IMG/VR virus record: IMGVR_UViG_3300028608_000006
Location: 124,001-188,000 of that record
Direction: 5' to 3' (one strand)
Length of the DNA: 64,000 nt
Part shown: positions 1 through 64,000 of the stretch, piece after piece
Position numbering within the stretch: the stretch's first letter is position 1
Layout of the letters: each line of letters starts with the position of its first letter
Translations under genes and position numbers: made by a program
Notes under the pieces: generated by a model
Told to the model about the DNA's origin: nothing
Seen by the model: only the letters and a program-made list of their open reading frames with translations
Databases searched by the model: none

Positions 1-1252
1 TGACGTTCGTACAGATGAGATCGGCGCTCTGCTTGGTGATACGCTTCTCCAGCGGCATCATGCAGCTAGGGCACTCCTCAGGTGCTTTGAAGAGCTCGGC
101 TTCACCATGCTCGATCACACGATTCAGACGAGGAATCACGTCACCGTTACGGGTAACACCGATGACAGAACCTTTACGCAGCTCCAAAGCAAGGAACTGT
201 TTATAGTTGTCCAGCAGCGTACGAGAACAGATCACCCCGCCGATACGAGTAGGGGTATAGATCCCCACCGGCACCACACGACCAGTGCGAGTTGTGTTCC
301 ACTCGATATCGGTCAGACTGGTTGCCACTTCCACATCTGGATACTTGTACGCCAGCGCCCAGTTCGGGTACTTGTTGGTGACCCCCAGTTGATCTTGCAA
401 GTCAAAGTTATCGACCTTGATCACAATACCGTCAGCAGGCCAGTCCTTGCTGTTGATGTTCTCCCGGATAGCTTCTAGAGACGCCACAGGTGCGCAGTGG
501 AAGCCGAGCAGGGTCAGGTGGTTACGCAGTTGACTGTACTTCTGGAAACCCAGTCGACTGCTGCACGAGTAAGCGCCAAATCGCAGAAGACCTTTCACCG
601 CCGGGTTCTGGTTCTCCGGCAGAGCACGCACCCAACCACTGACTGCGTTACGAGGGGTAGCAGCTTGTTTAACCGCCGTCTCGTTGTACAGTTCAAACTC
701 GTGGTTGGCAATGTGACCTTCACCTCGGATAGAGATGGTGCCTGGCACAGGCACGTTGTGCAGGTCGGTTAACACCGTTGGGATATTCAGGCCAAACAAT
801 GGCAGAGCATGAGTCACATCCTCACCCACCAGACCCGAACCCCGGGTAACCATGGAAACCAGTGGTCCATCCACGTAAGTCAGTTCCAGCGCCAGCCCGT
901 CCAACTTAAGTTCATAGAAGAACTCAGTGTCTTCCGGAAACCGTGCGAGGAACTTATCAACCGCTTCTTGGTTCAGCCCTTTCTTCAGGCTGAGCATTGG
1001 CGAGTCAAAGGTCACCGCTTTCAAGCCTTCATTAGTAGGCTCGTGGATCGGCACAGGTTTGCGGGCAGTCTCGAACAACTCGGCAACTTCCGGGTGTTCT
1101 TCGGCCAACTCTTCGAAACGTTCTACCAGTTTGTCGTAGGCGTAATCGGGGATCTCCGAGGTGTCCTTGTTGAAATACAGATCCGCGTGGTACATGATGT
1201 CACGATTGAGATCGTTCATCTCGGCGAAGATTGTTTTGTGTTTTGCTTTCAT
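1..1252 (-). CDS. ligA: NAD-dependent DNA ligase (partial, runs off window start)
   Basis: Absent from the ORF track, so translated by hand from ATG at 1252: MKAKHKTIFAEMNDLNRDIMYHADLYFNKDTSEIPDYAYDKL...PMLSLKK...YELKLDGLALELTY (KxDG motif I), TRGSGLVGEDVT, IRGE, PRNAVSG, DGIVIKV, PNWALAYKY, TRTGRVVP, GDVIP and the CPSC...C zinc finger. The frame is open to position 2. Confidence 0.97.
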   Translation of the reverse strand, partial: MKAKHKTIFAEMNDLNRDIMYHADLYFNKDTSEIPDYAYDKLVERFEELAEEHPEVAELFETARKPVPIHEPTNEGLKAVTFDSPMLSLKKGLNQEAVDKFLARFPEDTEFFYELKLDGLALELTYVDGPLVSMVTRGSGLVGEDVTHALPLFGLNIPTVLTDLHNVPVPGTISIRGEGHIANHEFELYNETAVKQAATPRNAVSGWVRALPENQNPAVKGLLRFGAYSCSSRLGFQKYSQLRNHLTLLGFHCAPVASLEAIRENINSKDWPADGIVIKVDNFDLQDQLGVTNKYPNWALAYKYPDVEVATSLTDIEWNTTRTGRVVPVGIYTPTRIGGVICSRTLLDNYKQFLALELRKGSVIGVTRNGDVIPRLNRVIEHGEAELFKAPEECPSCMMPLEKRITKQSADLICTNV

Positions 1253-1263
1253 CGAAAAAACCT

Positions 1264-1319
1264 GCAAGCATAAATAAGGGTATATAAGGAGCCTGAGGAT
1301 AGTCCCCAAGCTCCTTATA
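1264..1319 (-). terminator. Hairpin with downstream TTATGCTTGC tail
   Basis: Arms tataaggagc (1283-1292) and gctccttata (1310-1319); on the minus strand the hairpin is followed by CCCTTATTTATGCTTGC. Confidence 0.7.
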
Positions 1320-1321
1320 CT

Positions 1322-1657
1322 TCAGTGCAGTGTACGTGTAGTCGGTGCGCTGATAAACGACTCAGCTGACCCGATGATTCCACCCACCGTAATAACAGTA
1401 GGTCGGTCGAACATCAGGTGTAAATCTAAATGCCACAGGAAACTCCACATCACCGCTGTGTTGTTTGCTTCGTGTTCCATGATCTCAGCGGCGAAACGGT
1501 GTACGGTGGGATGCAACATCATGGACAGCTTCGGAGCCTCGCGAGCATGCCCCATGAGGACATCCATACAAGTCTTGTCAACTACCACTTCATCGGGTGT
1601 TAAATCGAACGCATGCAGAAAACTGCGGTACGTCCAAATCAATTGTTCTTTGTTCAT
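1322..1657 (-). CDS. Degenerate (likely catalytically dead) paralogue of the adjacent nucleotidyltransferase, 111 aa
   Basis: Start moved to MNKEQ (ATG 1657, SD AAGGGG). Aligns without gaps to 1761..2198 over about 55 aa and shares DLH, but the GG and DxD motifs are replaced. Confidence 0.7.
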   Translation of the reverse strand: MNKEQLIWTYRSFLHAFDLTPDEVVVDKTCMDVLMGHAREAPKLSMMLHPTVHRFAAEIMEHEANNTAVMWSFLWHLDLHLMFDRPTVITVGGIIGSAESFISAPTTRTLH

Positions 1658-1760
1658 GCAGTCACCCCTTAGAAGGGTATCCGGTCTGTGGGCGGAGAGT
1701 TCCATTACGATGGTCAACCCAGTCATCAATAACGGTGTAATGGAACCCCACCCCAGAACC

Positions 1761-2198
1761 TTAGGCCATCCGCGCGGTTAGTCGGGGTGACCTCACTAGG
1801 GATTCCAGCTGAACGATCTCCATCAGATCTCGCTCACGCTTTCCCGGTTTACGGTTAGGCATGTTTGCCAGGTGCCGTTTCTGGATTAGCATTTCCCGTG
1901 CGCTGTAACAATACACGCCGTCAATGCATGCTAACCCGGTATCTTCGCTCAATTCGTGTAGATCGATAAACGGATCGTACACTATTCGCGGGCTTACGTT
2001 GTCTTCAATAATCAAATCACGACCTTGCGCGCACCACTTGAATACGCCAGGCTTTACATCCACATCCAGATCTTCGGTTGTCTCACGAACATCCATCATT
2101 ACCAGAGCGCCGCCAGCACTCAGTACTACATGATGCGGAAGCTCACCCAGACTCTCGACCAGCGCTTTGTAACGCGCAATAACCTGATCCTTGTTCAT
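1761..2198 (-). CDS. Minimal Pol-beta-superfamily nucleotidyltransferase (AbiEii/MenT-like signature)
   Basis: SAGGAL-x-RETTEDLDVD fits hG[GS]x9-13DhD; third carboxylate in FIDLH; C-terminal K..R..K.RD helix; SD GAGG. Confidence 0.75.
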   Translation of the reverse strand: MNKDQVIARYKALVESLGELPHHVVLSAGGALVMMDVRETTEDLDVDVKPGVFKWCAQGRDLIIEDNVSPRIVYDPFIDLHELSEDTGLACIDGVYCYSAREMLIQKRHLANMPNRKPGKRERDLMEIVQLESLVRSPRLTARMA

Positions 2199-2613
2199 CG
2201 TGTCGCCTCAATTGCGGAGTGATAAGTGTTGGGGCAATCGCCCTCAGTTGTTTGAAGAATTGACCCGAAGCCCATGCGTTTATGTTTTCGCGGACGTAAC
2301 TACCAAAGAGAGATTCCCTCACAAAATTCTCAAAGGCAACCCGCAGTGTTTCGTCGCATGAACCGGGTGGAGGCAACAACCCTTTATCGCGAACCTTACG
2401 TACCGCTTCCGACAATCGAATGCGGTCAACGTTCATGTCCACGATCCAGGTTGGATAACGCTTGCGTATAACAAAATGCAAGGCACCATGTTCCTCTATA
2501 AAACCAAGGACAATGCTGCTCTTGCGATTTTCAGTTACGGCTTCAACCAGAATTGGCTCAAAGGACCCTTTAAAGAAGTCAGGGTCCTTTAGGAATAAAG
2601 ACTTTAGATTCAT
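2143..2613 (-). CDS. Hypothetical protein (early operon)
   Basis: 156-aa ORF with SD-like AAAGGGTG; its 3' end overlaps the NTase gene by 56 nt. Confidence 0.7.
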   Translation of the reverse strand: MNLKSLFLKDPDFFKGSFEPILVEAVTENRKSSIVLGFIEEHGALHFVIRKRYPTWIVDMNVDRIRLSEAVRKVRDKGLLPPPGSCDETLRVAFENFVRESLFGSYVRENINAWASGQFFKQLRAIAPTLITPQLRRHDEQGSGYCALQSAGRESG

Positions 2614-2623
2614 GCACCCTTTC

Positions 2624-2899
2624 TCAGTGAAGCTGCGTAAGGTAGTTGATGATGTTCATCACGCTCTGTTGCACCTGGACAGTGGCACCAGGGTTGAGCA
2701 TGGTGTAGTTGATGGCACTGCGACCAGAATCGTCGAAGTTCACCAACGCTTGGTTGGAGCCGAAGAACGCGATGATAGCCGTTTTCGGATGACCTGGCTC
2801 CTGTTGGATGTTGACACTGGCGAAACCGGGACCCATTGGGTTCGGTGCGATAGAACCGTCTGCTTGTTCGGCGACGGGGATCTGTACGGGATTGATCAT
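2624..2899 (-). CDS. Hypothetical protein, first gene after the early promoter
   Basis: 91-aa ORF with SD AAAGGA, in a co-oriented operon. Confidence 0.7.
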   Translation of the reverse strand: MINPVQIPVAEQADGSIAPNPMGPGFASVNIQQEPGHPKTAIIAFFGSNQALVNFDDSGRSAINYTMLNPGATVQVQQSVMNIINYLTQLH

Positions 2900-3014
2900 T
2901 ACAATGTTCCTTTAGCTCTTGAAAAGGTGATTATGTCTTCGTTCCATAAACATGAGGCTTAACGGTTCAAATATAACCTAGCTGATCAAGACCCTAAAGT
3001 CCTATCACAGCTAA

Positions 3015-3031
3015 GTAATATAGGTTTCAAA
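3015..3031 (-). promoter_or_regulatory. phiKZ-type early (virion RNAP) promoter
   Basis: Minus strand TTTGA-AACC-TATATTAC matches the phiKZ early consensus (TATATTAC core with upstream TTTaA) and faces a small-gene operon. Confidence 0.75.
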
Positions 3032-3034
3032 TAA

Positions 3035-5500
3035 TTAAGCAATGATGCTGTCCTTATTTACTTCCCCCGTCAAGGTAAGACCCTCGTACCGCATGGCGAT
3101 AACGTTAGGGTTGGCAAACAAACCGTACTGGTTAACATAGTGCGAAACCATGAACAGTTGATTAGGCGACTTCTGCCGGGTGTATTCCTGAACGAAGCTA
3201 AAGAACCTGCCCCGATTAATCTCGTCCAAGTTAACCCCGATCTCATCCATGATCAACGGGTATTCAACCGGATGATACGACAGCATGACAAAGCGGAACG
3301 CCCAGTCAATAATGTCGCGTTCGCCCGCAGAACAATCCGTTACATCCGGAGTCGGTTCAGCATCACCCACGATCACAGGGAACTTGTACGTCAGGTCCCC
3401 GTTCTCTTTACTGCACGGCTTGATAAACAGCGGGCCATTCCAGATCTGCGCAAACAGCGCATTCATGTTGGCACAGACCGCTTTGATGAAGTCACCCATG
3501 AGGCGACCAATAAGACCTTTGTTCGGACACAGACCATCCATGTGGATGTCAATGATCTTCAAGCGACGCTTCAACCGTTGAATGTCGTCCGAGATGGAAT
3601 TCACCACCGCAGTCAACGAACGGTTCTTAATGATGGACGTCATGTAGTGGTCTTTCTCCTCGCTGAGGATACTGATCCGCTCATCCACTTTCAGTTTGAA
3701 GTTCGCTTTACCCTGATTACCGAGACCACGCATGATCTCTTCACGCAGCCCACGCAACCGACCCACATCACGCTGATACGACACGATGTGTTGCTGAGTA
3801 CGCTTCAAGGATTCCAGACGGTCCTTGTAATGGGAGATCTGGTTGTTCTCGACCAGCAGTTCCTTTTCGATACTCGCCAAGTAGATCGCTATATCCAGAA
3901 TGTTGTTCCGGTCCAGCAACCCTAAGCGCGTGTCTAAGAGGTTTTGCTCGACAGCCAGTGCCTCTTTCTTCGCCAGCAAGAGATAACGACCCATGAAGGT
4001 CTCAAGGGCATTCAGCAGCCGGTTTGAATCGGTTTTGCCGATATCGTACTCTTTAATGAAAGAAGGCAGCACAACACAGTGGTTATTCTCCCGCACAAAC
4101 CCAATCAACTGGTTCATGCTCAGATACCACTCCGCATCGTTCTCAATCTGCTTAGCGAGAACTTCCTGTGCTTTCTCGGTGCGTTCTACCCGAGTCGTCA
4201 ATCCTTCTTTCTGCTGACGCAATGCCGCTAGCTCAGCCGGCGTCACCCCCAACTTAAACTCGTGGGAACAATCTGGACAGTTCACGTTTTCAGCCGAGTC
4301 GTAATGATTCAGCTTGTGGGTGATGTCGGTCAGTTCGTTCTTCCAGTGACGCAACGAGTTGCTAAGTTCTTCCTGCTCACGGAGCCAACCTTTATAAGTC
4401 GCCCCATTGACAGTAGGATCGCTCACAACGGTCAATCGCCCCAAGAACTCACGGAAGCCCGGGATAACCAGTTCAAGGTTGTTCAGCGGGATCTCAGGGT
4501 CATTGAAGATCGGATACTGAGCCAGCAGGTTGTTGTAATCCGCCAGTTCCTCATTCACCTTCGCCAAGTCTTCACGGATATGATCCGCTTGTACCTGAAA
4601 CACTTCTGGATCCGCTAAGAACTCTTCCAGTCCGTCCAGCACCCCGGCGTGTTCCGCGATTACCCGTTGCAACACACCCGCTTGTTCTTGGTGACGTTGC
4701 ATGAGTTCCGTGGTGAAACCGATGGCCGTCGCTACCTCTGATTGGGTGTAAATAATCCCGCTCAGTTTATTAGTAGTTAATTGGTCCACCATGCGATTGA
4801 AGTCTTGGATCTTGGTGTTCAGATCCCGATCAACCTGAATGCCTTCCAGACTACCACGCACCAGCAGTGAGTCGCGAAGTTCCCCTTCGATGGTCTTAAT
4901 ACGTACTTCAAGTTCATCGATCCCGTACTCGTTAATCTCAGCGAGCTTACGGTTCTCTTCGGTGTAACGCGCAATCTGGTTCTTGATCGCCGCTTTCAAC
5001 TCGTTACGCTCAGTCCGGAGTTTGTTCCAGACCCCCAATGCATAATCCGTATCGTTCGGATACAGTTGCATGAAAACTTCTTTACGCTTACCCGGGGACA
5101 TCAACGACAGCAGATCAGTAATCCGCAGCCCACTCAAAACACGGTTGAGGTTATAGTCCAAACGGAAGTAACTCGCGCACAACTCTTTCTGTACCGCGCC
5201 AGTGCCGTTCGGGTTGAGTTCTTTCCCGTTCAGTTTAAAGCTGTGGCCGTTACTGTCATGCGGATAGGAATCAACGATGAAGTGTCGATCGCCTAATTTG
5301 AATTCGCCGTACTTACGGCCACCCGGGAGATAGTTAGCTTTCTCCGGAGCAAGAGGATTGGCTTCTTTCAGAATGCTGCTCTTACCACTTCCGTTTTTGG
5401 AGATAAACAGATTGATCATGTGGGGAGTAGAAAGGTTAACACTCTGGATGCCACTCTTTGTAAGGGGAATGTACTTTTCTAAGATGAGTTTAAGCAACAT
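3035..5500 (-). CDS. sbcC: SbcC/Rad50-like SMC-family ATPase
   Basis: Walker A NGSGKSS, long coiled coils, central CPDC zinc hook, signature CSAGE, Walker B LIMDE, and the H-loop VSH. Confidence 0.95.
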   Translation of the reverse strand: MLLKLILEKYIPLTKSGIQSVNLSTPHMINLFISKNGSGKSSILKEANPLAPEKANYLPGGRKYGEFKLGDRHFIVDSYPHDSNGHSFKLNGKELNPNGTGAVQKELCASYFRLDYNLNRVLSGLRITDLLSLMSPGKRKEVFMQLYPNDTDYALGVWNKLRTERNELKAAIKNQIARYTEENRKLAEINEYGIDELEVRIKTIEGELRDSLLVRGSLEGIQVDRDLNTKIQDFNRMVDQLTTNKLSGIIYTQSEVATAIGFTTELMQRHQEQAGVLQRVIAEHAGVLDGLEEFLADPEVFQVQADHIREDLAKVNEELADYNNLLAQYPIFNDPEIPLNNLELVIPGFREFLGRLTVVSDPTVNGATYKGWLREQEELSNSLRHWKNELTDITHKLNHYDSAENVNCPDCSHEFKLGVTPAELAALRQQKEGLTTRVERTEKAQEVLAKQIENDAEWYLSMNQLIGFVRENNHCVVLPSFIKEYDIGKTDSNRLLNALETFMGRYLLLAKKEALAVEQNLLDTRLGLLDRNNILDIAIYLASIEKELLVENNQISHYKDRLESLKRTQQHIVSYQRDVGRLRGLREEIMRGLGNQGKANFKLKVDERISILSEEKDHYMTSIIKNRSLTAVVNSISDDIQRLKRRLKIIDIHMDGLCPNKGLIGRLMGDFIKAVCANMNALFAQIWNGPLFIKPCSKENGDLTYKFPVIVGDAEPTPDVTDCSAGERDIIDWAFRFVMLSYHPVEYPLIMDEIGVNLDEINRGRFFSFVQEYTRQKSPNQLFMVSHYVNQYGLFANPNVIAMRYEGLTLTGEVNKDSIIA

Positions 5501-5553
5501 GATATGGATTCTTTATGAAAAGTCTCAATGGTCTACAGAATGAGGCAGGGAGT

Positions 5554-6558
5554 ATGAACTTAATCAACCATCTGGGTGTCGGCACCGTTGCCAGTACCAA
5601 GCAGACCAACACCGATGAAATCATGGTGTACCTGCCTAGCATGGCACCCGCAGCTGATGGCCGTGTGGTTGCGACTGCTAAGCAGGTCGAGAAGAAAAGC
5701 GAGAACGCGTACGGGGAGGAGACTACTAGCCGTGTACTGACGTCCAACACCTTCCCCGCTAAGTGGCGTTCCATGGGGGATAGCAACCGGATCACCCCAC
5801 CGGATGTTCGTGAAGGCAGTCAGGTTTCGATCTACCAAGTGAGCGGTCAGAACACTTACTACTGGACCACGTTCGGTATCAACGCCGAGACCATGCGTCT
5901 GGAAACGGTGATCATGGGTTATTCGGCTAACCCACAACAGTCCGATGACACACCTTTCAATATCGACAACTTCTACACCATGACGGTCTCTACTCACGAG
6001 GGCTTTGCTGCGTTCCGCACGACGCAAGCCAATGGCGAGAAGGCAGCCTTCGAAATCAAGGTCGATGGCAAGAACGGCAAGGTCATGGTGGGCGGCAGTG
6101 CCGGTAACTTCCTCGTTAAAGACGACGTCGCGCACTCGCTGACTTATGTGAACGCTGACGGCAGCATCTTTAACATCGACAAGAAGAAGATGAACGTCTA
6201 CGTTAAAGACTCCATCACGTTCAACGCCGACGAAGCATTTAACATCCTGACGAAGGTGTTTAACCTGAAATGCGAAAGTATTAACATTCAGGCTGATACT
6301 GCTGACATCCGTATCGGTGAAACGACATGGACGGGCAACATTACCCAGAAGGGTAACTACACCCAAGACGGTGACTTCGATCAAACCGGGGATTACACCC
6401 AGACCGGTGATTACGACCAGACGGGTAACATTACTTCTTCTGGTACAATTCACGCTGCCATCGATGTAACATCCTTGGTCAGTTTGAATTTGCACATCAC
6501 TACTGGCGTCAGAGGTGGTCCAGATCTCTCCGGTCCTCCAATGCCTACAGGCGGTTAA
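5554..6558 (+). CDS. Baseplate central spike / tail-tip beta-helix protein (phiKZ gp164-like)
   Basis: Start moved to ATG 5554 (SD GGGAG). OB-fold-like N-terminus (PPDVREGSQVSIY), 6-residue beta-helix repeats, and an apex-like C-terminus SLNLHITTGVRGGPDLSGPP. Confidence 0.8.
   Translation: MNLINHLGVGTVASTKQTNTDEIMVYLPSMAPAADGRVVATAKQVEKKSENAYGEETTSRVLTSNTFPAKWRSMGDSNRITPPDVREGSQVSIYQVSGQNTYYWTTFGINAETMRLETVIMGYSANPQQSDDTPFNIDNFYTMTVSTHEGFAAFRTTQANGEKAAFEIKVDGKNGKVMVGGSAGNFLVKDDVAHSLTYVNADGSIFNIDKKKMNVYVKDSITFNADEAFNILTKVFNLKCESINIQADTADIRIGETTWTGNITQKGNYTQDGDFDQTGDYTQTGDYDQTGNITSSGTIHAAIDVTSLVSLNLHITTGVRGGPDLSGPPMPTGG
6343..6432 (+). repeat. Five 18-nt / 6-aa beta-helix repeats in the spike
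   Basis: TQKGNY TQDGDF DQTGDY TQTGDY DQTGNI. Confidence 0.85.
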
Positions 6559-6566
6559 TAACCTTA

Positions 6567-6615
6567 CTACTACCCAACCCCATTACGGAGGTTGGGTAGT
6601 AGGGGTTATGTTTGC
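6567..6615. terminator. Hairpin between convergent genes with a TTATGTTTGC tail on +
   Basis: 13-bp arms ctactacccaacc (6567-6579) and ggttgggtagtag (6590-6602), then TTATGTTTGC at 6606-6615. Confidence 0.8.
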
Positions 6616-9501
6616 TTAGAACACGTCGCGTTGGGTAAAGAACTGGTTAGGTCCGTTAGCACCATCGTCAGTGAAGCAAGGGATCGCTGTACCACGACGA
6701 GACGCACTAACAACGTGGTTACTCATCACCAGGTAATCCTTGCTTTGTTGCAGAACACCGTTGACCGCAATACCGAACATCACTTCGTTGTTTGCCACCT
6801 CACGACGAACCGAGGAAGCAACTACTTGAAGTACGTCACCCAAACGGATCAGGTAGCAGTATACCGTCCCGACTGTCCCGACCTTAAGCGCCAGCTCTTG
6901 ACCAATGAGGAACGCTTTACCGCCCAGCATGACACGGCCACCCGAAGGAAGACGAATCCAGCCAGCTTCATTGATGTTGAACTGATCGATCGAGGTCACC
7001 CCGTTGACTTCCAACATTCTGCACGTTAGCGCGGTGTTGGTAGGGTCGTACTGGTAGATACCCTTGTTAGGGATCTGGAGTGACGGGAGGAGTTCTTCCA
7101 CCAAATCGATCTGAGCCGTGCCCGCATACAGCCGAACAGGGTTAAGCTTGTTGGGGGCAAACACCGGGAAGGTGGATGTCTCGAAGCCTGTCACCGTGAA
7201 ACTCACATCACCGTAGTTGTCGCCGAAAGGACGAGTCGCCACGATGTTGAAGTTGTTCGGTGTAACCGATGCGATCTGCAAGTCAGCAAAGTTCATCCAG
7301 ACGTTATCACCCGAACCCGACTCACGGTTACCCGCAGCAACGGGACCGCTGGCCAACGTGATAGGTGTCAGTGCTACACCGTTGGTAGGCTTGAAGTCCA
7401 GCGTGATGATGTTGTTCGTCACCGCATAACGTGCCGATGCCGCTTCTGCATAGCTCACGCCATCAGAGATGATGACAATCACTTTGTTCAGCGACACTGC
7501 GAAGATCTGAATCTCAACCTTCCGCAACGAGTCCAACACACCCGGGTTCAACACTTTAGCCCGGTCCATCACGCCACGAGACACACCTTGAAGGCTGAGC
7601 ATGCTCGAGATGGCCACAGTAACGTCAGCCCCTACGCTCAATACCCCGTTCACGTAACTGATGCTGGCTTTGCCGATGTGGTTGTTGGTCCCCGTAAACG
7701 CCAGACCATTCATCCCCACGCCCACCGACGACTTGTACACAGCATTCACAACCGACTTCGGGAAAACCCCGAGGTTGGAGACTGGGCTGCTAACTTCCGG
7801 CAAACGAACGCCGAACACACCGTCACCCGTCTGAGTACTGATGATGGACGTATCGTTCCATGTCAGTCGAGACCACCCGAACAACCCTGTGGAAGGATTG
7901 AGACCGTAGACCAGATACTGCGTTTCCGCCGCGGTATGCAACACCGGGATGATACGCTCTGGCAATGGACCGAACGGACTATGACGACTTGGAGCAAACA
8001 CTTCAGTAGAAGCATCCGCCGGGTTGATCACCGGACGTTTAGCCGTCATCCAATCTTTCACACCCTCGTACTCGGTGCGGTAGCGCTTAACCCGCAGAGC
8101 CAACTTGGTGCTTCGTGCTTTAACGATCAACCCCGAGTTCAACACCGCGCCAGGAGACTGGGTAATGTTGTTCAAGTCAAATGGGTTGTTAACGGTAAAG
8201 TAGTCAGAGTCCACTACCGGTAACAGTTCAGCGTCCAAAGTATCCTTGACACGAGTGCCGAGGGTTTTGAAGATTGCCGAACCACCCGATCTCAATGTTC
8301 CCGGAGTGATGGACTCGGTAAACGACAGCACCAGCTTACTGGTCTTCGCGCCTTGTGTTACAATCAATGCAACACTGACATTCAGGTAAGCTTCGAAGTC
8401 AACCGCATTCCACACCAAGGTGGTGATCACATCAGGGCGAGATGGATCCGCCGCAATGGTAGCGCCAGCCGGCAGCGTGATGAAGTCAGTCAGGTTGTAG
8501 CTGTGAGACCCGTTAGCAGGTCCGGCCGACAACGTGTTACTGATACGATCGAACTGAGCGGTGTATGCGTTGGTGATGGTCTCCGTCAGACTAGGCGCTG
8601 TGTCAGCCGCGTTCGCATGGAAGAAACGGTGATTGATAGTAATGACACCACCTGCCAACGATGCCGTGATTCCCAGACCCTTATAAAGGGCGCTGTTGAA
8701 GTTGTTGTACAGCAGGTAGTTACGGTTACCCGCTGGCAACGGCAGAGTGGTGGCGAAGTTGTAGATCCTCCGATCGCCCAATGGACGGAAGAAAGCCACC
8801 TTACCGTCAACTGTATCCCCGCCTGTCATGTTCCAGTTGGTCCCAACGTAGCGAGAAACCAAGTTGGTGATTTCGCTAAGACGAGCACGGGACAAACCTT
8901 TCAGTGGCAACCCCACAAACATGAGCTGTTTGCTGTAGTACGGGTTATCCGACTGAGGGGAGTAAATCAAACGATCCCCGTTGATCAGAATTGGGACACG
9001 ACCGTTGGACACCAAGAAACGACTTGGTTCCGGTGTAGCCGGAGGAGTCGTCTCGTAGTCGTCCGGGTAGTAGTACGACGCGAACTGGAATACACCATTA
9101 CGCTGATACAGGTCCAAATCGAACTCACCGGTGTTAGCGTCCAGCGCGGCTTTGGCCCCAGCAGGCGTTACAAAGGCGTTCACGTTGGCGTAGCTAGAAG
9201 CCTCAGCCGGTGTGGCGGGTCGGAAGTTATCCTTCTTACTGAGCCCCACAGTGGCTTTGGTTTCGCCGTGCACCGCACCCCGTTTAGCGATGTGGGTGTC
9301 GATCGGAGTAACCGTGGCATTAATGAACGCCGTTACATGGGTGTCCAGTGCCGCGATCTTTTCTGCCACGTTCTTGTTGAACTGGGTTTGCCGATCCTCT
9401 TTCTCAACCGCCATCTCGTTGAGCTTCTGGATCACTGACCCGAAGGCCGGTTCCGGCACCTCTACGAAAGGAGGTTCTGCTATAGGCCTGACAATAATCA
9501 T
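6616..9501 (-). CDS. Large tail/baseplate-associated virion protein (tail paralogue family)
   Basis: Likely start MIIVRP (ATG 9501, SD GGAG). Has the HGETKATVGLSKKDNF fibre-type motif and a C-terminal module (EAGWIRL...) shared with the two neighbouring paralogues. Confidence 0.7.
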   Translation of the reverse strand: MIIVRPIAEPPFVEVPEPAFGSVIQKLNEMAVEKEDRQTQFNKNVAEKIAALDTHVTAFINATVTPIDTHIAKRGAVHGETKATVGLSKKDNFRPATPAEASSYANVNAFVTPAGAKAALDANTGEFDLDLYQRNGVFQFASYYYPDDYETTPPATPEPSRFLVSNGRVPILINGDRLIYSPQSDNPYYSKQLMFVGLPLKGLSRARLSEITNLVSRYVGTNWNMTGGDTVDGKVAFFRPLGDRRIYNFATTLPLPAGNRNYLLYNNFNSALYKGLGITASLAGGVITINHRFFHANAADTAPSLTETITNAYTAQFDRISNTLSAGPANGSHSYNLTDFITLPAGATIAADPSRPDVITTLVWNAVDFEAYLNVSVALIVTQGAKTSKLVLSFTESITPGTLRSGGSAIFKTLGTRVKDTLDAELLPVVDSDYFTVNNPFDLNNITQSPGAVLNSGLIVKARSTKLALRVKRYRTEYEGVKDWMTAKRPVINPADASTEVFAPSRHSPFGPLPERIIPVLHTAAETQYLVYGLNPSTGLFGWSRLTWNDTSIISTQTGDGVFGVRLPEVSSPVSNLGVFPKSVVNAVYKSSVGVGMNGLAFTGTNNHIGKASISYVNGVLSVGADVTVAISSMLSLQGVSRGVMDRAKVLNPGVLDSLRKVEIQIFAVSLNKVIVIISDGVSYAEAASARYAVTNNIITLDFKPTNGVALTPITLASGPVAAGNRESGSGDNVWMNFADLQIASVTPNNFNIVATRPFGDNYGDVSFTVTGFETSTFPVFAPNKLNPVRLYAGTAQIDLVEELLPSLQIPNKGIYQYDPTNTALTCRMLEVNGVTSIDQFNINEAGWIRLPSGGRVMLGGKAFLIGQELALKVGTVGTVYCYLIRLGDVLQVVASSVRREVANNEVMFGIAVNGVLQQSKDYLVMSNHVVSASRRGTAIPCFTDDGANGPNQFFTQRDVF

Positions 9502-9562
9502 AGCGCTACTCCGTGTTGAATGTGGAGAGACCAAGGGGGATTGCTCCCCCGTGACCTATTTG

Positions 9563-12500
9563 TTACGGCAACAGCTCCGCTGCCCGCAGGAAGACGAATG
9601 TACCCGCGTCCTGTGGCAGACCGGTGCTGATTGGAATGATACCGCCCTCACGTGTGTAGCTGAGGAGGTACTGACCGACCATCAAAGGTTGGTGACGAGT
9701 GATCGAGAGGATCTGTTGACCGTTCGTCACGATCGTTGCCGCTTTCAGCAGGTTGCCCGACTTACGCAGTTTGGTTAGGGTCACCAGGTATTTAGGCTGG
9801 TCATCTTCCACCGTTGCGTAAATGTAGAACGTTTTGTTTTGTGGGGCAGGGTCGATGTCACGCAGATCAATGGAACCACCCGGCATAGCGTACGCCGTAC
9901 CATTCACCATCATCCGGATGTTGTCTTGCAGGAAGAGAACCCAACCTGTTTCCGGATAAGCCGATCCAAGCATGTAGTAGTCAATGCTCGTGTCAGCATT
10001 GGTCTTCTTCACGATTGCCGCAGCTCCCCCGGTGTTAACGTAAGGCTGAGGGTTGGCGGGGCTGATTGTGGTGTTGTCAGGCGTTGTTCCGCCTAGGGTA
10101 ACGTCAAGCATACCCACCTTAGGGATCATGGTCACTATGTCGCCGTACCCCCAGCTAGCATTGCCCCCGTAGACACCCGTCACTTTGTTAGTGGCGAGAT
10201 CAACATCAAACAGGCAAAGCTGCTTGGTGTTAATGGTGCCCGTCGTTACCGTCGAGTACGGAGCCAGCACGTAGACTTTCAGCTTGGTGCCGTCGCGATA
10301 GATCGACACGATGGACTTGGGTTTGGTCCCGCCGTTAACCAGCAGGTTGGTCTCACCCATCTTCACGTTGACCGCCGTACGGACATGCGGAGGCGCATCC
10401 AGCACCGTGATATCTTTGATCCAGTGCACCCCAGGGTGATCGGCGTTAGGCGCTTCCACCACCGGGGTGAACAGAACCACCTGAGTCCGCGTCTGAGACG
10501 CATCGGCGTCAAAGAAGTAGATCAGAGCCAGACCAACGTTGAGACCCTTGAACATCCCACCCGATTCGTTCCCCAAGATATTAAAGCTGAAAGCCCAGTA
10601 CTTGGTGTTTTGGAATTCAGCAGGGATCATCGCTTTAAGCTTGTCGATGATGTTCTGACGAATGCCGTAGAACGTGTCAGCCGCATACGTGGCCTTCTTC
10701 AGCCCGTTATCCAGCGTCCGAGTCACCGTCCGTGGAAATGACAGCAGCACATTATTTCCCGCCGGAGCCCTCAGCACGTTTGTGCGCGGAAGCGTCTGAC
10801 TTGCAGTAACGTAAGACGACCATGCACACGCACTGAAACTAGTGCTCCCACATTCCACTCCACCAGCCGTCAGCTCCGCCGCCGTACCGGTTATCCCGAT
10901 GACGATGTCGCTATGCGGAAGGTTGGTTTCATAGACGGTGTTCGAGAGAGGTCGGGTCTTCAGATCAGGCAGGTTCAAGTTCGTAATTCCCGGCCGCACC
11001 TGATACCCGCCCGAGACAAGCCGGAGGTACATCTTCCGGTTACCCGACTTCATGTCCTCCGCCCCGTACAACTCCCCATCCGGCTCATACGTCATGGCAG
11101 CTGGATAGGTGCCGCTGAGGATAGGAGAAGACAGCACTGGGTTCAATACACGACGAAAAGTCAGTGGTGAATCAGTGACCTTCATGGAACCGGACAAGAC
11201 CTGTGCTGCTGAGGGTTTGTCTTTCCAGCGTGTTACTTCAACAACGGTCGGGAAGGCGTTACCATCCGCAATCGTACCCGTTACGAGGTCGCCGTTATCC
11301 AGCATCACAGTACCACACTGCGTCGCTTGGAACGTAGAGTTGTAAAGGTATCCGTAATGCAGGTCCATGTACTGCGCACGTTCTGTAGCTGTGGTATCCG
11401 TGAACCCAACGCTGATGGGAGGAGCCTTATTGATTTGAGTCAACACGCCAGTGGCCGGATTGATCTCATACCCGATAGTGCTGATCAGACGAAGGTTGAT
11501 GTTCTCCCCTACGTCGGAGTAGAGCACGACGTACCCCATGATCAATTGCAGGTAACTGACAGCGTTATTCCCTGGCTTAGGGCAAGAGATCGTTAAAGAC
11601 CGCCCGCTCTTAGTCATGGAGGTAACACCCTGACGGAATGTCCAAGGACCGGTTTTAATGATCTTGTTGGCACCATCCCGAACGATCGGGTTAGGAACCA
11701 GCGAATCAGCCGCCGTAAACAAGGTTCCGTTCCAGTCAGTATAGGTAACCTTGAGTGGTTGCCAAGTAACTGGCAGGCCAGCCTGTACGTCAGCAACTGG
11801 AACCCGGAAGAACGCGTAGGCATCTGTGTAAGCTGCCCCGAAGTTCTGAACCAACACTAGGTAATCGCCCATGTGGTGAATCATCGCCCGGCTTTGACTG
11901 TTGTACGGGACATTACTGAACAGTTTGTTTACTTCGACCATGTTGCATTTAACGAAACGGTGAGCCGATGGGTCAAACGTAGCGTTGGTCAGGCACAGGT
12001 ACCAATCTGTCGAACTCGGGCGTCCGACCATCAGCACTTTGTGGTTACTACCACCCATGATCAGTGTCGGGTTAACCCCGATAGACGACAGCGATGGCGG
12101 AGCGTACTTAAAGCCGGTGTAGATGATCTTGCCACCTGGTTGGTCATAGTTCTCTACGTACGAATAGTAGAGACCTTCCTGACGACCATCGAAGTGGTTG
12201 GAGAGCATCATGAGAAGTCCGTTGTTCTCTAGGCAGAAACCAGCGGTCTCAAAGGTGGCACCCAAACCTTCAAACGAACCATCGATGTTCGGCGGGATAT
12301 AACTGTCGCCGGCAAAACGGCTAACCGGCATGATACCCTGATACATTGCGGCATCAGTATCCGGCTTGTACGTCTTCGCCAGCTCAGCCACACCGAATGG
12401 CGTACTGAACGCATCACCCCGTACACCCGCCAGTTCTTCCGCCAATGTAGCAGTGGGGTAGTTGGCGTGGTTACCGAGGAGGATGTCGAACTTGGTGGTG

Positions 12501-13150
12501 CCATGCGGAACGCTGTAGTTCTCATCGTGAGCTTTCAGCTGGGCCAGACGGGTTACCTTTGCGGCCTTCAATCGATCGAACGCACGACGCGCCGCCGCAC
12601 TGACCTTGTTGTTGGCTTCCGGGTCACGGGTCAGAGAGACCTTACCCAGATAGATGAAGAACCACGTCAGCTCGTACCAGTCCGAGATCTCGGTCTTGAT
12701 ACCGTGCATGTGCAGCGAAGGCGGTAGGGTTGGAGGAACGTCGAACACCTTGGACCAAGTCAACGGACGAACACCGTTCTTGATCTTGTCCATCCAAGCT
12801 TCGAGGTCGTTACGGGGAACGAAGTAGGCGCCAATGCTCTGATAGTCAATCTTGATCTGAGTGTTGGCGTCCAGAATGTTTTGAGGCAGCCGAATGAACG
12901 TCTTGATCGACCGACCCGTTACTTCACAGAAGGGAACGAACTCTTCTTCGAGGAAGTAGTCACGGTTCAACTTCATGACCGCGCCACTTTGGTTGTAGAC
13001 GGTTACTTTGGCGGGTTCAGCGAAGAAGGGCGAACCATTTGGAATAACCCACTGACAAGTTTTGTCGGTGAGCTTAACGATTTCCCCGACAATAGTGTTG
13101 ACGGGTTCAGTGCCATGAATGTCAAACTTTACCAGTCTGATAGGTTCCAT
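9563..13150 (-). CDS. Large tail virion protein (phiKZ gp145/146-like)
   Basis: 1195 aa. Motifs W..V..VPPTLPPSLHMH, HGTTKFDILLGNHAN, PPNIDGSFEG, and C-terminal YPETGW...GSIDLRDID. Confidence 0.75.
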   Translation of the reverse strand: MEPIRLVKFDIHGTEPVNTIVGEIVKLTDKTCQWVIPNGSPFFAEPAKVTVYNQSGAVMKLNRDYFLEEEFVPFCEVTGRSIKTFIRLPQNILDANTQIKIDYQSIGAYFVPRNDLEAWMDKIKNGVRPLTWSKVFDVPPTLPPSLHMHGIKTEISDWYELTWFFIYLGKVSLTRDPEANNKVSAAARRAFDRLKAAKVTRLAQLKAHDENYSVPHGTTKFDILLGNHANYPTATLAEELAGVRGDAFSTPFGVAELAKTYKPDTDAAMYQGIMPVSRFAGDSYIPPNIDGSFEGLGATFETAGFCLENNGLLMMLSNHFDGRQEGLYYSYVENYDQPGGKIIYTGFKYAPPSLSSIGVNPTLIMGGSNHKVLMVGRPSSTDWYLCLTNATFDPSAHRFVKCNMVEVNKLFSNVPYNSQSRAMIHHMGDYLVLVQNFGAAYTDAYAFFRVPVADVQAGLPVTWQPLKVTYTDWNGTLFTAADSLVPNPIVRDGANKIIKTGPWTFRQGVTSMTKSGRSLTISCPKPGNNAVSYLQLIMGYVVLYSDVGENINLRLISTIGYEINPATGVLTQINKAPPISVGFTDTTATERAQYMDLHYGYLYNSTFQATQCGTVMLDNGDLVTGTIADGNAFPTVVEVTRWKDKPSAAQVLSGSMKVTDSPLTFRRVLNPVLSSPILSGTYPAAMTYEPDGELYGAEDMKSGNRKMYLRLVSGGYQVRPGITNLNLPDLKTRPLSNTVYETNLPHSDIVIGITGTAAELTAGGVECGSTSFSACAWSSYVTASQTLPRTNVLRAPAGNNVLLSFPRTVTRTLDNGLKKATYAADTFYGIRQNIIDKLKAMIPAEFQNTKYWAFSFNILGNESGGMFKGLNVGLALIYFFDADASQTRTQVVLFTPVVEAPNADHPGVHWIKDITVLDAPPHVRTAVNVKMGETNLLVNGGTKPKSIVSIYRDGTKLKVYVLAPYSTVTTGTINTKQLCLFDVDLATNKVTGVYGGNASWGYGDIVTMIPKVGMLDVTLGGTTPDNTTISPANPQPYVNTGGAAAIVKKTNADTSIDYYMLGSAYPETGWVLFLQDNIRMMVNGTAYAMPGGSIDLRDIDPAPQNKTFYIYATVEDDQPKYLVTLTKLRKSGNLLKAATIVTNGQQILSITRHQPLMVGQYLLSYTREGGIIPISTGLPQDAGTFVFLRAAELLP

Positions 13151-13160
13151 TGCGTTAGCC

Positions 13161-13202
13161 TTTTAAAAGAGAGAGGAGGAGGGGTTCACCCTGCCTCCTC
13201 TC
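13161..13202 (-). terminator. Hairpin followed by a U-rich tract, between tandem tail genes
   Basis: Arms gagaggaggaggg and ccctgcctcctctc (one bulge); minus strand continues TCTTTTAAAA. Confidence 0.6.
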
Positions 13203-13216
13203 CAACACGTTGTTGT

Positions 13217-16200
13217 TTAAGGGAGAAGCTCACCAGCCGTTAGCCAAGGGATCTGACCTTCGGTGTTCGCCAGACCAGAGGCCGCCGGGATACTGTTACC
13301 CCGTTTAGTCTCGGTTACCCGGTGACCATCCAGAGCAAACACGTTAAACCGCTCGATGGTTAAGATCTGACGGTCGTTCGTTACCGCCGTTCCCACCCAC
13401 AGTTGATAGTTGGTCTCCAACCGCTTGTCACGGGAAACCTCATACACCGGAATGCCGTTATCCAGCTTGGCATAGATGTAGAAGGTCTTCCATTGTGGAT
13501 TCGCATCGATATCCCGCAAGTCGATTGAACCCAACGGTAGCACGTACAGCGTGCCGTTGAAGATGACGTTGATGTCCGTCTTGAAGAAGATCACCCAGCC
13601 GACTTCAGGATACACCGACCCAACCAAGGCGTTGTTAGCGATACCCTCCGAGATAGTAGCAGCACCACCCGTTGACAAGTCCCAACCCCGCATCACCTGA
13701 ATCCCGTTATCCGGGCTCATCATGATACCACCACCCCGACTGGTGTGCTCCACATACGTTTCGTAGTTCCAGGCGTGCGAAGCGGTACGGTCGTTGATGG
13801 TGAAGGTATGGTCCAGAGAGTAGGCGTCACCAGGAACCTGTGCCATCACACCTGTGCCGTGATACACCGTCAGCTTGTTGCCTTCGAGGTAGTACTGAAC
13901 GCGCATCGGACCGTGGGTGGTTTGCGGAGTTTCCCACTGGATCCCGTTACCGAAGATCCGCAGGATGTTAACCCCGGCACTTGGTTTCCGCACATGCACC
14001 TTGTTGATCACAGTGAACCCAGTGACCACGTAACGACCGCCGCTGGTCGTGTAAGTAGGCTGGATCGTCATGAACGTGTGGAACAAGGTGGTCTGGTCTG
14101 GTGTGCCGTCAGCATCGGTGTACTGAATAGACACGGTCACCGGTAGCCAACCAAACTTCGCAGGTAGGTTGGAGAACGTAGGATCACACACCGTCACATG
14201 ACGAGCACGACCACGGTTCATGATGGCCGGATATTCCACCTGAGCTTTCAGTGCCTCAACAATCCACTCTTGGTACAAGAGTTCCAACGTCGGAACAATG
14301 GTAATCGTACCATCTGGTTCAGTGCGACGAGTGTGCTGTTGAACAAGGATGATATCCCCGGCCGCTACACCACCAGGCCATGCGGTACCCTTCATCTCGC
14401 GGTCAAAACTCTTCTTCTGTGAGTTAACACAGAATTGAGATTCACCCACATCCACACCGTACGTACTGAGATAAGCCGACGGCACCACCACTGTTGCTCC
14501 GCCCAAACCGAACGGTGCATTCACCTTGCGGATGTTGTTGGTCAGTGGACGAGAAACAATGTTGCTCATGAACAAGTTCTGAATGTCCGACCGATAAGCG
14601 AAACGCCCCGATACAGTCTTCCAGTACAGTTCGAGCTGCGTTGCGATGGTTCGGTGAGCAGCAATGTAGAACTCACCACCTGGGTTGTACAGCAATGCCC
14701 GCGGGTTAATCCCCGACTCTGTTGGTGTTGTTACCGTTTCCGGAATCAAACCAGCGTAATAACCGAAAGGGAGTTCGGACCCGTTGCCCCAGAACTTGTT
14801 CACTGTAGCAAAGCGGGTGTTGGTGGTGGCGATCTTGCAGGTGAACGCCGCACGTGGATAACCTGTAAACCCGTAAGCGCCGGCCGACACAATCCGCCCA
14901 TCATCCAAGATGTTACCACCTTGCGCCTGATAGAAGTACACCTGATAGGACATGCTGGATGCGTGACGATACTGAGCCGGGATGATGTTGCCGTTACCCA
15001 GCCCGAAGTTAGCATTCCATGCCGCCGTCCGGTGTTTGTAGCTGAACACACCCGTATTCGGGTTGAAGTCGTAGTTCAGCTCCTGCATGTAGTCGATTGC
15101 GGCGTTCACCGTTTCACTGACGTAAGCGAAGTAATGCGCACCCAGAAACTTCACAGCATAGCTGTTAGGATTGTTGGGGTTCTGCGCTACGTGGGTGATC
15201 AGGCTCCGATACAGCCCGATGGCGTTGTTACAGGGATAAGGCGAGAATGTCAGGATAGCTTTTGTTTGATGACCGTTGCCGTCAACTACCGGCTGGTACC
15301 AGCGGAAATACGGACTGTTGTTCCACTGCAAGCCATCCGCGTCCAAGAAGGAAACGTTCTGTCGAACAGGAGTCACATCAATCTGTGCTTTGATGCTGGA
15401 GATTGGTACTCGGAAGAAAAACTTATAACGCAAATCCGAAAACTGGTTCCATGTATCTGACGGCACGCCTGTGGAAGCTGACAGGATCACGTAGACCCAA
15501 TCACCCATCACGGCAACACTGATCAAGTTGAACAGTTCCGTCACGGTGTGTGCGCCAGGGTTCGTCGAGATCGCATCGACCAAAGGCCGCAGGTTGATCT
15601 TCGAGTAAACGTGCTTTGCCGGGTCCAAAGAACCGTTGGTCATCCCGATGTAGAAGATGTCCTTAAAGCTGTCGCCCACCAGAATGCATTCGTTACCGCT
15701 ACCCTGCGCAATACGGTCAACGCTGGCATTGTCCGGGTCAAAACGAGGGTGCTCGTATTTAAAGCCAGTGTACGTCAACAAGGCGCTTCGTTCTTCAGGA
15801 TCCGTAAGAACAGAGAAGTACAGACCACGGGTACGACCGTCCATGCGGTTCCACAGCACAGTGATCGAACCGTCGCTCTCCAAGCACATGCCTGCGGTTT
15901 CGATCACACCCCCGATGCCTTCAAACGAACCGTCAATGTTGGGAGGAATGAAGTTGGTGTTACCGAATTGAGCCACCGGGAGCATCTTCGCTTCCAAGAA
16001 CTCGTCAGCGTTGAAGCCATGGTACTCGATGATGCTCTTCAGCTCTTGAGGACGCAGGTGCATGTCCTGACGCGCTTGCAGGATGTTGGCTGGTGTTGCA
16101 GTGGCGAAGTTGTCCACCTTGTCCAGCTGCACGTCCAGTGCGGTCAAACCGTGGGCGTCGTACGACTCAGAGTGACGAACCAGGAACTGATCCAGCATGT

Positions 16201-16792
16201 TGCCGTAGACACCGATGTACCAGTCGACCAACTCCATGAAGTGGGTCAGACGACGTTCGATGATGTCCAAGCCCTGTTGTTCGATCAACACTTGCAGCTC
16301 GCTCAGGAAGTCGATCGTGTCTTGGAAGGCAACGATGTCGTAGAGTACGCTGTGGGTGTGCAGGGTTGGCGGAAATACCGAAGGCTTGTTGGACAGGTTC
16401 TCCCAGTACACAGGACGGTCGTCATTAATAGCGTCAATGATCAACGCCATCATGGTGCTGTCGAGCAGAGGGAATTCCCCAAGGACGTGGTAAGAGAGGG
16501 TCCCTTCGGTGATCTCTGGTTTCTTGAGAGTCACCAGACACGCCACTGGTTTACCTACCAGTTCCGTCAGGCGCGGCATGATTCGGAAGATCTCGTAGTC
16601 TTCGTTCAAGATCATGGGCTCGCCGTTGGGGTGTTTCAGTTTCAAGCTTTCTACAAAGAACGGTGAATGACGAGGCACGATGACACGAGTAAACACACCG
16701 GCAGCCACAGAGAACGGTTCGTCGTAGATCTCGTTCTCTGGGTTGCTACGGTTGATATCGGTCCTGTATTCCTGAACAATGGGGAATTGCAT
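13217..16792 (-). CDS. Large tail virion protein (phiKZ gp145/146-like), paralogue of 9563..13150
   Basis: 1191 aa. Motifs WENLSNKPSVFPPTLHTH, HGLTALDVQLDKVDN, PPNIDGSFEG, and YPEVGW...GSIDLRDID. Confidence 0.75.
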   Translation of the reverse strand: MQFPIVQEYRTDINRSNPENEIYDEPFSVAAGVFTRVIVPRHSPFFVESLKLKHPNGEPMILNEDYEIFRIMPRLTELVGKPVACLVTLKKPEITEGTLSYHVLGEFPLLDSTMMALIIDAINDDRPVYWENLSNKPSVFPPTLHTHSVLYDIVAFQDTIDFLSELQVLIEQQGLDIIERRLTHFMELVDWYIGVYGNMLDQFLVRHSESYDAHGLTALDVQLDKVDNFATATPANILQARQDMHLRPQELKSIIEYHGFNADEFLEAKMLPVAQFGNTNFIPPNIDGSFEGIGGVIETAGMCLESDGSITVLWNRMDGRTRGLYFSVLTDPEERSALLTYTGFKYEHPRFDPDNASVDRIAQGSGNECILVGDSFKDIFYIGMTNGSLDPAKHVYSKINLRPLVDAISTNPGAHTVTELFNLISVAVMGDWVYVILSASTGVPSDTWNQFSDLRYKFFFRVPISSIKAQIDVTPVRQNVSFLDADGLQWNNSPYFRWYQPVVDGNGHQTKAILTFSPYPCNNAIGLYRSLITHVAQNPNNPNSYAVKFLGAHYFAYVSETVNAAIDYMQELNYDFNPNTGVFSYKHRTAAWNANFGLGNGNIIPAQYRHASSMSYQVYFYQAQGGNILDDGRIVSAGAYGFTGYPRAAFTCKIATTNTRFATVNKFWGNGSELPFGYYAGLIPETVTTPTESGINPRALLYNPGGEFYIAAHRTIATQLELYWKTVSGRFAYRSDIQNLFMSNIVSRPLTNNIRKVNAPFGLGGATVVVPSAYLSTYGVDVGESQFCVNSQKKSFDREMKGTAWPGGVAAGDIILVQQHTRRTEPDGTITIVPTLELLYQEWIVEALKAQVEYPAIMNRGRARHVTVCDPTFSNLPAKFGWLPVTVSIQYTDADGTPDQTTLFHTFMTIQPTYTTSGGRYVVTGFTVINKVHVRKPSAGVNILRIFGNGIQWETPQTTHGPMRVQYYLEGNKLTVYHGTGVMAQVPGDAYSLDHTFTINDRTASHAWNYETYVEHTSRGGGIMMSPDNGIQVMRGWDLSTGGAATISEGIANNALVGSVYPEVGWVIFFKTDINVIFNGTLYVLPLGSIDLRDIDANPQWKTFYIYAKLDNGIPVYEVSRDKRLETNYQLWVGTAVTNDRQILTIERFNVFALDGHRVTETKRGNSIPAASGLANTEGQIPWLTAGELLP

Positions 16793-16803
16793 ACCTAAAC
16801 CTC

Positions 16804-17541
16804 TTAATCGATTTTCAGTGTGCCCGCGACAAGCTTACGGAACGCTTCCTTGAGGACGGCCATGGTGATGTACTTGTTACCGCTGGCGCCTTCGAGGTCG
16901 GCGTTAGTGGCAGGGCCAATGTTCTCCACCAAGTCGAGACCGATGTCTTCGGCACTACCCATGTGGGCTTCGATGAGTGGAGCAGCCATGTGCTCTTCCA
17001 GCAGTGCTTTAACTGTCAGGCCTTGGCTCTGGTCAGTGATTGCCAGCACAAGGCTGCGCAGGCTAACCATCATTTCCAGGTAGTCGTAAGTCTGGGTCGC
17101 AGGGTGAGTGTGTGGGTCGCTTGGGAACTCGGTCGGTACTTGAACCAAGTCTTCCCAGTTAGCCACACGCGGGCTGTTGATGATGTTGGCAACCAAGGTG
17201 GCAAACGCGATTTGATCCAATACAAAAGGACCACCAATGGTGCTGTAGTCGGCCTTCAGCACTTCGTTCGGCAACGGCTTGAGCATGATCACCGAACCGA
17301 AGCAATTGCGCTTGTAGCCCGTGATGAAGCGGTCGAAAGTATGACCGAACACGTAGTCAACGCCGAATACCAACGGGGTTGCAGTGCCCTGACGCCACAG
17401 CTTGAAGTTCTTGCCGAAGAAGGGTGCAGCACGCGGTACCCACTCAACACGAGTAGTGATGCCAGCGGTTTTGATTACTTCTTGTTTGATGTCGTTGTCA
17501 ACACGTTCTTGAAAGGGGTTCCAAAGATAAGTGATAGCCAT
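16804..17541 (-). CDS. Virion structural protein made of only the N-terminal module of the tail paralogues
   Basis: 245 aa. VPRAAPFF, WEDLVQVPTEFPSDPHTH and HMGSAEDIGLDLVEN match the N-termini of the 1191- and 1195-aa proteins. Confidence 0.7.
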   Translation of the reverse strand: MAITYLWNPFQERVDNDIKQEVIKTAGITTRVEWVPRAAPFFGKNFKLWRQGTATPLVFGVDYVFGHTFDRFITGYKRNCFGSVIMLKPLPNEVLKADYSTIGGPFVLDQIAFATLVANIINSPRVANWEDLVQVPTEFPSDPHTHPATQTYDYLEMMVSLRSLVLAITDQSQGLTVKALLEEHMAAPLIEAHMGSAEDIGLDLVENIGPATNADLEGASGNKYITMAVLKEAFRKLVAGTLKID

Positions 17542-17662
17542 TTAAAGCACTCCTAGTGGGGATCCTGGGGAATATCTTATGACCTGCACCCCATAGTGAT
17601 AACGGCATCTATACAGTCTTTATAGGGCCGAATTTTCATAGAATCGTAAGGAGTTTGCCCCT

Positions 17663-18901
17663 ATGTACACTTATCGAAGGGCTGTTGGTATTAACCTACA
17701 GGTCCCCCGAGGAGAAGAGCTTTTAGATATTTCAGCGGTGCAGACAAAACAACTTTTTGCTTTGTACAGCGATCTCATCATCGTGGTGACTGACAGCTTT
17801 GCTAAACGTGACGTTGCTATCGACGCCGCTAAGTATCAAGACGAGCTTGGTCTCTTTGTTGGGACGATCCAGGCGTGGCTCAACACCAAGGCCACGGTCC
17901 CGTTGATCACCAGCAATACCCTGCCCGGAACCGAATACCGCTTTGTGACCACTCACGATATCCAGTACGAGTGGTTCACCCTCCTTCCAGGTGATGCCCG
18001 CATCTCTGAAGACCGGCAAAACCTGCTGACCAAAACCTCCGCTCCTGATATCCGTGTCGCCAAGACCGATAACACCGTGGTCGATTACGAAGCCTTGGTG
18101 AAGCGTTGCCTGTGGACCATCAACGGCCACTTGGTGCGTGCGGTCAAAGGTGATCGGAGTGTTTACCTGTTGAATGCCGGCAAGCACTTTAACGTGGATG
18201 ATAACGTCCATGTCAACTCGCTGAACTTCAACACGGTGTCCACCCTCAATACTTATCCCATTGCCGCTGAACAATTAGAGTTCATTGACCACGACACTTA
18301 CCGCTCTTTGCGAGTGGACTTGCCGGTGTCGCTGGTAGGTAAGACGGTGTGGATGTCGATCGGTGGTCGCTTGTACCTCAATGACGTGGTTCAGGTAAAC
18401 GGTCCTAAGGGTGTGACTATCCGGACTGAGAAAGTGGATTGGTTCTCGCGGATCTTTGACTCGAAAGAATTGATCGACCTGACCTCGGTGATTGATAAGG
18501 ATCGCCAAGTGGTTGGTAAAGACTTCTTCCAGACCGAAGAGTTCTTCACGAAGCTGCTGACGGACCCCTCGTCCTTCTTCATCATTCTGGACAACCCGCA
18601 TCTGTACGTGGATCTGCAACCGATCACGAGCTATGCTTACCCCTTTACGTTTCATACGGAAGAAACGAGACGTATCCCGTTGATGGTTGGTAATGGACTG
18701 CTGCCAAAATACTTCACCCGTAGACTTATTAACCGGAGGCTACTCGACATTGACATTGGCGTTCATAAGCGTTACCTCAACAAGACTACCGGTATCCACA
18801 ACGAGGGGGAACTCTTTCATGGATACACCAATCGGTATACCCCAAGCACCCTTCTAGAAGGGTATCTCCTTTACATACGCGGTCTGATTCAAGAGGCTTA
18901 A
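17663..18901 (+). CDS. Putative virion structural protein
   Basis: 412-aa beta-rich ORF with SD AAGGAG, lying among tail genes. Function not assignable from motifs. Confidence 0.6.
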   Translation: MYTYRRAVGINLQVPRGEELLDISAVQTKQLFALYSDLIIVVTDSFAKRDVAIDAAKYQDELGLFVGTIQAWLNTKATVPLITSNTLPGTEYRFVTTHDIQYEWFTLLPGDARISEDRQNLLTKTSAPDIRVAKTDNTVVDYEALVKRCLWTINGHLVRAVKGDRSVYLLNAGKHFNVDDNVHVNSLNFNTVSTLNTYPIAAEQLEFIDHDTYRSLRVDLPVSLVGKTVWMSIGGRLYLNDVVQVNGPKGVTIRTEKVDWFSRIFDSKELIDLTSVIDKDRQVVGKDFFQTEEFFTKLLTDPSSFFIILDNPHLYVDLQPITSYAYPFTFHTEETRRIPLMVGNGLLPKYFTRRLINRRLLDIDIGVHKRYLNKTTGIHNEGELFHGYTNRYTPSTLLEGYLLYIRGLIQEA

Positions 18902-18904
18902 CCT

Positions 18905-19450
18905 ATGGTGGCTTTACTTTCAGGTACTTTCTTTTCGGACAAGGTCCGATCAGCGATTACCATGTTCCTACTCACCCTGTTGCTCGGGCTGGCTTGCTTT
19001 CAGTATTTCTTCCCCCGGCACACCAACACACTCGATGCAGCAACGATCGAGTCCTTGCGTGACGTGCGCGGTCAGCTGGAACGTGTGGCAGACAACCTGG
19101 AAAAGTCCAGTGAGTCACAGGCCGCTCTGAACAGTACCCTAACCCGGCAACTTGATGTCGCCAGACAGGTGCAGAATGAAGGCTATGCGAATCTCCTTAA
19201 GCAGTATGGGCTTGATCTTTCTTTGCCTAGTGCTAATACCGATGACCCTTTCGGGCTGCGGACACCAGACCACAATCTCGGAAGGGAACTTGTACCTCCA
19301 AGCCCAGGCTCAACAGGTACAGATCAACTCTTACAAGACCCAGCTGAAGTCCACAAGGGAAAGACTGACCCAAGTCATCCCCCAGGTGCGGAGCGACAAT
19401 CCGGAACCACCCAAGTCGTTGCTGGCGGACCTCACGACGTATCTGGTTAA
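18905..19450 (+). CDS. Putative inner-membrane spanin (Rz-like)
   Basis: A single N-terminal TM (AITMFLLTLLLGLACFQYFF), then a coiled coil (LRDVRGQLERVADNLEKSSESQAALNSTLTRQL) and a Pro-rich tail; it overlaps a lipoprotein gene. Confidence 0.7.
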   Translation: MVALLSGTFFSDKVRSAITMFLLTLLLGLACFQYFFPRHTNTLDAATIESLRDVRGQLERVADNLEKSSESQAALNSTLTRQLDVARQVQNEGYANLLKQYGLDLSLPSANTDDPFGLRTPDHNLGRELVPPSPGSTGTDQLLQDPAEVHKGKTDPSHPPGAERQSGTTQVVAGGPHDVSG

Positions 19451-19655
19451 CAACGACTGCACCACGTTCCCCGCTACTATCAAGGATCAGTGTTACAAGG
19501 CGACTCGAGTCAAGTTGATTGAGATCACCCGATTACTTGATTCGACGAGGATGAACGAATACGCTGGACAGCGCACCATCGTTCAATTGATTGCGAGCAT
19601 CAACACGCTGATCGACAGCATGGCTGATACGCAACCTCTTAAACCTCCCGAGTAG
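19176..19655 (+). CDS. Putative outer-membrane lipoprotein spanin (Rz1-like)
   Basis: Start ATG 19176 (or 19185). Signal peptide MKAMRISLSSMGLIFLCLVLIPMT with lipobox LSG-C. Lies in the +1 frame and overlaps the upstream gene by 275 nt. Confidence 0.75.
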   Translation: MKAMRISLSSMGLIFLCLVLIPMTLSGCGHQTTISEGNLYLQAQAQQVQINSYKTQLKSTRERLTQVIPQVRSDNPEPPKSLLADLTTYLVNNDCTTFPATIKDQCYKATRVKLIEITRLLDSTRMNEYAGQRTIVQLIASINTLIDSMADTQPLKPPE

Positions 19656-19661
19656 CAAAAT

Positions 19662-19726
19662 GCGACATAACACCCTTACCCCTACGGAGCCCATAGAGGC
19701 GTCCGTAGGGGTAAGGGGTATGTTTG
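19662..19726. terminator. Bidirectional hairpin between convergent spanin and holin-candidate genes
   Basis: 16-bp arms cccttacccctacgga (19673-19688) and tccgtaggggtaaggg (19702-19717); GTATGTTTGC follows on + and TTATGTCGC follows on -. Confidence 0.85.
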
Positions 19727-19739
19727 CTTGTCCAGCCTT

Positions 19740-20162
19740 TTATTGCGGCGCAGGAGGGTCCTCAGGAGGCTTTGGATCCTTCGGTGCAATGGCTGTCGCC
19801 ACCCGACTACGGATCTTGTCCGCAACAGGTATCAATTCCATCAAGGTTGCAATGGTCTTGTTGGCGTTCATCCACGTCCAGGCTACAATGATCGGTCCCA
19901 CGTTCATAACGATCATGGAGATCTCGCTCGGCCATTGACCGTTCTTCTCAACCGAAACGTTTGTAGTCCAGGCGTTTGCTAATGCTGCAAGACAAAGAGT
20001 CCACACCGTCACCGCACCAAAGGTGTTGCGCAGCATGACACTCCACTTCCCGAACACCTCCCGCTCAATACCACCAGCGGGAGGAACCGGGGCTACTTCT
20101 TGAACGGGGAGGGTAGCAGGTGTCTCGCTAGCTCCTCCCGGCTCAGTATCGACAGTGGCCAT
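19740..20162 (-). CDS. Two-TM membrane protein, candidate class II holin
   Basis: Hydrophobic segments TFGAVTVWTLCLAALANAW and SMIVMNVGPIIVAWTWM, a charged C-terminus (KIRSR...KDPKPPED), and adjacency to the spanin-like pair. Confidence 0.5.
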   Translation of the reverse strand: MATVDTEPGGASETPATLPVQEVAPVPPAGGIEREVFGKWSVMLRNTFGAVTVWTLCLAALANAWTTNVSVEKNGQWPSEISMIVMNVGPIIVAWTWMNANKTIATLMELIPVADKIRSRVATAIAPKDPKPPEDPPAPQ

Positions 20163-20749
20163 TCGTGATATACCCCGTAGTCTTTTGCAATCTGTTCACA
20201 ACGGTACAGACATACGGCGCCGGCGTCAGTGGTGTGTTCATCCATCAACGAGATATCTAAATCACCAGCATCAAGTCCACCGTACTCCTTAAGGCCTTTT
20301 TGTACATCTTCTTTGGTTGTACCACGGAAGTTTGCTTTCACAATTTCCTTGGCTTGGTTCGGCAATACATACGACAGGTGAACATCATTCTCGATAAACG
20401 ACTGTCGTAGTAAAGCAACGCATTGAATCAACTGCTTGAACGTCAGAGGGGACATGCCCATGAAGTTATCTTCGCAGATCCCAGTGTCCGGTTCATGAAT
20501 AGCCACCAGAGACTTAAGGCTGCGAAACAAGCCGTAGGTCCGGGCCAAGAGTTTAGTCCCGGCCAAGTCATCGAACTGCACGGGAATGTCGTAGAGTACC
20601 TTCTCGCCGTAGATCGTGTTGGCATACACCAACTTAAACTTCTCCGGCTTCTCGATGTTCACATCTACGACAAACACACCCATGTTGGTAGTCGAGGGGT
20701 CAATCCCCATTACCCGCACGATACCTGGATGTCTTAGACCCTTAGGCAT
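20093..20749 (-). CDS. ruvC: RuvC-like Holliday junction resolvase
   Basis: VMGIDPSTTNMG (catalytic D), GICEDNF (catalytic E), KEDVQ, and DEHTTDAGAV (D..D). Confidence 0.9.
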   Translation of the reverse strand: MPKGLRHPGIVRVMGIDPSTTNMGVFVVDVNIEKPEKFKLVYANTIYGEKVLYDIPVQFDDLAGTKLLARTYGLFRSLKSLVAIHEPDTGICEDNFMGMSPLTFKQLIQCVALLRQSFIENDVHLSYVLPNQAKEIVKANFRGTTKEDVQKGLKEYGGLDAGDLDISLMDEHTTDAGAVCLYRCEQIAKDYGVYHEWPLSILSREELARHLLPSPFKK

Positions 20750-21348
20750 ATGAAGCCGAGTTTAGACCCAGAGAGGATCTGTACCACGGCAACCATGTCA
20801 GGAGAATCTTCCAGCAGGAACTCATCCGGTGCATCTTCGGAGGTCCCTTTGTAGACGAGCTTAAAGCCGCCTGCACAGAGATCACCGATAGTACCTGACT
20901 TCCACTGGCCCAGTACGCGGTAGTTGTTGAGCAGGGTCGCCAGCTTCCAAGCCACAGTGTTATCCGTGTACTCAGTACCGTAGACATTGCCCACACCCAC
21001 TTCATCCAGAAACTCCAGCTCGTCGGCGCTATGCACGGCAACGGGGGATGTCAGCCAAGGGTATTCGGCGGATGCAGTGAGGATGTTGTCGATCACCAGT
21101 TCGTCTTCAACTGCTTTCACAGCTTCTGCAACGTTGGTGAAGGTAACCACAACAGTACCTAGGTTGAAGTGAATCAATTCCAGATACAGCTTACCGTCAA
21201 CACCGCGGAAAGCTTGAGACTGTTTAAAGTCACCAGCGTTCAGCTGTGTCTGATAGAACGTGTTGCACAGAGACACCGCCTCAGAGGACGTAGTCCCTTC
21301 TTTAAGGGGAAGGTGTGTCTCCCCTTTCAGAATCGCTGGGGTTTCCAT
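20734..21348 (-). CDS. Hypothetical, probably virion protein
   Basis: 204-aa ORF within a tightly coupled structural operon. Confidence 0.6.
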   Translation of the reverse strand: METPAILKGETHLPLKEGTTSSEAVSLCNTFYQTQLNAGDFKQSQAFRGVDGKLYLELIHFNLGTVVVTFTNVAEAVKAVEDELVIDNILTASAEYPWLTSPVAVHSADELEFLDEVGVGNVYGTEYTDNTVAWKLATLLNNYRVLGQWKSGTIGDLCAGGFKLVYKGTSEDAPDEFLLEDSPDMVAVVQILSGSKLGFICLRV

Positions 21349-21351
21349 GGA

Positions 21352-22299
21352 TTAGTTTCCTTGGCCGGTAGTCGTACCAGTTGCGTTGGTGTGCAACAGC
21401 ATAGGCTCGCTGGCGCCGTGATCGTAGGCCAGTTGTACCTTGGTGTTGGTGATGGCGTTACGACCGTCACGTTCAGTTACGTAGTGAGCATAAACAGCGC
21501 TCAATACTTCGGTGTACTTGATGGTAGCGCCGCCGGCGATCTGACCGTCGAACTGAGTGTCGATACCCCAGGCCACGCCCACTTCGTTGATCGAAGCAAA
21601 GCTGGTGTCACCGAACTTGAGTTTGCACGCTTGAGCGCACTCGTTCAGGTCCTGTTGAGTCATCGAGCAATCCAGGATCGCCGAGCTGTTCAGGTAGGTG
21701 TCGGAGATCGGCACCGCGTTGACCGAAGTGAAGTCGATCGGTTGTGGATCGAACAGGTCGTCCTTCGTCGGTACGTACGGCTTGGCGTTCTCGTTACCCG
21801 CGTCGTCACGGGTGATCTTGTTCACCGAAGGGTCGTAGCTGTCGAAGTTGATTACCTTGAGGTAATACACCGCGTAGACTTCGCCATCCGGGAAGGTTTC
21901 GATCACACGCATGCGATACTTCAGGCGGTTGATGTTGTCCAGGTCGCTACCGATAGGACGGCAGATAAACGGGATCGGCACGAACAGGTTCATGTCGATT
22001 GGCTGGTGCTGGTTCACTTTCAGCTTGGTGGTGCCAATGCTGGTGCGGCCATCACAATCGGACCCGCGGATACCAATACCAAAGAACTTCAGTTCAAAAT
22101 CACGGCCATTCTTCAGACCGATGGACTCATCACCCATGATGTTGTAGCGTTCATTCAGGGTGGTGTACTGGGGAAGGTTGATCTTTTGATTGGTAGCGCA
22201 GCACTTCCCAATCAGGTTACCGAATGCCGTGTTGGTAACTGTTTGGGTAGGAACCTCCGAACGGTTCTGGTCTTGTACTTCAGCGCTAGTAATAGTCAT
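21352..22299 (-). CDS. Conserved virion structural (tail/baseplate) protein
   Basis: 315-aa ORF with strong codon bias and SD AGGAA, in the structural operon. Family assignment from context only. Confidence 0.6.
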   Translation of the reverse strand: MTITSAEVQDQNRSEVPTQTVTNTAFGNLIGKCCATNQKINLPQYTTLNERYNIMGDESIGLKNGRDFELKFFGIGIRGSDCDGRTSIGTTKLKVNQHQPIDMNLFVPIPFICRPIGSDLDNINRLKYRMRVIETFPDGEVYAVYYLKVINFDSYDPSVNKITRDDAGNENAKPYVPTKDDLFDPQPIDFTSVNAVPISDTYLNSSAILDCSMTQQDLNECAQACKLKFGDTSFASINEVGVAWGIDTQFDGQIAGGATIKYTEVLSAVYAHYVTERDGRNAITNTKVQLAYDHGASEPMLLHTNATGTTTGQGN

Positions 22300-22311
22300 C
22301 GAAAAAAGTTC

Positions 22312-22719
22312 CTATAAAAAAGAGATAACGAAAGAGCTCTGAAAGCGCATAGAATTTGGGCTCATCACCACAGTCAGCTTAGTGCCAACCAGCGACAAAA
22401 CCCCGATGTCTTCCGGAAGCAATTCCAAGTTGACCTGTCTGTTGATCCAACCTGCCATGCTCGTTTTATTAAGCATGGCCTCACGGTCGCCCTGCAAATC
22501 TTTCGGGAACCACAGCGACTTCTGCTGGCTGTAAGGCTTAACGTCTAGACGTTTATGCTCGTAGATCTCTGGAGTCGTACCATCACGACTAACCAAGAAG
22601 ACCTGGTTCCCTGTAATACGATCAACACGCTGGTGGACAAAGGTGACTTCTTTAACGTCCTTTATCTTCCGTCTGTAGCAATAATCTTTAACGATCAGGT
22701 TGACTTCACGAGTTGCCAT
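22312..22719 (-). CDS. Small virion-type protein
   Basis: 135 aa; C-terminal motif INRQVNLELLPEDI...SPNSMRFQSSFVI resembles the ORFs at 47954 and 50096. Confidence 0.6.
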   Translation of the reverse strand: MATREVNLIVKDYCYRRKIKDVKEVTFVHQRVDRITGNQVFLVSRDGTTPEIYEHKRLDVKPYSQQKSLWFPKDLQGDREAMLNKTSMAGWINRQVNLELLPEDIGVLSLVGTKLTVVMSPNSMRFQSSFVISFL

Positions 22720-22722
22720 GGA

Positions 22723-25095
22723 TCAACCTCCCACTTGCAGTAACGGTTCATCATCATCGAACTTCAGCTTACCGTAGTAAGTCTCGGGGATGATGCTTGG
22801 TCCCTGTGGTGCGAAAGGGAACTTCAACTTGCCGTAATAGGTGTCAACGATACGGGTGGCTGGTTTGGTTGGGAACTTGAGTTTCCCGTAGTACGTATCC
22901 GGAATTGGTTTCAGGACCGGAATCGGGAACTTCAGTCTCAACGGATCTGGCAGCGGCGGTGGCGGGATCACTTCAGGCGGCTTCGGAATGTCTTCCAATC
23001 CCAGCGGTCTGAAGTACGAACGATCGGAAATGCGTACCGCGTAGTTGCGGATGTCATCCGACAGGTCCACAGGCTTGATGTGGTCGTTGCTGACGACCGT
23101 TGCCTTGCCCTCCGAGTCCATCACAGCCTTCGGCTTGATCGCGTCTGTAATAGGGGTCACAGACGCCATGTGGCGGATCCCGTCAATGTAACCACGGGTC
23201 AACAACTTAGCGTTCTGGAAGTCCCCGTAAGAACCGTTGCCTTTACCGATCCATTTCGGATCACCAATAAAGGTTTCGTTCTTCAGCTCCGTCAGGTCAA
23301 TACCGTCGTCCATCTCCTTGATCACATGAATGGTGTACGAAGACAACCCAGTCATGATGTCAATGAGATCACTCTGCTTAGCACGGAGTGATGGATGATT
23401 GTTACTGTCCCAGCCGGTAATGCGCTTGAAGATGTCCCAAGCAAAGTTCCTAGCTTCTTCTGCCGAGTACTCAGAGAAGTCCAGTTCATAAGCTTCGATC
23501 AGGTTCTTGTACGACGTGTGCTTAGTCAGCGTGGTCAGGTAGCCCGTCTCGTACATGTCAGCGCAGGTGTTCTTAACCCGAGCCCGCATGTTCAAGTCGT
23601 AGTACTGACTGAAGATCTTCCGATGGTTCCACTGTGCCGTGTACACCGCTGTGGCGTAGGTCATCAGGTATTCAGGGGCGATGAACGTATCCACCGGTAT
23701 CCACTGATCACGAATCCCTTTTGCATCCGGGTAGTTGATGAAGGCTTTACCGCCGATGCCTTGCAGCTCGGCAATCGAAGGTGGCTTGATCTTCATAACG
23801 TTCTGGTACTGAGCAGGCTCGATAGCAAGCGGCTCTTCACCATAGGTCAGGTCAATCAAGTAACGCCAAATGTAATAAGCGTCACCAACTGGCAAACGAA
23901 CCGAACGCCCGTTCTTCGGATCGACCACCAGGATCTTGCCTTTAAACAGACCTTTCCCCGCCAAGTAGATCCACTCGTTGTACACCGTGGACATCAGGGT
24001 ATCGATGTGCCGGTTGGTGTAATCCTTCATGGAGGATTCGAGCGTCTTGGTAGGCAGTTCCGAATGCAGACTGAACTGACCCTTCTGCATGGCGTCTTCG
24101 TAATAGATCGACGTCTGGTCGTAGTTGTCCTTAGCCACAAACTGTGTCTTCAGAATCAACGCCCGGGTGTCGATAAAGGAAGCAGCCCGACCGTAGTCTT
24201 CCATCAAGTTCATCTGGAGCTTACGGTACAGCGGGGTAGGGGTTACATCGTCCAGCTGGGTCTCGGTGGTCTCCACCATGTCGTACTTCGCCAACGGGAT
24301 GTCAGCGGTCGACAGCATGTTGTCCAGCAACTTGTGGAAAGTGTACTGCTGGCCGGGATTGTTCTTGATCCACGCAATGTTGCGATACAGCCACATGATT
24401 TGGAAACGAGTAAGACTATTCTTATATCTGGAGAAGTCCCCGTAGGAATCTATACGGGCCCAAATGTAGAAGTCATGGACGTTTCGAGTCCCGATGGCTT
24501 CAAAGCGGATGGTGCAGATAGCTTTGATCAAATCTGCATACAACTGCATAATCGCTACCGGCAACATCAAGTCGTCGGTAACCATGTATTCGTTGTCGAA
24601 GATGTGACTCTTTTCCGCGAGAACCCAGGCCTGTAGTTGGGGGATCAATTGATCCTCGTTCCACAGCACCAAGTTCTTGTTGTATTTGAGGATCTTATAG
24701 TCCTCTGCCCCGATCGTCTCGGCATACGGGATCGGTGCCAAAATGCCGCGTATTAATTCTGACTGCGCAGGGTACGTGCTGTTAAGGCGTTGGAACAAGT
24801 CACCACCGGAATTGTACTCCCGGAAAGTGGCCATGTGGATTTCCAAGTTCGCTTTGTTGAAGACGATGTCGTCGCCTGTGTCTACAGACTTGACGTACAT
24901 GACCTCATCAGTGTCGTGGTAATCCCCGTTCATGTTCATGTAGTAGCGCCAGGTGGTCTTGTCACTGCTGACCGGATACCCCGCATTTACCAGCATGTCA
25001 TTGTCGCGAACAGCAACCGCCTCGATTTTGATCACCATGGTTCGCGCTAAGCGGAACACACTGGTTAGATATGCATCCAATTCGATATTGTTCAT
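22723..25095 (-). CDS. Baseplate-type virion protein (phiKZ gp128-like by synteny)
   Basis: 790 aa, head-to-head with the portal candidate; Pro-rich C-terminus with three TYYGKLKF repeats. Confidence 0.6.
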   Translation of the reverse strand: MNNIELDAYLTSVFRLARTMVIKIEAVAVRDNDMLVNAGYPVSSDKTTWRYYMNMNGDYHDTDEVMYVKSVDTGDDIVFNKANLEIHMATFREYNSGGDLFQRLNSTYPAQSELIRGILAPIPYAETIGAEDYKILKYNKNLVLWNEDQLIPQLQAWVLAEKSHIFDNEYMVTDDLMLPVAIMQLYADLIKAICTIRFEAIGTRNVHDFYIWARIDSYGDFSRYKNSLTRFQIMWLYRNIAWIKNNPGQQYTFHKLLDNMLSTADIPLAKYDMVETTETQLDDVTPTPLYRKLQMNLMEDYGRAASFIDTRALILKTQFVAKDNYDQTSIYYEDAMQKGQFSLHSELPTKTLESSMKDYTNRHIDTLMSTVYNEWIYLAGKGLFKGKILVVDPKNGRSVRLPVGDAYYIWRYLIDLTYGEEPLAIEPAQYQNVMKIKPPSIAELQGIGGKAFINYPDAKGIRDQWIPVDTFIAPEYLMTYATAVYTAQWNHRKIFSQYYDLNMRARVKNTCADMYETGYLTTLTKHTSYKNLIEAYELDFSEYSAEEARNFAWDIFKRITGWDSNNHPSLRAKQSDLIDIMTGLSSYTIHVIKEMDDGIDLTELKNETFIGDPKWIGKGNGSYGDFQNAKLLTRGYIDGIRHMASVTPITDAIKPKAVMDSEGKATVVSNDHIKPVDLSDDIRNYAVRISDRSYFRPLGLEDIPKPPEVIPPPPLPDPLRLKFPIPVLKPIPDTYYGKLKFPTKPATRIVDTYYGKLKFPFAPQGPSIIPETYYGKLKFDDDEPLLQVGG
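22759..22896 (-). repeat. Three TYYGKLKF peptide repeats
   Basis: Copies at 22759-22782, 22819-22842 and 22873-22896, identical in protein but with synonymous DNA differences. Confidence 0.9.
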
Positions 25096-25116
25096 AATTT
25101 ACTCATGAGGTTTACG

Positions 25117-28100
25117 ATGGCTAGGGAAAATCGTCCTGGTACGAGAGGGAATATCCAGGTAGACTACACAGCCCTACGGGCCGACATTAACAACATCAAC
25201 CCGGTCGTGAAGAGCACGCTACGTAACGCGGTTCCTCGCAACGGCCAAAGCCCTGAACGCGATGAGATGCAGGGCAAAACAACGGTTAACGCCCACAAGT
25301 TGGAGCGGCTCAGCAACATTATCAGCAACAACATTAACGCCGCCACCGACTTGCGTCAGATCACTCCTTACATTGGTAAGGCTGAACTGATTTGGGACGC
25401 CATCATGCTTTACCCTAACGGTAAGCAGGAGAAGACCCTCAACTACGACACCCGGCCATCGAAGCTCAAGAACTCTAAGCTGCATGACGAGCTTTTGCGT
25501 GTGTGGGATAACTATTACACAAACGACTATAAAATCGAGGCAGATCTGCGCCCCATGGTGCACGACATGCTTTGGAATACCGGCAGTTATGTTCTGTTCA
25601 ACTTGAGCCGTCCTGGTCTGGATTATTTGATCAACGGTTCTGAGTTGCTGGCTGAAGATAAAGGCATGGCGGGTCGTGCTGGTAACGAAGCTTACGAAGC
25701 CTACAAGACCAAGGCGCAACACGCCGTGGATCAGGAGTTCGTGAAGACCGAGGGCGGTAAGTACGTCGCCCGTAACCGCGGTCGTTTCGTTCGTGACCCA
25801 CACGCGAAGACAACCGTAGCGGCAGTAAGCGGTCTCGAAGCGATCATGAGCGGTCGTCAGACTTACGCCGGTAATGAGTTCAGTCTCTTTGGTGATAACG
25901 AAGTCGCTGACGATAAGGGCGCCAAGGTCAAGGTGGATTTCGGTATTACTCTTACCGATAACCCTTCTCTTCTTTATCTCCAGAAGCTCAGTGCTGTAAC
26001 CCGTCAAACTGACGTGGATGCGGTGATGGGTACTGAAGACCTTAACTTGGTGATCTCTTCGGCGATGATCAAAGGTAAGGAACGGGAAGAGGAAGAGAAC
26101 AAGAAGAAGGGTAAGAAAGCACCTGACCCTAAAGCCCAGACTCAGAACCTCACCGAGCAACAGGCGGATGCCTTGAGCAAAGGCTTGTTCCCTAACCGTA
26201 ACGTGGGTCACCAGTCGATCCAGTTCGTGAAGACGAATGACTCGCTGTCGGGTAACTTGTACGGTCGTGGTTTGACTTGGCATGTTCCTTCTGAGGCTGT
26301 GATTCCAATTCACCGTCAAGGCAGTAACGGCAAACACGAAGACTACATCTTCCTTCTGGATGACGAGGGTAACTTCCTCAAGAACACCGCAGACGCGGAG
26401 TACTACCAGTCGATGAAGAAGAATGCCAACTCGATCTCCAACAAGCCGAAAGGCGGGAGCACTGACAGTCTGATCTCCAACCTGAAGACGATTCAGGACG
26501 GTAAGGACTGTGAGTTCGATATGGCTGAATTTGCTGAGATGGCTAAGGCTAGCATCGTGCGTCAATTCATGTCGGCTATTATTAGCGGCAAGGGTGACAA
26601 CATCAGCATCAGCATCGACGAGGAAACCAACAAGATCTTCTTGGCGCGGATGTTTAAGCGTCAGTCGGTCCGTTGCTTGTACGTTCCAGGCGAAAGCGTG
26701 ACGTACATGGCGTTCAACTACAACCGTTTGGGTATCGGTCAATCCCTGACCCAAGCAGCCAAGATGCACATTGCTCGTCTGGCGGCCTTTGACGTTGCTG
26801 ACGCCATGGCGAACCTGGAAGCAGCCCAACCCCACAGCCTGATGTCTATCAACATCGCTAAGGAAGACCCGGACCCCGCACACACCATTGCGATTGCCCG
26901 GAGTGTGTTCTTCGAGGCCAACCCTCGAATCCACAGTATCCTTTCGACGGCTCAGCTGTCTGTTCCTCAGATCGTGGATGCTTTGCGCGAATCGTCTTTG
27001 ACGGTGAAGATCAATGCGGGGGAAAACCCTCACATGCCTGCACCAGATATCGACATCTCGCACATGGATAAGCAGGTGTTCAAACCTGTTGACCAAGCCA
27101 GTCGTGACGAGGTCCTTAACAAGATCTCCAACTACTTCGGTTTGCCACGCAGCTGGCTGGACATCGTGGATGGTGGCGAGAACCAGTTCCAGATTGAAGC
27201 GTTGACTGAACACCAGATGCTCCTGAACCAAGGGGCTAACTGGCAGGATCAGTGGTGTGACATGATCATGGACTTCGAGCGTAAGCACACGTCTGTGAAC
27301 GGCCCTCTCCTTAATGACTTGGTAAAGGTCATTGTGGATAACAAACCTCTCTGGGTAGGTGATGCTAAAGAACCTCTTGAAGGTTCTGATGAAGTAAAGA
27401 TCAAGATTCTGTTGACTGACTTCATTAACAACATCTACTGCTGGTTGCCAACTCCTGCCAGTACTGAGAGTCATCAGAAGCTCAAGGAAAAGCTGGAAGC
27501 GGTTGATGCATTGGTCGAGGCTTGGACTGAGCTGTCAGGCTACGAGAAGATGCTGCCAGTGGTGGCTAAGGCTCTGGGTCTGGAAGAAGGTGACTACAAC
27601 GCAGACACCATCAAGGAAGCCCTGCGCGCAGCTTACACCACCGAGGCGTTCAAGCGCTTCAACATGCCAATGCCGTTCGATGAGATTGTCAGCGAAGGTA
27701 AGGGCGGTGGCATGGCGTCGCTTGTTAACGCTGTGGTGCATCAGCGGGTTAACTTGGCTGAGTTCTTGGCTAAGCTGACCATTGACGTATCGGCAGCTGA
27801 CAAGAAGCTGATCAAAGAACACCAGCCGAAGATTGCCAAGGCACTGACTGCTCTTGAGGAGACAGTGAACAAGGTAACGGGTGCAGGTGACGAAGGCCAG
27901 CCAGGTGGTGTTGATGGCGATGGCAACCCTATCCCAGGTGGTGATGACGGTTTGGGTGGCGCTGGTGATGGGCTAGACGATGGTCTGGGTGGTCCACCGG
28001 ACGATGACAGTCTGACTCCTCCGGATGACGGCGCTCCGCCGCCTGATGATGCAGATCTGGACGCCCCGCCTGATGACGATGCCCTTCCACCGGACGATGA

Positions 28101-28194
28101 TGCCTCCACTAAAGATGACGATAGTGGCGACGGACTCGATCCCGCGAAAAACGATCCAACACTAGACCCTTTCACGGGCACCCCGAAGAAATAA
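25117..28194 (+). CDS. Probable portal protein (phiKZ gp129-like)
   Basis: About 1025 aa, mostly helical. Start ATG 25117 with SD GAGG (25105 also possible). N-terminal G-x-E sites (AGNE, SGLE, AGNE) and an acidic Gly/Asp/Pro tail. Position relative to the capsid/nvRNAP/DnaB block matches phiKZ-like synteny. Confidence 0.7.
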   Translation: MARENRPGTRGNIQVDYTALRADINNINPVVKSTLRNAVPRNGQSPERDEMQGKTTVNAHKLERLSNIISNNINAATDLRQITPYIGKAELIWDAIMLYPNGKQEKTLNYDTRPSKLKNSKLHDELLRVWDNYYTNDYKIEADLRPMVHDMLWNTGSYVLFNLSRPGLDYLINGSELLAEDKGMAGRAGNEAYEAYKTKAQHAVDQEFVKTEGGKYVARNRGRFVRDPHAKTTVAAVSGLEAIMSGRQTYAGNEFSLFGDNEVADDKGAKVKVDFGITLTDNPSLLYLQKLSAVTRQTDVDAVMGTEDLNLVISSAMIKGKEREEEENKKKGKKAPDPKAQTQNLTEQQADALSKGLFPNRNVGHQSIQFVKTNDSLSGNLYGRGLTWHVPSEAVIPIHRQGSNGKHEDYIFLLDDEGNFLKNTADAEYYQSMKKNANSISNKPKGGSTDSLISNLKTIQDGKDCEFDMAEFAEMAKASIVRQFMSAIISGKGDNISISIDEETNKIFLARMFKRQSVRCLYVPGESVTYMAFNYNRLGIGQSLTQAAKMHIARLAAFDVADAMANLEAAQPHSLMSINIAKEDPDPAHTIAIARSVFFEANPRIHSILSTAQLSVPQIVDALRESSLTVKINAGENPHMPAPDIDISHMDKQVFKPVDQASRDEVLNKISNYFGLPRSWLDIVDGGENQFQIEALTEHQMLLNQGANWQDQWCDMIMDFERKHTSVNGPLLNDLVKVIVDNKPLWVGDAKEPLEGSDEVKIKILLTDFINNIYCWLPTPASTESHQKLKEKLEAVDALVEAWTELSGYEKMLPVVAKALGLEEGDYNADTIKEALRAAYTTEAFKRFNMPMPFDEIVSEGKGGGMASLVNAVVHQRVNLAEFLAKLTIDVSAADKKLIKEHQPKIAKALTALEETVNKVTGAGDEGQPGGVDGDGNPIPGGDDGLGGAGDGLDDGLGGPPDDDSLTPPDDGAPPPDDADLDAPPDDDALPPDDDASTKDDDSGDGLDPAKNDPTLDPFTGTPKK

Positions 28195-28209
28195 AAAAGA
28201 TAGGCCTTA

Positions 28210-28256
28210 ATACTACTCTACCAGCCTAGGCTGGTAGAGTAGTATATTTATGTTTG
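28210..28256. terminator. Perfect 36-bp palindrome plus TTATGTTTG tail, between convergent genes
   Basis: atactactctaccagcct|aggctggtagagtagtat (28210-28245), then TTATGTTTG at 28248-28256. Confidence 0.8.
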
Positions 28257-28257
28257 A

Positions 28258-28989
28258 TTAGTTGTCGTCCCAAGGATCTGACTGAATAATCCAGCCGGGA
28301 TACTCGCGATTGATTTCTTTCATTTGCTCGGATAAGTCCAGCAGTTGCCCGCGGTCCACATGCGGAATATGTTCCCCGATGTGTTCAGGTTTACCCAGTA
28401 CCAGCAGGAGGTTCTTCCCGGAGAACATTCCCAGATTCTCGTGCTCCCTACCCACTAGTTGTTCGTGGATGAGCCAGTAGATATGACGAGCATCGTCAAC
28501 ATCCATCGGCCAAGTGTTGTGGTGGGTCAGGTAATTAAAGACAGCCCCGATGCCAGCCAGCGCAGCATGGAGAGGTTGGTTAACATCGGGTGGCAGGAAA
28601 CGTTCAAGCGAGACAGTGATGCAACCAATACGGTGCTGATCGTCCCGTGCCTTGTGAACCTCCCAAGCGCCGCGGAGGAAGTCTTTAGGGAAGCGGTATT
28701 CCTCGTAGCCTTTAATAAGGTCACGTTGTGGTTTATCTGGATTGTGTCCACGCAGTTCTTTCTTTAGATCCGATGCAAGACCTAGCTGGTCTTTGCGGGA
28801 GAGTTCGTGTTCAACAACCACAGGCGCGGTTAGGCGTTCACGAAGGAGTTCTATTAGTCCGTCGAAGTTAGGAAGGTCTAACAACAGCAGGTGTGGAGGC
28901 AGTGGTTTTACTTGACGAAGCCCCAAGTACTTAAGCAGCTCTGCCAGCTGTTCATTAGTCAGGGGTGTCTTAGTAACTTGATTATTCAT
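28258..28989 (-). CDS. Hypothetical early-island protein, paralogue of 29058..30086
   Basis: Likely start MNNQVT (ATG 28989). Shares P.TN..L...L....L.Q..PLPP and GW..hS motifs with the upstream ORF. Confidence 0.7.
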   Translation of the reverse strand: MNNQVTKTPLTNEQLAELLKYLGLRQVKPLPPHLLLLDLPNFDGLIELLRERLTAPVVVEHELSRKDQLGLASDLKKELRGHNPDKPQRDLIKGYEEYRFPKDFLRGAWEVHKARDDQHRIGCITVSLERFLPPDVNQPLHAALAGIGAVFNYLTHHNTWPMDVDDARHIYWLIHEQLVGREHENLGMFSGKNLLLVLGKPEHIGEHIPHVDRGQLLDLSEQMKEINREYPGWIIQSDPWDDN

Positions 28990-29020
28990 ACTTTCAAATC
29001 CTTGTGTAAAGAACAAGAAG

Positions 29021-29047
29021 CCGTGGGGCTAAACAACCACCCCACGG
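29021..29047 (-). terminator. Short hairpin with U-rich tail
   Basis: Arms ccgtgggg and ccccacgg; minus strand continues CTTCTTGTTCTTT. Confidence 0.5.
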
Positions 29048-29057
29048 AGTACTGCGC

Positions 29058-30086
29058 TTACCAGCTTGCCATTTGACGACGGAAGATAACCACTTCCGGT
29101 GCTGTGTCGTTGAGAGCGTCGTTGGAATCACCACGGTATGCGCTGTGGACAACCCAACCGTTAAAACCGAGTCCTACCCGAGCAGCCAAGGCGGCAGGGA
29201 GGTTTTGGAGTTCACCAATCGTCAGGAACAACTTCGGGTACTTCGGTGCGTCGTAATCGGCCATCTGAAGTTCACGAGAGATCTCGTTCACCATGGTCAG
29301 CAGTTCGATCTCGTCGCAGGTTTCAACCAGCACTTCGCTCTTGAGCAGAATTTCCTGGATACCCAGAACAGTGTCGGTAAAAGATTCATCGTTAGAGAAT
29401 TCGAACGACACAGACGGCAGCGGCGCCATACGGGTGTTCGTCGCTGCACCCATGAAAGGGCCGAACGGGAATTGAGCTTGGTTGAAAGTGTTGTAACGCT
29501 CGTTACCGTAAGGGTTAGCTGGCATGTTGAAAGGCTGCATCCCAGACTGTTGACTTTGGAACAGACGGCTCTTCACCAGTTCCAACAGCTCCAATCCAGC
29601 CGGGTAGGCGCCAAACTGAGCCGGCGGAAGCGGATGAATCTGAGTGAGGGTATACGCACCCAGTACTTGGTACAGTTCCAAGTTGGTGGCGGGACGGTGG
29701 GTTCCGAGCTGGCGGCCGAAGCAATCGAGGCCGAACATAAAGCCGCGGTTAGAACTGTGACCACCCATTCCCATATCAGCCTGAGCGAAAGGTCGGAAGT
29801 TCGCATCAGCGGTGCTGCGATCAACACACTTGAATTCCCAACCCGGATGACCCGCTTGTTTCTTTGCCCAGATATCGGCGGTAACGATGTAACGTTCAGT
29901 AAGCTGGCTCATTACGCTCATGGACGGAACCATTGCGGTGATGGCACAGCGGGCATCCATTTCGTCAATGAAAGAACCGCTCTTCACGAGATGCTCTTTC
30001 AAGAGATTCAGGTCGATGCCCATTGGAGACATGAACTGGTTCAGGATAACAGAGATAACTCTTGGTGCTTGGGTGTTCTGTTGCAT
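29058..30086 (-). CDS. Hypothetical early-island protein
   Basis: 342 aa, SD AAGGAA, with a Q/P/N/F-rich central linker. Confidence 0.75.
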   Translation of the reverse strand: MQQNTQAPRVISVILNQFMSPMGIDLNLLKEHLVKSGSFIDEMDARCAITAMVPSMSVMSQLTERYIVTADIWAKKQAGHPGWEFKCVDRSTADANFRPFAQADMGMGGHSSNRGFMFGLDCFGRQLGTHRPATNLELYQVLGAYTLTQIHPLPPAQFGAYPAGLELLELVKSRLFQSQQSGMQPFNMPANPYGNERYNTFNQAQFPFGPFMGAATNTRMAPLPSVSFEFSNDESFTDTVLGIQEILLKSEVLVETCDEIELLTMVNEISRELQMADYDAPKYPKLFLTIGELQNLPAALAARVGLGFNGWVVHSAYRGDSNDALNDTAPEVVIFRRQMASW

Positions 30087-30103
30087 GTGTTTATTCCTTC
30101 TAA

Positions 30104-30331
30104 TTAGATTGGGAGACGGAAGCCAGAGGCGGGGAAATCTTTACTACTAGTTTCCTCACCTATTAACAACCGGCGTTTTATTTCTTCAAACATTACTTTA
30201 CCATTGATGACCAAGGCGTGTTTGTCGCCCCCGTTTGATGTTGCATACAGGTGGTAATGCCGGAGCACTTCCACAAGTTCTTTGTTCGATAGGTTCTTTA
30301 CATCCTCTATCGATTTGTCATTCGTTGCCAT
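30104..30331 (-). CDS. Small hypothetical protein
   Basis: 75 aa, SD GAGGGA. Confidence 0.65.
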   Translation of the reverse strand: MATNDKSIEDVKNLSNKELVEVLRHYHLYATSNGGDKHALVINGKVMFEEIKRRLLIGEETSSKDFPASGFRLPI

Positions 30332-30362
30332 AAAGAAAGTCCCTCGATGCAGAAAACAAAAT

Positions 30363-30406
30363 CCTCTAACTCTATTAACGTCTTGGTGAGAAAATAGAGT
30401 TAGAGG
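30363..30406 (-). terminator. Hairpin with U-rich tail
   Basis: 14-bp arms cctctaactctatt and aatagagttagagg; minus strand continues ATTTTGTTTT. Confidence 0.7.
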
Positions 30407-30414
30407 CGGTGCTG

Positions 30415-31140
30415 TTAGTAGTGCGTACCCGCTACGTAGTGTTGACGTATGTCGCCGTTCATTTCGCAGAGGTACACACCCGTGCCTTGGACACCCGACG
30501 TCTTGTACTCGTGCTTGATAACCTGGTCGTCGAAGTTAACGAGAAGATTCGTGAAAACCTCGACACTAGTCCAAGAGGGTGGGATTGTGCTGTACTGCAC
30601 TTTGGCAAAATCCGGATTCTCCGCTATCAACTGGACCGAGTAAGCGTAATACATGCTCTTGCTAATATAGTGCCGGACGAATTCACCGCGGCGCTCCACA
30701 ACAGGGATATCCACGAGCACACGCCACTTCACACCTTCTGCTTCGTCGATCTGTTTGATCTCTAGAAACACTTGCGCTGTTGCCAGTCTTTCGGCGGAGA
30801 TCTTCAGTCCAATGGATTCGACGATTTGGTTGCACACACGGTTAACCCCGGTATCTGGTTTACCTTGGAGGAGACCATACACCGCATCCTTTACCAAATT
30901 AACCAGAGCCAGATTGTGGTGCACTACCGCGGCGAGATCGATACCAACTACCTTGGTGTTCTTCCGTGTATCAGTAGCGGTGGAATCCGAATTGCCCTCC
31001 AGACGGATCTTGGCGGCGCTCAGTAATTTCTGAGCGTAGCCAGACAGATTCCCGTACATCTCCAACCGCCCGATTTCAAATGCCAGCTTTTCATTGGACA
31101 TTTCGAGATAGGGGTTCTTTCCGTTTTCGATGAGACTCAT
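30415..31140 (-). CDS. Hypothetical early-island protein
   Basis: Start moved to MSLIENG (ATG 31140, SD AAGGT), because the upstream extension in the ORF track crosses a terminator. Confidence 0.7.
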   Translation of the reverse strand: MSLIENGKNPYLEMSNEKLAFEIGRLEMYGNLSGYAQKLLSAAKIRLEGNSDSTATDTRKNTKVVGIDLAAVVHHNLALVNLVKDAVYGLLQGKPDTGVNRVCNQIVESIGLKISAERLATAQVFLEIKQIDEAEGVKWRVLVDIPVVERRGEFVRHYISKSMYYAYSVQLIAENPDFAKVQYSTIPPSWTSVEVFTNLLVNFDDQVIKHEYKTSGVQGTGVYLCEMNGDIRQHYVAGTHY

Positions 31141-31168
31141 GACTAATACCTTGTGTTTGAAATGAGAC

Positions 31169-31197
31169 AAAAATAAAGGGCAGCCGAAGCCGCCCCT
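31169..31197 (-). terminator. Intrinsic terminator with C(UUCG)G loop
   Basis: Minus strand AGGGGCGGC-TTCG-GCTGCCCTT-TATTTTT. Confidence 0.8.
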
Positions 31198-31213
31198 GTA
31201 CCACAACAGCCAG

Positions 31214-31588
31214 TTAAGCCTGGCCGCCGAGGTTGCCCAACGAGTCGATGATTGCAGCGCCCAGGCTTGCAACGCTTACGCCGAAGCTACCAGCGGTAAT
31301 GCCGGTCAGTACTTTGGTGGTAGTGTTAACGTTGCTGAATGGGGACATTACTGTACCCAGAGCGTAACCACCGATAGCACCAGCGATAGCACCACCAATG
31401 GCGGCACCTTTGGAGTGACCAGCGGACAGTGCGCAAGCACCACCCAGCAGACCACCGATAACACCTGCAACTTCAGATACAGCCAGGCCTTTGTCACGCT
31501 CACCCAGAATGGATGTGGCGCGAGCGCGTTGAGCTTCGGCTTCGATGTTGTCAGCAAAACGTTGTTCGGTAGAAGTGAATGCGGTCAT
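31214..31588 (-). CDS. Glycine-zipper membrane protein
   Basis: 124 aa with hydrophobic GxxxG arrays (AGVIGGLLGGA, GAAIGGAIAGAIGG, GITAGSFG); first gene after an early promoter; SD AAGGA. Confidence 0.75.
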   Translation of the reverse strand: MTAFTSTEQRFADNIEAEAQRARATSILGERDKGLAVSEVAGVIGGLLGGACALSAGHSKGAAIGGAIAGAIGGYALGTVMSPFSNVNTTTKVLTGITAGSFGVSVASLGAAIIDSLGNLGGQA

Positions 31589-31646
31589 GGTTCAAGTCCT
31601 TGTGTATCAGGGTAGGAAGAAGTTATTTGTATTGCTTACTACCCTA

Positions 31647-31663
31647 GTTATATAGACCTGAAA
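31647..31663 (-). promoter_or_regulatory. phiKZ-type early promoter
   Basis: Minus strand TTTCA-GGTC-TATATAAC, with the same spacing as the promoter at 3015-3031. Confidence 0.7.
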
Positions 31664-31683
31664 AGAAATGTAACTTAAATTTA

Positions 31684-31815
31684 TTACATGTAGAAGCTGG
31701 GGAAAGAAATCCAAGTACCCAGATACTTAAAGCCGTAGTACAGACCAAAGCCAATAGCGATACCCAAGATAGGCGCACCGCAGGCATCCGCAAAGCGTCG
31801 CAGCAAATAGCTCAT
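31684..31815 (-). CDS. 43-aa single-TM small protein (below the ORF-track cutoff)
   Basis: SD GAGGA, then MSYLLRRFADACGAPILGIAIGFGLYYGFKYLGTWISFPSFYM*. Confidence 0.6.
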   Translation of the reverse strand: MSYLLRRFADACGAPILGIAIGFGLYYGFKYLGTWISFPSFYM

Positions 31816-31860
31816 GATTAATCCTCAAAGAAAGAGTGGGGTGTTGAAAAGAAAGGTCAA

Positions 31861-31898
31861 GCAAACATAATCCACCGGGGTTGCCCTCGGTGGATTAT
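31861..31898 (-). terminator. Hairpin plus TTATGTTTGC tail
   Basis: Arms ataatccaccg (31867-31877) and cggtggattat (31888-31898); + strand GCAAACATAA at 31861-31870. Confidence 0.8.
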
Positions 31899-31908
31899 TG
31901 TCCGTTAC

Positions 31909-34248
31909 TTAATCAAGCGCCAGCAGAACCAGCGGTTGTTTACGAGAGACGTGACGAAGAGTCGCCATGTTCTTGTCTACAGCCGAGTAGCTCCAGAGCC
32001 ACAGGTTGTCGCTGGTGGTGAAGCAGAGCAGCTTGTCCGTTGTATCGAACGAGGCGTCTTCACCCATCGTCGGATCGAATGATTTCTCGATCAGGTCGAA
32101 GTATTCTGGGAAGGTACTGCGTTTCAGTTGGATCGGTAGGTTGGAATCTTGGTAGATCGGACCGCCACGGTTATTGATGAAAGTGAACATGAGTGGGCGT
32201 TCGAGGATTAGTTCTTGCGCGTACTTGATCTGCTCAATTGCAGACAGTTCGCCATCAGCAGGTTGGGACGGATGGTTGTACGTGAAGATCTTCAGTTCTT
32301 CAAGCAGGTAGTTCTCTGAATCGTTGGAGTTGAGCAACCGGAACATGATCGAGTCAGTACGTTCCAGATGTTCGTCCAGCGCCTCGTGGTCCTTCACAAT
32401 GCTGTCAACCGACAGGTAGTGAGCTTCGTGAGGGTAGCTGTCATAACCGCCGGAGTTGATGAAGAAGTTATTGATGGTCGCGGTCAGGCGGCTGTCAATG
32501 AACGACATCAGTTCACGGTCGATGATGTTCTGGCGGAAGTAAGCCAGTGTTGCTCGCATTGCTGCGAAGAAGGTGGGACGGGTCGACATGTCGCTGTCTT
32601 TAAACAGGAACGGCAGATCCTGGAACAAACGGATCTTGTCTTCTGGGCGCGCACAAGCAAATGTGTCCCAGACTTTGGTGTTGAAGCTCACCGCGTTAGC
32701 TTTGGTGAAGTTCTGGCTGACACGCTGGTTGACATTGATCAAGGTCGATTCCAGATCTTTCGAGCTGGCGAACAAGAGTTGGTCTTTCAGGGTGATGACC
32801 GGGATTTTGTCTTTCTCTTCCAGGGTCTGGCAAGTCTCGAGCGAGATTGTCAGCGCGGCGTCACCTTTCAAACCGGAGACGTCTTCCACAGCGGAAGTTT
32901 CAACTTGCAGGAAGTCACCACCTTCATCAGACAGACGGGGTAGCAGCTTCGTTGGGTCAGTCAATACGGTTGGCATATCAAGGCCCTCGGCACGGACGAT
33001 TCGGCTGAACCATCCTGAGTCAGCGTCAAGATCGATGATAACGATTCGGAAGCAATGCTCCATCACCGTTTCTTCTTTCTTCATTTCTGGGTGCTTAACA
33101 AACGCGTGTTGAATCTTCTTCCAGTCAGTCTCGGTAATCAAGTAATGATTTGGTTTACCGATGTTGTAGAAGAATCGTGCGAGCTGGAACTCTCCTTTGT
33201 TTTTGGGTGTAAGGTTGTTCAGGTCATTACGGATTTTGTTCCAGTTGTGTTCAGCCTGTGCGAAGGTTTCCTGAGGATCCTGTTGCACTGGGCGATCCCA
33301 AGTGTTGCCCGAATAGTCCCGAGCGTTCTTCTGGATCATGTGAAACAGGTCACGGGTGTCCGACATGTCAGCTTGACCATGCATACCCAGACCACCGCCG
33401 TACAGGTATTCAGCCCCTGACTCGTAGCGGTTCTGTTGGAGATCAGCGCGAACAGCCGCTTTGATCTCAAACTTCAAATCGGCGTACGGGTTGTTAAGAC
33501 CGAATACTGCACACGCCGAGCTGATGACATCTTTGTAGTTTTCCAGGTTAGGCATCTTGCTCGCCAAGTCTTTCGGCAATTGACGAGCATGCATGTTACC
33601 TTCTGCCGTCTTCATCAACCAGTTCACCATCTCCATCAGGAGAACGGAACGAATTGCGATTTCAGCAGCACCTAGGTATTGGTTAGCGGTTAACTCTTCC
33701 CGACCAGTTTCCTGACGGACGTGAATCAAGCGCCAACCAAACAGAGGAGCTGCGGCAATCGCCACCGGGCGGTTAAATTCCTGGTGGCGTTGGAACATGG
33801 TAACAAACGCATCACGAACTGGACAAGGATTGCCCTGCTCATTACGACGAAAGCTTTCCACAGTTTGCCGGTATACTTCGTAGAACTTACCGGAACGGGA
33901 GATGATGTGTTGCATGAAGATTACGTTGAACTGCACCACCGAAGCTGCGTGATACTGCATCGAATCTTGATCAGGACCTGACGAACTCAGGATCTCCTGC
34001 ATGCCGGAGTCGTACACGTTAGTGCCGTACGACTCCCACTTGATACCACCTCCCATTGCGGCGGTGCTGCCTTCGACCATCTGGCGAAACATCGCCATTG
34101 GATCCATGGCCTGACCCATTGCATTGGTGGTCGCGCCTGTCATGCCGGCACGCGCACCCATACCTGGAGCTGTACCCATTGTTGGAACGATTACAGATGC
34201 ACCGCCTGGTTTGATCATGCTGCCAGGACCGCCGTTACCTTGTTGCAT
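31909..34248 (-). CDS. Conserved hypothetical protein downstream of the nvRNAP subunit
   Basis: 779 aa with a Met/Gly/Ala-rich low-complexity N-terminus; co-transcribed with the RNAP subunit. Confidence 0.7.
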   Translation of the reverse strand: MQQGNGGPGSMIKPGGASVIVPTMGTAPGMGARAGMTGATTNAMGQAMDPMAMFRQMVEGSTAAMGGGIKWESYGTNVYDSGMQEILSSSGPDQDSMQYHAASVVQFNVIFMQHIISRSGKFYEVYRQTVESFRRNEQGNPCPVRDAFVTMFQRHQEFNRPVAIAAAPLFGWRLIHVRQETGREELTANQYLGAAEIAIRSVLLMEMVNWLMKTAEGNMHARQLPKDLASKMPNLENYKDVISSACAVFGLNNPYADLKFEIKAAVRADLQQNRYESGAEYLYGGGLGMHGQADMSDTRDLFHMIQKNARDYSGNTWDRPVQQDPQETFAQAEHNWNKIRNDLNNLTPKNKGEFQLARFFYNIGKPNHYLITETDWKKIQHAFVKHPEMKKEETVMEHCFRIVIIDLDADSGWFSRIVRAEGLDMPTVLTDPTKLLPRLSDEGGDFLQVETSAVEDVSGLKGDAALTISLETCQTLEEKDKIPVITLKDQLLFASSKDLESTLINVNQRVSQNFTKANAVSFNTKVWDTFACARPEDKIRLFQDLPFLFKDSDMSTRPTFFAAMRATLAYFRQNIIDRELMSFIDSRLTATINNFFINSGGYDSYPHEAHYLSVDSIVKDHEALDEHLERTDSIMFRLLNSNDSENYLLEELKIFTYNHPSQPADGELSAIEQIKYAQELILERPLMFTFINNRGGPIYQDSNLPIQLKRSTFPEYFDLIEKSFDPTMGEDASFDTTDKLLCFTTSDNLWLWSYSAVDKNMATLRHVSRKQPLVLLALD

Positions 34249-34262
34249 GGCTAGTTTACTCT

Positions 34263-35915
34263 TTATTCACGTCGCTTCAGCCTGTTCGCTGTCAATTCAT
34301 ATAACTCTTTGAACTCAGGAGCGAGTCCGGTTATTTTGTCATTGATCAGGTGCAGGCATGGCGTCAGATACCCTCGTCCGTCTGGATACGGGTTAGTCAC
34401 CCGCAGGTAACTGTTTACGAAGGGCAAGGAAGGGTGGGTGAAACACGCGCTGTCAGTGGTATCGAAATCGCCGCGTTTCTTCTTGTTACCTACCCCAGTA
34501 TAGACCTTGTGCTGTGGCATGCACCCTAACACATAATCGATAAAGGGATTATCTGTCGGTGTCGGTTCCTGAATGAGATTGGTCGTTCGAGCATTGTCAA
34601 TCTCCTTAATGTGAAAGTTGTTGTTGAGGAACCGGGACACTTTCTTCTGGCTGAGTTCCGAGTTGTTCTTGATGTCGTGTTTGAAACTGTTGGCGGCTGT
34701 AATCAGCTTGTCCAACGTGAATTCCAAACTCGCCAGCTCTTTGTAGAGCATGGACGCACGATCGGTTGTTTGAACGATCTCACTGCGGTTGGCAATGATG
34801 TAGTTAAACAAGTCGAACATGTTCGCCACCACGATGGACTGGGACGCGAATTTCTTGATCGAGTCTTCGTCCAGGTACTCGTTGATCGAGTCAAAGTGCT
34901 CATGCATGAGTCGCATGATGTACTCATTACTGTCACCCGCTTTCACGGAGCAGCGACCGATGATCAACTTCCAGTAGTCCGGGCTGTCAATGCTGTCAAT
35001 ATCAAAGTACGAGGAAAGACAATCGATGACAAACAACAACGCCCCGGCGTACTGCAACGCCATAGAGCTCAGCTCTTTACGCTTATCGGATTTGTTCCGT
35101 ACCGCCACGGCATAGTCGTGGCCTACGAAGTCACCCAGAGAACGCGAGTTAGGCGAACTGGAACGGGTGATGATTTCCCAACGGTCTTGCGGTTTGCATT
35201 CCGCAATCAAAGCATCCGTTGGTCCGATCTCAAAGTCACACTCGCCGTACTGCTGCATTGCGCGAGTGAACCCCATATCCGCAAAGATATACCAGGCTAA
35301 CAAAGGCGTAGGGGTTTTGGTATCCTTGATCTTCCGGGCTTCCGTCGGCGAGTAGAACCGATTGGCAGCCAGGTTGATGTCGGCGGTTCGTGTCAAGTTG
35401 CTACCGGTCTCTGAGAACACTTGGTCGTACTTAAAGTGTTCCACACCGATCTTGAACTTGAACCCCAAGACTTTAACGAAGAGCGAGTTTTCCTTAGTGA
35501 CCGGTAACCCACGTTCAGCTAACACAAATTGCAGGCTATAATGCACACCACGCAACCAGAGGTCGCCATGCTTGTCGCAATACGGCAACATGACATACAC
35601 TGGGTTCAACGCGATAATCTTGCCGGCCTTGTCCTTGTATTCGAACATGATCTTGCAAGGGTACAACGTCTCCTTGTGAATGTCGAAGATCTTGCTACTC
35701 GACTTGATGAGGTAATCGATGTACTCACGCGGCGGTACTCGAAAGACGCCACGGAAGAACACCCCACGCTTTTCAATGCTCTTGAAAATCAATCGAAGTG
35801 AATGGTCAAAGTAGTGCAGACCTTTTTCGAATTCCTTTTGATGAAAACCGTCAACAATTACCTGATTGAATTTCGGCATTGTTGCTTCAATAGGTCCAAT
35901 TAACCTTGGATGCAT
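34263..35915 (-). CDS. Non-virion RNA polymerase beta subunit, N-terminal part (phiKZ gp123-like)
   Basis: 550 aa. NLIQEPTPTDNP and CFTHPS...PYPDGRGYLTP resemble RpoB region D (SQFMDQNNP; DVHPSH...TPEG.N.GL). Lies downstream of the capsid gene as in phiKZ. Confidence 0.85.
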   Translation of the reverse strand: MHPRLIGPIEATMPKFNQVIVDGFHQKEFEKGLHYFDHSLRLIFKSIEKRGVFFRGVFRVPPREYIDYLIKSSSKIFDIHKETLYPCKIMFEYKDKAGKIIALNPVYVMLPYCDKHGDLWLRGVHYSLQFVLAERGLPVTKENSLFVKVLGFKFKIGVEHFKYDQVFSETGSNLTRTADINLAANRFYSPTEARKIKDTKTPTPLLAWYIFADMGFTRAMQQYGECDFEIGPTDALIAECKPQDRWEIITRSSSPNSRSLGDFVGHDYAVAVRNKSDKRKELSSMALQYAGALLFVIDCLSSYFDIDSIDSPDYWKLIIGRCSVKAGDSNEYIMRLMHEHFDSINEYLDEDSIKKFASQSIVVANMFDLFNYIIANRSEIVQTTDRASMLYKELASLEFTLDKLITAANSFKHDIKNNSELSQKKVSRFLNNNFHIKEIDNARTTNLIQEPTPTDNPFIDYVLGCMPQHKVYTGVGNKKKRGDFDTTDSACFTHPSLPFVNSYLRVTNPYPDGRGYLTPCLHLINDKITGLAPEFKELYELTANRLKRRE

Positions 35916-35927
35916 CGTGACTCCAAA

Positions 35928-37064
35928 CTACGAAGTGAAGAGTTTATATCCCGTAAATGCGATTCCGGCTACAGCCCCCATAGCCTTACCGAATTCACCC
36001 CAGTTGTTGGCGGATCCTTTCTGCTTAACCAACTCAAGACTAGCTTTGTTCACCGTGTCTTTAATCCGACTCTCATATTTGAAGATGTCGCCTGACACTT
36101 TGGTCTGGTGCTTGAGTTGACTCATTTCAACGCGATGCTCATGTTTCAGCTGAACAACCTCGGTTTTGTGATCGAGGCGTGCTTGTGCAAGGTCTTTGGT
36201 CAAACGACCATTAGCACCTTCGGACTTGTCGAGGAGATCTTGAAGGTCAGTATTCTGCTCCTTCAGTTTACCAATCTCCTTGCCAAGGTCTTTGACCCTG
36301 TTCTCGGCATTCAGCGCGCGCTCGGTGTTGCCACCGTTCTCGCAGGCTGTCTTGCTTCGGAACAATCCCAGGGACTCGACGATTTTAGCGTCCAAACCTT
36401 CGAAAGTGTAATATAGGATTACCGGTGATTCATTACCGTACATGAGGCCAGTGTACAGCCCAGGCTGCTTCTCGTCATCATACACGACCGGAATTTCAAC
36501 AGCTCGACCCTTGAGATTGGTGTAGAGCGGATCGCTCTCACGACGCGGATCGTTTACATATACAAAGTAGTGCAGTCCTCCTTTAGGCAAAGGCTGGTCT
36601 CCCAGTGTAGCTTTGCAAAGTTCCTGGAGGGTAAAGGGTGGCGTGTTGAGGGAAGGTTGGTTGGCGTTTTCCATTCCGTTGTACAAGGTGATGCCGAGGA
36701 TTTCGCTGTGGATCGCGTCATTCTTTTCAACGAGGGAGCTGGTTAGTGCAATCACCACGTTGATGTCCTGACTGAACATGTCGAAGAATCCAGTATCAGA
36801 ATCCTTCAGTCGATCTCGATCTTTGCGAATCCCTCTAAGCAGTTGCTTGTCAAACAGTGTCAGTGCGGCGTTCTCGTCGATCAAGAGGTTAGCCATGACG
36901 ACTTGTGGAATGTGGACATGCACTTGGCGTTGTTCCGAATAGCTCGGTTCTTTCGCCCGACGAATGATGTAACCCAGACCACCTTTGGCCCTTACTACCA
37001 TTTCCTGACTGGATCTGTTAACGATCCTGTAATTCAGTTTGAAGCTGCTGATTTCGGTTTCCAT
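35928..37064 (-). CDS. Conserved hypothetical protein with a coiled coil and a C-terminal amphipathic/hydrophobic helix
   Basis: Start moved to METEIS (ATG 37064, SD AGGAGG at spacing 6). Heptad-rich region near the C-terminus; ends WGEFGKAMGAVAGIAFTGYKLFTS. Confidence 0.75.
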   Translation of the reverse strand: METEISSFKLNYRIVNRSSQEMVVRAKGGLGYIIRRAKEPSYSEQRQVHVHIPQVVMANLLIDENAALTLFDKQLLRGIRKDRDRLKDSDTGFFDMFSQDINVVIALTSSLVEKNDAIHSEILGITLYNGMENANQPSLNTPPFTLQELCKATLGDQPLPKGGLHYFVYVNDPRRESDPLYTNLKGRAVEIPVVYDDEKQPGLYTGLMYGNESPVILYYTFEGLDAKIVESLGLFRSKTACENGGNTERALNAENRVKDLGKEIGKLKEQNTDLQDLLDKSEGANGRLTKDLAQARLDHKTEVVQLKHEHRVEMSQLKHQTKVSGDIFKYESRIKDTVNKASLELVKQKGSANNWGEFGKAMGAVAGIAFTGYKLFTS

Positions 37065-37077
37065 AGGAGGCCTCCTA
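37064..37077 (-). promoter_or_regulatory. SD/anti-SD palindrome covering the RBS and the A of the start codon
   Basis: Minus strand TAGGAGG-CCTCCTA-TG. Confidence 0.6.
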
Positions 37078-37104
37078 GAAACATTAATATTGCGTTCTAA
37101 TTCA

Positions 37105-37121
37105 ATAATGTAGGTTTCAAA
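37105..37121 (-). promoter_or_regulatory. phiKZ-type early promoter heading the nvRNAP operon
   Basis: Minus strand TTTGAAACCTACATTAT, 15/17 identical to the promoter at 3015-3031. Confidence 0.7.
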
Positions 37122-37147
37122 GATTCCAATGGAAACAAAGAGAAGGC

Positions 37148-37193
37148 GGACATAATAAAAACCCCTCAGCACCCGAAGGCACTGAGGGGTTTT
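37148..37193 (-). terminator. Major capsid gene terminator (UUCG loop)
   Basis: Minus strand AAAACCCCTCAGTGCC-TTCG-GGTGCTGAGGGGTTTT-TATTATGTCC. Confidence 0.9.
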
Positions 37194-37279
37194 CGTGCTT
37201 ACTCAACTAAGCCCAACTTTTCACCGGACACTAACAGCAAGTATTCAGCCTACTGTTAGTTGGCCGTAGTCAGTCGGGC

Positions 37280-39472
37280 TTAAGGATTTGGGTCAACCGG
37301 TTCCTGAGGAACGTTCAGACCCGCGTCTTCGATGTTGTCGACAGTAACGCGCTGAGTAGCCAGCTTCGACAGCAGACCTTCGTCACCCAGGAAGTCATGG
37401 GCGTCGGTGATGGTCAGCGAGCCGATGATTGGGTTCAGAGCCCAGTGCTTGTAGATCGGGAGGGTCATGACCACACCGAAGTCCTGCTGGTCACGAGTGA
37501 CGTTGCCTTGGACCAGGATGTTTTCCTTGGACACGTTCACACCGATGCCGCCCAGAGGGTTGATGGTATCGTTGGTGGAGGTGTTCTTCGGAACGATCAG
37601 GATCTGACCGATCTGCGAGTCGAAGTTCGTTTCGACTACGTGCAGGGTTTGCTTCGGACCAGTGGTACGAGCATCGCCGGAACGCATTACGAAACGGCTG
37701 AGGTTCTGGTGAACCACAACAGTCCACTCGATGGAGCCATCGGTGCCGCCGTATTCAGCGATCGCAGCCAGACCCGACTTGGTGTTCAGGGCAGCAGTGA
37801 TGTCGCTGATTTCGTTGGTGATAGCAGCGCAGACGGATTCGTACACGCCAGCGGAGTCAACCGAGGAAACCACGTCCTTCAGGGTGATCGCACGGTTCAC
37901 TGCCGAAGCGGTGACGAAGTGCTGACCGGCCAGAGTGTTGGAACCCTGGTTGTTACCCACGACTGGGGAGCCGTCGATGGAGGTGATGTACTTCAGGTGG
38001 TCCTGAGCCTTGTCGAAGGCGTTGCGCGAGCACTGGTTGTTGATCACAACCGACATCTGCTGGATTGCGAAGTCCAGGGAAGCCTGGTTCACGTCGTCCT
38101 TGCTGATCGGGTATTTCACCGACACTGGGGAACGGCGCTGTACGGACAGGTGCTTGCGAGCGTCGAACACTTCGATGCGATAGCCGAAGTTGCCACGGCT
38201 GGTGTTGGAAACGTTGAAGGTTGGCTTCATCGCTACAACAGTACCCAGGGTGAACGAACGGATCAGCGCTTTCTGAGTGTCGTCAGCTTTGCCAACGGTG
38301 ATCAGGCGGCCGGAGCTGATTTCGCGCAGCGAGTGAACTTCGGCAGTACCGGCGTTCAGACGCAGCTCGTTGCCTTGACGCTGGTAGTTACCAGAAGCCG
38401 AGACGTTCAGCATTGGCTCGTAGCCAGCGGTCTTGAAGGTGGCGAACAGAGTCTCGCCGACTTTGTTGCCGTCTTTGTCTTCGACCGAGAAGCCTGGCAG
38501 GTTGCGCAGGTGCATGTTGAGCATGCGGTCGTCGGACGATTGACCGTTGGCGGTTGGGCCGAAGGTGTTGTTCGACATCGAACGGGTGTCGATGAAGAAG
38601 TTGACCGAGTCGGCGCCGATCTTGCCGCCCAGAGCCATGGTGCGGATGCTGATGGAGTTCGATTCGATCTCGTCGGTCGAAGTCCAAGGGCGCTGGCCTG
38701 GAACCTGGGTCAGACCCAGCAGGTTTGGAACGGTAACCGGAACGGTCAGGAACTGGGTCTTGTGAGCGCTACGGCCGTAGGCGTCGCCTTCAGGGTAGGT
38801 AGCATTGGTCGGAGCAACCAGAGCGGCAGCAGCGAACAGAGCACGGGTGTCGTCGCCAGCGTCAGCTGGGTAAACAGGCCACAGAGCCAGCACTTCGTCT
38901 TTGAACATTTCGCCGGAGCGAAGCAGGCCAAAGATCGGACGCAGTTCGGAAGCCGACTGCCAGGCGCTGTTGCCGTAAGCGTAAGTGCCCAGACCAGCAG
39001 CACGTACGACCATTTCGGCGCCTTCATCTTCGTACTTGACGGAGATGGTGGTGAAAAGTGCTTCAGCCGCAGGCGTTTGCAGGTGGGACTGAGCGTTGAG
39101 GGTCATGTTCGCAGCTTTCAGGTCAGCCTGAGTGCCAGCGAAGTTTTGCATCGAGAAGCCTTCCAGACCCTGGATGGACTTCAGGCCTTGCTCGGCTTCA
39201 CCGAACATTGCCAAAGCGTCGCTTGGCAGGGCATTACGGGTCTTGGCGCCGACGAAAGCGTCATAAGCACCAGCGCGCAGAACTTTCAGGCTATTGCCCA
39301 GCGCAGCGCCTTCGGTACCAGCAACAGCGCTGAGCACGTTGGCTTGGAAAGTGTCGAAGCTCTCGTTACCGGTGAAGGTAGCCAGTGCAGTGTTGTTTAC
39401 CAGCGACTCGCGGATAGCGTGGAACAGGTTGCTCTCCGGCTTCAGCGCTGCCGTCAGAATTTTCTTAGCCAT
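37280..39472 (-). CDS. Major capsid protein precursor (phiKZ gp120-like)
   Basis: 730 aa with extreme codon bias and a strong terminator. Propeptide carries TGNE, AGTE and QGLE|GFS protease-type sites. Lies between the DnaB-divergent gene and the nvRNAP operon. Confidence 0.9.
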   Translation of the reverse strand: MAKKILTAALKPESNLFHAIRESLVNNTALATFTGNESFDTFQANVLSAVAGTEGAALGNSLKVLRAGAYDAFVGAKTRNALPSDALAMFGEAEQGLKSIQGLEGFSMQNFAGTQADLKAANMTLNAQSHLQTPAAEALFTTISVKYEDEGAEMVVRAAGLGTYAYGNSAWQSASELRPIFGLLRSGEMFKDEVLALWPVYPADAGDDTRALFAAAALVAPTNATYPEGDAYGRSAHKTQFLTVPVTVPNLLGLTQVPGQRPWTSTDEIESNSISIRTMALGGKIGADSVNFFIDTRSMSNNTFGPTANGQSSDDRMLNMHLRNLPGFSVEDKDGNKVGETLFATFKTAGYEPMLNVSASGNYQRQGNELRLNAGTAEVHSLREISSGRLITVGKADDTQKALIRSFTLGTVVAMKPTFNVSNTSRGNFGYRIEVFDARKHLSVQRRSPVSVKYPISKDDVNQASLDFAIQQMSVVINNQCSRNAFDKAQDHLKYITSIDGSPVVGNNQGSNTLAGQHFVTASAVNRAITLKDVVSSVDSAGVYESVCAAITNEISDITAALNTKSGLAAIAEYGGTDGSIEWTVVVHQNLSRFVMRSGDARTTGPKQTLHVVETNFDSQIGQILIVPKNTSTNDTINPLGGIGVNVSKENILVQGNVTRDQQDFGVVMTLPIYKHWALNPIIGSLTITDAHDFLGDEGLLSKLATQRVTVDNIEDAGLNVPQEPVDPNP

Positions 39473-39488
39473 GGATTAAAGTCCTGTG

Positions 39489-39540
39489 AGTTGAGCTTTT
39501 TAAACAAATATATTTGTTTGCGCAAGTTGAGCTGCACATA
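39489..39540 (-). promoter_or_regulatory. Capsid gene leader: TATG, two 9-bp direct repeats and an 18-bp palindrome
   Basis: agttgagct at 39489-39497 and 39525-39533 flank aaacaaata|tatttgttt (39502-39519); minus-strand TATG at 39540-39537. Confidence 0.5.
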
Positions 39541-39555
39541 AAATATGTAAGAGTG

Positions 39556-40101
39556 TTAAGGGTTCTCAATGCTGAGCAGTTTGAAAACTTCTGCCAGAGT
39601 GAATTCCCCGAGAGCGGAGTGCGTGATTTTGCCAGAGTGAGACTCCAGGTAACCCACGCGGTTATAAATCGTTTCCAGCAGGGCGGCTGAGAAGGTATTG
39701 CTTTCTTGCAAGTGAAAGCCAGGGAGTAACTTATCCTTGGGATCACCTGCCACCATAACAATGGTTTGCCCTATAACAAGGGATTGATACTTCGAGGCCG
39801 CCTTGAACTGGCCGGCTAAAGCTTCACTGCTGGACGAATTGAATGCATCTGCGAGCATGGCTCCGTCATAACCGGAACCCATCTGCGCTTTGGCATCTGT
39901 GGTTGGAACTCCCAGCGTCTTACCGACGACGAGTTGATACTTCAGGATGTCCGCCATTTCTCCGTAAGTCAGGACACCATGGTATACTGCCAATTTGTCC
40001 AAGTCCTGCAACGGAACAGACGACCGGATCAGCGTGTCCACCATCCCGCTGGTCAGGAAAAAGAATTTAAACGGATTACCGTTAGGATAATTCAAAATCA
40101 T
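39556..40101 (-). CDS. Putative head protein (phiKZ gp119-like by synteny)
   Basis: 181 aa, directly upstream of the capsid gene and divergent from DnaB; SD GGGAG. Confidence 0.6.
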   Translation of the reverse strand: MILNYPNGNPFKFFFLTSGMVDTLIRSSVPLQDLDKLAVYHGVLTYGEMADILKYQLVVGKTLGVPTTDAKAQMGSGYDGAMLADAFNSSSSEALAGQFKAASKYQSLVIGQTIVMVAGDPKDKLLPGFHLQESNTFSAALLETIYNRVGYLESHSGKITHSALGEFTLAEVFKLLSIENP

Positions 40102-40124
40102 CTTTAGCTCCCGGGGAGTTTTGA

Positions 40125-41657
40125 ATGAACGATTTACTGGTGTTGGTTAAGATCCTCTCGGCGCTTTATCAAGCAAAGAAGCTGAAAGACACTAACTTAA
40201 TCAACGAACTTGTGGAAACCTTGGAAGAGCTCCCGAAACCTAATGCTGACGTTTTCAGTCACGATAAGGAAACTCGTGAGAGCATTAAGGCGACAATTCA
40301 GTGGTTGCTGAAACAACCCAACGACGAGCCTGTTATAAAATCATTGCTAATGCAGCGTGTAGAGCTGTTCTGCAAGAATGACGAGTCGTTGAAGAAGACC
40401 ATCGCCGCCGGCCTTGAAGATTGCGAAGATGAAGAACTCACTCGCAAGTTGGTCTATAAACATGTTACCGAAGTTCGACTGAACGGCGAGACTGAAGCCT
40501 TCCAGAAGAAGTTCAAGCAAGCACTCTCCCCTTTCTACTTCAAAGACATCTCCGAGATGAAGAAGGAAGACTGGGGTAACCTGATCGACATGATTCAGGA
40601 GCGGGTCAACAATACCTACGACGAACGTACATCGGAAATCGTTTATACGGTTACCTCTGGTACTCCTGAGTCTTTCTTCCAAATCATTGAGATGGCGAAG
40701 AAGGAAAACAGTAAGCAAGGTATTCTCAAGCTTGGTCTGCATGCACTGAACCAAATGCTTGAACCTGACGGTGGTTTGCGTCGTAGTAAGTTCTACCTGA
40801 TCAACGCACTGACTAACCGCGGTAAGTCGTTGACCATGGCGCACATCTTGGCCTCGGTCGGTTTGTACAACATTCCGATGCTGCGTAACAACGCCAAGAT
40901 CCCTACGCTGCTCATGGAGTCCTCAGAAGACACCATGGACCTGATCATCATGCGGATGTACAAACTCGCATTGAGCGTTCAAGGTCAGTTAGACGGTGAC
41001 TTCCAAGTCGATGCTGCGGAAGACATTGTTACCACCATCGTTAAGTGCTTCAAAGAGAACGGTTGGTTCCTGATCATTAACCAGATCGAAGCGAACAAAG
41101 ACAGCATGCAAGGCATGTTTGACCGGGTTCGTAATCTGGAAATGAAAGGCCACGAGATCATCTTCTACGGTTACGACTACTTGGGTCTGGTTCCTATCGA
41201 CAAGATCCCTGGTGAAAGCAAGTCTGACAAACTTCAGATTCTGTTCCGTCGTGTTCGTTCTTTCATGATTGCTCGTGGTATCTGCTTTGTAACACCGCAT
41301 CAACTTAGCCCAGAAGCCAAGAAGATGTTGAAGGAAACAGACGATGAGTCTGAAGTCTATTTTGCTCGTGAAGTAGCTGGTAAGTCCATGACTGAGACCT
41401 CCACCAAGATCACGAACGAAGTTGATGTTGAGCTGACCATCCATGTAGCGAAAACCCCAAACAAGAACTACTTTACAGCGTGCGTGGGGAAATCGCGTGG
41501 TGAAGGTTGTGAGCCGAGCAAACGCTTTGCTATCTACGACCTCGATCCAATCCATGGCTTGAAGCACGACATCAATGGTCGACCTGCCTTCCGTCGTAGC
41601 CTGCAACAGAAGATCACTGACAACGGTGAACTTGTTTCTGACTTCGACATGTTGTAA
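40125..41657 (+). CDS. dnaB: DnaB-like replicative helicase (phiKZ gp118-like)
   Basis: Walker A NALTNRGKS, H1a SSEDT, Walker B YGYDYLGL, H3 TPHQLS, and the arginine-finger region GKSRG. Confidence 0.9.
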   Translation: MNDLLVLVKILSALYQAKKLKDTNLINELVETLEELPKPNADVFSHDKETRESIKATIQWLLKQPNDEPVIKSLLMQRVELFCKNDESLKKTIAAGLEDCEDEELTRKLVYKHVTEVRLNGETEAFQKKFKQALSPFYFKDISEMKKEDWGNLIDMIQERVNNTYDERTSEIVYTVTSGTPESFFQIIEMAKKENSKQGILKLGLHALNQMLEPDGGLRRSKFYLINALTNRGKSLTMAHILASVGLYNIPMLRNNAKIPTLLMESSEDTMDLIIMRMYKLALSVQGQLDGDFQVDAAEDIVTTIVKCFKENGWFLIINQIEANKDSMQGMFDRVRNLEMKGHEIIFYGYDYLGLVPIDKIPGESKSDKLQILFRRVRSFMIARGICFVTPHQLSPEAKKMLKETDDESEVYFAREVAGKSMTETSTKITNEVDVELTIHVAKTPNKNYFTACVGKSRGEGCEPSKRFAIYDLDPIHGLKHDINGRPAFRRSLQQKITDNGELVSDFDML

Positions 41658-41711
41658 AAACAGTAAACTTTTAATACAGTAACTATTGGTATTAAACTGA
41701 CCACCTAAATT

Positions 41712-41760
41712 CCCTCTCTCCAGGTTCATTCCTGGGAGAGGGTAAAAGGTTTATGTTTGC
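41712..41760 (+). terminator. Hairpin plus TTATGTTTGC tail after dnaB
   Basis: Arms ccctctctccagg and cctgggagaggg; TTATGTTTGC at 41751-41760. Confidence 0.8.
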
Positions 41761-41930
41761 CTGTCAGCTATTTACAGGGCTGCGACGCTCTACAATGCGA
41801 TTACAGACGTTTTGAGAATACTCTCCTCTCCTTGTCTGGATTACTTCATTTAAATGCTTTAACGAGGTTTTGGAGTGAAGGATCCTATAGGCGTGCTTTT
41901 ATTCGGGAAGGCTTTAAAGAGGGTATTGAC

Positions 41931-42815
41931 ATGATGGAGGCATTAATAGGCATCGGCGGGGCGCCTGACTATAGCGGTAGCTGGCAACAAATGGCGACCA
42001 CCGGTGGACCAGTATTAAAAACAGCAATATCTGCAGCCGGGATAGGCGATAAGGTCTATACGTTTGGCGGGCAGGTTGGCGGGACCTATTATCGTGATCT
42101 TCGTTATTTCGACGTTACGAATGGGACATGGACGACACTTGGTAACGGAACCATGGTTGTTCGACATAACGCCGTTATGGTTGCCATGGGAGGTAAGCTC
42201 TACGTACACGGTGGGAATAACAGCACTGGCGGTCTTAATGATGTTTGGATGTACGATCCAGATCTAGCCACTTGGACTCAGAAACTGGCGGGTACCATCA
42301 GACACACGGCAGCGGCAGCCGCGGTCGGGAACAAGATGTATGTTTGTGCTGGGTGGTTAAGCAATTACTTAGCTGATCTGAAAGTCTACGACGCCGACGC
42401 CAACACTTGGCAAACGCTCTCGCCTCTACCAGGTGCTGCACGCAGTGACCACACGATGGCTTCGGTGGGGACCAAGCTTTACTTGTACGGCGGTGGTAAC
42501 GCCGGCGGACAGTTAAGCGACCATTGGTGTTACGACACCTTGACGGATACTTGGACCCAACTGGCTGATGGACCACCTGCTCGTTTCAGACACACAGCGG
42601 TCACCATTGACGATAAAATTTACGTCTTTTCTGGTAAACCTGTCGGAGTTAACAGCAACGAGCTGTGGTGTTATGATCCGACTGATGACAGCTGGACATT
42701 AATGAGGACAATCCCAACCTCTGGACGGGCTGATCATTATGCTGGTGTTGGTGCTGGGAAGATGATCACCGGCATGGGTAACGGTGTGCTGGACTGCTGG
42801 CAATATACGCCTTGA
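41931..42815 (+). CDS. Stand-alone six-bladed Kelch-repeat beta-propeller
   Basis: Start moved to ATG 41931 (SD AGAGGG). Repeats K[VLMI]Y.[FHY]GG...D....YD....W, six blades. Confidence 0.9.
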   Translation: MMEALIGIGGAPDYSGSWQQMATTGGPVLKTAISAAGIGDKVYTFGGQVGGTYYRDLRYFDVTNGTWTTLGNGTMVVRHNAVMVAMGGKLYVHGGNNSTGGLNDVWMYDPDLATWTQKLAGTIRHTAAAAAVGNKMYVCAGWLSNYLADLKVYDADANTWQTLSPLPGAARSDHTMASVGTKLYLYGGGNAGGQLSDHWCYDTLTDTWTQLADGPPARFRHTAVTIDDKIYVFSGKPVGVNSNELWCYDPTDDSWTLMRTIPTSGRADHYAGVGAGKMITGMGNGVLDCWQYTP

Positions 42816-42868
42816 TCCACTCTTTTACTTTTCTTGGTAACCGGTTGCCCAGGCAACACAACGAATAA

Positions 42869-42905
42869 GGCATACTCTCCTACTCCGCTAAGGAGTAGGA
42901 GAGTA
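42869..42905. terminator. Bidirectional hairpin between the Kelch gene and the structural operon
   Basis: 14-bp arms tactctcctactcc and ggagtaggagagta; minus strand continues as TATGCC. Confidence 0.75.
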
Positions 42906-43010
42906 CTTGTTAAGAAAAGCTTAAATAGAGGTGTCACTGCCTCCCCTGCTTTCGCAAGAGCCCTTCCTTCACGGTTGTATAAACATAGCCTCCTAGACAG
43001 GAAAATATAT

Positions 43011-44351
43011 TCATTGATCCGCAGGGACTACGTTGTTCGCTAGGAACAATTCCAGGTTACTGTGTTCCCGGAAGATAGGCTGACCCGGGTTCTTGGTATC
43101 CTGTTGGTATTCCGAACGAACTGACACCACCGTTCCTTCACGATACATCAACGCCTGACTACCGCTCATGAAGTAGAAACGACATGGCATGCCCGGAACA
43201 ATCTCAGTCGCCCGAGAGTTGTGCCAAGTACGTGACACGATAGAGCCATCCGTGTACGCGTTCTGTGACAACAGCTTACACAGGTTGTTGGTCGGGGTAG
43301 AGTGGAAAGGAATGTTCTCCTCTTCACTACCACGTTGAGACGTCTTGTACTCGGACATGGAGTCTTCCCGTGTCGTGAGTGCTTGACCTCTGGCGTAGTA
43401 CTTACCCGTTTCGCCCATGATCGCATCAGAGCTCACCACACGCTTACCAGAGCCGTGGTTCTGCTTGTGGATGTCGCTGCCGTCCGTACTGTGACCTTCA
43501 CCCGTAGAGAGCACCGTGAGGACCTTATCATCAAGGAACCAACTGTTCTTCAGAGTGGGGAACACGTCAGACGGCAATGCGTAGATGTTGAGCACTTTCC
43601 GAGCATTGTCGTAACGACCCAACTTCAGAGGAGGAAAGATGTACCACATCCCTTTACGGTAGTAGGACGCCATCCCTCGACTGTAGAAGCCGAACTGATC
43701 GTCTTGCTGGAGGAACTCCGCCAGCTTAGGCAACGGCATAGGTGGAATGATGACTTGTCGGAATACCCGTGTGTTGTCGTACGGGTACTCGATGTCAACA
43801 CCCCGCCACTTATCACCCCCTGTCAAAGTCAGTTGTTCACCGAACTTGGTCAGCTGATAATGCAGGACGTTATCCAAGGTGGCCATCAGCATGTGGTCAG
43901 CCACGGTCTCGTTCTTCAACAGAGCGTAACCGATGTCCAGCAACTGGAATTCCACGGACACCATGTTCAGTGAGTCCTTGGTCGACAAATCCGCCAGAGC
44001 GGTGTTGTTCGCCGCCATAGGCGCGCTGGAGTCATGGAGTGGGATAGCCCTGAACCGATACATGGTCTGAGTGTAGCCCTGACGCTCTGTGACCTCGATG
44101 TAGAGGTTATCCTTCACCGGCAGTACGTTGTTCTGGTATACACCCGGTTGCAGCTGAGCTTTGATCCGGCAGTCATCAGAGTGGTTCACCCCAAACAACG
44201 CCAAACGAGCAAACCCAGTCGGAACAATCAACGGAATCTGCTCAGTGGGGGTAATGACCATCGCGGACATGGTAAAGATTCGTTCGCCACCACCCTGGTC
44301 GATCGTGTTGGCATACGCGACCAGGTTGGCTAACGGCTTTGGTACATCCAT
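43011..44351 (-). CDS. Putative baseplate hub protein (phiKZ gp101-like)
   Basis: 446 aa; C-terminal RTWHNSRATEIVPGMPCRFY...GTVVSVRSEY resembles the last domain of T4 gp27/Mu gp44-type hubs. Confidence 0.5.
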   Translation of the reverse strand: MDVPKPLANLVAYANTIDQGGGERIFTMSAMVITPTEQIPLIVPTGFARLALFGVNHSDDCRIKAQLQPGVYQNNVLPVKDNLYIEVTERQGYTQTMYRFRAIPLHDSSAPMAANNTALADLSTKDSLNMVSVEFQLLDIGYALLKNETVADHMLMATLDNVLHYQLTKFGEQLTLTGGDKWRGVDIEYPYDNTRVFRQVIIPPMPLPKLAEFLQQDDQFGFYSRGMASYYRKGMWYIFPPLKLGRYDNARKVLNIYALPSDVFPTLKNSWFLDDKVLTVLSTGEGHSTDGSDIHKQNHGSGKRVVSSDAIMGETGKYYARGQALTTREDSMSEYKTSQRGSEEENIPFHSTPTNNLCKLLSQNAYTDGSIVSRTWHNSRATEIVPGMPCRFYFMSGSQALMYREGTVVSVRSEYQQDTKNPGQPIFREHSNLELFLANNVVPADQ

Positions 44352-44354
44352 GAC

Positions 44355-45071
44355 TTATCCTCTAAAGAGCCATTCGGACGTCTCAGTCGCGTTCGACTCC
44401 AGATTCACCAGACTGTCCATTACGGCCGTAGAAGGCTGCACGGGGCGATCAGCGGTTGCCAGCATGCTGTCTGAGGTCACGAAGTCCTGTTCTTGCAATG
44501 CATCAAGGTGACTGACGAAACTGATCTCGCCTTTCTCCTTGTTGTGGCTGAACAACATCGACAGGCCCATCAGACCGACCCTGTTCAATGCCTTGTCGGT
44601 AATCATCTGCTTCTCGATATCGTTATCGATCACAAACGGCTTGAGACGCTTGTAGATGGGGAACAGATACCAAGCCAGGGATTCCAACCAACGCAGCTCC
44701 TGAATCGGCGGTGTGCTGAACTCAGGAGCGTTGTTCTTGATCTCACACCAGAGCATGATGTATTCCTGGATCGATTCATAGATCTCAGGTACGACATGGT
44801 TAGCGTTGTTGAACCCCAGATCTTCATGCCCTGTCAAGTTCGGCAGGATGTCGATCATCTGACAGCAGTTCATCTTCCTGACTTGGTGGTTATCGAAGTA
44901 ACCCGCGTCGTTGGCGTACCCTTCCTGCTTGGATTCGTAACGCGTACGCAGCTGGTCGATGTCCATCAAGGTCTTCGGAGCAATCCACACCGGGTAGGCA
45001 CGGTTGTTCAGAATGTTGAACAGAAAGAAGACCCGATCTCGGATCTGGTTGTACCGCGAATGAGACATCAT
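44355..45071 (-). CDS. Hypothetical protein in the structural operon
   Basis: 238 aa, translationally coupled to its neighbours. Confidence 0.65.
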   Translation of the reverse strand: MMSHSRYNQIRDRVFFLFNILNNRAYPVWIAPKTLMDIDQLRTRYESKQEGYANDAGYFDNHQVRKMNCCQMIDILPNLTGHEDLGFNNANHVVPEIYESIQEYIMLWCEIKNNAPEFSTPPIQELRWLESLAWYLFPIYKRLKPFVIDNDIEKQMITDKALNRVGLMGLSMLFSHNKEKGEISFVSHLDALQEQDFVTSDSMLATADRPVQPSTAVMDSLVNLESNATETSEWLFRG

Positions 45072-46357
45072 AGAGGATCACCTAATTTGCGGCTGACCTC
45101 CAACAAGAGCATCAGGATCGCACCGTGGTAAAGTTGTTTGTTCTTGTCGAGGTCGAAGTAACCCTCGCAATAAGCAAGCAGCTTCTTCTTGTCCACGACT
45201 TTATCCCGAAGGATGGTGAGTACCAGTTGTTCAAACGTATCTTCCGGAGTGCCCTCAAAGAACAGTTCGGAGAACACGTAATTCGAGAAGTTCTTTTCAG
45301 TCGACGGCAACAGGATAGGGAACCCGTCCATGTTGAAGTAGGCTTTGTACTCCTTGTAGTCCTCTGGGTTGGTGCAGATGAACCACATGAACTTGCTGGA
45401 ACGCAGGTTACCGTAGAGCCGGGTATTCGCCAGACGCGTGGTCTGGATCATGGCAGCCTTATCGGAACAGATCCGCAGCAGGTTGAAATCACCCCGCAGC
45501 AAGACTTCCCAGATGTTGATGGTGCCGTGATAACCCTTGTCCAAGCCGCCGTACTGTACGGAGAACTCGTTGATGAACGGGTACGTGGTTTGCAGCTCAG
45601 GAGGCAACACCGACCGGATAAAGCTAACCAGGTACTGGTCGTACACCTTCTCCCCGTTGGACGCATCGTAAGCAATGGTCTTCTCGGGGTTCCAGTAGAA
45701 CTCACGCATCACGTAGTTAGCGATGGTGGCTTTCCAGTGTGACAGCTTTTGACCGATGTCGTAGGCTTCTGGACTGATAACGTCAGCACCACTGTGCAGT
45801 GCTGCGTCACGGTCGTAAACCTGTTCATCCACCACACGGCCGTTCAGGATGTCGTACCATTCCTTGGTCAGAATCCCGAGGAACTGAAAGGTCAGGTAAA
45901 ACATCTTGTTTGCGGTGACGTTACGAGGCTCAGGCTGTTCGGTTACCGTGAACAGGCCCGCGTTGCCATCGCCGATGTCCATGATCATCACGTCATAGCG
46001 CACAGGTGCCAGCTTGCTGATCGACCAACCATTGAACGTTTCGGTGCTTTCGCCGTTCTCCGGGTTGAAGTTAAACGCCCCGTCACCTTCCTGCTTGATG
46101 ATGGTTCGCTTGATTCGGGTGTAGCTTTGATACGTCCCGGTGTTCCCTGGAGAAAACGGGGTGGGTTCTTCATCAGCACCCAAGAAGCAACGGTAGTACT
46201 CGCACAGACGCGGAGCGCCATCCACCATACTCAGCAGACTGGTTTCAGGCTGATAAGAAGAGTCCACGATGGAGTGTTTGAAACTGTCACTGTAAATCTT
46301 GGGGACATCCGGCGTAGGCGGAGTCTCTTTCCCCAGCGGAGTAATCGCAAAGGACAT
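45068..46357 (-). CDS. Virion structural protein (neck/head-tail junction candidate)
   Basis: 429 aa with coupled overlaps; assignment from synteny only. Confidence 0.55.
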   Translation of the reverse strand: MSFAITPLGKETPPTPDVPKIYSDSFKHSIVDSSYQPETSLLSMVDGAPRLCEYYRCFLGADEEPTPFSPGNTGTYQSYTRIKRTIIKQEGDGAFNFNPENGESTETFNGWSISKLAPVRYDVMIMDIGDGNAGLFTVTEQPEPRNVTANKMFYLTFQFLGILTKEWYDILNGRVVDEQVYDRDAALHSGADVISPEAYDIGQKLSHWKATIANYVMREFYWNPEKTIAYDASNGEKVYDQYLVSFIRSVLPPELQTTYPFINEFSVQYGGLDKGYHGTINIWEVLLRGDFNLLRICSDKAAMIQTTRLANTRLYGNLRSSKFMWFICTNPEDYKEYKAYFNMDGFPILLPSTEKNFSNYVFSELFFEGTPEDTFEQLVLTILRDKVVDKKKLLAYCEGYFDLDKNKQLYHGAILMLLLEVSRKLGDPL

Positions 46358-47880
46358 TATCTTCTCTCCTGGATGATGTTCCAGGCAATCAGCCCGGCAT
46401 TCGAGGTGTAGGTGTTAATTGGACGCGTCGGGAACTTACCCCAGCCTTTAGCGATGTCTTGACGGACTTCGAACAGGTGGTTGATCCAGTGACTGTCAAA
46501 CTGGTTCCAGTCGTATTCGTTCCAGAACGACTCAATGATCAAACGATCATCAGGATGATTGCGCATATCATCCCAGAAGGCGTCTGTGTAGTCGCGTATG
46601 GCCCAATCGATGCAAATGACGACCCGATATGTGTTACGCATCTCAGGCAGCCCAGAGAGCCAGATAGTACCCGTCTCGTCCAACGACATCCGAGGAATGT
46701 GTACGCGCTGGTCATTACTGAACACTTGAATGGTGAAACAGCTCTCGTTATCACGGAAAGCAAACTCACGACGACGCAGGATGTAGTTCTTAACCCGTTC
46801 GTTCCATTCGTAGCCCGGGATCTCGAAGATGTTACCCAGCGCTTGGTTCTCGACATTCTGAACAGAACAGCGAACCTGGATAACCGGTTGCATCCACGCA
46901 CGGAACTTCCAACGCCATGGATCGTGCAACGGTAGGCGGAGGTAGTACGGTGCTTGAATGTGACGGTCAGGGAAACCTAGGTCACGAGCAAACGCCACTT
47001 CAGGAGCCACACGCTTGTTGAACTGTTCTACGTGTTTTTCCTGAGGAGCCGGAATAAAGGCTTCAGGGATTTGGCTTTGGTAAACCATCAGCGGGTACTG
47101 CAACTCCCAACCAATGAACTCTTGGAAGAAGAAGTTGTAGTTCATCGTGACTTCGTACTTACCAAAGGTTTCTGCTTTACGAGCCAGAGCGGTTTGCGGT
47201 TCGTCGAAGTAGATGCCGATGTTGTCCAGCTTCAGTGGGGCTACCATGCGCTTGAGGTTGCCCGCCACGTTACTGATCGTGGTGACCGGGGACTTGCAGC
47301 CAGCATCGAACCAATCCGGCAGCTCAGGAGTCGTAGGTTCGTTCGCCACTAGCAAACCGTGGATCGCTTTCATGAACTCGATAATCTGTGGGTTGATCAC
47401 CAAGTGAATGTTGGCACTGAAGTTAAAGGCGGCGATCTGGTTGGCTTGCAAACGGTTGATGCGGTTAACAAAGGTCTTGGCAGAAGTCCGGCTATTAAAG
47501 TAAGCCGTGACCGCTACCTTGATGCGACGCCCTTCAAAGCTAGGCGTAAGAATCAGCGGCAACGCACCCCCGTCGGACCAAACCGGTAGTTCAGTCTCCA
47601 TGCGGCGGGAGTTGCTGAAACCAGAGTTGAACTCATGCTGTTCAACTTCGGTAGCGATGAAAATCTTGTTACGGAATACACCGTCGGTATAACGGACAGA
47701 GCGGTCGTCGTCAGTGGCGTTGTTGCCAACTAACTTAGCGATCTCGTTCTCACCGTTGAAGTAAATCTGGTTACCACTGTCCAGTCCGTAGAACTTGAGT
47801 ACTTGACGGATGGAATCCATAATAGCTGGTCTGAAGAAAGCATTGTAGTCTTCCTCCGACTCAATAAAGGTGTTGAACAT
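46357..47880 (-). CDS. Virion structural protein (neck/tail-terminator candidate)
   Basis: 507 aa in the same operon; assignment from synteny only. Confidence 0.55.
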   Translation of the reverse strand: MFNTFIESEEDYNAFFRPAIMDSIRQVLKFYGLDSGNQIYFNGENEIAKLVGNNATDDDRSVRYTDGVFRNKIFIATEVEQHEFNSGFSNSRRMETELPVWSDGGALPLILTPSFEGRRIKVAVTAYFNSRTSAKTFVNRINRLQANQIAAFNFSANIHLVINPQIIEFMKAIHGLLVANEPTTPELPDWFDAGCKSPVTTISNVAGNLKRMVAPLKLDNIGIYFDEPQTALARKAETFGKYEVTMNYNFFFQEFIGWELQYPLMVYQSQIPEAFIPAPQEKHVEQFNKRVAPEVAFARDLGFPDRHIQAPYYLRLPLHDPWRWKFRAWMQPVIQVRCSVQNVENQALGNIFEIPGYEWNERVKNYILRRREFAFRDNESCFTIQVFSNDQRVHIPRMSLDETGTIWLSGLPEMRNTYRVVICIDWAIRDYTDAFWDDMRNHPDDRLIIESFWNEYDWNQFDSHWINHLFEVRQDIAKGWGKFPTRPINTYTSNAGLIAWNIIQERR

Positions 47881-47910
47881 GTCGAATACTCGTTGTACGA
47901 ATGAACAAAT

Positions 47911-47953
47911 CCGGTATGGAAGGGGCCACCCTCCATACCGGCATTATGCCTGC
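47911..47953. terminator. Hairpin with a TTATGCCTGC tail on the + (antisense) side
   Basis: Arms ccggtatgga (47911-47920) and tccataccgg (47932-47941); TTATGCCTGC at 47944-47953. Confidence 0.6.
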
Positions 47954-48682
47954 TTAACCGGCTTTGTCTTTATCACTGGCATCGAGAAGGCGATAGCGTA
48001 CGAACCACAGACGATCATCGGGAGTCCTGAAGACAGCGAGATCGGAAACCCCGTCGTTCATCAGGTCAACCACTTCGGCTTCCAGCATGTCCGCCACCGA
48101 AGGAGCGCACTCGATCGTGTGGTGAATCAGCTCAGCGGCCAAAGATTGAACGAAGCCCTTTCCCAGACCACCACCGCCAACCACGATCACGTCGTAAGCC
48201 GGGAAGACCTTGCTGACCAAAGCCAGTTGAGCCTTCTGTTCACCCAACGAGCAGCACACGGCGATCTTCGGACGATCGAACTTGGCCTTGTCCTTCACGG
48301 TGATGGCGAGAGAGCCTTTAACGTGGATGGACGTCTCGAGGATGTAAACCCCGGAAGAGAGTGTCCCCTCAACACCGAACCGCACAGTACCCTCATCGGC
48401 CTCGTAATCAACGCCAGGGGTCAGATACAAACGGTACTTAGCGGAAACAGCCGCCATCACGTCTTCCCAGCTGTCGCCTTCGCTTGCCATGACTTCAGCA
48501 CGCTGACCAGACAGGTAACGAGTGACGTCAACCTTTGGCATGGTAACCCGTTTGGTTTCCTCACCGATCTGGACAACGAAGACTGCCTTCTCTGGAGACT
48601 CAGCAGCGCCGGACTGAATGACCGCGCCAACCGGCAAACTTGCAAGCACAAGTTCCAGCACGCGAGGATTAACGTTACTCAT
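47954..48682 (-). CDS. Putative virion protein
   Basis: 242 aa; central motif SAKYRLYLTPGVDY...SIHVKGSLAITV. Confidence 0.6.
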   Translation of the reverse strand: MSNVNPRVLELVLASLPVGAVIQSGAAESPEKAVFVVQIGEETKRVTMPKVDVTRYLSGQRAEVMASEGDSWEDVMAAVSAKYRLYLTPGVDYEADEGTVRFGVEGTLSSGVYILETSIHVKGSLAITVKDKAKFDRPKIAVCCSLGEQKAQLALVSKVFPAYDVIVVGGGGLGKGFVQSLAAELIHHTIECAPSVADMLEAEVVDLMNDGVSDLAVFRTPDDRLWFVRYRLLDASDKDKAG

Positions 48683-50084
48683 CCTTCTTCCCCTTCTTAT
48701 CGGTATCAGCGATGAAGATCTTTGGACTGATACCGGAGATAGCCTTTTGGATACCGGCCATCAGTTTGGTGTGAGCAGCCAGTTCGAACTTAACGTCCTT
48801 CAGCTTCTCTTTACCGGTTTTGACCTTGTCTTGGACTTTGGCCTTTTTAGCCTTCGCCACGTCCTTGTTGCTTTCGTCACCGGTGGTATCGCTGGACGCG
48901 GTCTTGATCTCAGCCACAGCCTTTTGAGCGTCGGTGATCTCAGCGTTCAGTTTACCGCCAGACGTAGCCTCTTTGGACATGAACCCCATCAGGGCGTCGA
49001 TGACCTTAGGGGCGTCGCTTGGGGTACGCAGCTGACTGACCAACCCTTTCAGCTTACCCGAAGGATCAACTTCAGCCATCAGGTTGGTAATACCTTCCCG
49101 GGCTTTGTCGTTGATCACCGCGGCCGTGTCCTTCATCGACTGCAAGGCCTTCTTGTTGTTATCAGCCATCAACTCAGCCGACTTAACCTTTTCTTCAGGC
49201 TTGCTGGTGGTGAAGAGGTCTTTGATAGCACCCAAGGATGCTGTCAGTGCGCTCCAAGCTTTCTCGCCCATGTCTTTGATCGCGTCAAAGATAGGACCTT
49301 CCTGACCGGCATAACCTTCCAGACGAATGTTGTTAGCATTCGCCACGCCAATGAAGTATTCCTTAGCAGGACTCTCGGTCCCGTTCAGGAAGTGCTCCAT
49401 CCCCTCGATAATCATGAGGGGGTGTTCCAGCGCGCAGCCGCACAGACAGTCGGTGTCTTTACGACATTCCAACCCGTCCACATCGAAGTCAGGATCAGGG
49501 ATCTCTTCCAGATCATCGGGGTCAACCTCTGGGTACTCTGGCAACCCAGCCTCGGCGCCGATCCGGCAGGCCACGAAGCAATCCGTCAATTCAAAGACCT
49601 TTTGAATGTACTCGAGTTGGCGGACATAACCACGCAGGATGGCAACCGGGAACTCTTCCTCCCCGGCATTAAGCTGTGCCAGTTTACCCAGATTGAAACG
49701 CACGTCATCCATGAAGAGTGCGAGCGAACTGGTCTGGTCCATGGGACCGCCTTTGTTCCCCATTCCACTGATGGTCATCGCCAATGTCGTTGGGCGTTCG
49801 TAGTAAGCGTTATGCATGTCATTAAAGACATCTAAGAGGTAAAGGTTCAGCGCACTGTTAACCTTCATCTCCGCCGCATCGTAATACGAGAAGTTCTTCT
49901 CGATACAAGCCAGAACATTGTTGAGAAGCGAGCGAACCTTCTTCTCATCCATAGGCTCGTCACCACTGTAACTACCCAGAGACTCGATGATCCGTTTCAG
50001 GATCGGGTGATCGTCCTTGGAGAACTCGAACATCTTGGTGATCAACATCATCCCCAAGAGAGACAACTGGAGGTAAAGACTCAT
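48675..50084 (-). CDS. Internal head (ejection/inner-body) protein, paralogue family
   Basis: Acidic propeptide with several G-x-E sites, then AGQE|GPIFDAIKDMGEKAW amphipathic helix and a Lys-rich tail. Confidence 0.7.
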   Translation of the reverse strand: MSLYLQLSLLGMMLITKMFEFSKDDHPILKRIIESLGSYSGDEPMDEKKVRSLLNNVLACIEKNFSYYDAAEMKVNSALNLYLLDVFNDMHNAYYERPTTLAMTISGMGNKGGPMDQTSSLALFMDDVRFNLGKLAQLNAGEEEFPVAILRGYVRQLEYIQKVFELTDCFVACRIGAEAGLPEYPEVDPDDLEEIPDPDFDVDGLECRKDTDCLCGCALEHPLMIIEGMEHFLNGTESPAKEYFIGVANANNIRLEGYAGQEGPIFDAIKDMGEKAWSALTASLGAIKDLFTTSKPEEKVKSAELMADNNKKALQSMKDTAAVINDKAREGITNLMAEVDPSGKLKGLVSQLRTPSDAPKVIDALMGFMSKEATSGGKLNAEITDAQKAVAEIKTASSDTTGDESNKDVAKAKKAKVQDKVKTGKEKLKDVKFELAAHTKLMAGIQKAISGISPKIFIADTDKKGKKDE

Positions 50085-50095
50085 GCCGAGGCTCC

Positions 50096-50584
50096 CTATT
50101 TGATTTTGACTTGAACTGTGCCTTTAAAGAGCACAGCGTTGCGAGCGTCGATGGTCATGTAGTCCTCAAACGAGCTGAGATCCACTTCGCTGAGCGACAG
50201 GCCGTTCAGACCTACCACGCGCTTCCACTGCGAGAACAACAGCCCCAGCGAGTCCCCAGGGCTCAGCTGGTCGGCCTCCTGAGCGATAACCGGATACTCT
50301 TGGGTCAGCAGGTCGATGCTCAGTTTTTCATTCAAAGCGTCAGGAGTGGTGAGTGAGTCCTTGAACTCAAAGCCGGTAATGTCCTGAGGGATGGTTGCGA
50401 ACAACTCGCCCAAGTCCACACGCTCAACCAACACAGCGTTCAGAGCATCGCCGCTCACAGCGTACTTGAACGACTTATCGTTGATCGGGTGAACCGTGCC
50501 GAAGCGAGGGTTCAGGTTAGTCAAGCCAGCCTGATGAACGGCCGACGAAACAATGACCGTTTGGTTAAACAGATTAAGCCGCAT
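50096..50584 (-). CDS. Putative virion protein
   Basis: 162 aa; C-terminal motif VGLNGLSLSEVD...NAVLFKGTVQVKI. Confidence 0.6.
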   Translation of the reverse strand: MRLNLFNQTVIVSSAVHQAGLTNLNPRFGTVHPINDKSFKYAVSGDALNAVLVERVDLGELFATIPQDITGFEFKDSLTTPDALNEKLSIDLLTQEYPVIAQEADQLSPGDSLGLLFSQWKRVVGLNGLSLSEVDLSSFEDYMTIDARNAVLFKGTVQVKIK

Positions 50585-51632
50585 GAGACTTACCCTTGTT
50601 GACAGTGGCGTTCAGGATGGACAACGAAGCGAAAAGACCTTTGAAGATGGTCAGCTCCAGCAACTTAATGTTGGCCATGCCGTTACGCATGATGGTTTGA
50701 AGGTCACTGATCGTGCTAACGTAGTGAGAGTTCTTGTCGGAGTCAGCCTTCTTGGTCTTCTCCAGCTCTTTGTTCAGAGCCTTAATGAAATCCTTTTCCA
50801 GCTTGACGGTGAACTCCATCAGGTCATCAGCGTTGTTCATCAACGCCTTGTGTTCCTTGAACAACCGCAAGACTTCCGTTTGGTTGGTACGGAAGGTTGG
50901 GTTTTTAGACTGGTTAGGTGGGGACGGTACTTCGTGCAACTTACCGTTCTGATCCATCTTGAAGTCGTGGGAAGCAAAGAACGGAGTGGAGACGTTGAAC
51001 CCTTTAATGCTCAGAGTCCCCATCCCCAAAGAGACAATCTTGTTGATCGTTTCTTTGAGTTGTGCAGGACCGTTGTTGGTAGGGGCGGTCATGTCGGTCA
51101 GAGACTTACACGCACCCTGAAGGATACCGACGTACAGAGCCACGCGCTTCATGGCTTCACCGCAATCGTGGAACGCCGAGGACATCCAAGACAGACTAGC
51201 TTCCGGTTTGGTCAGCTTATCGTAGATGTCCATGTAGTCGAGGGGATAATGGATCTCCCCGGTGTTGATGCCGTTCTTCTCGATGTCGAGTTCCAGGGAC
51301 TTGGTCTTGCGGCTGACCGCTTCTTTCTTACCGGTAAAGAAAGAGAACAGCCACTTGAAGAAATCTTTGACGGCCTGGATAACAACCTCAACGCCCTTCT
51401 TAACTTTGTCGAGGAAACCCTCGTTGCCCGATACAACAGAAACTTCTGGCAGGGAGACGTGAGAGAAGATCGCTTGATAGAACTCTTCGTTACCACTTAC
51501 GCGGTCGTACTCTTTGGAGAGTTCAAACTTGGTGTCTTCGTCGATCACATCGCTGTAACCTTTTTGGTCCGCGTTGTATTCTTCCAACAACGTCGGGGTG
51601 TTGATAAAACGTGGACTATCAGTAATGGACAT
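50574..51632 (-). CDS. Internal head protein, paralogue family
   Basis: SGNE|EFY and SGNE|GFLDKVKKGVEVVIQAVKDFFKWLFSFF. Confidence 0.75.
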   Translation of the reverse strand: MSITDSPRFINTPTLLEEYNADQKGYSDVIDEDTKFELSKEYDRVSGNEEFYQAIFSHVSLPEVSVVSGNEGFLDKVKKGVEVVIQAVKDFFKWLFSFFTGKKEAVSRKTKSLELDIEKNGINTGEIHYPLDYMDIYDKLTKPEASLSWMSSAFHDCGEAMKRVALYVGILQGACKSLTDMTAPTNNGPAQLKETINKIVSLGMGTLSIKGFNVSTPFFASHDFKMDQNGKLHEVPSPPNQSKNPTFRTNQTEVLRLFKEHKALMNNADDLMEFTVKLEKDFIKALNKELEKTKKADSDKNSHYVSTISDLQTIMRNGMANIKLLELTIFKGLFASLSILNATVNKGKSHAA

Positions 51633-51693
51633 AAGGAAGCCCCTTGTCAGTGGTTAATAGAACGTGCCTATAGCATCCCCTAAATATCAAAAT

Positions 51694-51735
51694 GCAGACA
51701 TAAGGCTATCGCCCGGGATTGCCCCGGGCGATAGC
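51694..51735 (-). terminator. Hairpin plus TTATGTCTGC tail
   Basis: 13-bp arms gctatcgcccggg and cccgggcgatagc; + strand GCAGACATAA at 51694-51703. Confidence 0.8.
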
Positions 51736-51766
51736 ACTCATTTACGTCGTGCGCTAACCGCGAGGG

Positions 51767-53014
51767 TTAGACGTGAGCTGCAACGGCGTCCAGGGTCCAG
51801 CCGGCGCTACGGATCACTTGCTTGTTGACGGCCTGAGCGATCGACGACGAAGTCGCGAACACGGAACGTACAACCTGGATCTGAGCGTTGACTTCTTCAG
51901 CCTTTTCCTTGTCGTCCGCTTTCAGGACGTTCAGGGAGCCGATGACCTGGTCACGCTGCGACTTCGAGAAGGCAGCTGCGACTTTGTCGTTGCGGATGGC
52001 GGTAACGGTTGCTTTGACTTTGCCCAGGGCAGCAGTCAGAGCGCCTTTGTCAGCCTTGGCAGCAACTTCGCCGCTGGTCAGCTTGGAGGTGTCGCCGGTG
52101 CCGAAGAAGATCTTGATCGAGCGAGCCATTTCAGCTGCTTCTTTCAGATCTTTCGCCAGGCCGTCTTTCATCTCGGCGTGAACGCGAACGCCAGCCGACA
52201 TGCCGATCAGGGTCTTCTTGTCGCCTTCGCTCTTCTCGCCGGCGTTCACGTCGGACTTGGCGTCCTTCTTGAGTGCGGCCAGCAGGGAAGCGTAAGCGCT
52301 GTTGAAGGACGACAGATCGACCTTGGCAGCCGACTTGGCGATACCAGCGAAAGTAGCCAGGGCGCCTTTGGTGGCAGTCCAGCCTTCAGGGTCTTTGTTC
52401 AGACCGCCTTTCTCGTAGTCGAACAGGACGTTCCAGCCGCCCAGCTTGATCTTTTCCTTGACCTTCTCGGCCGCGGTGACGCGAGTGACCAGTTGGTCAT
52501 GGCGACGGCTCAGCTTTTCAGCGGCGTTGAACAGGCCGACGAAGAAGTTGATCACGGTGTTGAAGATGTGCTTGATGACTTCGATGGCTTTCTTGGCGTA
52601 ACCTTTCACGGTTTCCATGAAGCCTTCCATGCCGCTGCGAGCCATGATCTGAGCGGTGGCCGCATCGGACATGGATTCAACGCCGCAACGCTCGATGGAA
52701 GCGCCGCCCAGCTTGGTGTTCAGCTTGGCCGCACGGTTGTACATGCTGGCGAAAGCGGTGGAGTTGAACTGGCCGGAGCTGATCAGGCATTCGAGGCCTT
52801 CAACCACTTCCTGGATTTCTTCGACGGCTTCGTCCTGCTGCTTGACTTCTTCACGCAGCTCTTCGATTTCCTGGCCTTGTTGCTCCAGGACTACCTGAAC
52901 TTCGGCGACTTCAGCGCGAACCGAATCTTCAGCACCGGCTTCGATAACTACGTTGTCGGCAGCGCCGCCCATTTCCAGTTCTTCGAAACCCTTGTAGCGA
53001 TCAAGAATGTTCAT
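51767..53014 (-). CDS. Abundant internal head protein (phiKZ gp93-97 family-like)
   Basis: Glu-rich coiled-coil propeptide, sites EGLE, CGVE and SGME|GFMETVKGYAKKAIEVIKHIFN; strong codon bias and its own terminator. Confidence 0.8.
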   Translation of the reverse strand: MNILDRYKGFEELEMGGAADNVVIEAGAEDSVRAEVAEVQVVLEQQGQEIEELREEVKQQDEAVEEIQEVVEGLECLISSGQFNSTAFASMYNRAAKLNTKLGGASIERCGVESMSDAATAQIMARSGMEGFMETVKGYAKKAIEVIKHIFNTVINFFVGLFNAAEKLSRRHDQLVTRVTAAEKVKEKIKLGGWNVLFDYEKGGLNKDPEGWTATKGALATFAGIAKSAAKVDLSSFNSAYASLLAALKKDAKSDVNAGEKSEGDKKTLIGMSAGVRVHAEMKDGLAKDLKEAAEMARSIKIFFGTGDTSKLTSGEVAAKADKGALTAALGKVKATVTAIRNDKVAAAFSKSQRDQVIGSLNVLKADDKEKAEEVNAQIQVVRSVFATSSSIAQAVNKQVIRSAGWTLDAVAAHV

Positions 53015-53061
53015 GCGGTATATCCTTCGTTAACGAATTGAGTTTGGTTGTTTATAAACAG

Positions 53062-54045
53062 TTAAGCGAAAACACCCAGTACACCATGAATGTACCGGTC
53101 GGTGTATCCGACCACACGCGGAGTGAATCCACTATAAAATGCAAGCGCTCCACTGTTCCCTTCCAGAAGCTTCTCAGCTTCTTTCAACGCAGACTTGCTG
53201 ACTCGGTATTCCAGCTTGGTCAAGTTCTCGTCAACACCCTTGACCATTTCGGACCAAGACTTGATGAATGCGAGGTAGCCATCGTAGGCCGCCTTGACGC
53301 GCTGGTGCAGGTTGTTCACCTTGTCCAACTTGTTCAGCAGTTCGCTGACGTTGGATTTGGAGAATGAAACATTTCCACCTTCGCCAGCAGGAGTATCCCC
53401 CGACATAGAATATTTCGGAGCATTTCCGTCTGCATTGTTGAACTCCCATTCCTTACCGCCTGGGAGAACACCCGATGCTTCGAACGCAGGGTACTTCAAC
53501 TTCTCGCACGCATCGATAACCTTAAAGACGTCATCCGTGTGTTTGGCGTCTTTCAGTTTCCGCACGGCAATCAGCTGGGCGTCGAGGTGATCCAGGACGG
53601 CCTTGCTGTGTTTGTCCAGAAGCTCTAGGTGAGCGATGAGAGTGTCCATGTCGTGAGAGATGGTACTCGGGTCGCCCTTGGAGGTGATCATCGCTACCTG
53701 AGTCGCTGTGAGCTTCAGGTTGTGCTCGTCTTCTTTCGCCGTCGCCGCCAGCAAGCGCTTGATGTAAGACTTGTTGTCGTCGAAAGCTTTAGACAGCTGG
53801 TTACCCGCAGCGCTAATGCCAGCAGTAAAGGCACTCAGTGCTTTACCACCGACCCACATCGTGACGCTCAACAACCCTGTTCCGAGTTGCTGCATGCTGT
53901 CACCGAAGGCTTCGTTCCCCGCTACAGAATAGGGATCGGTTGCCATCAGCTGACCCAGCAGGTTCAGATCGTGGTTCGCTTGCATCAGCTTGATGTGCTG
54001 TTCCAGACCCGATGTGAGGTCCTGTTGAAGCTGTGACATATCCAC
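53062..54045 (-). CDS. Internal head protein, paralogue family
   Basis: SGLE and AGNE|AFGD sites followed by an amphipathic helix. Confidence 0.7.
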   Translation of the reverse strand: MDMSQLQQDLTSGLEQHIKLMQANHDLNLLGQLMATDPYSVAGNEAFGDSMQQLGTGLLSVTMWVGGKALSAFTAGISAAGNQLSKAFDDNKSYIKRLLAATAKEDEHNLKLTATQVAMITSKGDPSTISHDMDTLIAHLELLDKHSKAVLDHLDAQLIAVRKLKDAKHTDDVFKVIDACEKLKYPAFEASGVLPGGKEWEFNNADGNAPKYSMSGDTPAGEGGNVSFSKSNVSELLNKLDKVNNLHQRVKAAYDGYLAFIKSWSEMVKGVDENLTKLEYRVSKSALKEAEKLLEGNSGALAFYSGFTPRVVGYTDRYIHGVLGVFA

Positions 54046-54057
54046 CTCGTCCTTGGT

Positions 54058-55377
54058 TTAAGGCGTGTTAACCTTGATGGAAGTATGGCAGAGTTCGATC
54101 AGGCCAGCGATGATCAGAACCAGATAGCTGTTCACCGCAACGCGGATGTCCAGCAGCTCCATTTGGTTCTTCCGCACGATGGCAGAGAAAGTAACCAGGA
54201 GTTTGTGTTTCAGTTCTTCGCTGATGTCCGACTCGAAGAAGCCTTTGGTGATGTCGTCGCAATCGGCACCGGACAGCTTGAATTTCTCGCCGCCCTCGAA
54301 AACCTTGTTCCATTCCTTCAACACATCGCGCAGGTTTTTGACGACTGCTTTGATCTGTTGCGAAGACAGGGACATGATCTCCAGATCCAACTTCGAGTAC
54401 ATCAGCGGGGCCGTGTTGTCGAAGAAGGTTGTGTCGATGTCGATATAACGCTGAACGAAGTCTTCAGCCGCACCCAGGGACTTGTTGTTCCGGCCGTTGT
54501 CGTTCTGGCGAACGTCTACGAAGTAGGCACCACCCATCAGTTCAACGGATTGCTTGGCAGTGATGCCACCGGTCGAATGCTGAGGGCACGGGTAGGTGCA
54601 TTCCTTGAAGCGTTCCGAAGGAATGGAGATCGGCAACAGCGCAAAACGCTCTTCAGCTTGGGCTTGGCTCAGACCAGAGAAACCGCCGAAGAAGGCCAGC
54701 GTCGAGTTGAGGCTGTTGCGGTTGTTGAGGTAGTAGTTCTGGCTCAAGCCGGACAGGGAGCGGCTCAGCTTGGTCAGATCTTCAGACCAGTTCTCGCTGA
54801 CCTTGCCATTCACCTTGAACAGGTTGAACAGACGGTTGCCCAGGAGAATCTTTTCACGGTCCTTTTCGAACGGTGGGGAAGAGTTGATCGAGTTTTCCAG
54901 CAAGTCCACCGAACCAGCCAGAGAGTCCTGACTTTGGGTGAACAGGATGTAAGCCTCTTTAAAGCTAATCCCCATCTGCGAAACGATCGAACGGGACTTC
55001 TTGAAGAAATCCTCCATGAAGCTCTCACAGCCTACCAGGCGCGTGAAAAGGTAATCTTTGGGCATCAGGGTAAACCCCAGTGCTTCAGAGCCTTCTACGG
55101 CGCTCATACCGTCTGCTGGAGGGATGTCCACTTCGGAACGCGCCAGCTGGGCATCCATGACTTGTGCCAGGGTGGGAGACACTTCGTGGGCCTTGAGGGC
55201 TTGCAGGGTATCTTTCACGGACTGAACACGATCACGCGAGTTGTCCAGTTCGTTCTGGTAACGGCTGAGGTCACCCGTTTCCGTGGCGCTGGCTACGAGT
55301 TCCGCAGACGTCACCACGTTAATGGCGGCCATCTCAGCCGCCAGCTTTTCGTTTGCAAGTACCTCAGGACTAGCCAT
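54058..55377 (-). CDS. Internal head protein, paralogue family
   Basis: EGSE|AL and VGCE|SFMEDFFKK sites. Confidence 0.7.
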   Translation of the reverse strand: MASPEVLANEKLAAEMAAINVVTSAELVASATETGDLSRYQNELDNSRDRVQSVKDTLQALKAHEVSPTLAQVMDAQLARSEVDIPPADGMSAVEGSEALGFTLMPKDYLFTRLVGCESFMEDFFKKSRSIVSQMGISFKEAYILFTQSQDSLAGSVDLLENSINSSPPFEKDREKILLGNRLFNLFKVNGKVSENWSEDLTKLSRSLSGLSQNYYLNNRNSLNSTLAFFGGFSGLSQAQAEERFALLPISIPSERFKECTYPCPQHSTGGITAKQSVELMGGAYFVDVRQNDNGRNNKSLGAAEDFVQRYIDIDTTFFDNTAPLMYSKLDLEIMSLSSQQIKAVVKNLRDVLKEWNKVFEGGEKFKLSGADCDDITKGFFESDISEELKHKLLVTFSAIVRKNQMELLDIRVAVNSYLVLIIAGLIELCHTSIKVNTP

Positions 55378-55882
55378 AGTAATTTTCCCCGCCCAGGAGT
55401 AGAAGGATACGTCCTACAGCGGCTGGACCGACGCCCGCGGCAAGACGATAAAGGTCGTAGTCTTCCAGACGGTAGCCGTCCTTCAGAAACGGTTCTGTGG
55501 TGCCAGGCCGGTGACGGGTCTGGTACGTAGCAGATCGGGCGCGGGCAGAGGCTTCAAGAGCGTGTTCTTCCATGCGCAGCGAAGTCAAGATCGTTTGGTG
55601 ACCTTGCTTGCCGTTGAGGTAATGCACGATATCGCGAATCAGGTTCGCCAGAGGCCCACGGCCGCCATCGAAGTTGATCTCGAGGAACTGAGCGAAGTTG
55701 TTACCGGTCAGGCGCTTTGCTTCCCGCAGTGTTTCCACGGCAACGTAGCCTTTGATAACCAACTCGAAGTCGTTGTAGGAATCCTGCCGCAGAAGGCGCA
55801 GGTTCCTGAACGAGCCACTCAGATCCTGATCGGACAACGACGCTTCCACGTAGCCGTTTTTGATCAGTCTGTAATCAGGCAT
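55370..55882 (-). CDS. Hypothetical head-cluster protein
   Basis: Start moved to MPDYRL (ATG 55882), coupled to the upstream stop codon. Confidence 0.65.
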   Translation of the reverse strand: MPDYRLIKNGYVEASLSDQDLSGSFRNLRLLRQDSYNDFELVIKGYVAVETLREAKRLTGNNFAQFLEINFDGGRGPLANLIRDIVHYLNGKQGHQTILTSLRMEEHALEASARARSATYQTRHRPGTTEPFLKDGYRLEDYDLYRLAAGVGPAAVGRILLLLGGENYYG

Positions 55883-56756
55883 ATTTCTTCTCGATCTGTT
55901 CGATGGCAACAGTGTTCTTGATGATCTCGTCTTGGTAGATTTCGATCTGACGTTCGAGCTGTGGATCTTCACCGCCACCTTTCTTGTTGATGGCTTGCGA
56001 GATCTTCATCGCGAACAGTTCGTTATCACGACGCATGTTTTCGATGCGCATGATGTTGATCTTGGCCCAGGCCAGGTGGAACCAGAACACTGGGTTGACC
56101 ATGTGCACGCCGAAGCCTTGCTTGAGCAGGTCGACCTTGGCATCGCCCTCCATGCTTTCCAGCACGTCCAGGGAGTTCTGGCTGACTTCCACATCCGGCA
56201 CGCTGTTGAGGCGCAGGAGGATGCCACGGGAGCCCTTGAGCAGCTCGACGGTCAGGGTACGGAAGAACAACTCGGTACCATTGATCCAGCGCGTGTCATA
56301 CTTCGACAGGTACTGGTCAGGCTGGATGTCCTTGTTGTTCATGGTCAGCAATACATCGAAGACCATACGCACGTACTTGATCCAGAAGGTCAGGTGCTCG
56401 ATCAGGTTGAGGATGTTCACCTGTTTAAGGGTGATCAACTTACCGTCCCAGATCTTTTCGTTGTAGCCCTTGATCAACTTGATCGTTTCAGGTACCAACG
56501 CCTGGATGCAGGCAAGACCAGCGGAAATGGTTTCCGGCAGCTCACCCATGTGCACACCATTGGCACGCAGAGCTTTTTCCAGACCCTTGGTGATGATCCA
56601 GTGGCCGGCCACGGCGCTCAGGTCCACATTGCTGTTCTTGATACGAGCAATGTTGGATTCGAGATCAGTGGCGGCAACAGTGATGTTCAGCAAGGAGGAG
56701 ATGATGTCTTCTTGCTTGAACGTCTGTACGCCAGCACTATATTCAACTGCGTTCAT
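55875..56756 (-). CDS. Inner-body head protein (phiKZ gp90-like by synteny)
   Basis: 293-aa helical protein with a C-terminal coiled coil, directly coupled to the upstream gene. Confidence 0.6.
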   Translation of the reverse strand: MNAVEYSAGVQTFKQEDIISSLLNITVAATDLESNIARIKNSNVDLSAVAGHWIITKGLEKALRANGVHMGELPETISAGLACIQALVPETIKLIKGYNEKIWDGKLITLKQVNILNLIEHLTFWIKYVRMVFDVLLTMNNKDIQPDQYLSKYDTRWINGTELFFRTLTVELLKGSRGILLRLNSVPDVEVSQNSLDVLESMEGDAKVDLLKQGFGVHMVNPVFWFHLAWAKINIMRIENMRRDNELFAMKISQAINKKGGGEDPQLERQIEIYQDEIIKNTVAIEQIEKKYA

Positions 56757-57869
56757 TTACGCACCCCCGTTCAACAGTTTGACCAGATCAGCCAGCGTGT
56801 TGCTGCCGGTGTCTTTCTTGGATTTGGACGACAGATCCTTACGGGTGTAAGTCTCCGCCATGTTCGCGCCGTGCGTGTAGAACGTGTAGATACCACGGTC
56901 TTCGTTGCACACGACGATGGTGTTGGCCTTGACCGCCGAGAAGATCGACTCACGGGACTTCGCATCGTCAAAGCGCTTACCGATATCCAGCTCGAGCTGG
57001 TTAGCAGTGTCCTTGGTGAAGACGAAGGTGTTGGCCAGGTTGTTGAAACTGACCAGACCGGTACGGATCGCCGCCATGCGGTTGCCGGTTTCGCGGTTCA
57101 GGGCTTCTTTGTAGTAGCCGGACATGTCTTCGTTCTTGAGGCGGAAGCGCTCTTTCACGATGTCCAGACCGCTGACGAATTCCGGGGAGGTGATCTCACC
57201 AGTCTTGACCATCAGCATGCGAGCCCAGAAACCGTCGTCGCCTTTGGCAGCCGAGAAGACACGAGCCAAGTCTTTCGGTTGAGTCGGAACTGGGATCTGA
57301 CGGAAGGTCAGCGGGAATTCGATCTTGGCACCGTTGTCACCGTAGATAGTCGCGTTGACTACCTTGCCGATGGCCAGCGGAGCGAACTCGTGGATGTCCG
57401 GGAAGGTCTTGCCGCCAACCTGTACATAGTTGGTCTTGCCTTCGTCGTCGTCCTTCTTGTCGTCTTCATTGCCGACGATGTTGTCGTTCAACGCCTCAGC
57501 ACCCAGGATCGACAGCATGCCGCCGCGATTTGGGTTGATGGTGCCGACGATGTCACGGACCTTGACACCCATGCCAGCAGAGTTCTGCAAAGCCAGGTGA
57601 GTCAGGGTGGCCACGACGTCACGCAACATGATGATTTGGATCAAGTCGGACATGAATTCTTGGTGCAGCAGCGAGCCTTCAATCACGCACATTGGGGCAA
57701 TGATTGCTTGGTTCGCGGACTGTGTCACCGACGTGGTGGAAACCACATTGTATGAATGTTTTGCCCGCTCGGCTACCTGAGCAGCCGACCCGATATCTTT
57801 GCTGTCTGGGTAGATCTTAGACGCGAAGTCGAGAAAGAACGACCCCAGATTAAGTACACTTCCGATCAT
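56757..57869 (-). CDS. Inner-body head protein (phiKZ gp89-like by synteny)
   Basis: 370 aa with an LGAE|AL site followed by an acidic linker; divergent from the baseplate pair. Confidence 0.6.
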   Translation of the reverse strand: MIGSVLNLGSFFLDFASKIYPDSKDIGSAAQVAERAKHSYNVVSTTSVTQSANQAIIAPMCVIEGSLLHQEFMSDLIQIIMLRDVVATLTHLALQNSAGMGVKVRDIVGTINPNRGGMLSILGAEALNDNIVGNEDDKKDDDEGKTNYVQVGGKTFPDIHEFAPLAIGKVVNATIYGDNGAKIEFPLTFRQIPVPTQPKDLARVFSAAKGDDGFWARMLMVKTGEITSPEFVSGLDIVKERFRLKNEDMSGYYKEALNRETGNRMAAIRTGLVSFNNLANTFVFTKDTANQLELDIGKRFDDAKSRESIFSAVKANTIVVCNEDRGIYTFYTHGANMAETYTRKDLSSKSKKDTGSNTLADLVKLLNGGA

Positions 57870-57896
57870 GTTAACCTCTCCAAGAAGGAATAATTT

Positions 57897-58970
57897 ATGG
57901 CTGATAGCCCAAGTTCTAATGAGGGATGGTTTGACGGGACACCAGGAAACGAGAAACCTACTGTCGCGCTTGATTCACATAGCGTCCCCGAATACCTAGA
58001 TTATGCGTTCAGAGAAAATGGTGGACCTGGTTACCAGAGTGCGTTGGTTAACATGCTCCGAGGCATCAGAATTCTCGGTCCAGGGAACCAGCTAGCGCCC
58101 ATCCCCGACGACACCATAGGATTAGCGTTTGTTAGCCGTCCGATGTTGAACCTGTCTGACGAAAACGTCATTAAACACCCGCAGTTGGCTCCTTTGTACA
58201 AGCCTCAGAAAAACACGCTGATGGCTTACATTAAAGGTTTGCTGGATCCGACGTGGGGACGTGGTAACAGTGGGCTCACCGACATCCTTGATCCGTTGTA
58301 TCCCTGGATCCCACCGTGCTCCAACTTCCTCAAGGTTAGCTCGGGCTTTCCTGACCTGCAATTGACCATGGGTAAGTCGACTCCTGGTTTCCGTAAAGAA
58401 GTTTACCAGTACGTGAACAGCGTGCTTAAAGTGAACTACGATTACGACATGCGTCAGTCCTACCACACGTCCAAGCCTAGCGTGCTTCCTTATATGTTTG
58501 AAGCTTGGGTCCACTACATCGAAGCGGTGAAGTTGGGCGATGAAGGGATGGAGCCTTATCCCGAGGCATTGATCGAGAACTACGTCGATTACGACTGCCG
58601 CATCTACCACATGATCTTGAACAAGGACATGCGGAGTATCGAGTGGTTGTTCTGTAGCGGTAGTTCCGTGCCTACGACGTTCCCATCGGGTGCCTTCAGT
58701 ACCATCGACCGGACACAGAATACGTTGCGTGGTCAAGGGCAGGATGAGCTGGAGATTAACTTCTCCTCCGTGGGATTCCGTTTCGGTAACATTCAAATTG
58801 CCGACATGTTCAACCGCACCACCGTCAAGTTCAACCCAGGTATGTTGCCTGCGGTGCGTGAGCAAAATTACCGTCTGTTGTCCATGTCCGAGTATTTCTC
58901 TGGTGGGTATGAAGTGTACCCGTGGATCAACATTGACACCATGAAGTTAGAATACTGGAGTCGGCTCTAA
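57897..58970 (+). CDS. Tail/baseplate protein (phiKZ gp88-like by synteny; tube-initiator-type)
   Basis: 357 aa, SD AAGGA; beta-rich C-terminal part resembles tube-fold proteins. Confidence 0.55.
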   Translation: MADSPSSNEGWFDGTPGNEKPTVALDSHSVPEYLDYAFRENGGPGYQSALVNMLRGIRILGPGNQLAPIPDDTIGLAFVSRPMLNLSDENVIKHPQLAPLYKPQKNTLMAYIKGLLDPTWGRGNSGLTDILDPLYPWIPPCSNFLKVSSGFPDLQLTMGKSTPGFRKEVYQYVNSVLKVNYDYDMRQSYHTSKPSVLPYMFEAWVHYIEAVKLGDEGMEPYPEALIENYVDYDCRIYHMILNKDMRSIEWLFCSGSSVPTTFPSGAFSTIDRTQNTLRGQGQDELEINFSSVGFRFGNIQIADMFNRTTVKFNPGMLPAVREQNYRLLSMSEYFSGGYEVYPWINIDTMKLEYWSRL

Positions 58971-61897
58971 TGGCTATGTCCCAAGATGACCTGGAACGGT
59001 TGGCGAATAACCCACAGCGTGGGATCAACCTGATCATTGACGAAGTCGAACGCAACTGGTTTAACGGCACCGTCAAGCTGAACAGCAAAGCTCACCCCGC
59101 TGTACTCTGCATGGACCTGATCCTGGGTACCTCGCATGGCTTCCTGAACCGTTTGAGTGATGCCACCAGTAAGGTGGCCTTGAAGCACGCTCGTAACGTC
59201 AGCGACCTCAGCCGCAACATGGGTGACGACGAACGCTTTGGTCTGTTCGCCATGCCGTCGGAATCCACCATGCAGTGGGCGATCTCCGAAGATGCTTTCA
59301 AAGAGATCTCGAAAGAAGTCACGGTCGTTCAGGGTAAGACCACCTTTACCTACCAAGCGATCCTGATTCCTAAGGACTCGACCTTCGACGTTAACGGTTA
59401 TTCCTTTGCTGTTAACAACGGTGTTGAAATCCGCTGGAGTGAGAAGGCTGGTTGGCAGGCTGTGTACGACGAGCAGACCAATAACCCGTTCCAACCGATC
59501 GGCACTAACCTGATCGACAAGGACAAGAAGATTGTTAACGGTACGGTTTACCGACTGTTCAACATTCCGGTGACTCAGCTGGCTATTAAGTCGGTCGAGA
59601 ACATCACGTCCAACGAAGGCTCGGGTTGCCGCGGCACTGTTGAGTATCCGGACTACCTGTTCGGTGTGCGTGCGTTCTTGGTCAAGGACAACGTCCTGAA
59701 GGAGATTGCGGTCAGTTACGATCAGGATGTATTCGATCCACTGACGGTGACGCTGGCGCTGGACATCGACACAGTGAACAACCTGTTCAACTACGAGATC
59801 CCGGACGTCTACATCACCAACAAGCTGGGTACGGGCTCCATTCGCATTTACGCTTACACCACCAAAGGGGAACTGACCAAGAACCTCACCCTGACCCCTT
59901 CGCAGGTGATCATCCCGAACTACCAGGACTTCCGTTACGGTGCAGGTAAGCTGGGTGATACCTCGGCCATGCTGCGTAACGCCAAGGGTGCTGCGTGGGC
60001 CATGACCACGGTTACCACTGGTGGTAGCAACCCGATCCCGTTCAACCAGATGAAGCAAGCCCTCATCGATGATCGTCGTCAACGTAACACCCCGATTACT
60101 CAGAGCAACCTGAAAGGCAAGGTTGAGAACTACGGTTACGGTTCTGTGAAGACCATCGACTACCTGACCGGTCGCGCATACTCCCTGAGCAAGGAACTCC
60201 CTATTCAGGACAACAAGGGCTTCTACGCTCCGATGTCTTGCTACGTGGGCAGTCACTTGGCTTCGGCGAACGATCTGGTGGGCGCAGGTGTGGTGCTGGA
60301 CAACGGTAAGCGCATTACCATCCCGCACAACGTCTTGTTCGATATCACCTCGCCTACGTCTAAGTTGGTTAACCAAATCAACAAAGATCGCTACTTGGGG
60401 ATGTCGAGTGAACAGCTGGTTGACTTGACCGCTGATAGCACTCTGGTCTACACGCCGTTCTACTACGTGCTGGACATGACCAACAACCAAGCTGTGCTGC
60501 GCACTTATCACCTTGATGCACCGGTGGTTCGTAACCAGACCTTCGTGGCGGAGAACTCTACCCTGGGCTTTGAACTGGGTGTGGGTTCGATTGCGATTGA
60601 CCACATCGACACGGGTTACCTGATCACAGTCGTGACCAAGTCTAACGATGCGTATAAACAGCTGGACAACAACCAGCTGGGTCTGCAACTGTCGATCAAC
60701 CCACAAGACTCCAGTAGCCTGGCCAGTATTGCGGGTGTGTTGGTGGGCGTGACTGAAGACAACGAACGTATTTGGGAATTCCGTATGGAGACCAAGTTCG
60801 ATGTGGACGTCAACGATATCATCTACTTCACCAACCTGCATCAGTTCGGTACGGTTCAGCCAAGCACTGGCTCGACACTGGCCATCGACATGACCTTCAT
60901 CTTCTGCTTCGTAGGGGACATGGAGTTCAGTAAGTCGGACTCTGATGCGAAGATCGATCAAACCATCTTCCCTGAAGACATGGTGGCGATCATCGAAACC
61001 AGCTACGGTATTACCTTCGGGAAACTGATGGGTAACCTGTACAGCCGGATTCGTCCGTTGGTGGGTGAGGCGCAGTACCTGCGTTACGCGGCTGACGTTC
61101 CTGAGACTTATCAGGACAACAAGCTGAAGCGTGAGAACGGTGAGTTGGTGTTCGATCCTGAAACTGGACTGCCTATCCTGGAGCACAAGATCGGGGATGT
61201 GGTGTACAACGACAATGGCACCCCTCGTCTATTGTACCGCGCTGGCGTGGACGTGGTGGTGGATGCACAAGGCAAGCCGGTTGAGGTAGCGCCTCGTGAC
61301 TTGAAGTACCATTGGGACTTCATTGCTTTCGACGGTAACTACTTCTTCTCTGACGACCCGTATGACATCCAGTTTGCTCTGGATACGAAGAACTACTTCG
61401 TTAACGTCATCACCAAAGACATGGAAGCCTTTACCTCGGAAGCGCTGGACCGTACTGACTTGTTCTACCAGCCGCGCAGTAAGCTGGGGTACCAAAAGGT
61501 TGTGGTCAACAGCAACTACGAGTCGTTCCTCAAGCAGGACCTGGAATTCACCATTACGTATTACCTGACGGCCGCTGGTTATCGCAACCAGAACCTGAAG
61601 GATGCGTTGACCGACAGCACGCCACGGGTTATCAACATGGCGCTGTACGGGGCTACCACAATCGCTATCACCAGTTTCGTTACCAGTCTGATGCAGGATG
61701 CTGGCGACCAAGTGGTGAGCGTGAAGCTGAGTGCCTTGTCGGGTGACACCACTGTTGACGTTATCAGTAACGCCGACACACTCACTGGCTTCTGCGTTCG
61801 CAAGATGCTGAAGTTGTCGGGTGATGGTGGTGTGGGTGTTAAGGAGGCGATTGACGTCATCTTCTTGCCGCACGATGCCAGTACCGCAAATATCTAA
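58970..61897 (+). CDS. Large baseplate wedge-type protein (phiKZ gp87-like by synteny)
   Basis: 975 aa, coupled by a TAATG overlap. Motif TTGGSNPIPFNQMK...RNTPITQSNL resembles gp6/J-like wedge proteins. Confidence 0.6.
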   Translation: MAMSQDDLERLANNPQRGINLIIDEVERNWFNGTVKLNSKAHPAVLCMDLILGTSHGFLNRLSDATSKVALKHARNVSDLSRNMGDDERFGLFAMPSESTMQWAISEDAFKEISKEVTVVQGKTTFTYQAILIPKDSTFDVNGYSFAVNNGVEIRWSEKAGWQAVYDEQTNNPFQPIGTNLIDKDKKIVNGTVYRLFNIPVTQLAIKSVENITSNEGSGCRGTVEYPDYLFGVRAFLVKDNVLKEIAVSYDQDVFDPLTVTLALDIDTVNNLFNYEIPDVYITNKLGTGSIRIYAYTTKGELTKNLTLTPSQVIIPNYQDFRYGAGKLGDTSAMLRNAKGAAWAMTTVTTGGSNPIPFNQMKQALIDDRRQRNTPITQSNLKGKVENYGYGSVKTIDYLTGRAYSLSKELPIQDNKGFYAPMSCYVGSHLASANDLVGAGVVLDNGKRITIPHNVLFDITSPTSKLVNQINKDRYLGMSSEQLVDLTADSTLVYTPFYYVLDMTNNQAVLRTYHLDAPVVRNQTFVAENSTLGFELGVGSIAIDHIDTGYLITVVTKSNDAYKQLDNNQLGLQLSINPQDSSSLASIAGVLVGVTEDNERIWEFRMETKFDVDVNDIIYFTNLHQFGTVQPSTGSTLAIDMTFIFCFVGDMEFSKSDSDAKIDQTIFPEDMVAIIETSYGITFGKLMGNLYSRIRPLVGEAQYLRYAADVPETYQDNKLKRENGELVFDPETGLPILEHKIGDVVYNDNGTPRLLYRAGVDVVVDAQGKPVEVAPRDLKYHWDFIAFDGNYFFSDDPYDIQFALDTKNYFVNVITKDMEAFTSEALDRTDLFYQPRSKLGYQKVVVNSNYESFLKQDLEFTITYYLTAAGYRNQNLKDALTDSTPRVINMALYGATTIAITSFVTSLMQDAGDQVVSVKLSALSGDTTVDVISNADTLTGFCVRKMLKLSGDGGVGVKEAIDVIFLPHDASTANI

Positions 61898-61899
61898 AG

Positions 61900-61944
61900 G
61901 CAAACATAACCCCTACCCCAGCCAGCAACGGCGGGGTAGGGGTT
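61900..61944. terminator. Hairpin between convergent genes with a TTATGTTTGC tail on -
   Basis: 12-bp arms aacccctacccc and ggggtaggggtt; + strand GCAAACATAA at 61900-61909. Confidence 0.8.
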
Positions 61945-61958
61945 ATTCACGCTTGCGC

Positions 61959-62675
61959 TCAGTCCGGATCAGTGAAGGAGTGCAGGTAGCCCGCAAACAA
62001 CAGCGAGAGTTCCATGACTGCATCCAGCGAACCAAACCGCCAGTCCACATCAGACAGGCTCACGCTGTAGGACGTCGGGAAGTTTTCCTCGATGAACTTG
62101 TCGTGAGCTTTGCCGATCAGGTCGGGGATGTTTTCCAGGAACAGGTAGTCACCGTTTTCAACGGATTCCACGGTAGTGGTCAAGTCGACCCACTTCTTTG
62201 GACCCGAAGCCAACAGCTGAGCTTTGATCTCGTACACACCCCAGTTAACGAAGTTGATGTAACGAGACACCTGAGCCTTAACAACGTTGAGCATCCGGGC
62301 CGTGTCAGGACAGTCCAGAGGGCGTGCGTTGATGTTGTCCAGGATCACCTGCACTTCGCTTTGGATGTAAACACCCATCCCGTTGAAGTACTGACGAGTC
62401 TTGTCCGTGCTGATGGAATCGCTGATGCGCTTGTCCAGCCCCATGTTGAGGATGATCTGACCATTCTCCTTAGGGAACGTGCTGTACATGCGAACCTTCA
62501 GGTCGTTCGCTTCACGGGTTGGCCAGAAGCGGTTGATGATCTCGTTGGCTTCCTTCAGGCTGACACCCTCACGAAGTTGTTCCGCCAAGGTCTTCAACGC
62601 ATCAGTATGCGCAACCATCTCTTCGCGTGCCGCATTACGGAACTCGACAAGACGATCGTAGGTAACGTCGGTCAT
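61959..62675 (-). CDS. Putative head protein
   Basis: 238 aa, coupled to an upstream head paralogue. Confidence 0.6.
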   Translation of the reverse strand: MTDVTYDRLVEFRNAAREEMVAHTDALKTLAEQLREGVSLKEANEIINRFWPTREANDLKVRMYSTFPKENGQIILNMGLDKRISDSISTDKTRQYFNGMGVYIQSEVQVILDNINARPLDCPDTARMLNVVKAQVSRYINFVNWGVYEIKAQLLASGPKKWVDLTTTVESVENGDYLFLENIPDLIGKAHDKFIEENFPTSYSVSLSDVDWRFGSLDAVMELSLLFAGYLHSFTDPD

Positions 62676-64000
62676 ACCAATTTCCCCCAGCCAGTTTGTT
62701 TGGCGAAGTTGTTGAACGAGGTTTTCACGCCGGCCAAGTCTTGGACGATGATCTCGTTCACGACCTTGCTGTTGCGTTCGTAGAAGGTCTTCGCGTCTGC
62801 GTCCTTAATAACGACCAAATCGGCCTCATAAGGGTAACCTTCCACATCGGCCGACGGACTATGGCCTTTGCTGCGCGCGTCTTGGTTGATCTTGGCGATG
62901 GTGTCCATATCGTCAAGCAAGGCGTGGTAGTAGTAGGCGTGCGCACGGTTGTACCAGTCAACCAAGTTCGACGCCTGACGTTCTACCAGCATCAACGAGT
63001 TCGACACGCTGAAGCAGAACTGGGTGTAGCTCCGCACGTTGACACACAGTTGCTGATAAGCCGCCAGCAGGTGTGGTTGATTGTAGTACCCAGCGATCTG
63101 CTCGATCTTGTCCGCTTCACCGCGTTCGACGATATCACCCAGTTTCCGGAAGTCGGTCTTCTGGATGTCAACGGTGTTCTCGGTGATCTCAATGTAACGC
63201 GCATTGAGGAACTGGATCTGATTGAGCAACAGCGGAACGTCCTGCTTCTGGATCTTGACGCTTTCAGTCACCAGAGTTTCCTGGATCTTCTTGCGGCATT
63301 CGCTGAAACCGTTCTGAAGCTCTTCGTTGCTGAACTTCAGGCTGTACAGAACTTCGTACAGCTTGGAGACCTGGTCCGAGATCGCATCGACGTTGAGGGC
63401 GGTGGATACTTCCAAGATCTCTTTGAGCAGGCGGTTGATTTCAGGTGAAGTTTCTGCCGTCCGTCCCAGCGAAGGGGTGCTTGCCCGAACACGAGTCTTG
63501 GTGTACTCCTTACCGATGCTAGTCCGCAGCGCTTGGTTAGCACGGGTAATCTTGTCAGCGGACTGGTTCAGCTTAACCATGGCTTGTTGCAGCAACGGCA
63601 TGGCTTCAACCAACGAGTCGATCGTACCCTGATCGGTTTCGAACTTGCTCTTCATCAGAGTCAGTTGAGCAACCCGATCCTGGTTAGGCGGCAGGTTCAT
63701 CAGGAAGTTCTCGACGTTGTAGTCGGCTGCCGGGAAACCCAGACCGCTCAGCGTCGTAACGAATTCCTGTTTCATCTTGCCCAGGTTGTCGTTGATTTCC
63801 TTGTTGATGCGTGCGCTCTTACGGAAACCGAAGATACCCTTAACCGTATCCACCACCCAGTTCACCGCCATGCGGATATACTTGATGATGTTCTCGATGA
63901 ACTTCTTGAAACCTTCCACGATGGCGCCGAAGAAACCCTCAGCACCAACCCGGGCATTGCGCTCAGACGGGAACGGGTCGTAATGCTCGTGACCCACCAG
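62672..64000 (-). CDS. Internal head protein, paralogue family (5' partial)
   Basis: The frame is open to the window end; VGAE|GFFGAIVEGFKKFIENIIKYIRMAVNWVVDTVKGIFG matches the family motif. Confidence 0.75.
   Translation of the reverse strand: MVGHEHYDPFPSERNARVGAEGFFGAIVEGFKKFIENIIKYIRMAVNWVVDTVKGIFGFRKSARINKEINDNLGKMKQEFVTTLSGLGFPAADYNVENFLMNLPPNQDRVAQLTLMKSKFETDQGTIDSLVEAMPLLQQAMVKLNQSADKITRANQALRTSIGKEYTKTRVRASTPSLGRTAETSPEINRLLKEILEVSTALNVDAISDQVSKLYEVLYSLKFSNEELQNGFSECRKKIQETLVTESVKIQKQDVPLLLNQIQFLNARYIEITENTVDIQKTDFRKLGDIVERGEADKIEQIAGYYNQPHLLAAYQQLCVNVRSYTQFCFSVSNSLMLVERQASNLVDWYNRAHAYYYHALLDDMDTIAKINQDARSKGHSPSADVEGYPYEADLVVIKDADAKTFYERNSKVVNEIIVQDLAGVKTSFNNFAKQTGWGKLV

What the first reader, a model, noticed from the sequence alone, without database searches (positions are those of the whole stretch)
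1264..61944. Recurrent hairpin + TTATG(T/C)(T/C)TGC element replacing the poly-U tail
Seen: 10 unrelated GC-rich hairpins are followed within about 10 nt by a TATG-containing tail. The tails are TTATGCTTGC (1264-1273 -), TTATGTTTGC (6606 +, 31861 -, 41751 +, 61900 -), TTATGTTTG (28248 +), TTATGTCTGC (51694 -), TTATGTCC (37148 -), GTATGCC (42869 -), and both GTATGTTTGC (+) and TTATGTCGC (-) at the convergent junction 19662-19726. The tail follows the direction of incoming transcription. One further copy (47944 +) faces antisense. Established: TATG is the phiKZ late nvRNAP promoter core. Inference: either the phage RNAP uses a sequence-specific terminator/processing signal, or each element couples termination to re-initiation, which at convergent sites would make antisense RNA.
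Basis: partly seen in the sequence, partly recalled or inferred. Interest (0 to 1): 0.62.

Follow-up and report, generated by a model that had tools for sequence, protein, structure and literature searches.

The report
Jumbo-phage terminators with TTATG tail

Summary
All 12 listed sites exist and each follows a strong hairpin (dG -26 to -40 kcal/mol). The exact 10-mer occurs 7 times in the window against 0.3 expected.

The window belongs to a 231.8-kb soil-metagenome chimallivirus related to Pseudomonas phage EL. It encodes a homologue of phiKZ GP123 and four further RNAP beta-like subunits.

Across this genome and three relatives, TATG follows 60/213 intergenic hairpins read in the direction of the upstream gene. 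It follows only 2/89 read antisense (p=1.5e-8).

This is the published phiKZ terminator motif: stem-loop plus TTAT-K-YY-GT, at 61 terminator regions found by ONT-cappable-seq. The local dialect is TTAT-G-YYY-GC.

The re-initiation idea is not supported, for four reasons:
- TATG tails are at least as common at convergent junctions (39/117) as at codirectional ones (21/96).
- The G varies (G/T/A) at orthologous terminators in relatives.
- Hairpin-less TATGTG boxes upstream of the capsid and sheath genes are conserved in every relative checked.
- Separate CCTAYATTAY promoter-like boxes lie 25-50 nt downstream of several tails.

Verdict: a new member of a known kind, of modest interest. The unexplained overlap between the tail and the late-promoter core remains an open mechanistic question.

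The parts
1264..1320 (-). Terminator: hairpin 1320..1282, 8-nt spacer, tail TTATGCTTGC 1273..1264. Codirectional junction after the small gene 1322-1555/1729(-).
   Evidence: dG -28
6558..6615 (+). Terminator of the baseplate-like gene 5515-6558(+): core hairpin 6567-6602 (extended stem 6558-6609), tail TTATGTTTGC 6606-6615. Convergent junction. Read on the minus strand, the same hairpin is followed by a TTATT-AACC-GC variant for gene 6616-9501(-).
   Evidence: dG -32
19662..19727 (.). Bidirectional terminator at the convergent junction 19655/19740. One hairpin (19670-19719) carries GTATGTTTGC on + (19718-19727) and TTATGTCGC on - (19670..19662).
   Evidence: dG -39.5 / -40.2
28210..28256 (+). 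Terminator of the virion structural gene 25117-28194(+): hairpin 28210-28245, tail TTATGTTTG 28248-28256. Convergent junction. The minus-strand reading has a CTAT + T6 tail for gene 28258-28989(-).
   Evidence: dG -27
31861..31898 (-). Terminator after gene 31909-34248(-), the phiKZ gp124-like gene: hairpin 31898..31867 (its AATAA/TTAT ends are paired), tail TTATGTTTGC 31870..31861. In the relatives L001, L002 and L026 the stem is entirely different but the flanks and tail are identical.
37146..37194 (-). Major capsid gene terminator: hairpin 37194..37157, tail TTATGTCCGC 37155..37146. A hairpin sits at this syntenic position in nearly all related loci examined. The stems covary: 7 of 13 pairs show compensatory changes.
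   Evidence: The metatranscriptome contig stops at 37194.
41712..41760 (+). Terminator after the DnaB-like helicase gene 40125-41657(+): hairpin 41712-41742, 8-nt spacer, tail TTATGTTTGC 41751-41760.
42869..42906 (-). Terminator after gene 43011-44351(-): hairpin 42906..42872, tail GTATGCC 42875..42869 (GTAT is paired into the stem). Convergent junction. The plus-strand reading has no TTAT or T-rich tail.
   Evidence: Relatives carry TTATGTTTGC / TTATGTTCGC / TTATGTCTGC at the syntenic hairpin.
47908..47953 (+). Antisense copy: hairpin 47908-47945 with TTATGCCTGC (47944-47953) on the + strand, between two minus-strand genes. The sense (-) reading has an ATTTGTTCAT tail. The copy is conserved in the close relative G001.
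51694..51741 (-). Terminator after the internal head protein gene 51767-53014(-): hairpin 51741..51700, tail TTATGTCTGC 51703..51694. Codirectional junction.
   Evidence: dG -33
61900..61946 (-). Bidirectional terminator at the convergent junction 61897/61959: hairpin 61946..61906 with paired ATAA/TTAT ends, minus-strand tail TTATGTTTGC 61909..61900. The plus-strand reading gives TTAT-TCAC-GC for gene 58970-61897(+).
   Evidence: dG -34. Near-twin hairpin at genome 93430.
39531..39546 (-). Comparator, not a terminator: a late-promoter-like box containing TTTTATGTGCAGC, with no hairpin, 66 nt upstream of the capsid gene start. TATGTG is kept in all 22 related loci examined, including EL and Erwinia phage RisingSun.
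37105..37114 (-). Separate promoter-like box CCTACATTAT, about 40 nt downstream of the capsid terminator tail. It is conserved as AAACCTACA in relatives. Similar boxes lie at 31647-31656(-) and 3015-3024(-).
34263..35915 (-). Homologue of phiKZ GP123, the nvRNAP beta-like subunit that binds the non-template TATG in phiKZ. It shows the phage has its own phiKZ-type RNA polymerase.
   Evidence: phrog_2943; PDB 7OGP chain E, E=5e-12; PMC12809450

Best explanation
These are the phage's transcription terminators, of the type characteristic of phiKZ-like (nucleus-forming, chimallin-encoding) jumbo phages. Each is a stable GC-rich RNA hairpin, usually with a C-rich 5' arm and a G-rich 3' arm. It is followed at once by a short, interrupted U-tract with fixed non-U positions. 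Here that tract reads (T)TAT-G-T-Y-Y-G-C; in phiKZ it reads TTAT-K-Y-Y-G-T.

The phage's own split multisubunit RNA polymerases transcribe the hairpin and stall in the tail, and the RNA is released about 7-10 nt after the stem.

At convergent gene pairs one hairpin serves both directions. It then carries ATAA on one side and TTAT on the other, which also lengthens the stem.

Shown here: the anatomy, the strand specificity, the position at gene 3' ends, conservation of the tail while stems are replaced, and possession of phiKZ-type RNAP genes. Inferred: that RNA 3' ends lie in the tail (from phiKZ and 201phi2-1 mapping) and which polymerase terminates there. The TATG inside the tail is most likely a lineage-specific preference within a TTAT-N core, not a working promoter.
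For: Chance and strand specificity.
- 7 exact copies against 0.3 expected.
- In this genome TATG lies within -6..+12 of the stem end in 28/72 strong intergenic hairpins read in the sense of the upstream gene. The figures are 2/21 antisense, 1/88 intragenic and 2.1% background.
- In four whole genomes (this one, G001, G003, EL), TAT-N follows 164/213 sense hairpins against 33/89 antisense and 9/69 intragenic. TATG follows 60/213 against 2/89, p=1.5e-8.

Motif.
- The logo of 28 tails is gggT-TATG-T-Y-Y-G-C-T-T.

Conservation.
- Three syntenic hairpin sites recur across most of the 33 related loci (capsid protein identity 57-91%). They have unrelated or covarying stems and a retained YTAT-N-N(2-4)-GC tail. 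Seven of 13 stem pairs show compensatory changes.

Published precedent.
- A conserved terminator motif shared by 61 phiKZ terminator regions identified by ONT-cappable-seq is a stem-loop followed by TTAT (...YTTATKYYGT) (PMC10914365).
- Motif A of 201phi2-1 (n=59) resembles it (PMC11512511).
- I reproduced TTATGYYGT tails in phiKZ 100-150 kb.

Polymerase.
- The genome encodes a GP123 homologue, four more RNAP beta-like PHROG families and chimallin.

Weak support.
- A soil metatranscriptome contig covers the capsid gene and stops at the upstream edge of its hairpin (37194). DNA contigs run through that point.
Against: - No 3'-end mapping exists for this uncultured phage. The only RNA evidence is assembled contigs, which cannot show true ends.
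- The tail differs from the phiKZ consensus by one extra pyrimidine and by C instead of T at the end.
- One copy (47944+) faces antisense and is conserved in a relative.
- About half of the sense hairpins use other tails: TATT/TATA, poly-T or none. The TATG form is therefore not obligatory.
- 3' ends seen by sequencing in phiKZ could in principle arise by processing rather than termination.
- Gene calls are my own heuristic.
Confidence: 0.8

Rival explanations
1. Terminator coupled to a late promoter. The TATG of the tail would be a working nvRNAP start site (G = +1), so that polymerase terminates at the hairpin and re-initiates at once. At convergent junctions this would produce antisense RNA.
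For: - TATG is the necessary core of phiKZ late promoters, with G as +1 (PMC4666361).
- It is bound in the non-template strand by GP123 (PMC12809450), and a GP123 homologue is encoded here.
- The clade really does use TATG boxes upstream of the capsid and sheath genes.
- 12-16 TATG tails in this genome are followed by a same-strand gene 20-200 nt away.
Against: - TATG tails are not enriched where a downstream gene exists: 39/117 convergent against 21/96 codirectional in four genomes. In this genome the split is 17 convergent to 16 codirectional.
- At orthologous terminators the G is replaced by T or A in relatives (T8/G5/A4). The promoter-like TATGTG boxes are conserved in all 22 loci (capsid) and all 4 genomes (sheath).
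- Tails read TATG-T-Y, while the promoter-like boxes and phiKZ P119L read TATG-T-R.
- Separate CCTAYATTAY boxes lie 25-50 nt downstream of several tails.
- In phiKZ, TATG is necessary but not sufficient.
Confidence: 0.1
2. RNA processing or stability element. The hairpin would be a 3' protective structure, and the single-stranded AU-rich tail an endonuclease (RNase E-type) cleavage site. The observed 3' ends would then be processed ends rather than termination products.
For: - The tail is single-stranded and U/A-rich and follows a stable hairpin.
- From my own knowledge (not tested here), G-U|U-U in the tail loosely fits the RN|WUU preference reported for enterobacterial RNase E.
- Sequencing of 3' ends does not separate termination from processing.
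Against: - In half of the window sites TTAT is base-paired into the stem, so it is not single-stranded.
- Symmetric bidirectional use at convergent junctions fits termination better.
- ARNold classified the phiKZ sites as intrinsic terminators.
- Cloned 201phi2-1 terminators block read-through in a two-reporter trap.
- From my own knowledge, phiKZ encodes an RNase E inhibitor (Dip).
Confidence: 0.07
3. Ordinary bacterial-type intrinsic terminators aimed at the host RNA polymerase. The TTATG would be no more than compositional drift of a U-tract.
For: - The tail is U-rich (6 of the first 8 nt).
- ARNold accepts the phiKZ versions.
- 201phi2-1 terminators work to varying degrees with host RNAP in vivo.
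Against: - The non-U positions (A3, G5, G9, C10) are conserved far beyond U-richness.
- Tail dialects are lineage-specific, for example TTATGGCTGC six times in G003.
- Classical hairpin+T-run sites are not enriched in the window.
- phiKZ development is independent of host RNAP, and this phage carries the same polymerase set.
Confidence: 0.03

Closest known systems
phiKZ conserved intrinsic terminator motif (Putzeys et al. 2024, microLife, PMC10914365) and motif A of 201phi2-1 terminators (PMC11512511)
   Same: - A GC-rich stem-loop with a C-rich 5' arm and a G-rich 3' arm, followed immediately by TTAT, then G/T, pyrimidines and a G.
- It sits at gene 3' ends and is bidirectional at convergent pairs.
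- The phage transcribes with its own split multisubunit RNAPs.
- I reproduced TTATGYYGT tails in phiKZ itself.
   Different: - The tail here is TTAT-G-YYY-GC: one extra pyrimidine, and C rather than T after the distal G.
- The stems are longer and more varied (13-19 bp against about 7-8 bp in phiKZ).
- The host genome is 52% GC rather than 37%.
- The phage belongs to the EL lineage, whose members each have their own tail dialect.
- No RNA-end mapping exists here.
Canonical bacterial intrinsic (Rho-independent) terminators, including bidirectional ones
   Same: - A hairpin followed by a U-rich stretch.
- An A-rich 5' flank pairing with the U-rich 3' flank at bidirectional sites.
   Different: - The U-tract is interrupted at fixed positions (A3, G5, G9, C10).
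- Most sites fail a simple 5-T-in-8 rule.
- The enzyme is presumably a highly divergent phage RNAP, not the host enzyme.
phiKZ late promoter core T(-3)A(-2)T(-1)G(+1), recognised by the nvRNAP subunit GP123
   Same: - The same four letters, usually preceded by T and followed by T.
- The clade has genuine conserved TATGTG boxes upstream of the capsid and sheath genes.
   Different: - The tail G is not conserved across relatives.
- The tails are preceded by a hairpin and followed by Y rather than R at +3.
- Half of them face a converging gene.
T7 RNA polymerase class II (sequence-specific, hairpin-independent) pause/termination signal (recalled from my own knowledge, not tested)
   Same: A phage RNAP responding to a short specific sequence plus a U-run.
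   Different: - T7 RNAP is a single-subunit enzyme.
- The class II signal needs no hairpin, whereas here the hairpin is always present.

Membership tests
phiKZ-type terminator motif (stem-loop + TTATKYYGT) | Stable GC-rich stem-loop with a C-rich 5' arm and a G-rich 3' arm | tested here: met
   All 12 window sites fold at dG -26 to -40. At convergent junctions the 5' arms hold 247 C to 62 G and the 3' arms 57 C to 259 G. The bias is weaker at codirectional junctions.
phiKZ-type terminator motif (stem-loop + TTATKYYGT) | TTAT directly after, or paired into the base of, the stem | tested here: met
   TAT-N follows 33/44 sense hairpins here and 164/213 in four genomes, against 33/89 antisense. 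TATG most often starts 0-1 nt after the last G:C pair.
phiKZ-type terminator motif (stem-loop + TTATKYYGT) | Exact tail K-Y-Y-G-T after TTAT | tested here: inconclusive
   The local consensus is G-T-Y-Y-G-C: one extra pyrimidine, and C for T. It is the same pattern of a G, a pyrimidine run and a G, so I treat it as a dialect. Relatives show further dialects.
phiKZ-type terminator motif (stem-loop + TTATKYYGT) | Located downstream of genes, in their orientation, and bidirectional at convergent pairs | tested here: met
phiKZ-type terminator motif (stem-loop + TTATKYYGT) | Coincides with mapped RNA 3' ends | not testable with these tools
   Only assembled metatranscriptome contigs exist. One ends at the capsid-gene hairpin, which is consistent but not proof.
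phiKZ-type terminator motif (stem-loop + TTATKYYGT) | The phage encodes phiKZ-like virion and non-virion multisubunit RNAPs | tested here: met
   GP123 homologue. phrog_3148, 2986, 3015 and 2987, all 'RNA polymerase beta subunit', plus chimallin. Which subunits belong to which enzyme was not resolved.
Canonical bacterial intrinsic terminator | Uninterrupted or near-uninterrupted U-tract (at least 5 T in 8) right after the stem | tested here: not met
   In 28000-47999 the scan finds 16 sites against 19.7 in shuffles. It catches 28245(+) and part of the 37148 hairpin through a shorter alternative stem, but misses the 31861, 41751 and 42869 sites.
phiKZ late promoter (TATG, G=+1) | TATG core present | tested here: met
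phiKZ late promoter (TATG, G=+1) | Core kept under selection: all four positions are needed in phiKZ | tested here: not met
   At orthologous terminators the G becomes T or A. The capsid and sheath upstream TATGTG boxes are conserved in every relative checked.
phiKZ late promoter (TATG, G=+1) | A downstream gene on the same strand to be transcribed | tested here: not met
   17 of 33 TATG-tail terminators in this genome face a converging gene. The four-genome figures are 39/117 convergent against 21/96 codirectional.
phiKZ late promoter (TATG, G=+1) | Primary 5' ends map to the G | not testable with these tools
   There are no raw RNA reads for this phage. The supplementary TSS/TTS tables of the phiKZ and 201phi2-1 studies are not held.

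The most novel reading that the evidence does not exclude
The terminator tail may deliberately mimic the late-promoter initiation core (T-TATG-T). [quoted passage not shown] That would anchor or pause the elongating enzyme just as the hairpin emerges. This would explain termination without a proper U-tract, and it might leave the enzyme poised on DNA. It would be a core-enzyme analogue of sigma-dependent pausing at -10-like elements. The conserved distal Y-G, 8-9 nt after the stem, would mark the pause or release position, in the manner of the Y(-1)G(+1) of the bacterial elemental pause.
Probability: 0.12. Interest if true: 0.7.

Novelty: new member of a known kind. Interest (0 to 1): 0.3.

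Why it matters
For annotation: the hairpin+TTAT-N(3-4)-G(C/T) signature marks operon ends in uncultured chimalliviruses. Together with the conserved TATGTG and CCTAYATTAY boxes, it gives a usable transcription map from sequence alone.

For mechanism: the tail is conserved across phages whose capsid proteins are only 57-60% identical, it drifts into lineage-specific dialects, and it shares its core with the late promoter. That makes it a natural substrate for asking how these sigma-less, split RNA polymerases pause and terminate, which has not been studied biochemically in the literature I could search.

The finding itself extends a published phiKZ observation rather than revealing a new kind of element.

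Tried and rejected
- Megablast of 12 kb against GenBank phages gave no match. The relationship to EL came only from a protein-level search.
- Chance or composition: rejected.
- ATG of the motif as a start codon: rejected. It is out of frame at 1264, and there is no ORF at the convergent sites.
- Tail class against early-operon context, to test whether TATG tails are specific to nvRNAP-transcribed genes. I used the CCTATATTAC early-promoter-like box as the marker and found no association: 8/14 against 25/67, p=0.23.
- A general late-promoter logo from 148 hairpin-less intergenic TATG sites in four genomes showed no extended consensus. Only the capsid and sheath boxes stand out.
- Checking the GP123 pocket residues against phiKZ: I did not pursue this. 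The alignment is only about 20% identical and too unreliable.
- RNA evidence: one soil metatranscriptome holds only assembled contigs over the capsid gene, which is weak. The stretch I laid was 6,001 bases, one over the operators' advised 6,000.
- Supplementary TSS/TTS tables of the phiKZ and 201phi2-1 papers, and the Ceyssens 2014 paper, are not held. I could therefore not compute the overlap of late TSSs with terminators in phiKZ.
- Rfam and tRNA scans of the window found nothing.
- No large protein search, structure prediction or complex prediction was needed.

Full report
WHAT THE WINDOW IS. The window is bases 124001-188000 of a single 231,788-bp contig with 52% GC. The DNA occurs in soil, rhizosphere, wetland and digester metagenomes, and there is no cultured isolate. 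Megablast finds nothing among GenBank phages. At the protein level the nearest cultured relatives are Pseudomonas phage EL and its kin, at about 42% identity for one gene and 58% for the capsid protein.

The window carries a phiKZ-type major head protein (37280-39472, minus strand), internal head proteins (Pfam phiKZ_IP), baseplate and virion proteins, and a DnaB-like helicase. It also carries, at 34263-35915(-), a homologue of phiKZ GP123, the beta-like subunit of the non-virion RNA polymerase (PDB 7OGP chain E, E=5e-12). Gene order around the capsid gene matches phiKZ gp118-gp124. Elsewhere the genome encodes four more RNAP beta-like PHROG families, the nuclear-shell protein chimallin and an EL-style GroEL. 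This is therefore a nucleus-forming jumbo phage that very probably transcribes with its own split multisubunit polymerases, as phiKZ does (PMC4666361).

TTATGYYTGC occurs 7 times in the window, at exactly the stated places, against 0.30 expected; no shuffle of 100 reaches 7. There are 11 copies genome-wide. The looser copies are also present. Each of the 12 sites is preceded by a strong hairpin: the 59 nt ending at TTAT fold at -26 to -40 kcal/mol. In half of the sites TTAT is itself paired with an upstream ATAA at the base of the stem. Elsewhere the gap is 0-8 nt.

With my own codon-usage gene calls (checked against PHROG hits), 11 of the 12 tails follow the 3' end of a gene on the same strand. 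Five of the junctions are convergent, at 6558/6616, 19655/19740, 28194/28258, 42815/43011 and 61897/61959. The 47944(+) copy is antisense.

Two corrections to the wording. First, the stems are unrelated within the window, but some have near-twins elsewhere in the genome and many share a C-rich 5' arm and a G-rich 3' arm. Second, the tail is an interrupted U-tract (6 U in the first 8 nt) rather than something wholly unlike a U-tail. A strict hairpin+T-run scan nevertheless misses most of these sites and is not enriched over shuffles.

IT IS STRAND-SPECIFIC AND TIED TO GENE ENDS. I folded the whole genome in sliding windows and classified strong hairpins (dG <= -18). TATG lies within -6..+12 nt of the stem end as follows:
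- 16/32 hairpins at convergent junctions
- 12/40 at codirectional junctions, read in the sense of the upstream gene
- 2/21 when the same kind of hairpin is read antisense
- 1/88 inside genes
- 2.1% of random windows

The sense-versus-intragenic comparison gives p=1e-10. The 28 aligned tails give the logo gggT-TATG-T-Y-Y-G-C-T-T. With a slightly wider net, 33 of 81 sense terminator-like hairpins carry TATG, 17 carry TATT or TATA, 15 carry poly-T and 16 carry none of these.

IT IS CONSERVED IN RELATIVES WHILE THE STEMS CHANGE. The capsid protein recovered 33 related IMG/VR loci at 57-91% identity, including EL (L022) and Erwinia phage RisingSun (L033). Three syntenic terminators flank the capsid region in most of them.

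Downstream of the capsid gene a strong hairpin (-25 to -40 kcal/mol) follows in 29 of the 30 loci scanned; in EL it was picked up by a second scan. The stems are unrelated or covarying, and the tails read TTATGTTTGC, TTATGTTCGC, TTATGCTGC, TTATGGCTGC, TTATAGCGC and TTATATTTGC (EL). The more distant loci have plain T-runs. In a subset with alignable stems, 7 of 13 pairs show compensatory double changes.

At the 31861 site the close relatives have a completely different stem between identical flanks...AATAA and TTATGTTTGCTTGACC....

I then ran the whole pipeline on four complete genomes: this one, G001, G003 and EL. Results:
- TAT-N follows 164/213 sense hairpins, 33/89 antisense and 9/69 intragenic.
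- TATG follows 60/213 sense against 2/89 antisense, p=1.5e-8.
- The letter after TAT is lineage-dependent: G18/T9/A6 here, G15/T15/A7 in G001, A16/G13/T13 in G003 and T23/G14/A10/C4 in EL.
- Favourite 10-mers differ. G003 has TTATGGCTGC six times and TTATAGCTGC three times.
- Exact TTATGYYTGC occurs 11 times here, 6 in G001, 4 in G002, 0 in G003, once in EL and twice in RisingSun.

The conserved core is therefore hairpin + TTAT + 3-4 nt + (T)G(C). TTATGYYTGC is this lineage's dialect.

IT IS ALREADY KNOWN IN phiKZ. Putzeys et al. 2024 located 133 phiKZ termination regions by ONT-cappable-seq. [quoted passage not shown] The 201phi2-1 study found a resembling motif at 59 terminators and showed that cloned terminators stop read-through in a reporter trap (PMC11512511). 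In 50 kb of phiKZ I see TTATGYYGT-type tails after about 15 of 23 hairpins, including the capsid terminator. The element in this window is the same device, with one extra pyrimidine and a terminal C.

IS THE TATG ALSO A PROMOTER? The premise is sound. TATG with G=+1 is necessary, though not sufficient, for phiKZ late transcription (PMC4666361), and it is read in the non-template strand by GP123 (PMC12809450). The EL clade also uses such boxes. Upstream of the capsid gene, all 22 distinct relatives keep ATTT-TATG-TG(Y)AG with no hairpin (window 39531-39546, minus strand). Upstream of the tail-sheath gene, all four genomes keep AACATGT-TATG-TG.

Four results argue against the terminator tails working this way:
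(i) TATG tails are no more frequent where a downstream gene could use them. They occur at 33% of convergent against 22% of codirectional junctions.
(ii) The G is freely replaced at orthologous terminators, but is never replaced at the promoter-like boxes in any relative checked.
(iii) Tails continue T-Y, whereas the promoter-like boxes and phiKZ P119L continue T-R.
(iv) Several codirectional tails are followed 25-50 nt later by a separate conserved box, (TTTAACTTACA...)AAACCTAYATTAY. This resembles the phiKZ early-promoter TATATTAC element and is conserved in relatives.

Tail type also shows no association with putative early operons. Re-initiation cannot be excluded without 5'-end data, but I put it at about 0.1.

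MECHANISM. The best-supported reading (0.8) is factor-independent termination of the phage polymerases at a hairpin plus a short interrupted U-tract, bidirectional where ATAA and TTAT flank the stem.

The rest is inference. The conserved pyrimidine-G, 8-9 nt after the stem, together with the G-rich 3' arm about 10 nt upstream, resembles the G(-10)Y(-1)G(+1) elemental pause of bacterial RNAP. That resemblance rests on my own knowledge and is untested for these enzymes. It could fix the release point.

The most novel reading that is not excluded (about 0.12) is that the non-template TTATG is caught by the promoter pocket of the GP123-like subunit during elongation, giving a promoter-mimic pause. 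The variable G in relatives, and the presence of TATG tails at the ends of putative early operons, argue against this.

Processing rather than termination (0.07) and host-RNAP terminators (0.03) are less likely, for the reasons given under rival explanations.

THE ANTISENSE COPY. The copy at 47944(+) is unexplained. It is conserved in G001. One untested guess: the plus-strand operon 40125-42815 ends at a hairpin that has no tail in the plus direction. The 47944 element could then be a backstop for antisense read-through.

VERDICT. This is a new member (a lineage dialect) of a known kind. Interest is modest.

Noticed in passing
window 39531-39546 (-), with a palindrome at 39504-39517: A hairpin-less box ATATTTTATGTGCAGC lies 66 nt upstream of the capsid gene start. 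Its TATGTG core is kept in all 22 related loci, including EL and Erwinia RisingSun. It is followed by a conserved 14-nt palindrome (ACAAATATATTTGT) in the 5' UTR. It is probably the late promoter plus a UTR element. A similar AACATGTTATGTGCCAG box precedes the tail-sheath gene in four genomes.
   Followed up: partly
window 3015-3024 (-), 31647-31656 (-), 37105-37114 (-); about 13-25 copies genome-wide: A bipartite promoter-like family, TTTAACTTACA-N(12-15)-TTCAAACCTA(T/C)ATTA(C/T). Nearly all copies are on the minus strand, upstream of genes, and often 25-50 nt after a terminator. It resembles the phiKZ early-promoter TATATTAC element. The AAACCTACA version is conserved downstream of the capsid terminator in relatives.
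   Followed up: partly
window 37130-37182: In a wetland-metagenome strain (run X4), these 53 nt, which include the 3' half of the capsid terminator and its tail, are replaced by 831 other letters. This is an insertion or replacement exactly at the terminator.
   Followed up: no
window 42888-42891: A 98.7%-identical strain (run X2) differs by a 1-nt deletion and a 1-nt insertion. Both lie in or at the edge of the loop of the 42872-42906 hairpin and leave the stem intact.
   Followed up: no
genome C1:1-130 and C1:231660-231788 (outside the window): Both contig ends carry the same stretch (TATATTACTTGTGGGATAACCAATTAAGGT...). This points to an assembly overlap of a circularly permuted or terminally redundant genome.
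   Followed up: no
window 25095-25117 and 40101-40125: Divergent gene pairs are separated by only about 10-23 nt. In phiKZ the helicase/gp119 pair is separated by 211 nt that hold promoter P119L. Here, promoters for these divergent late genes must lie inside the neighbouring coding sequence.
   Followed up: no
genome C1:190130-190139 (-) (window coordinate 66130, outside): A TTATGCCTGC copy with no strong hairpin lies at a divergent junction, 25 nt upstream of a TATATTA box. It is conserved in G001. It could be a degenerate terminator or a real promoter-type use of the motif.
   Followed up: partly
genome C1:94386-96089 (-) and 221235-223250 (-) (outside the window): A phage-encoded GroEL-like chaperonin (phrog_5725), as in phage EL, and a chimallin nuclear-shell protein (phrog_4795). 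These place the phage among EL-like chimalliviruses.
   Followed up: no
window 37397-39541 (+): A 714-codon open frame lies antisense to the capsid gene. It is a shadow ORF of a codon-biased gene, not a gene. Long antisense ORFs of this kind are common in the window.
   Followed up: no

What the first reader, a model, noticed from the sequence alone, without database searches (positions are those of the whole stretch)
1322..2198. Active nucleotidyltransferase followed by a catalytically dead tandem paralogue, next to DNA ligase
Seen in sequence: ORF 1761..2198 carries an intact Pol-beta motif (G29G30, D43xD45, D79). The next ORF (true start 1657) aligns to it without gaps for 55 residues (MNKxQxIxxY, P21, VV, V33xM35, L44, P50xV52) and shares DLH and G[VI]..SA. 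In the paralogue GGA becomes TCM, EDLDVD becomes PKLSMM, and the C-terminal K..R..K.RD helix is missing. Established: AbiEii/MenT-type NTases are toxins that modify tRNA ends, and MNT enzymes are antitoxins. Inference: this is an enzyme/pseudoenzyme module expressed early. The dead copy could be an inhibitor or scaffold of the active one, or a decoy for host NTase-based defences. The active copy could re-tail or repair RNA, which would matter for nucleus-forming phages because they remain exposed to RNA-level defences.
Basis: partly seen in the sequence, partly recalled or inferred. Interest (0 to 1): 0.78.

Follow-up and report, generated by a model that had tools for sequence, protein, structure and literature searches.

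The report
Phage mini-nucleotidyltransferase with dead paralogue
A soil jumbo phage related to Pseudomonas phage EL carries a small, apparently active nucleotide-transferring enzyme followed by a shortened copy that has lost every catalytic residue but is still kept by selection. In related phages this enzyme family has lost its active site repeatedly, so part of its job is probably binding rather than catalysis.

Summary
ORF A (1761..2198, minus strand, 145 aa) folds with high confidence as a minimal Pol-beta-type nucleotidyltransferase (NTase) and has all motifs intact. ORF B (1322..1657, 111 aa, true start at 1657) is a real, truncated paralogue. It lacks the GG motif, the DxD dyad and the C-terminal K/R/D helix, yet it is under purifying selection as strong as on A.

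The interpretation needs correcting in three ways.
- The ancestral array in EL-like chimalliviruses is A plus A' (EL gp120/gp121). A' carries DxN instead of DxD. Closer relatives have A-A'-B, and the window's lineage has cleanly deleted A'.
- A third, intact paralogue (C) lies about 11 kb outside the window.
- In some relatives the protein in the A slot is itself catalytically dead. A non-catalytic role therefore seems to be selected across the family.

A and B sit in an operon behind a genome-wide early-type promoter motif. A conserved terminator-like hairpin separates them from the ligase gene.

Substrate and A-B interaction remain unknown; the complex prediction gave no answer. The family has no Pfam or solved-structure match by sequence. 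Its nearest folds are TM1012, ANT(2'')-Ia and MenT/AbiEii. I rate it a new variant of a known kind, of moderate interest.

The parts
3015..3030 (-). Promoter-like motif TTGAAACCTATATTAC between the SbcC-like gene's stop codon and the first gene of the operon
   Evidence: The core CTA[CT]ATTA[CT], with conserved TTTCAA flanks, occurs 20 times in the 231.8-kb genome, 19 of them on the minus strand. The 11-mer ACCTATATTAC occurs 7 times against about 0.1 expected. It is homologous to the 'putative phage promoter' annotated upstream of EL gp119. Jumbo-phage early promoters are conserved AT-rich ~10-nt motifs (PMC7598289).
2624..2899 (-). 91-aa gene, homologue of EL gp119 (phrog_16812) and first gene of the unit
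   Evidence: phrog_16812, E 2.4e-8. It holds the same position in EL and in all relatives.
2143..2613 (-). 156-aa gene of unknown function whose last 56 nt overlap the start of A
   Evidence: No Pfam or PHROG match. It is called as 126-156 aa in relatives and is absent from EL.
1761..2198 (-). A: 145-aa minimal Pol-beta-superfamily nucleotidyltransferase with intact motifs (G29 G30, T41, D43, D45, D79/H81, K107/R116/D124)
1701..1744 (-). Conserved stem-loop between A (A' in relatives) and B: arms TCCATTAC / GTAATGGA, extendable to about 13 bp, with a loop of about 28 nt
   Evidence: RNAalifold on 5 loci gives 16 pairs, 5 with compensatory changes. The element is unique in the window, 0 expected. 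It was retained when A' was deleted.
1322..1657 (-). B: 111-aa truncated, catalytically dead paralogue of A (GG to TC, DxD to KxS, motif IV helix absent; D78/H80 kept; conserved C-terminal ...TLH)
   Evidence: dN/dS 0.078, with a 110-111 aa length kept at 47% identity. B forms a monophyletic clade (100/100) on a 3.4 substitutions/site stem on the A side of the tree. The fold model is weak.
1282..1320 (-). Terminator-like hairpin (18 pairs, then a T-rich run) directly after B's stop codon and before the ligase gene
   Evidence: The stem sequence GGAGCTTGGGGA...TCCTCAGGCTCC is invariant in 5 related loci.
2..1252 (-). NAD-dependent DNA ligase (N-terminal 417 aa; runs off the window). A neighbour, probably a separate transcription unit
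   Evidence: phrog_3869, E 7e-114. Pfam DNA_ligase_aden/OB in orthologues.

Best explanation
A and B are two members of a phage-specific family of stand-alone mini-NTases (phrog_12854). The family has no Pfam or solved-structure relative by sequence.

A is a complete enzyme. It has the Pol-beta NTase core plus a C-terminal helix carrying the K...R...RD motif, and its fold is nearest to TM1012, ANT(2'')-Ia/LnuA and the MenT/AbiEii toxins. It most likely transfers a nucleotide from an NTP to a hydroxyl group. My preferred guess for the acceptor is an RNA 3' end such as tRNA, as for MenT.

B arose from an A-type copy. It then diverged very fast, lost the nucleotide- and metal-binding residues and the C-terminal helix, and has since been held by purifying selection. 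So B is a pseudoenzyme with a job of its own.

The gp119-like gene, the 156-aa ORF, A and B form one unit. The unit lies behind a promoter motif of the phage's putative early type and ends at a conserved hairpin before the ligase gene.

The pair is what remains of an older array. EL-like phages have A plus A' (DxN), closer relatives have A-A'-B or A-B-A', and the window's lineage deleted A' precisely.

Catalytic residues were lost repeatedly in this family (A', B, and A-slot orthologues in other phages) while the rest of the protein is conserved. I therefore infer that the dead copies work by binding. Most likely they act as non-catalytic partners or regulators of an A-type NTase or of its target. 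The NTase-fold C-terminal domain of the AbiEi antitoxin does this when it binds and switches off the AbiEii NTase.

Shown: homology, fold of A, loss of motifs in B, selection on B, array history, operon signals.
Inferred: activity of A, substrate, early timing, any A-B contact.
For: Fold and motifs of A.

Homology of B to A. B versus A gives E 1.5e-9; B versus A' gives only E 1e-3.

Selection: dN/dS is 0.078 for B and 0.077 for A. B's length is conserved at 47% identity.

Array history: A' is found in 14 loci, 13 of them with DxN. The deletion is clean. An independent DNA contig spans the A-B junction without A'. The order A-B-A' occurs in L044. The tree supports these groupings.

Operon signals. 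Small contigs of a soil metatranscriptome lie on B and on the 3' part of A.

Recurrent catalytic loss in A-slot orthologues.

Precedents:
- AbiEi binds AbiEii and induces its auto-phosphorylation on T65, equivalent to MenT1 T39 and MenT3 S78 (bioRxiv 10.64898/2026.01.19.700257).
- A has a near-invariant T41 two residues before D43. This is the same S/T-x-D-x-D spacing as the S78 and D82 named in the TglT/MenT3 entry titles.
- Giant-virus poly(A) polymerases pair a catalytic NTase domain with a duplicated non-catalytic one (PMC4402537).
Against: There is no evidence of A-B contact. The complex prediction scored 0.07 and counts neither way.

B's fold could not be confirmed.

The window has lost A', the clade's conserved partner. 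Some relatives carry a single dead A-type protein at the locus. So the dead forms may act without an active partner.

No AbiEii Pfam hit was found for A.

Early timing rests on a motif, not on transcript data.
Confidence: 0.5

Rival explanations
1. The dead copies (B, A', and the dead A-slot orthologues) act on their own as decoys or sponges against host factors. They could bind a host NTase toxin, a nucleotide signal or a tRNA-targeting effector, with no functional tie to A. A would then be simply the ancestral enzyme that is still useful on some hosts.
For: Catalytic residues were lost recurrently and independently while full length, motif IV and the C-terminal tail were kept. This includes loci where the dead protein is the only family member. 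A' keeps GG, T41, D43 and motif IV but always has N at position 45. Copy number and order vary widely between close relatives, which is typical of counter-defence accessory genes.
Against: No host target is known. B has lost the very residues that would bind a nucleotide. Tandem co-transcription with A is conserved. No test of binding was possible.
Confidence: 0.2
2. A is a small-molecule nucleotidyltransferase of the ANT(2'')/Lnu kind. It would modify an antibiotic-like compound, a metabolite or a signalling molecule, not RNA.
Against: A has no PF10706 hit. The K...R...RD helix and the T-x-D-x-D loop resemble AbiEii/MenT. Other structural neighbours are fused to RNase HII or RNase III. A virulent phage has no obvious need for antibiotic resistance.
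Confidence: 0.15
3. A and B form a toxin-antitoxin-like addiction or superinfection-exclusion module. A would be a MenT-like toxin and B its antitoxin.
For: A resembles MenT1/MenT3 in fold. C gives weak PADLOC AbiEii hits. The two small genes are adjacent and co-oriented. The AbiEi antitoxin domain is NTase-like.
Against: The order is enzyme first. The genes are separated by about 100 nt containing a hairpin. No wHTH regulator is present. A' rather than B is the conserved neighbour in the clade, and it was lost here without loss of A. Some relatives keep only a dead A-type protein. A virulent jumbo phage has no plasmid-like need for addiction.
Confidence: 0.08
4. The module serves DNA metabolism together with its neighbours (SbcC-like nuclease subunit, NAD-dependent ligase, RNase H, DHH phosphoesterase). 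One possibility is a terminal transferase acting on DNA ends.
Against: A conserved terminator-like hairpin separates B from ligA. Gene order is conserved genome-wide in these phages, so adjacency says little. A lacks any DNA-binding fingers or thumb domain. The best fold matches are not DNA polymerases.
Confidence: 0.05
5. B is a decaying remnant of a duplicated gene and has no function.
For: B has lost all catalytic motifs and the C-terminus. It diverges fast (47% identity where A keeps 85%). Its structure prediction is poor.
Against: dN/dS is 0.078. No frameshift or stop occurs in 9 orthologues plus a more distant B-like gene. Length is fixed at 110-111 aa. Blocks are invariant (AFDL, VxDKxCMDV, HRF, SF, TLH). 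The SD and start codon are conserved.
Confidence: 0.02

Closest known systems
MenT / AbiEii (DUF1814) nucleotidyltransferase toxins with AbiEi/MenA antitoxins
   Different: A has 145 aa, against about 190-300 aa for the toxins. No PF08843 hit was found. There is no wHTH antitoxin. The dead partner here is a recent paralogue of the enzyme itself. The host is a virulent jumbo phage, not a bacterial defence locus. Toxicity, tRNA modification and phosphorylation are untested.
TM1012 / DUF6036 / DUF2204 small putative nucleotidyltransferases
   Different: A and B themselves have no Pfam hit. These families are also functionally uncharacterised, so the match names a fold neighbourhood and not a function.
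ANT(2'')-Ia and LnuA antibiotic nucleotidyltransferases
   Different: There is no sequence-level relation (no PF10706 hit). No antibiotic context exists.
Poly(A) polymerases of giant viruses and poxviruses (Mimivirus R341, Megavirus Mg561, VP55)
   Same: They are the top Foldseek PDB hits. A catalytic NTase domain is paired with a duplicated, non-catalytic NTase-like domain (PMC4402537). A's model aligns to both halves (4wse_B 51-208 and 4p37_A 223-426).
Pseudomonas phage EL gp120 / gp121 (hypothetical proteins)
   Same: gp120 is the orthologue of A (48% identity, same slot between gp119 and LigA). gp121 is the tandem paralogue A'.
   Different: EL has no B and no C. gp121 keeps GG, the first Asp and motif IV, with DxN. 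The window lacks a gp121 orthologue.

Membership tests
Pol-beta superfamily nucleotidyltransferase (A) | hG[GS] motif followed 9-13 residues later by [DE]h[DE]h on a beta strand | tested here: met
   S27-A-G29-G30 and D43-L-D45-V lie on strand 44-48 of the model. G29 is invariant and D43/D45 are at least 90% conserved in 93 members.
Pol-beta superfamily nucleotidyltransferase (A) | Third carboxylate on a later strand, and the alpha-beta-alpha-beta-alpha-beta NTase core fold | tested here: met
Pol-beta superfamily nucleotidyltransferase (A) | NTP- and metal-dependent nucleotidyl transfer | not testable with these tools
   A biochemical assay is needed.
AbiEii / MenT (DUF1814, PF08843) | Match to the family profile | tested here: not met
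   A and B have no Pfam hit at E <= 1. None of 93 family members hits PF08843. A has no PADLOC AbiEii hit; only paralogue C hits weakly, E 3e-4.
AbiEii / MenT (DUF1814, PF08843) | Motif IV (K...R...RD...D) on a C-terminal helix, and a Ser/Thr phospho-acceptor in the loop before the DxD strand | tested here: inconclusive
   K107, R108, R116, R123-D124 and T41 are present and conserved. Equivalence to MenT residues rests on spacing (S78/D82 in the PDB titles) and on the loop position described in the preprint. It was not checked by residue-level superposition.
AbiEii / MenT (DUF1814, PF08843) | Cognate upstream antitoxin of the AbiEi/COG5340 or MenA type; growth arrest when expressed alone | tested here: not met
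   Upstream genes are the gp119-like gene and a 156-aa ORF, with no Pfam, PHROG or HTH match. Toxicity is not testable here.
phrog_12854 (phage proteins of unknown function) | Match to the PHROG profile | tested here: met
   A scores E 4.5e-28 over residues 1-128. B scores E 0.0073 over residues 1-50.
Pseudoenzyme paralogue (B) | Demonstrable homology to an enzyme family with loss of residues essential for catalysis | tested here: met
   hhalign gives 96.3% probability, E 1.5e-9. GG is replaced by T/S/G-C, DxD by K/R/A-x-S/T/A, and motif IV is absent in all 9 orthologues.
Pseudoenzyme paralogue (B) | Maintained by purifying selection (not a pseudogene) | tested here: met
   dN/dS is 0.078 (window versus L021) and 0.095 (L021 versus L020). 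The frames are intact and of constant length.
Pseudoenzyme paralogue (B) | Retains the parental fold | tested here: inconclusive
   The AF2 model has pLDDT 63.8. Secondary structure is congruent with A over residues 1-50 and 77-81. No significant fold hit was found; the top hit is an MNT chain at E 0.8. The Atlas model has pLDDT 0.44.
MNT antitoxin of HEPN-MNT (type VII) systems | Adjacent HEPN partner and close structural match to MNT | tested here: not met
   No HEPN gene is in the unit. MNT chains are not among A's 50 best matches.
Chimalliviridae (host genome of the module) | PhuZ tubulin, split multisubunit RNAP, chimallin shell protein | tested here: inconclusive
   PhuZ scores E 1.6e-17. 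RNAP beta pieces score E 7e-22 and 6e-19. phiKZ chimallin gives no pairwise hit, as reported for the EL group (PMC11448039). The nearest cultured relatives, Elvirus and Ripduovirus, are classified in the family.

The most novel reading that the evidence does not exclude
The catalytically dead members of this phage family (B, A' and the dead A-slot proteins) are a viral counterpart of the AbiEi antitoxin domain. They would be NTase-fold pseudoenzymes that dock onto an NTase and shut it off or retarget it. The docked NTase could be the phage's own A or C, or a host AbiEii/MenT-type defence toxin. One possible mechanism is forcing auto-phosphorylation of the conserved Thr/Ser before the DxD strand. 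That would make this a new class of phage anti-defence or self-regulatory protein, born repeatedly from an enzyme by loss of catalysis.
Probability: 0.15. Interest if true: 0.8.

Novelty: new variant of a known kind. Interest (0 to 1): 0.55.

Why it matters
Nucleus-forming jumbo phages shield their DNA. Their mRNAs and the host translation machinery stay exposed, so RNA-level attack and counter-attack should matter to them.

This is an uncharacterised, phage-borne mini-NTase family. It has 429 sequence clusters in the representative search and structural relatives in 201phi2-1, PhiEaH1, Noxifer, Phabio and RP12. Its fold sits next to the tRNA-modifying MenT/AbiEii toxins.

In the EL-like clade it shows serial and repeated conversion of enzyme into pseudoenzyme. 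That gives a natural series (intact, DxN, fully dead and truncated) for asking what NTase-fold pseudoenzymes do. It also lets one test whether the AbiEi-type 'NTase-fold domain controls an NTase' logic is used by phages.

If A modifies tRNA or RNA ends, it would be a new host-takeover or repair activity in chimalliviruses. If the dead copies neutralise host NTase toxins, they would be a new anti-defence class.

Tried and rejected
1. Sequence-level family assignment: no result. This held for A, B, C, EL gp120 and EL gp121 in Pfam, NCBIfam and PADLOC, and for 17- and 93-sequence profiles against PDB sequences. Only C gave weak AbiEii hits.

2. Fold of B: the AF2 model from a 6-sequence alignment is weak. 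Foldseek against PDB gave nothing significant. The Atlas search by features and by structure gave nothing usable.

3. A+B complex prediction: score 0.07, which counts neither way.

4. Near-identical DNA in cultured phages: none. B has no tblastn hit in cultured phages.

5. B as orthologue of EL gp121: rejected. BLASTP finds no alignment. Profile comparison of B versus A' gives only 20% probability. L019, L020, L004 and L044 carry both A' and B.

6. Assembly artefact as the cause of the missing A': rejected. The same junction occurs in L021 and in an independent rhizosphere contig.

7. phiKZ chimallin as a marker: not detectable by pairwise search.

8. Tandem paralogues as a general habit of the family: rejected. 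Distant members (P0038, P0045, P0092 loci) are single copies.

9. Functional link to the ligase through co-transcription: considered unlikely because of the conserved hairpin.

10. Whether genomes with a dead A-slot protein hold an active copy elsewhere could not be checked. Those contigs cannot be searched whole.
Full report
WHAT IS THERE

On the minus strand of window 1..3035 lies a compact run of genes:
- the end of an SbcC-like gene (stop codon at 3035);
- a 91-aa gp119-like gene (2624..2899);
- a 156-aa ORF (2143..2613);
- A (1761..2198, 145 aa);
- a 103-nt spacer;
- B (1322..1657, 111 aa);
- a hairpin;
- an NAD-dependent DNA ligase (from 1252 to beyond the window's start).

The window is bases 124001-188000 of a 231,788-bp IMG/VR virus record. 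The same phage occurs in soil, rhizosphere and wetland metagenomes. No cultured phage is close at the DNA level.

The nearest cultured relatives of A are Pseudomonas phage EL and its kin (48% identity), followed by the Ralstonia phages RP12, RP31 and FLC. NCBI places both genera in Chimalliviridae. The genome encodes PhuZ and split RNAP beta subunits. phiKZ chimallin is not detectable by pairwise search, as others have reported for the EL group (PMC11448039).

CHECK OF THE OBSERVATION

- A has S27-A-G29-G30, T41-E-D43-L-D45-V-D47, D79-L-H81 and the C-terminal Q106-K-R...R116...K120-R-E-R-D124.
- B, read from ATG 1657, aligns to A without gaps over residues 1-58 (BLASTP E 6e-6 over 98 residues).
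- B has T29-C30-M31 where A has G29-G30-A31, and P42-K-L-S-M-M47 where A has E42-D-L-D-V-D47.
- B keeps D78-L-H80 and stops where A residue ~103 aligns, so the K/R/D helix is missing.

Profile comparisons strengthen the homology:
- hhalign gives 94% probability, E 1.4e-7, with the first alignments.
- It gives 96.3%, E 1.5e-9, with 23 A-type and 9 B-type sequences.
- HMMs of each group find the other.
- Both proteins hit phrog_12854.

The start at 1657 is supported by the constant 110-111 aa length of the orthologues and by the AAGGGG Shine-Dalgarno sequence.

A IS A BONA FIDE NTASE FOLD

With a 17-sequence alignment AlphaFold2 gives pLDDT 91.5 and pTM 0.85.

Foldseek matches:
- PDB: the giant-virus and poxvirus poly(A) polymerases, MenT1, TM1012 and JHP933.
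- AlphaFold DB: AbiEii-annotated and other NTase clusters.
- Swiss-Prot models: ANT(2'') and the lincosamide resistance protein.

By sequence the family is unplaced. No Pfam, NCBIfam or PDB hit appears, even with a 93-member profile. The exhaustive profile search finds 429 representative clusters at E <= 1e-3, mostly 125-170 aa.
- Of 128 members of that size among the best 150, 118 keep G[GSA]...Dx[DE].
- In 93 aligned members G29 is invariant, and A31, R38, D43, D45 and D124 are at least 90% conserved.
- Sampled contexts are phage-like.
- The protein atlas calls A's own cluster 98% viral, with DUF6036, DUF2204, AbiEii and Aminoglyc_resit clusters nearby.
- BFVD shows structural relatives in other chimalliviruses: RP12, 201phi2-1, PhiEaH1 (two copies), Noxifer, RSF1 and Phabio.

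B IS A PSEUDOENZYME, NOT A PSEUDOGENE

Nine B orthologues, plus a more distant B-like gene in L044, all have open frames of 106-111 aa. They share invariant blocks: AFDL, V-x-DK-x-CMDV, HRF, SF, and a C-terminal TLH.

Between the window and its 93%-identical relative L021, dN/dS is 0.078 for B and 0.077 for A. At greater distance B keeps 47% identity where A keeps 85%.

In a maximum-likelihood tree B is monophyletic (100/100). It sits on a very long stem (3.4 substitutions per site) on the A side of the tree, not with A' or C. The exact attachment is unresolved. So B went through a burst of change and was then constrained.

B's three-dimensional model is weak (pLDDT 63.8, under 50 from residue 83). 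It shows the same helix-strand-helix-strand order as A over residues 1-50 and a strand at 77-81, but has no significant fold match.

THE PAIR IS THE REMAINDER OF A LARGER, OLDER ARRAY

In EL and twelve EL-like metagenomic genomes, the gene after the A orthologue is a second paralogue, which I call A' (EL gp121, 144-164 aa). A' keeps GG(G/A)AL, the Thr/Ser, the first Asp and motif IV. In 13 of 14 sequences it has D-x-N instead of D-x-D, and in the other A-x-N.

The arrangement in other relatives varies:
- Relatives at 85%, 81% and 74% identity (L019, L020, L004) carry A-A'-B-ligase.
- A more distant one (L044) carries A-B-A'.
- The window and L021 carry A-B.

The DNA alignment shows a clean loss of the A' coding sequence, with the downstream hairpin and the B leader retained. 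An independent rhizosphere contig spans window 1620-4348 with the same junction, so the deletion is real.

The window's genome also holds a third paralogue, C (genome 114301-114741, minus strand, 147 aa). C has an intact GG and D-L-D. It belongs to another subfamily, clustering with P0038 at 99/93 support. It is broken by stops in the genome of L004 and absent from EL.

CATALYTIC LOSS IS RECURRENT IN THE FAMILY

This was the unexpected result. Several of the closest representatives have lost the carboxylates. Their loci show that they occupy the A slot itself:
- In L043 and L045 a single family member lies between the upstream genes and the ligase. It reads T-S-M-L-V-A in L043 and T-D-M-V-N-I-S in L045.
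- In L044 the A-slot protein is dead, and it is followed by a B-like gene and an A' with DxN. No member at that locus has a full dyad.

These proteins keep full length, the His after the third-carboxylate position, motif IV and the C-terminal TAR tail. By contrast, all 22 clusters down to 43% identity with the window's A keep D43 and D/E45.

I read this as follows. A is very probably active in this phage. The family as a whole also has a selectable non-catalytic, binding role.

EXPRESSION SIGNALS

Directly after the SbcC-like stop codon lies TTGAAACCTATATTAC (3030..3015). Its counterpart in EL is annotated as a putative phage promoter in front of gp119.

The core with its TTTCAA flank occurs 20 times in the genome, 19 times on the strand of these genes. 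The 11-mer ACCTATATTAC occurs 7 times against about 0.1 expected.

RNAP-encoding jumbo phages have such a conserved AT-rich motif at early promoters (PMC7598289). Early expression is therefore a reasonable inference, but it is not shown.

Between A and B lies a conserved stem-loop (1701..1744). It has five compensatory pairs across five loci and is unique in the window. Its role is unknown.

Right after B's stop codon is an 18-bp hairpin followed by a T-rich run (1320..1282). Its stem is invariant in the relatives. It probably ends the unit before the ligase gene.

A soil metatranscriptome holds small contigs on B (1439-1658) and on the hairpin plus the 3' part of A (1681-1948). That is weak support for transcription, because DNA carry-over cannot be excluded.

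HOW IT MOST LIKELY WORKS

Shown:
- an intact mini-NTase;
- a dead, truncated, selected paralogue in the same unit;
- a history of duplication, catalytic loss and gene loss.

Inferred:
- A transfers a nucleotide to a hydroxyl acceptor.
- The T41-x-D43-x-D45 loop and strand and the K...R...RD helix resemble AbiEii/MenT. There the Ser/Thr two residues before the first Asp (MenT3 S78 with D82, MenT1 T39, AbiEii T65) is the site of inhibitory auto-phosphorylation.
- Giant-virus poly(A) polymerases likewise pair a catalytic NTase domain with a duplicated dead one (PMC4402537).

By analogy, the dead copies here most likely act by binding, either to an A-type enzyme or to its target.

I could not test this. 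The complex prediction gave no answer. The rivals stay open:
- The dead copies could act as independent decoys.
- A could have a small-molecule substrate. The ANT(2'') match is as good as the MenT match, and GNAT and Nudix fusions exist in the family.
- A and B could be a toxin-antitoxin-like pair.
- The module could serve DNA metabolism.

COMPARISON AND VERDICT

A is a member of the Pol-beta NTase superfamily and of phrog_12854. It works like, but cannot be filed in, AbiEii/MenT: it gives no profile match, has half the size and has no AbiEi-type partner. B meets the definition of a pseudoenzyme, except that its fold is unconfirmed.

Its mechanistic part is still conjecture. I rate it a new variant of a known kind, with interest 0.55.

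Noticed in passing
window 1701-1744 (minus strand), between A and B: A conserved stem-loop (arms TCCATTAC/GTAATGGA, extendable to about 13 bp, loop about 28 nt) shows five compensatory base-pair changes across five related loci. It survived the deletion of A' and is unique in the window. No T-run follows it, so it is not a classical terminator. It may be a processing or regulatory site.
   Followed up: partly
window ~3015-3030, ~36416 and ~37113 (minus strand), and 17 further sites in the genome: A genome-wide motif TTTCA[AG][AG]CCTA[TC]ATTAC has 20 sites, 19 on one strand. It is the likely early-promoter motif of this phage and is homologous to the 'putative phage promoter' annotated in EL.
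   Followed up: partly
outside the window: genome G000 114301-114741 (minus strand), locus L002 1468-1908: A third paralogue, C (147 aa), has an intact GG and D-L-D motif and belongs to another subfamily (nearest P0038). The same gene is broken by TGA and TAA stops in the related genome that still has A'. The window's genome has C intact and lacks A'.
   Followed up: partly
loci L043 3001-3447, L045 3001-3441, L044 3001-3459 (related phages): In these relatives the protein in the A slot has itself lost the catalytic Asp residues but keeps full length and the C-terminal motif. In L043 and L045 it is the only family member at the locus.
   Followed up: partly
window 2143-2613 (minus strand): A 156-aa ORF with no family match has its last 56 nt overlapping the start of A. 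It is conserved at 126-156 aa in relatives, with a variable C-terminal overlap, and is absent from phage EL.
   Followed up: no
proteins P0092, P0156, P0106 (distant family members; loci L040-L042): These family members are fused to a GNAT acetyltransferase domain, and P0106 also to a Nudix domain. P0092's locus is phage-like, next to phiKZ_IP and tail-tube genes. This is a possible hint about the substrate class.
   Followed up: partly
window 9563-13150 and 13217-16792 (minus strand): Two adjacent ~1190-aa genes both match phrog_3573 end to end and share N-terminal virion/tail-protein matches. They are a tandem duplication of a large structural gene.
   Followed up: no
genome G000 positions ~100 and ~231759: An identical 56-nt context appears at both ends of the record. 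This indicates terminal redundancy, or a circularly permuted assembly, although the record is classed as linear.
   Followed up: no
window 3378-3421 (inside the SbcC-like gene): Short contigs from two soil samples match only this 44-nt stretch at about 90% and then run on into unrelated sequence. A conserved segment seems to be shared with other organisms or phages.
   Followed up: no

What the first reader, a model, noticed from the sequence alone, without database searches (positions are those of the whole stretch)
18905..19655. Overlapping Rz/Rz1-like spanin pair in a phiKZ-like phage, with an unusually large o-spanin
Seen: a type-II TM + coiled-coil gene is overlapped for 275 nt in the +1 frame by a lipoprotein gene (LSG-C28). 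The lipoprotein is about 132 aa mature, helical, with a Pro linker (NPEPPK) and two Cys (DCTTFPATIKDQC). Established: lambda Rz1 is embedded in the +1 frame of Rz and is only about 40 aa mature. Inference: this is the outer-membrane disruption system of this jumbo phage, and I do not recall such genes being routinely annotated in this clade. The i-spanin TM ends in GLAC, a near-lipobox, so a two-lipoprotein variant is possible.
Basis: partly seen in the sequence, partly recalled or inferred. Interest (0 to 1): 0.7.

Follow-up and report, generated by a model that had tools for sequence, protein, structure and literature searches.

The report
Overlapped EL-type spanin gene pair
Two overlapping genes of a soil phiKZ-like jumbo phage encode an inner-membrane helical protein and the phage's only lipoprotein, the expected pair that breaks the host outer membrane at lysis; the same pair was already catalogued for phage EL, so this is a real but ordinary new member.

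Summary
Gene 18905-19450 (181 aa) has an N-terminal transmembrane helix and one long helix. Gene 19176-19655 (159 aa, LSG|C28) overlaps it by 275 nt in the +1 frame. Both frames code: substitutions in relatives fall on the third codon position of the i-frame upstream and of the o-frame from 19260 on. This ORF is the only one in the 231,788-bp genome with a lipoprotein signal.

The spanin reading is supported by architecture and by homology. The pair is orthologous to phage EL gp111 and its overlapped lipoprotein gene, listed as spanins in SpaninDB (Kongari 2018). [quoted passage not shown] A large helical o-spanin (132 aa mature) is rare among spanins but typical of this clade (EL 127, OBP 132).

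The "GLAC" near-lipobox is not conserved, so the two-lipoprotein idea is rejected.

Two points are new here. The pair shows no detectable homology to the tested phiKZ gp141/141.1 spanins. The last ~60 residues of the i-spanin evolve as a passenger of the o-spanin frame.

No member of this family has been tested. It is a new member of a known kind, of modest interest.

The parts
18891..18896 (+). Shine-Dalgarno AAGAGG of the i-spanin gene, 8 nt before the ATG, inside the end of the upstream 412-aa structural gene (stop 18899-18901)
   Evidence: read from sequence
18905..19450 (+). i-spanin gene, 181 aa, EL gp111 orthologue
   Evidence: ORF; phrog_21243 1.5e-23; 35% identity to EL gp111 and 27% to RisingSun gp96 by tblastn; i-frame third-position periodicity in 18905-19175
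18929..19009 (+). N-terminal transmembrane helix (AF2 helix residues 9-35; hydrophobic core centred on residues 22-28), N-in/C-out signal anchor; contains the non-conserved GLAC
   Evidence: Kyte-Doolittle maximum 2.0 at residue 27; AF2 helix 9-35; Cys31 not conserved
19037..19207 (+). single long periplasmic alpha-helix of the i-spanin (residues 45-101, about 8.5 nm if straight), ending in the conserved GY..LL..YG.D motif
   Evidence: AF2 H45-101, pLDDT 60-81; invariant Y94, G102
19208..19447 (+). P/G/S/T-rich disordered C-terminal tail of the i-spanin (residues 102-181); from about residue 119 it evolves as a passenger of the o-spanin frame and its length varies among relatives (proteins of 130-192 aa)
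   Evidence: AF2 pLDDT below 50; composition P 14%, G 13%; i-frame position 3 is the least variable in 19260-19447; identity 0.44-0.46 against 0.73-0.77 for the o-frame on the same DNA
19176..19655 (+). o-spanin gene, 159 aa precursor, +1 frame, overlapping the i-spanin gene by 275 nt
   Evidence: ORF; phrog_17307 2e-34; 47% identity to the EL o-spanin, 36% to Miami o-spanin CPT_Miami_051; o-frame periodicity
19176..19259 (+). type-II (lipoprotein) signal peptide with lipobox L-S-G-C; Cys28 codon at 19257-19259; Gly at +2, so not an inner-membrane retention signal
   Evidence: sequence; Cys invariant in 19 of 19 homologues and in all N-complete library hits; the only such signal in the genome
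19272..19373 (+). o-spanin N-terminal helix (residues 33-66), the best conserved part (YLQAQAQQVQIN)
   Evidence: AF2; alignments
19374..19421 (+). Pro-rich linker (residues 67-82, includes NPEPPK; P79 invariant)
   Evidence: AF2 coil; alignment
19422..19619 (+). o-spanin C-terminal three-helix domain (H83-92, H100-123, H126-148) with invariant Cys95 (19458-19460) and Cys106 (19491-19493)
   Evidence: AF2 pLDDT 80-90; invariant columns; Cys pair present in every homologue that covers the region
19673..19718 (.). strong GC-rich hairpin in the 84-nt gap between the o-spanin gene and the convergent 140-aa membrane-protein gene; probable bidirectional terminator
   Evidence: MFE -47.1 kcal/mol, z -7.25 against shuffles; Miami has an annotated terminator at the same place; the simple T-run scan did not flag it

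Best explanation
This is the two-component spanin of an EL/RisingSun-related, phiKZ-like jumbo phage from soil.

The 181-aa product is the i-spanin. It is anchored in the inner membrane by one N-terminal helix and projects a single helix of about 57 residues into the periplasm, followed by a disordered tail.

The 159-aa product is the o-spanin. It is exported, lipidated on Cys28 and sorted to the inner leaflet of the outer membrane. From there it projects a 34-residue helix, a Pro-rich linker and a three-helix domain that carries a conserved Cys pair.

By analogy with lambda Rz/Rz1 and phiKZ gp141/141.1, the two are inferred to join across the periplasm. They would be held in check by the peptidoglycan mesh and, once the endolysin has removed it, destroy the outer membrane, probably by fusing it with the inner membrane.

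Shown here: both frames code, the membrane signals, the predicted folds, conservation, synteny, and orthology to catalogued spanins.

Inferred: lipidation, localisation, the complex and the lytic role. Also inferred is that here the o-spanin supplies much of the helical mass that Rz supplies in lambda, and that the i-spanin tail beyond about residue 119-138 is dispensable.
For: - ORFs, overlap and frame.
- It is the only lipoprotein signal in the genome.
- Codon-position periodicity is seen for each frame in its own region.
- Lipobox Cys, C95 and C106 are invariant in 19 homologues. A search of 1.84e9 proteins gave 69 family representatives, and every N-complete one has the lipobox.
- AF2 models: i-spanin has a TM helix 9-35 and a helix 45-101, then disorder; the o-spanin is helical.
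- Orthologues with the same gene order (structural protein -> i -> o <- membrane protein <- RuvC) occur in EL, RisingSun and Miami.
- EL gp111 and its overlapped lipoprotein are listed as an overlapped spanin pair in SpaninDB, with the same 127-aa mature o-spanin that I derive.
- The Miami orthologues are annotated i-spanin and o-spanin with a LipoP SPII site.
- Other relatives are annotated 'Rz1-like'.
- The analogous overlapped pair of phiKZ complements lambda RzamRz1am (PMC12894885).
- Fold search finds only same-family phage lipoproteins, so no competing function appears.
- No other spanin candidate exists in the genome.
Against: - No member of this family has been tested experimentally.
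- There is no detectable homology to any validated spanin: no Pfam or NCBIfam spanin family matches, and hhalign against phiKZ gp141/141.1 gives probability 0.5-11%, covering only the signal or TM segments.
- The complex prediction gave no answer (score 0.01), so the i-o contact is not supported by modelling.
- The i-spanin has no periplasmic Cys and only one helix, unlike lambda Rz.
- The pair is not in a lysis cassette. The endolysin candidate lies about 110 kb away, and no phiKZ-type holin or regulator is found.
Confidence: 0.85

Rival explanations
1. The lipoprotein and the membrane protein act on the envelope for another purpose, for example superinfection exclusion or receptor masking (like the T5 Llp lipoprotein), or as membrane-associated morphogenesis or virion factors. 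In that case outer-membrane disruption is done by something else.
For: The pair lies directly after a virion structural gene, among tail and structural genes, not next to the endolysin. In 201phi2-1 the analogous phiKZ-type i-spanin and holin homologues were recorded as virion proteins by mass spectrometry (record note). No family member has been tested.
Against: The family is conserved in phages of at least ten gammaproteobacterial host genera, including Pseudomonas, Erwinia, Klebsiella, Aeromonas and Shewanella. That argues against a receptor-specific function. The obligatory pairing of a type-II membrane protein gene with an overlapped lipoprotein gene is the spanin signature (Kongari 2018). 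The genome holds no other lipoprotein that could serve as o-spanin or u-spanin.
Confidence: 0.08
2. The 181-aa protein is a class-III-topology holin or antiholin (one TMD, N-in, C-out, as in T4 T). The lipoprotein would be its periplasmic regulator rather than an outer-membrane disruptor.
For: It has a single N-terminal TMD with a large periplasmic part. No phiKZ-type holin was found in the genome.
Against: The periplasmic part is one long helix plus disorder, not a globular domain. A better holin candidate, a conserved 2-TMD small protein, sits next door. Orthologues are annotated as spanins by a lysis-specialist group.
Confidence: 0.04
3. Two-lipoprotein variant: the i-spanin is itself lipidated at Cys31 (GLAC), so both subunits are lipoproteins.
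For: GLAC is present at residues 28-31, at the end of a hydrophobic stretch.
Against: Gly at -3 violates the lipobox. An Asp lies in the n-region. AF2 places the Cys inside the TM helix 9-35. The Cys occurs in only 3 of the 9 aligned family members, window included (the window and two close relatives); it is absent in EL, RisingSun, Miami, L007, L008 and L014. My lipoprotein scan does not pick it up.
Confidence: 0.01
4. The +1 ORF is a chance open frame and only one gene is real.
For: None beyond the fact that automatic gene callers often report only one of the two genes.
Against: There is o-frame third-position periodicity through overlap and non-overlap alike, and i-frame periodicity upstream. 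Functional residues are invariant. There are 69 library representatives.
Confidence: 0.01

Closest known systems
Pseudomonas phage EL gp111 (i-spanin) and its unannotated overlapped o-spanin, as listed in SpaninDB (Kongari et al. 2018, BMC Bioinformatics 19:326); orthologues in Erwinia phage RisingSun (gp96/gp95) and Klebsiella phage Miami (CPT_Miami_052/051, annotated i-spanin and o-spanin)
   Same: These are direct homologues: the i-spanin is 35% and the o-spanin 47% identical to EL. They share the overlapped +1 architecture, the neighbours (412-aa structural protein upstream; convergent 2-TMD protein and RuvC downstream), the lipobox, the Cys pair, the helical o-spanin (127 aa mature in EL, 132 here) and a single-helix i-spanin with a P/G/S-rich tail.
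   Different: It is only a divergent orthologue from an uncultivated soil phage. The i-spanin tail is longer (181 aa against 130-153) and so the overlap is longer (275 nt against 134-227 nt). None of these pairs has been tested experimentally.
phiKZ gp141/gp141.1 spanins (Manohar et al. 2026, Sci Rep 16:5840)
   Same: It comes from the same kind of phage: a homologue of phiKZ gp180, annotated 'RNA polymerase beta subunit', is present. It has the same overlapped +1 architecture, a TM i-spanin and a fairly large lipoprotein (100 aa mature), and the same genomic neighbourhood next to the RuvC-like gene (gp140) and the gp139 homologue. The phiKZ pair complements lambda RzamRz1am.
   Different: No detectable sequence or profile homology exists outside the signal and TM segments. 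The phiKZ o-spanin starts with a Pro-rich extended segment and has widely spaced Cys. The phiKZ genes form a co-oriented cassette with holin, regulator and endolysin, whereas here the pair converges on a different small membrane protein and the endolysin is about 110 kb away.
Lambda Rz/Rz1 (prototype two-component spanin)
   Same: It has a type-II inner-membrane subunit with a helical periplasmic domain, plus an outer-membrane lipoprotein encoded in the +1 frame of the same DNA. Periplasmic Cys are available for disulfides. The inferred role is the last step of lysis.
   Different: Rz1 is embedded and about 40 aa mature, Pro-rich and unstructured; here the o-spanin is overlapped, 132 aa and mostly helical. 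Rz has two coiled-coil helices and periplasmic Cys; here there is one helix, a disordered tail and no periplasmic Cys. No sequence homology was found (Pfam scan).

Membership tests
Two-component spanin (functional class, criteria of Kongari et al. 2018) | i-spanin: integral inner-membrane protein with a single N-terminal TMD, N-in/C-out | tested here: met
   One hydrophobic segment (KD19 maximum 2.0, residues about 17-36) and AF2 helix 9-35, with no other TMD. Orientation is inferred from K13/R15 on the N side.
Two-component spanin (functional class, criteria of Kongari et al. 2018) | i-spanin periplasmic domain dominated by alpha-helix or coiled coil | tested here: met
   AF2 shows a single helix 45-101, and a/d positions are 64% hydrophobic. 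There is only one helix; single-helix i-spanins are noted by Kongari (EE36P1).
Two-component spanin (functional class, criteria of Kongari et al. 2018) | o-spanin: lipoprotein signal with lipobox Cys and an outer-membrane sorting signal (no Asp at +2) | tested here: met
   LSG|C28 with Gly at +2. The Cys is invariant in homologues and +2 is never Asp (G/S/T/A/N/Q/K/V). Lipidation itself was not tested.
Two-component spanin (functional class, criteria of Kongari et al. 2018) | o-spanin gene is the next gene downstream of the i-spanin gene, embedded, overlapped or adjacent | tested here: met
   275-nt overlap in the +1 frame. The same arrangement holds in all 8 loci examined, plus Miami.
Two-component spanin (functional class, criteria of Kongari et al. 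2018) | Periplasmic Cys available for intermolecular disulfides | tested here: inconclusive
   The o-spanin has invariant C95 and C106, and the i-spanin has none. Whether the pair forms an intra- or inter-molecular bond cannot be told from sequence.
Two-component spanin (functional class, criteria of Kongari et al. 2018) | i- and o-spanin bind each other across the periplasm | tested here: inconclusive
   The complex prediction scored 0.01, below the mark. The tool states that this is no evidence either way.
Two-component spanin (functional class, criteria of Kongari et al. 2018) | Required for outer-membrane disruption (complements lambda Rz-am Rz1-am; spherical-cell phenotype when absent) | not testable with these tools
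   This needs a bench test. It has been done only for the non-homologous phiKZ pair.
EL-type spanin sequence family (SpaninDB EL entries; PHROG 21243 + 17307; Miami CPT_Miami_052/051) | Significant sequence homology of both subunits | tested here: met
   PHROG hits at 1.5e-23 and 2e-34. tblastn to EL gives 1.6e-25 (i) and 2.3e-39 (o); to the Miami o-spanin 4.5e-23. The Miami i-spanin aligns at 26% with the shared Y..L..YG motif but is not a significant tblastn hit on its own.
EL-type spanin sequence family (SpaninDB EL entries; PHROG 21243 + 17307; Miami CPT_Miami_052/051) | Conserved gene neighbourhood | tested here: met
   The 412-aa structural protein, the 2-TMD protein, RuvC, the 204-aa and the 315-aa proteins are all syntenic with EL, RisingSun and Miami.
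phiKZ-type spanins (gp141/gp141.1 family) | Sequence or profile homology to gp141 and gp141.1 | tested here: not met
   tblastn found nothing. hhalign gave probability 3-11%, limited to TM and signal segments. Mature-domain profile against a six-phage phiKZ-type profile gave probability 0.5%.
Lambda Rz / Rz1 families (Pfam) | Match to curated Rz or Rz1 models | tested here: not met
   No Pfam or NCBIfam spanin model matched at E up to 0.1.

The most novel reading that the evidence does not exclude
EL-type spanins would be a distinct structural solution. The outer-membrane subunit carries most of the ordered helical mass: a 34-residue helix, a linker and a disulfide-bearing three-helix domain. 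The inner-membrane subunit contributes a single helix, and its C-terminal 60-80 residues are an unconstrained read-on of the o-spanin frame. The i-o contact and the collapse that fuses the membranes would then be built differently from lambda Rz/Rz1. In that case phiKZ-like phages would have acquired two unrelated spanin families at the same locus next to RuvC.
Probability: 0.35. Interest if true: 0.5.

Novelty: new member of a known kind. Interest (0 to 1): 0.3.

Why it matters
It completes the lysis-gene annotation of an uncultivated soil jumbo phage. It also shows that automatic gene calling systematically loses one partner of this overlapped pair or truncates the lipoprotein.

More generally, it marks out a spanin family of at least 69 sequence clusters, found in phages of at least ten gammaproteobacterial host genera, including Pseudomonas, Erwinia, Klebsiella, Aeromonas and Shewanella. 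The family is unrelated in sequence to the only tested jumbo-phage spanins (phiKZ) and has an unusual division of structure between the two subunits.

Testing one member, most simply EL gp111 and its partner, would validate the annotation for the whole group. It would also show whether a large helical o-spanin works the same way as the small Pro-rich Rz1.

Tried and rejected
1. A megablast of the 3.2-kb region against GenBank phages found no match, so there is no close cultured relative.
2. Pfam, NCBIfam, PDB-sequence and BFVD fold searches found no family or fold other than same-family phage lipoproteins.
3. The i-o complex prediction with family alignments scored 0.01, a 'no answer'. I do not use it as evidence either way.
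4. Homology to the phiKZ spanins was tried by tblastn, profile-sequence and profile-profile comparison. Nothing was found outside hydrophobic signals.
5. phiKZ holin gp142 and regulator gp143 were searched in the phage's own genome, with no match. The neighbouring 2-TMD protein is not related to gp142.
6. The two-lipoprotein (GLAC) idea is rejected on non-conservation.
I dropped that row and did not resend it.
8. Metatranscriptome evidence: one 246-nt contig (19037-19282) spans the i/o junction, but the tool warns that DNA can be present in such libraries. This is only weak support for transcription.
9. The simple terminator scan did not flag the intergenic hairpin because it lacks a clean T-run. 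Folding shows it is exceptionally stable.

Full report
**What is there**

The window is bases 124001-188000 of a 231,788-bp IMG/VR virus record. On the + strand an ATG-initiated ORF runs 18905-19450 (181 aa). A second runs 19176-19655 (159 aa from the first ATG). The second is in the +1 frame and shares 275 nt with the first.

The first gene starts 3 nt after the stop of a 412-aa structural-protein gene and has an AAGAGG Shine-Dalgarno 8 nt upstream. The second begins MKAMRISLSSMGLIFLCLVLIPMTLSG|C, a basic n-region, hydrophobic core and lipobox with Cys28 and Gly at +2. Its mature part is 132 aa and contains NPEPPK and the Cys pair C95/C106.

**Is it more than chance?**

Four tests say yes.
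- I scanned all six frames of the whole genome for ORFs of at least 50 aa with a lipoprotein-type signal. This ORF was the only hit.
- Both ORFs match PHROG families of unknown function: phrog_21243 at 1.5e-23 and phrog_17307 at 2e-34.
- I aligned the locus with five relatives (87-56% o-spanin identity) and counted differences by codon position. In 18905-19175 the third position of the i-frame varies most (0.43-0.52, against 0.13-0.29 at positions 1-2). In 19260-19652 the third position of the o-frame varies most (0.38-0.41, against 0.11-0.21). Both genes are therefore under purifying selection in their own frames.
- In 19 aligned homologues the lipobox Cys, C95 and C106 are invariant. A profile search of 1.84 billion representative proteins found 69 family members. 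Every one that reaches the N-terminus has the x-x-[GAS]-C lipobox, and every one that covers that region has the Cys pair.

**An added finding on the overlap**

The overlap divides into two parts.
- In its first 84 nt (19176-19259) the o-frame encodes the signal peptide and the i-frame encodes the conserved GY..LL..YG.D motif. Here both frames show constraint.
- In 19260-19447 the i-frame third position is the least variable (0.13). This is the reverse of what a constrained frame shows.

On that same DNA the o-spanin is 73-77% identical to two relatives while the i-spanin tail is 44-46% identical. The i-spanin stop codon also wanders, giving proteins of 130 aa (Miami), 138, 153, 164, 181, 183 and 192 aa.

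AlphaFold2 with the family alignment gives the i-spanin a TM helix 9-35 and one long helix 45-101, with pLDDT below 50 for residues 106-111 and 119-181 and at most 52 as 10-residue block means across 101-120. The tail beyond about residue 119 therefore looks like a passenger of the o-spanin frame.

The o-spanin model (pLDDT 72) has a helix 33-66, a Pro-rich coil 67-82 and three helices (83-92, 100-123, 126-148).

**Relatives and what they are called**

tblastn finds the o-spanin in 54 phage records from hosts including Pseudomonas, Erwinia, Klebsiella, Aeromonas, Shewanella, Kosakonia, Serratia, Photobacterium, Edwardsiella and Stenotrophomonas. The i-spanin diverges faster and is found in 13 records.

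Gene order is conserved in EL, RisingSun and Miami: 412-aa structural protein -> i -> o, then convergent 2-TMD protein <- RuvC-like <- 204-aa <- 315-aa.

Most records say 'hypothetical protein'. Klebsiella phage Miami, however, annotates the orthologues as i-spanin and o-spanin with a LipoP SPII site. KPN8 says 'putative' spanins, and N1M2, ZPAH34 and SXP01 say 'Rz1-like'.

Decisively, the SpaninDB tables of Kongari et al. 2018 list EL gp111 as an overlapped i-spanin, with an unannotated overlapped o-spanin of 127 mature residues and 54% helix. That is exactly the ORF I derive. They also list phiKZ, 201phi2-1 and OBP.

In 2026 the phiKZ pair gp141/141.1 was shown to complement lambda RzamRz1am (PMC12894885).

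**Size**

In SpaninDB, mature o-spanins are mostly 42-100 aa. In the part of the table I read (all overlapped and separated and some embedded o-spanins), only Xp15 (108), EL (127), OBP (132), Ea35-70 (148), Kappa (167), CR5 (134), B40-8 (112), nt-1 (106) and phiR1-37 (102) exceed 100. It is the rule, though, for this family.

**Relation to phiKZ**

The genome is phiKZ-like: it has a homologue of phiKZ gp180, annotated 'RNA polymerase beta subunit', at 30% identity and E 4e-69. The RuvC-like and 315-aa neighbours match phiKZ gp140 and gp139, which directly precede gp141.

The spanins themselves, however, show no detectable homology. tblastn finds nothing. Profile-sequence hhalign matches only the TM and signal segments at 3-11% probability. 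A mature-domain profile-profile comparison against six phiKZ-type o-spanins gives 0.5% probability.

The own genome also lacks detectable homologues of the phiKZ holin gp142 and regulator gp143. Its PG_binding_1 endolysin candidate lies about 110 kb away. The phiKZ 'lysis cassette' is therefore not conserved here. The two spanin families at the RuvC-adjacent locus are either unrelated or diverged beyond recognition.

**Mechanism**

Membrane signals, folds, conservation and orthology are shown here. The rest is inferred from the established spanin model (lambda Rz/Rz1, and phiKZ as reviewed):
- The i-spanin sits in the inner membrane.
- The o-spanin is lipidated at Cys28 and sorted to the outer membrane.
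- The two meet in the periplasm, are restrained by the murein mesh, and destroy the outer membrane after the endolysin has acted.

Straight-helix lengths are about 8.5 nm for the i-spanin and about 5 nm for the o-spanin, plus a linker and a domain of about 4 nm. This is compatible with spanning the periplasm, but it is arithmetic, not a test. The complex prediction returned 'no answer'.

**The GLAC idea**

Cys31 lies inside the predicted TM helix. Gly at -3 breaks the lipobox, and an Asp lies in the n-region. The Cys is present only in the window and two close relatives. EL, RisingSun, Miami and three other relatives have V/A, L, G, W or F there. The idea is rejected.

**Other evidence**

The phage or close variants occur in soil, rhizosphere, wetland, digester and wastewater metagenomes from independent studies. 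One metatranscriptome holds a 246-nt contig across the i/o junction, which is weak support for transcription.

A very stable hairpin (19673-19718, -47 kcal/mol, z -7.25) separates the pair from the convergent gene. It sits where Miami has an annotated terminator.

**Verdict**

This is a real, correctly interpreted, overlapped two-component spanin pair. It is a new, divergent member of the already catalogued but untested EL-type family, not a new kind of system.

Two modest points are new: the lack of homology to the validated phiKZ spanins, and the passenger-tail, helical-o-spanin architecture.

Interest 0.3. Confidence in the spanin assignment 0.85.

Noticed in passing
window 19740-20162 (-): A conserved 140-aa protein with two predicted TMDs, a conserved N-terminal GG(I/L)ERE.FGKW motif and a Pro-rich C-terminus converges on the spanin pair in every relative (EL ORF109, RisingSun gp94, Miami gp050; 'putative membrane channel' in Kc263). 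It matches phrog_14084 (unknown function). It is not related to the phiKZ holin gp142 (hhalign probability 0.1%). Protein-atlas feature hits lean to small phage holin clusters, but only at 0.81-0.84, which is lead level. It is a candidate class-II holin of the EL-type phages.
   Followed up: partly
window 19673-19718: An exceptionally stable hairpin (-47.1 kcal/mol, z -7.25) lies in the 84-nt gap between the convergent genes. It is a probable bidirectional terminator, and the simple T-run scan missed it.
   Followed up: partly
G000:C1 about 32420-33295 (= L011:919-1794, - strand), outside the window: A 291-aa ORF has a PG_binding_1 domain (E 8e-8) and a C-terminal region matching baseplate-hub or lysozyme-like PHROGs. 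It is the likely endolysin, about 110 kb from the spanins, so there is no phiKZ-style lysis cassette in this phage.
   Followed up: partly
L012-L015 (Logan/ENA contigs) and library proteins P0022-P0064: Automatic gene callers call the o-spanin but leave the i-spanin uncalled (gaps at L012 1218-1500 and L013 1114-1396). In many clusters they start the o-spanin at an internal Met, giving products such as 'MITGC...' or ones lacking the signal peptide altogether. This is a systematic annotation loss for the overlapped pair.
   Followed up: yes
window 20093-22299 (-) compared with L006 (phiKZ 143009-144471): The RuvC-like gene (20093-20749) and the 315-aa DUF7208 gene (21352-22299) are homologues of phiKZ gp140 and gp139, which directly precede the phiKZ spanins. 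The spanin locus is thus positionally conserved next to RuvC although the spanin sequences are unrelated and the orientation differs.
   Followed up: partly
L019 (201phi2-1 157983-159682): In 201phi2-1 the homologues of the phiKZ i-spanin, holin and lysis regulator (gp226-228) are annotated as virion proteins identified by mass spectrometry. This is odd for lysis proteins and is unexplained.
   Followed up: no
window 18979-18983: Metagenome variant X3 carries a 1-nt insertion after 18979 and a 1-nt deletion at 18983, 4 nt apart, inside the i-spanin TM segment. The two changes compensate, so the frame is kept, which is consistent with selection on the i-frame. In X4 only the deletion was listed.
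   Followed up: no
window 18929-18949 (i-spanin residues 9-15): The cytoplasmic N-terminal motif FFSDK(V/L)R is conserved from the window to RisingSun but is absent in EL. Spanin N-termini are usually short and unconserved. Its function is unknown.
   Followed up: no
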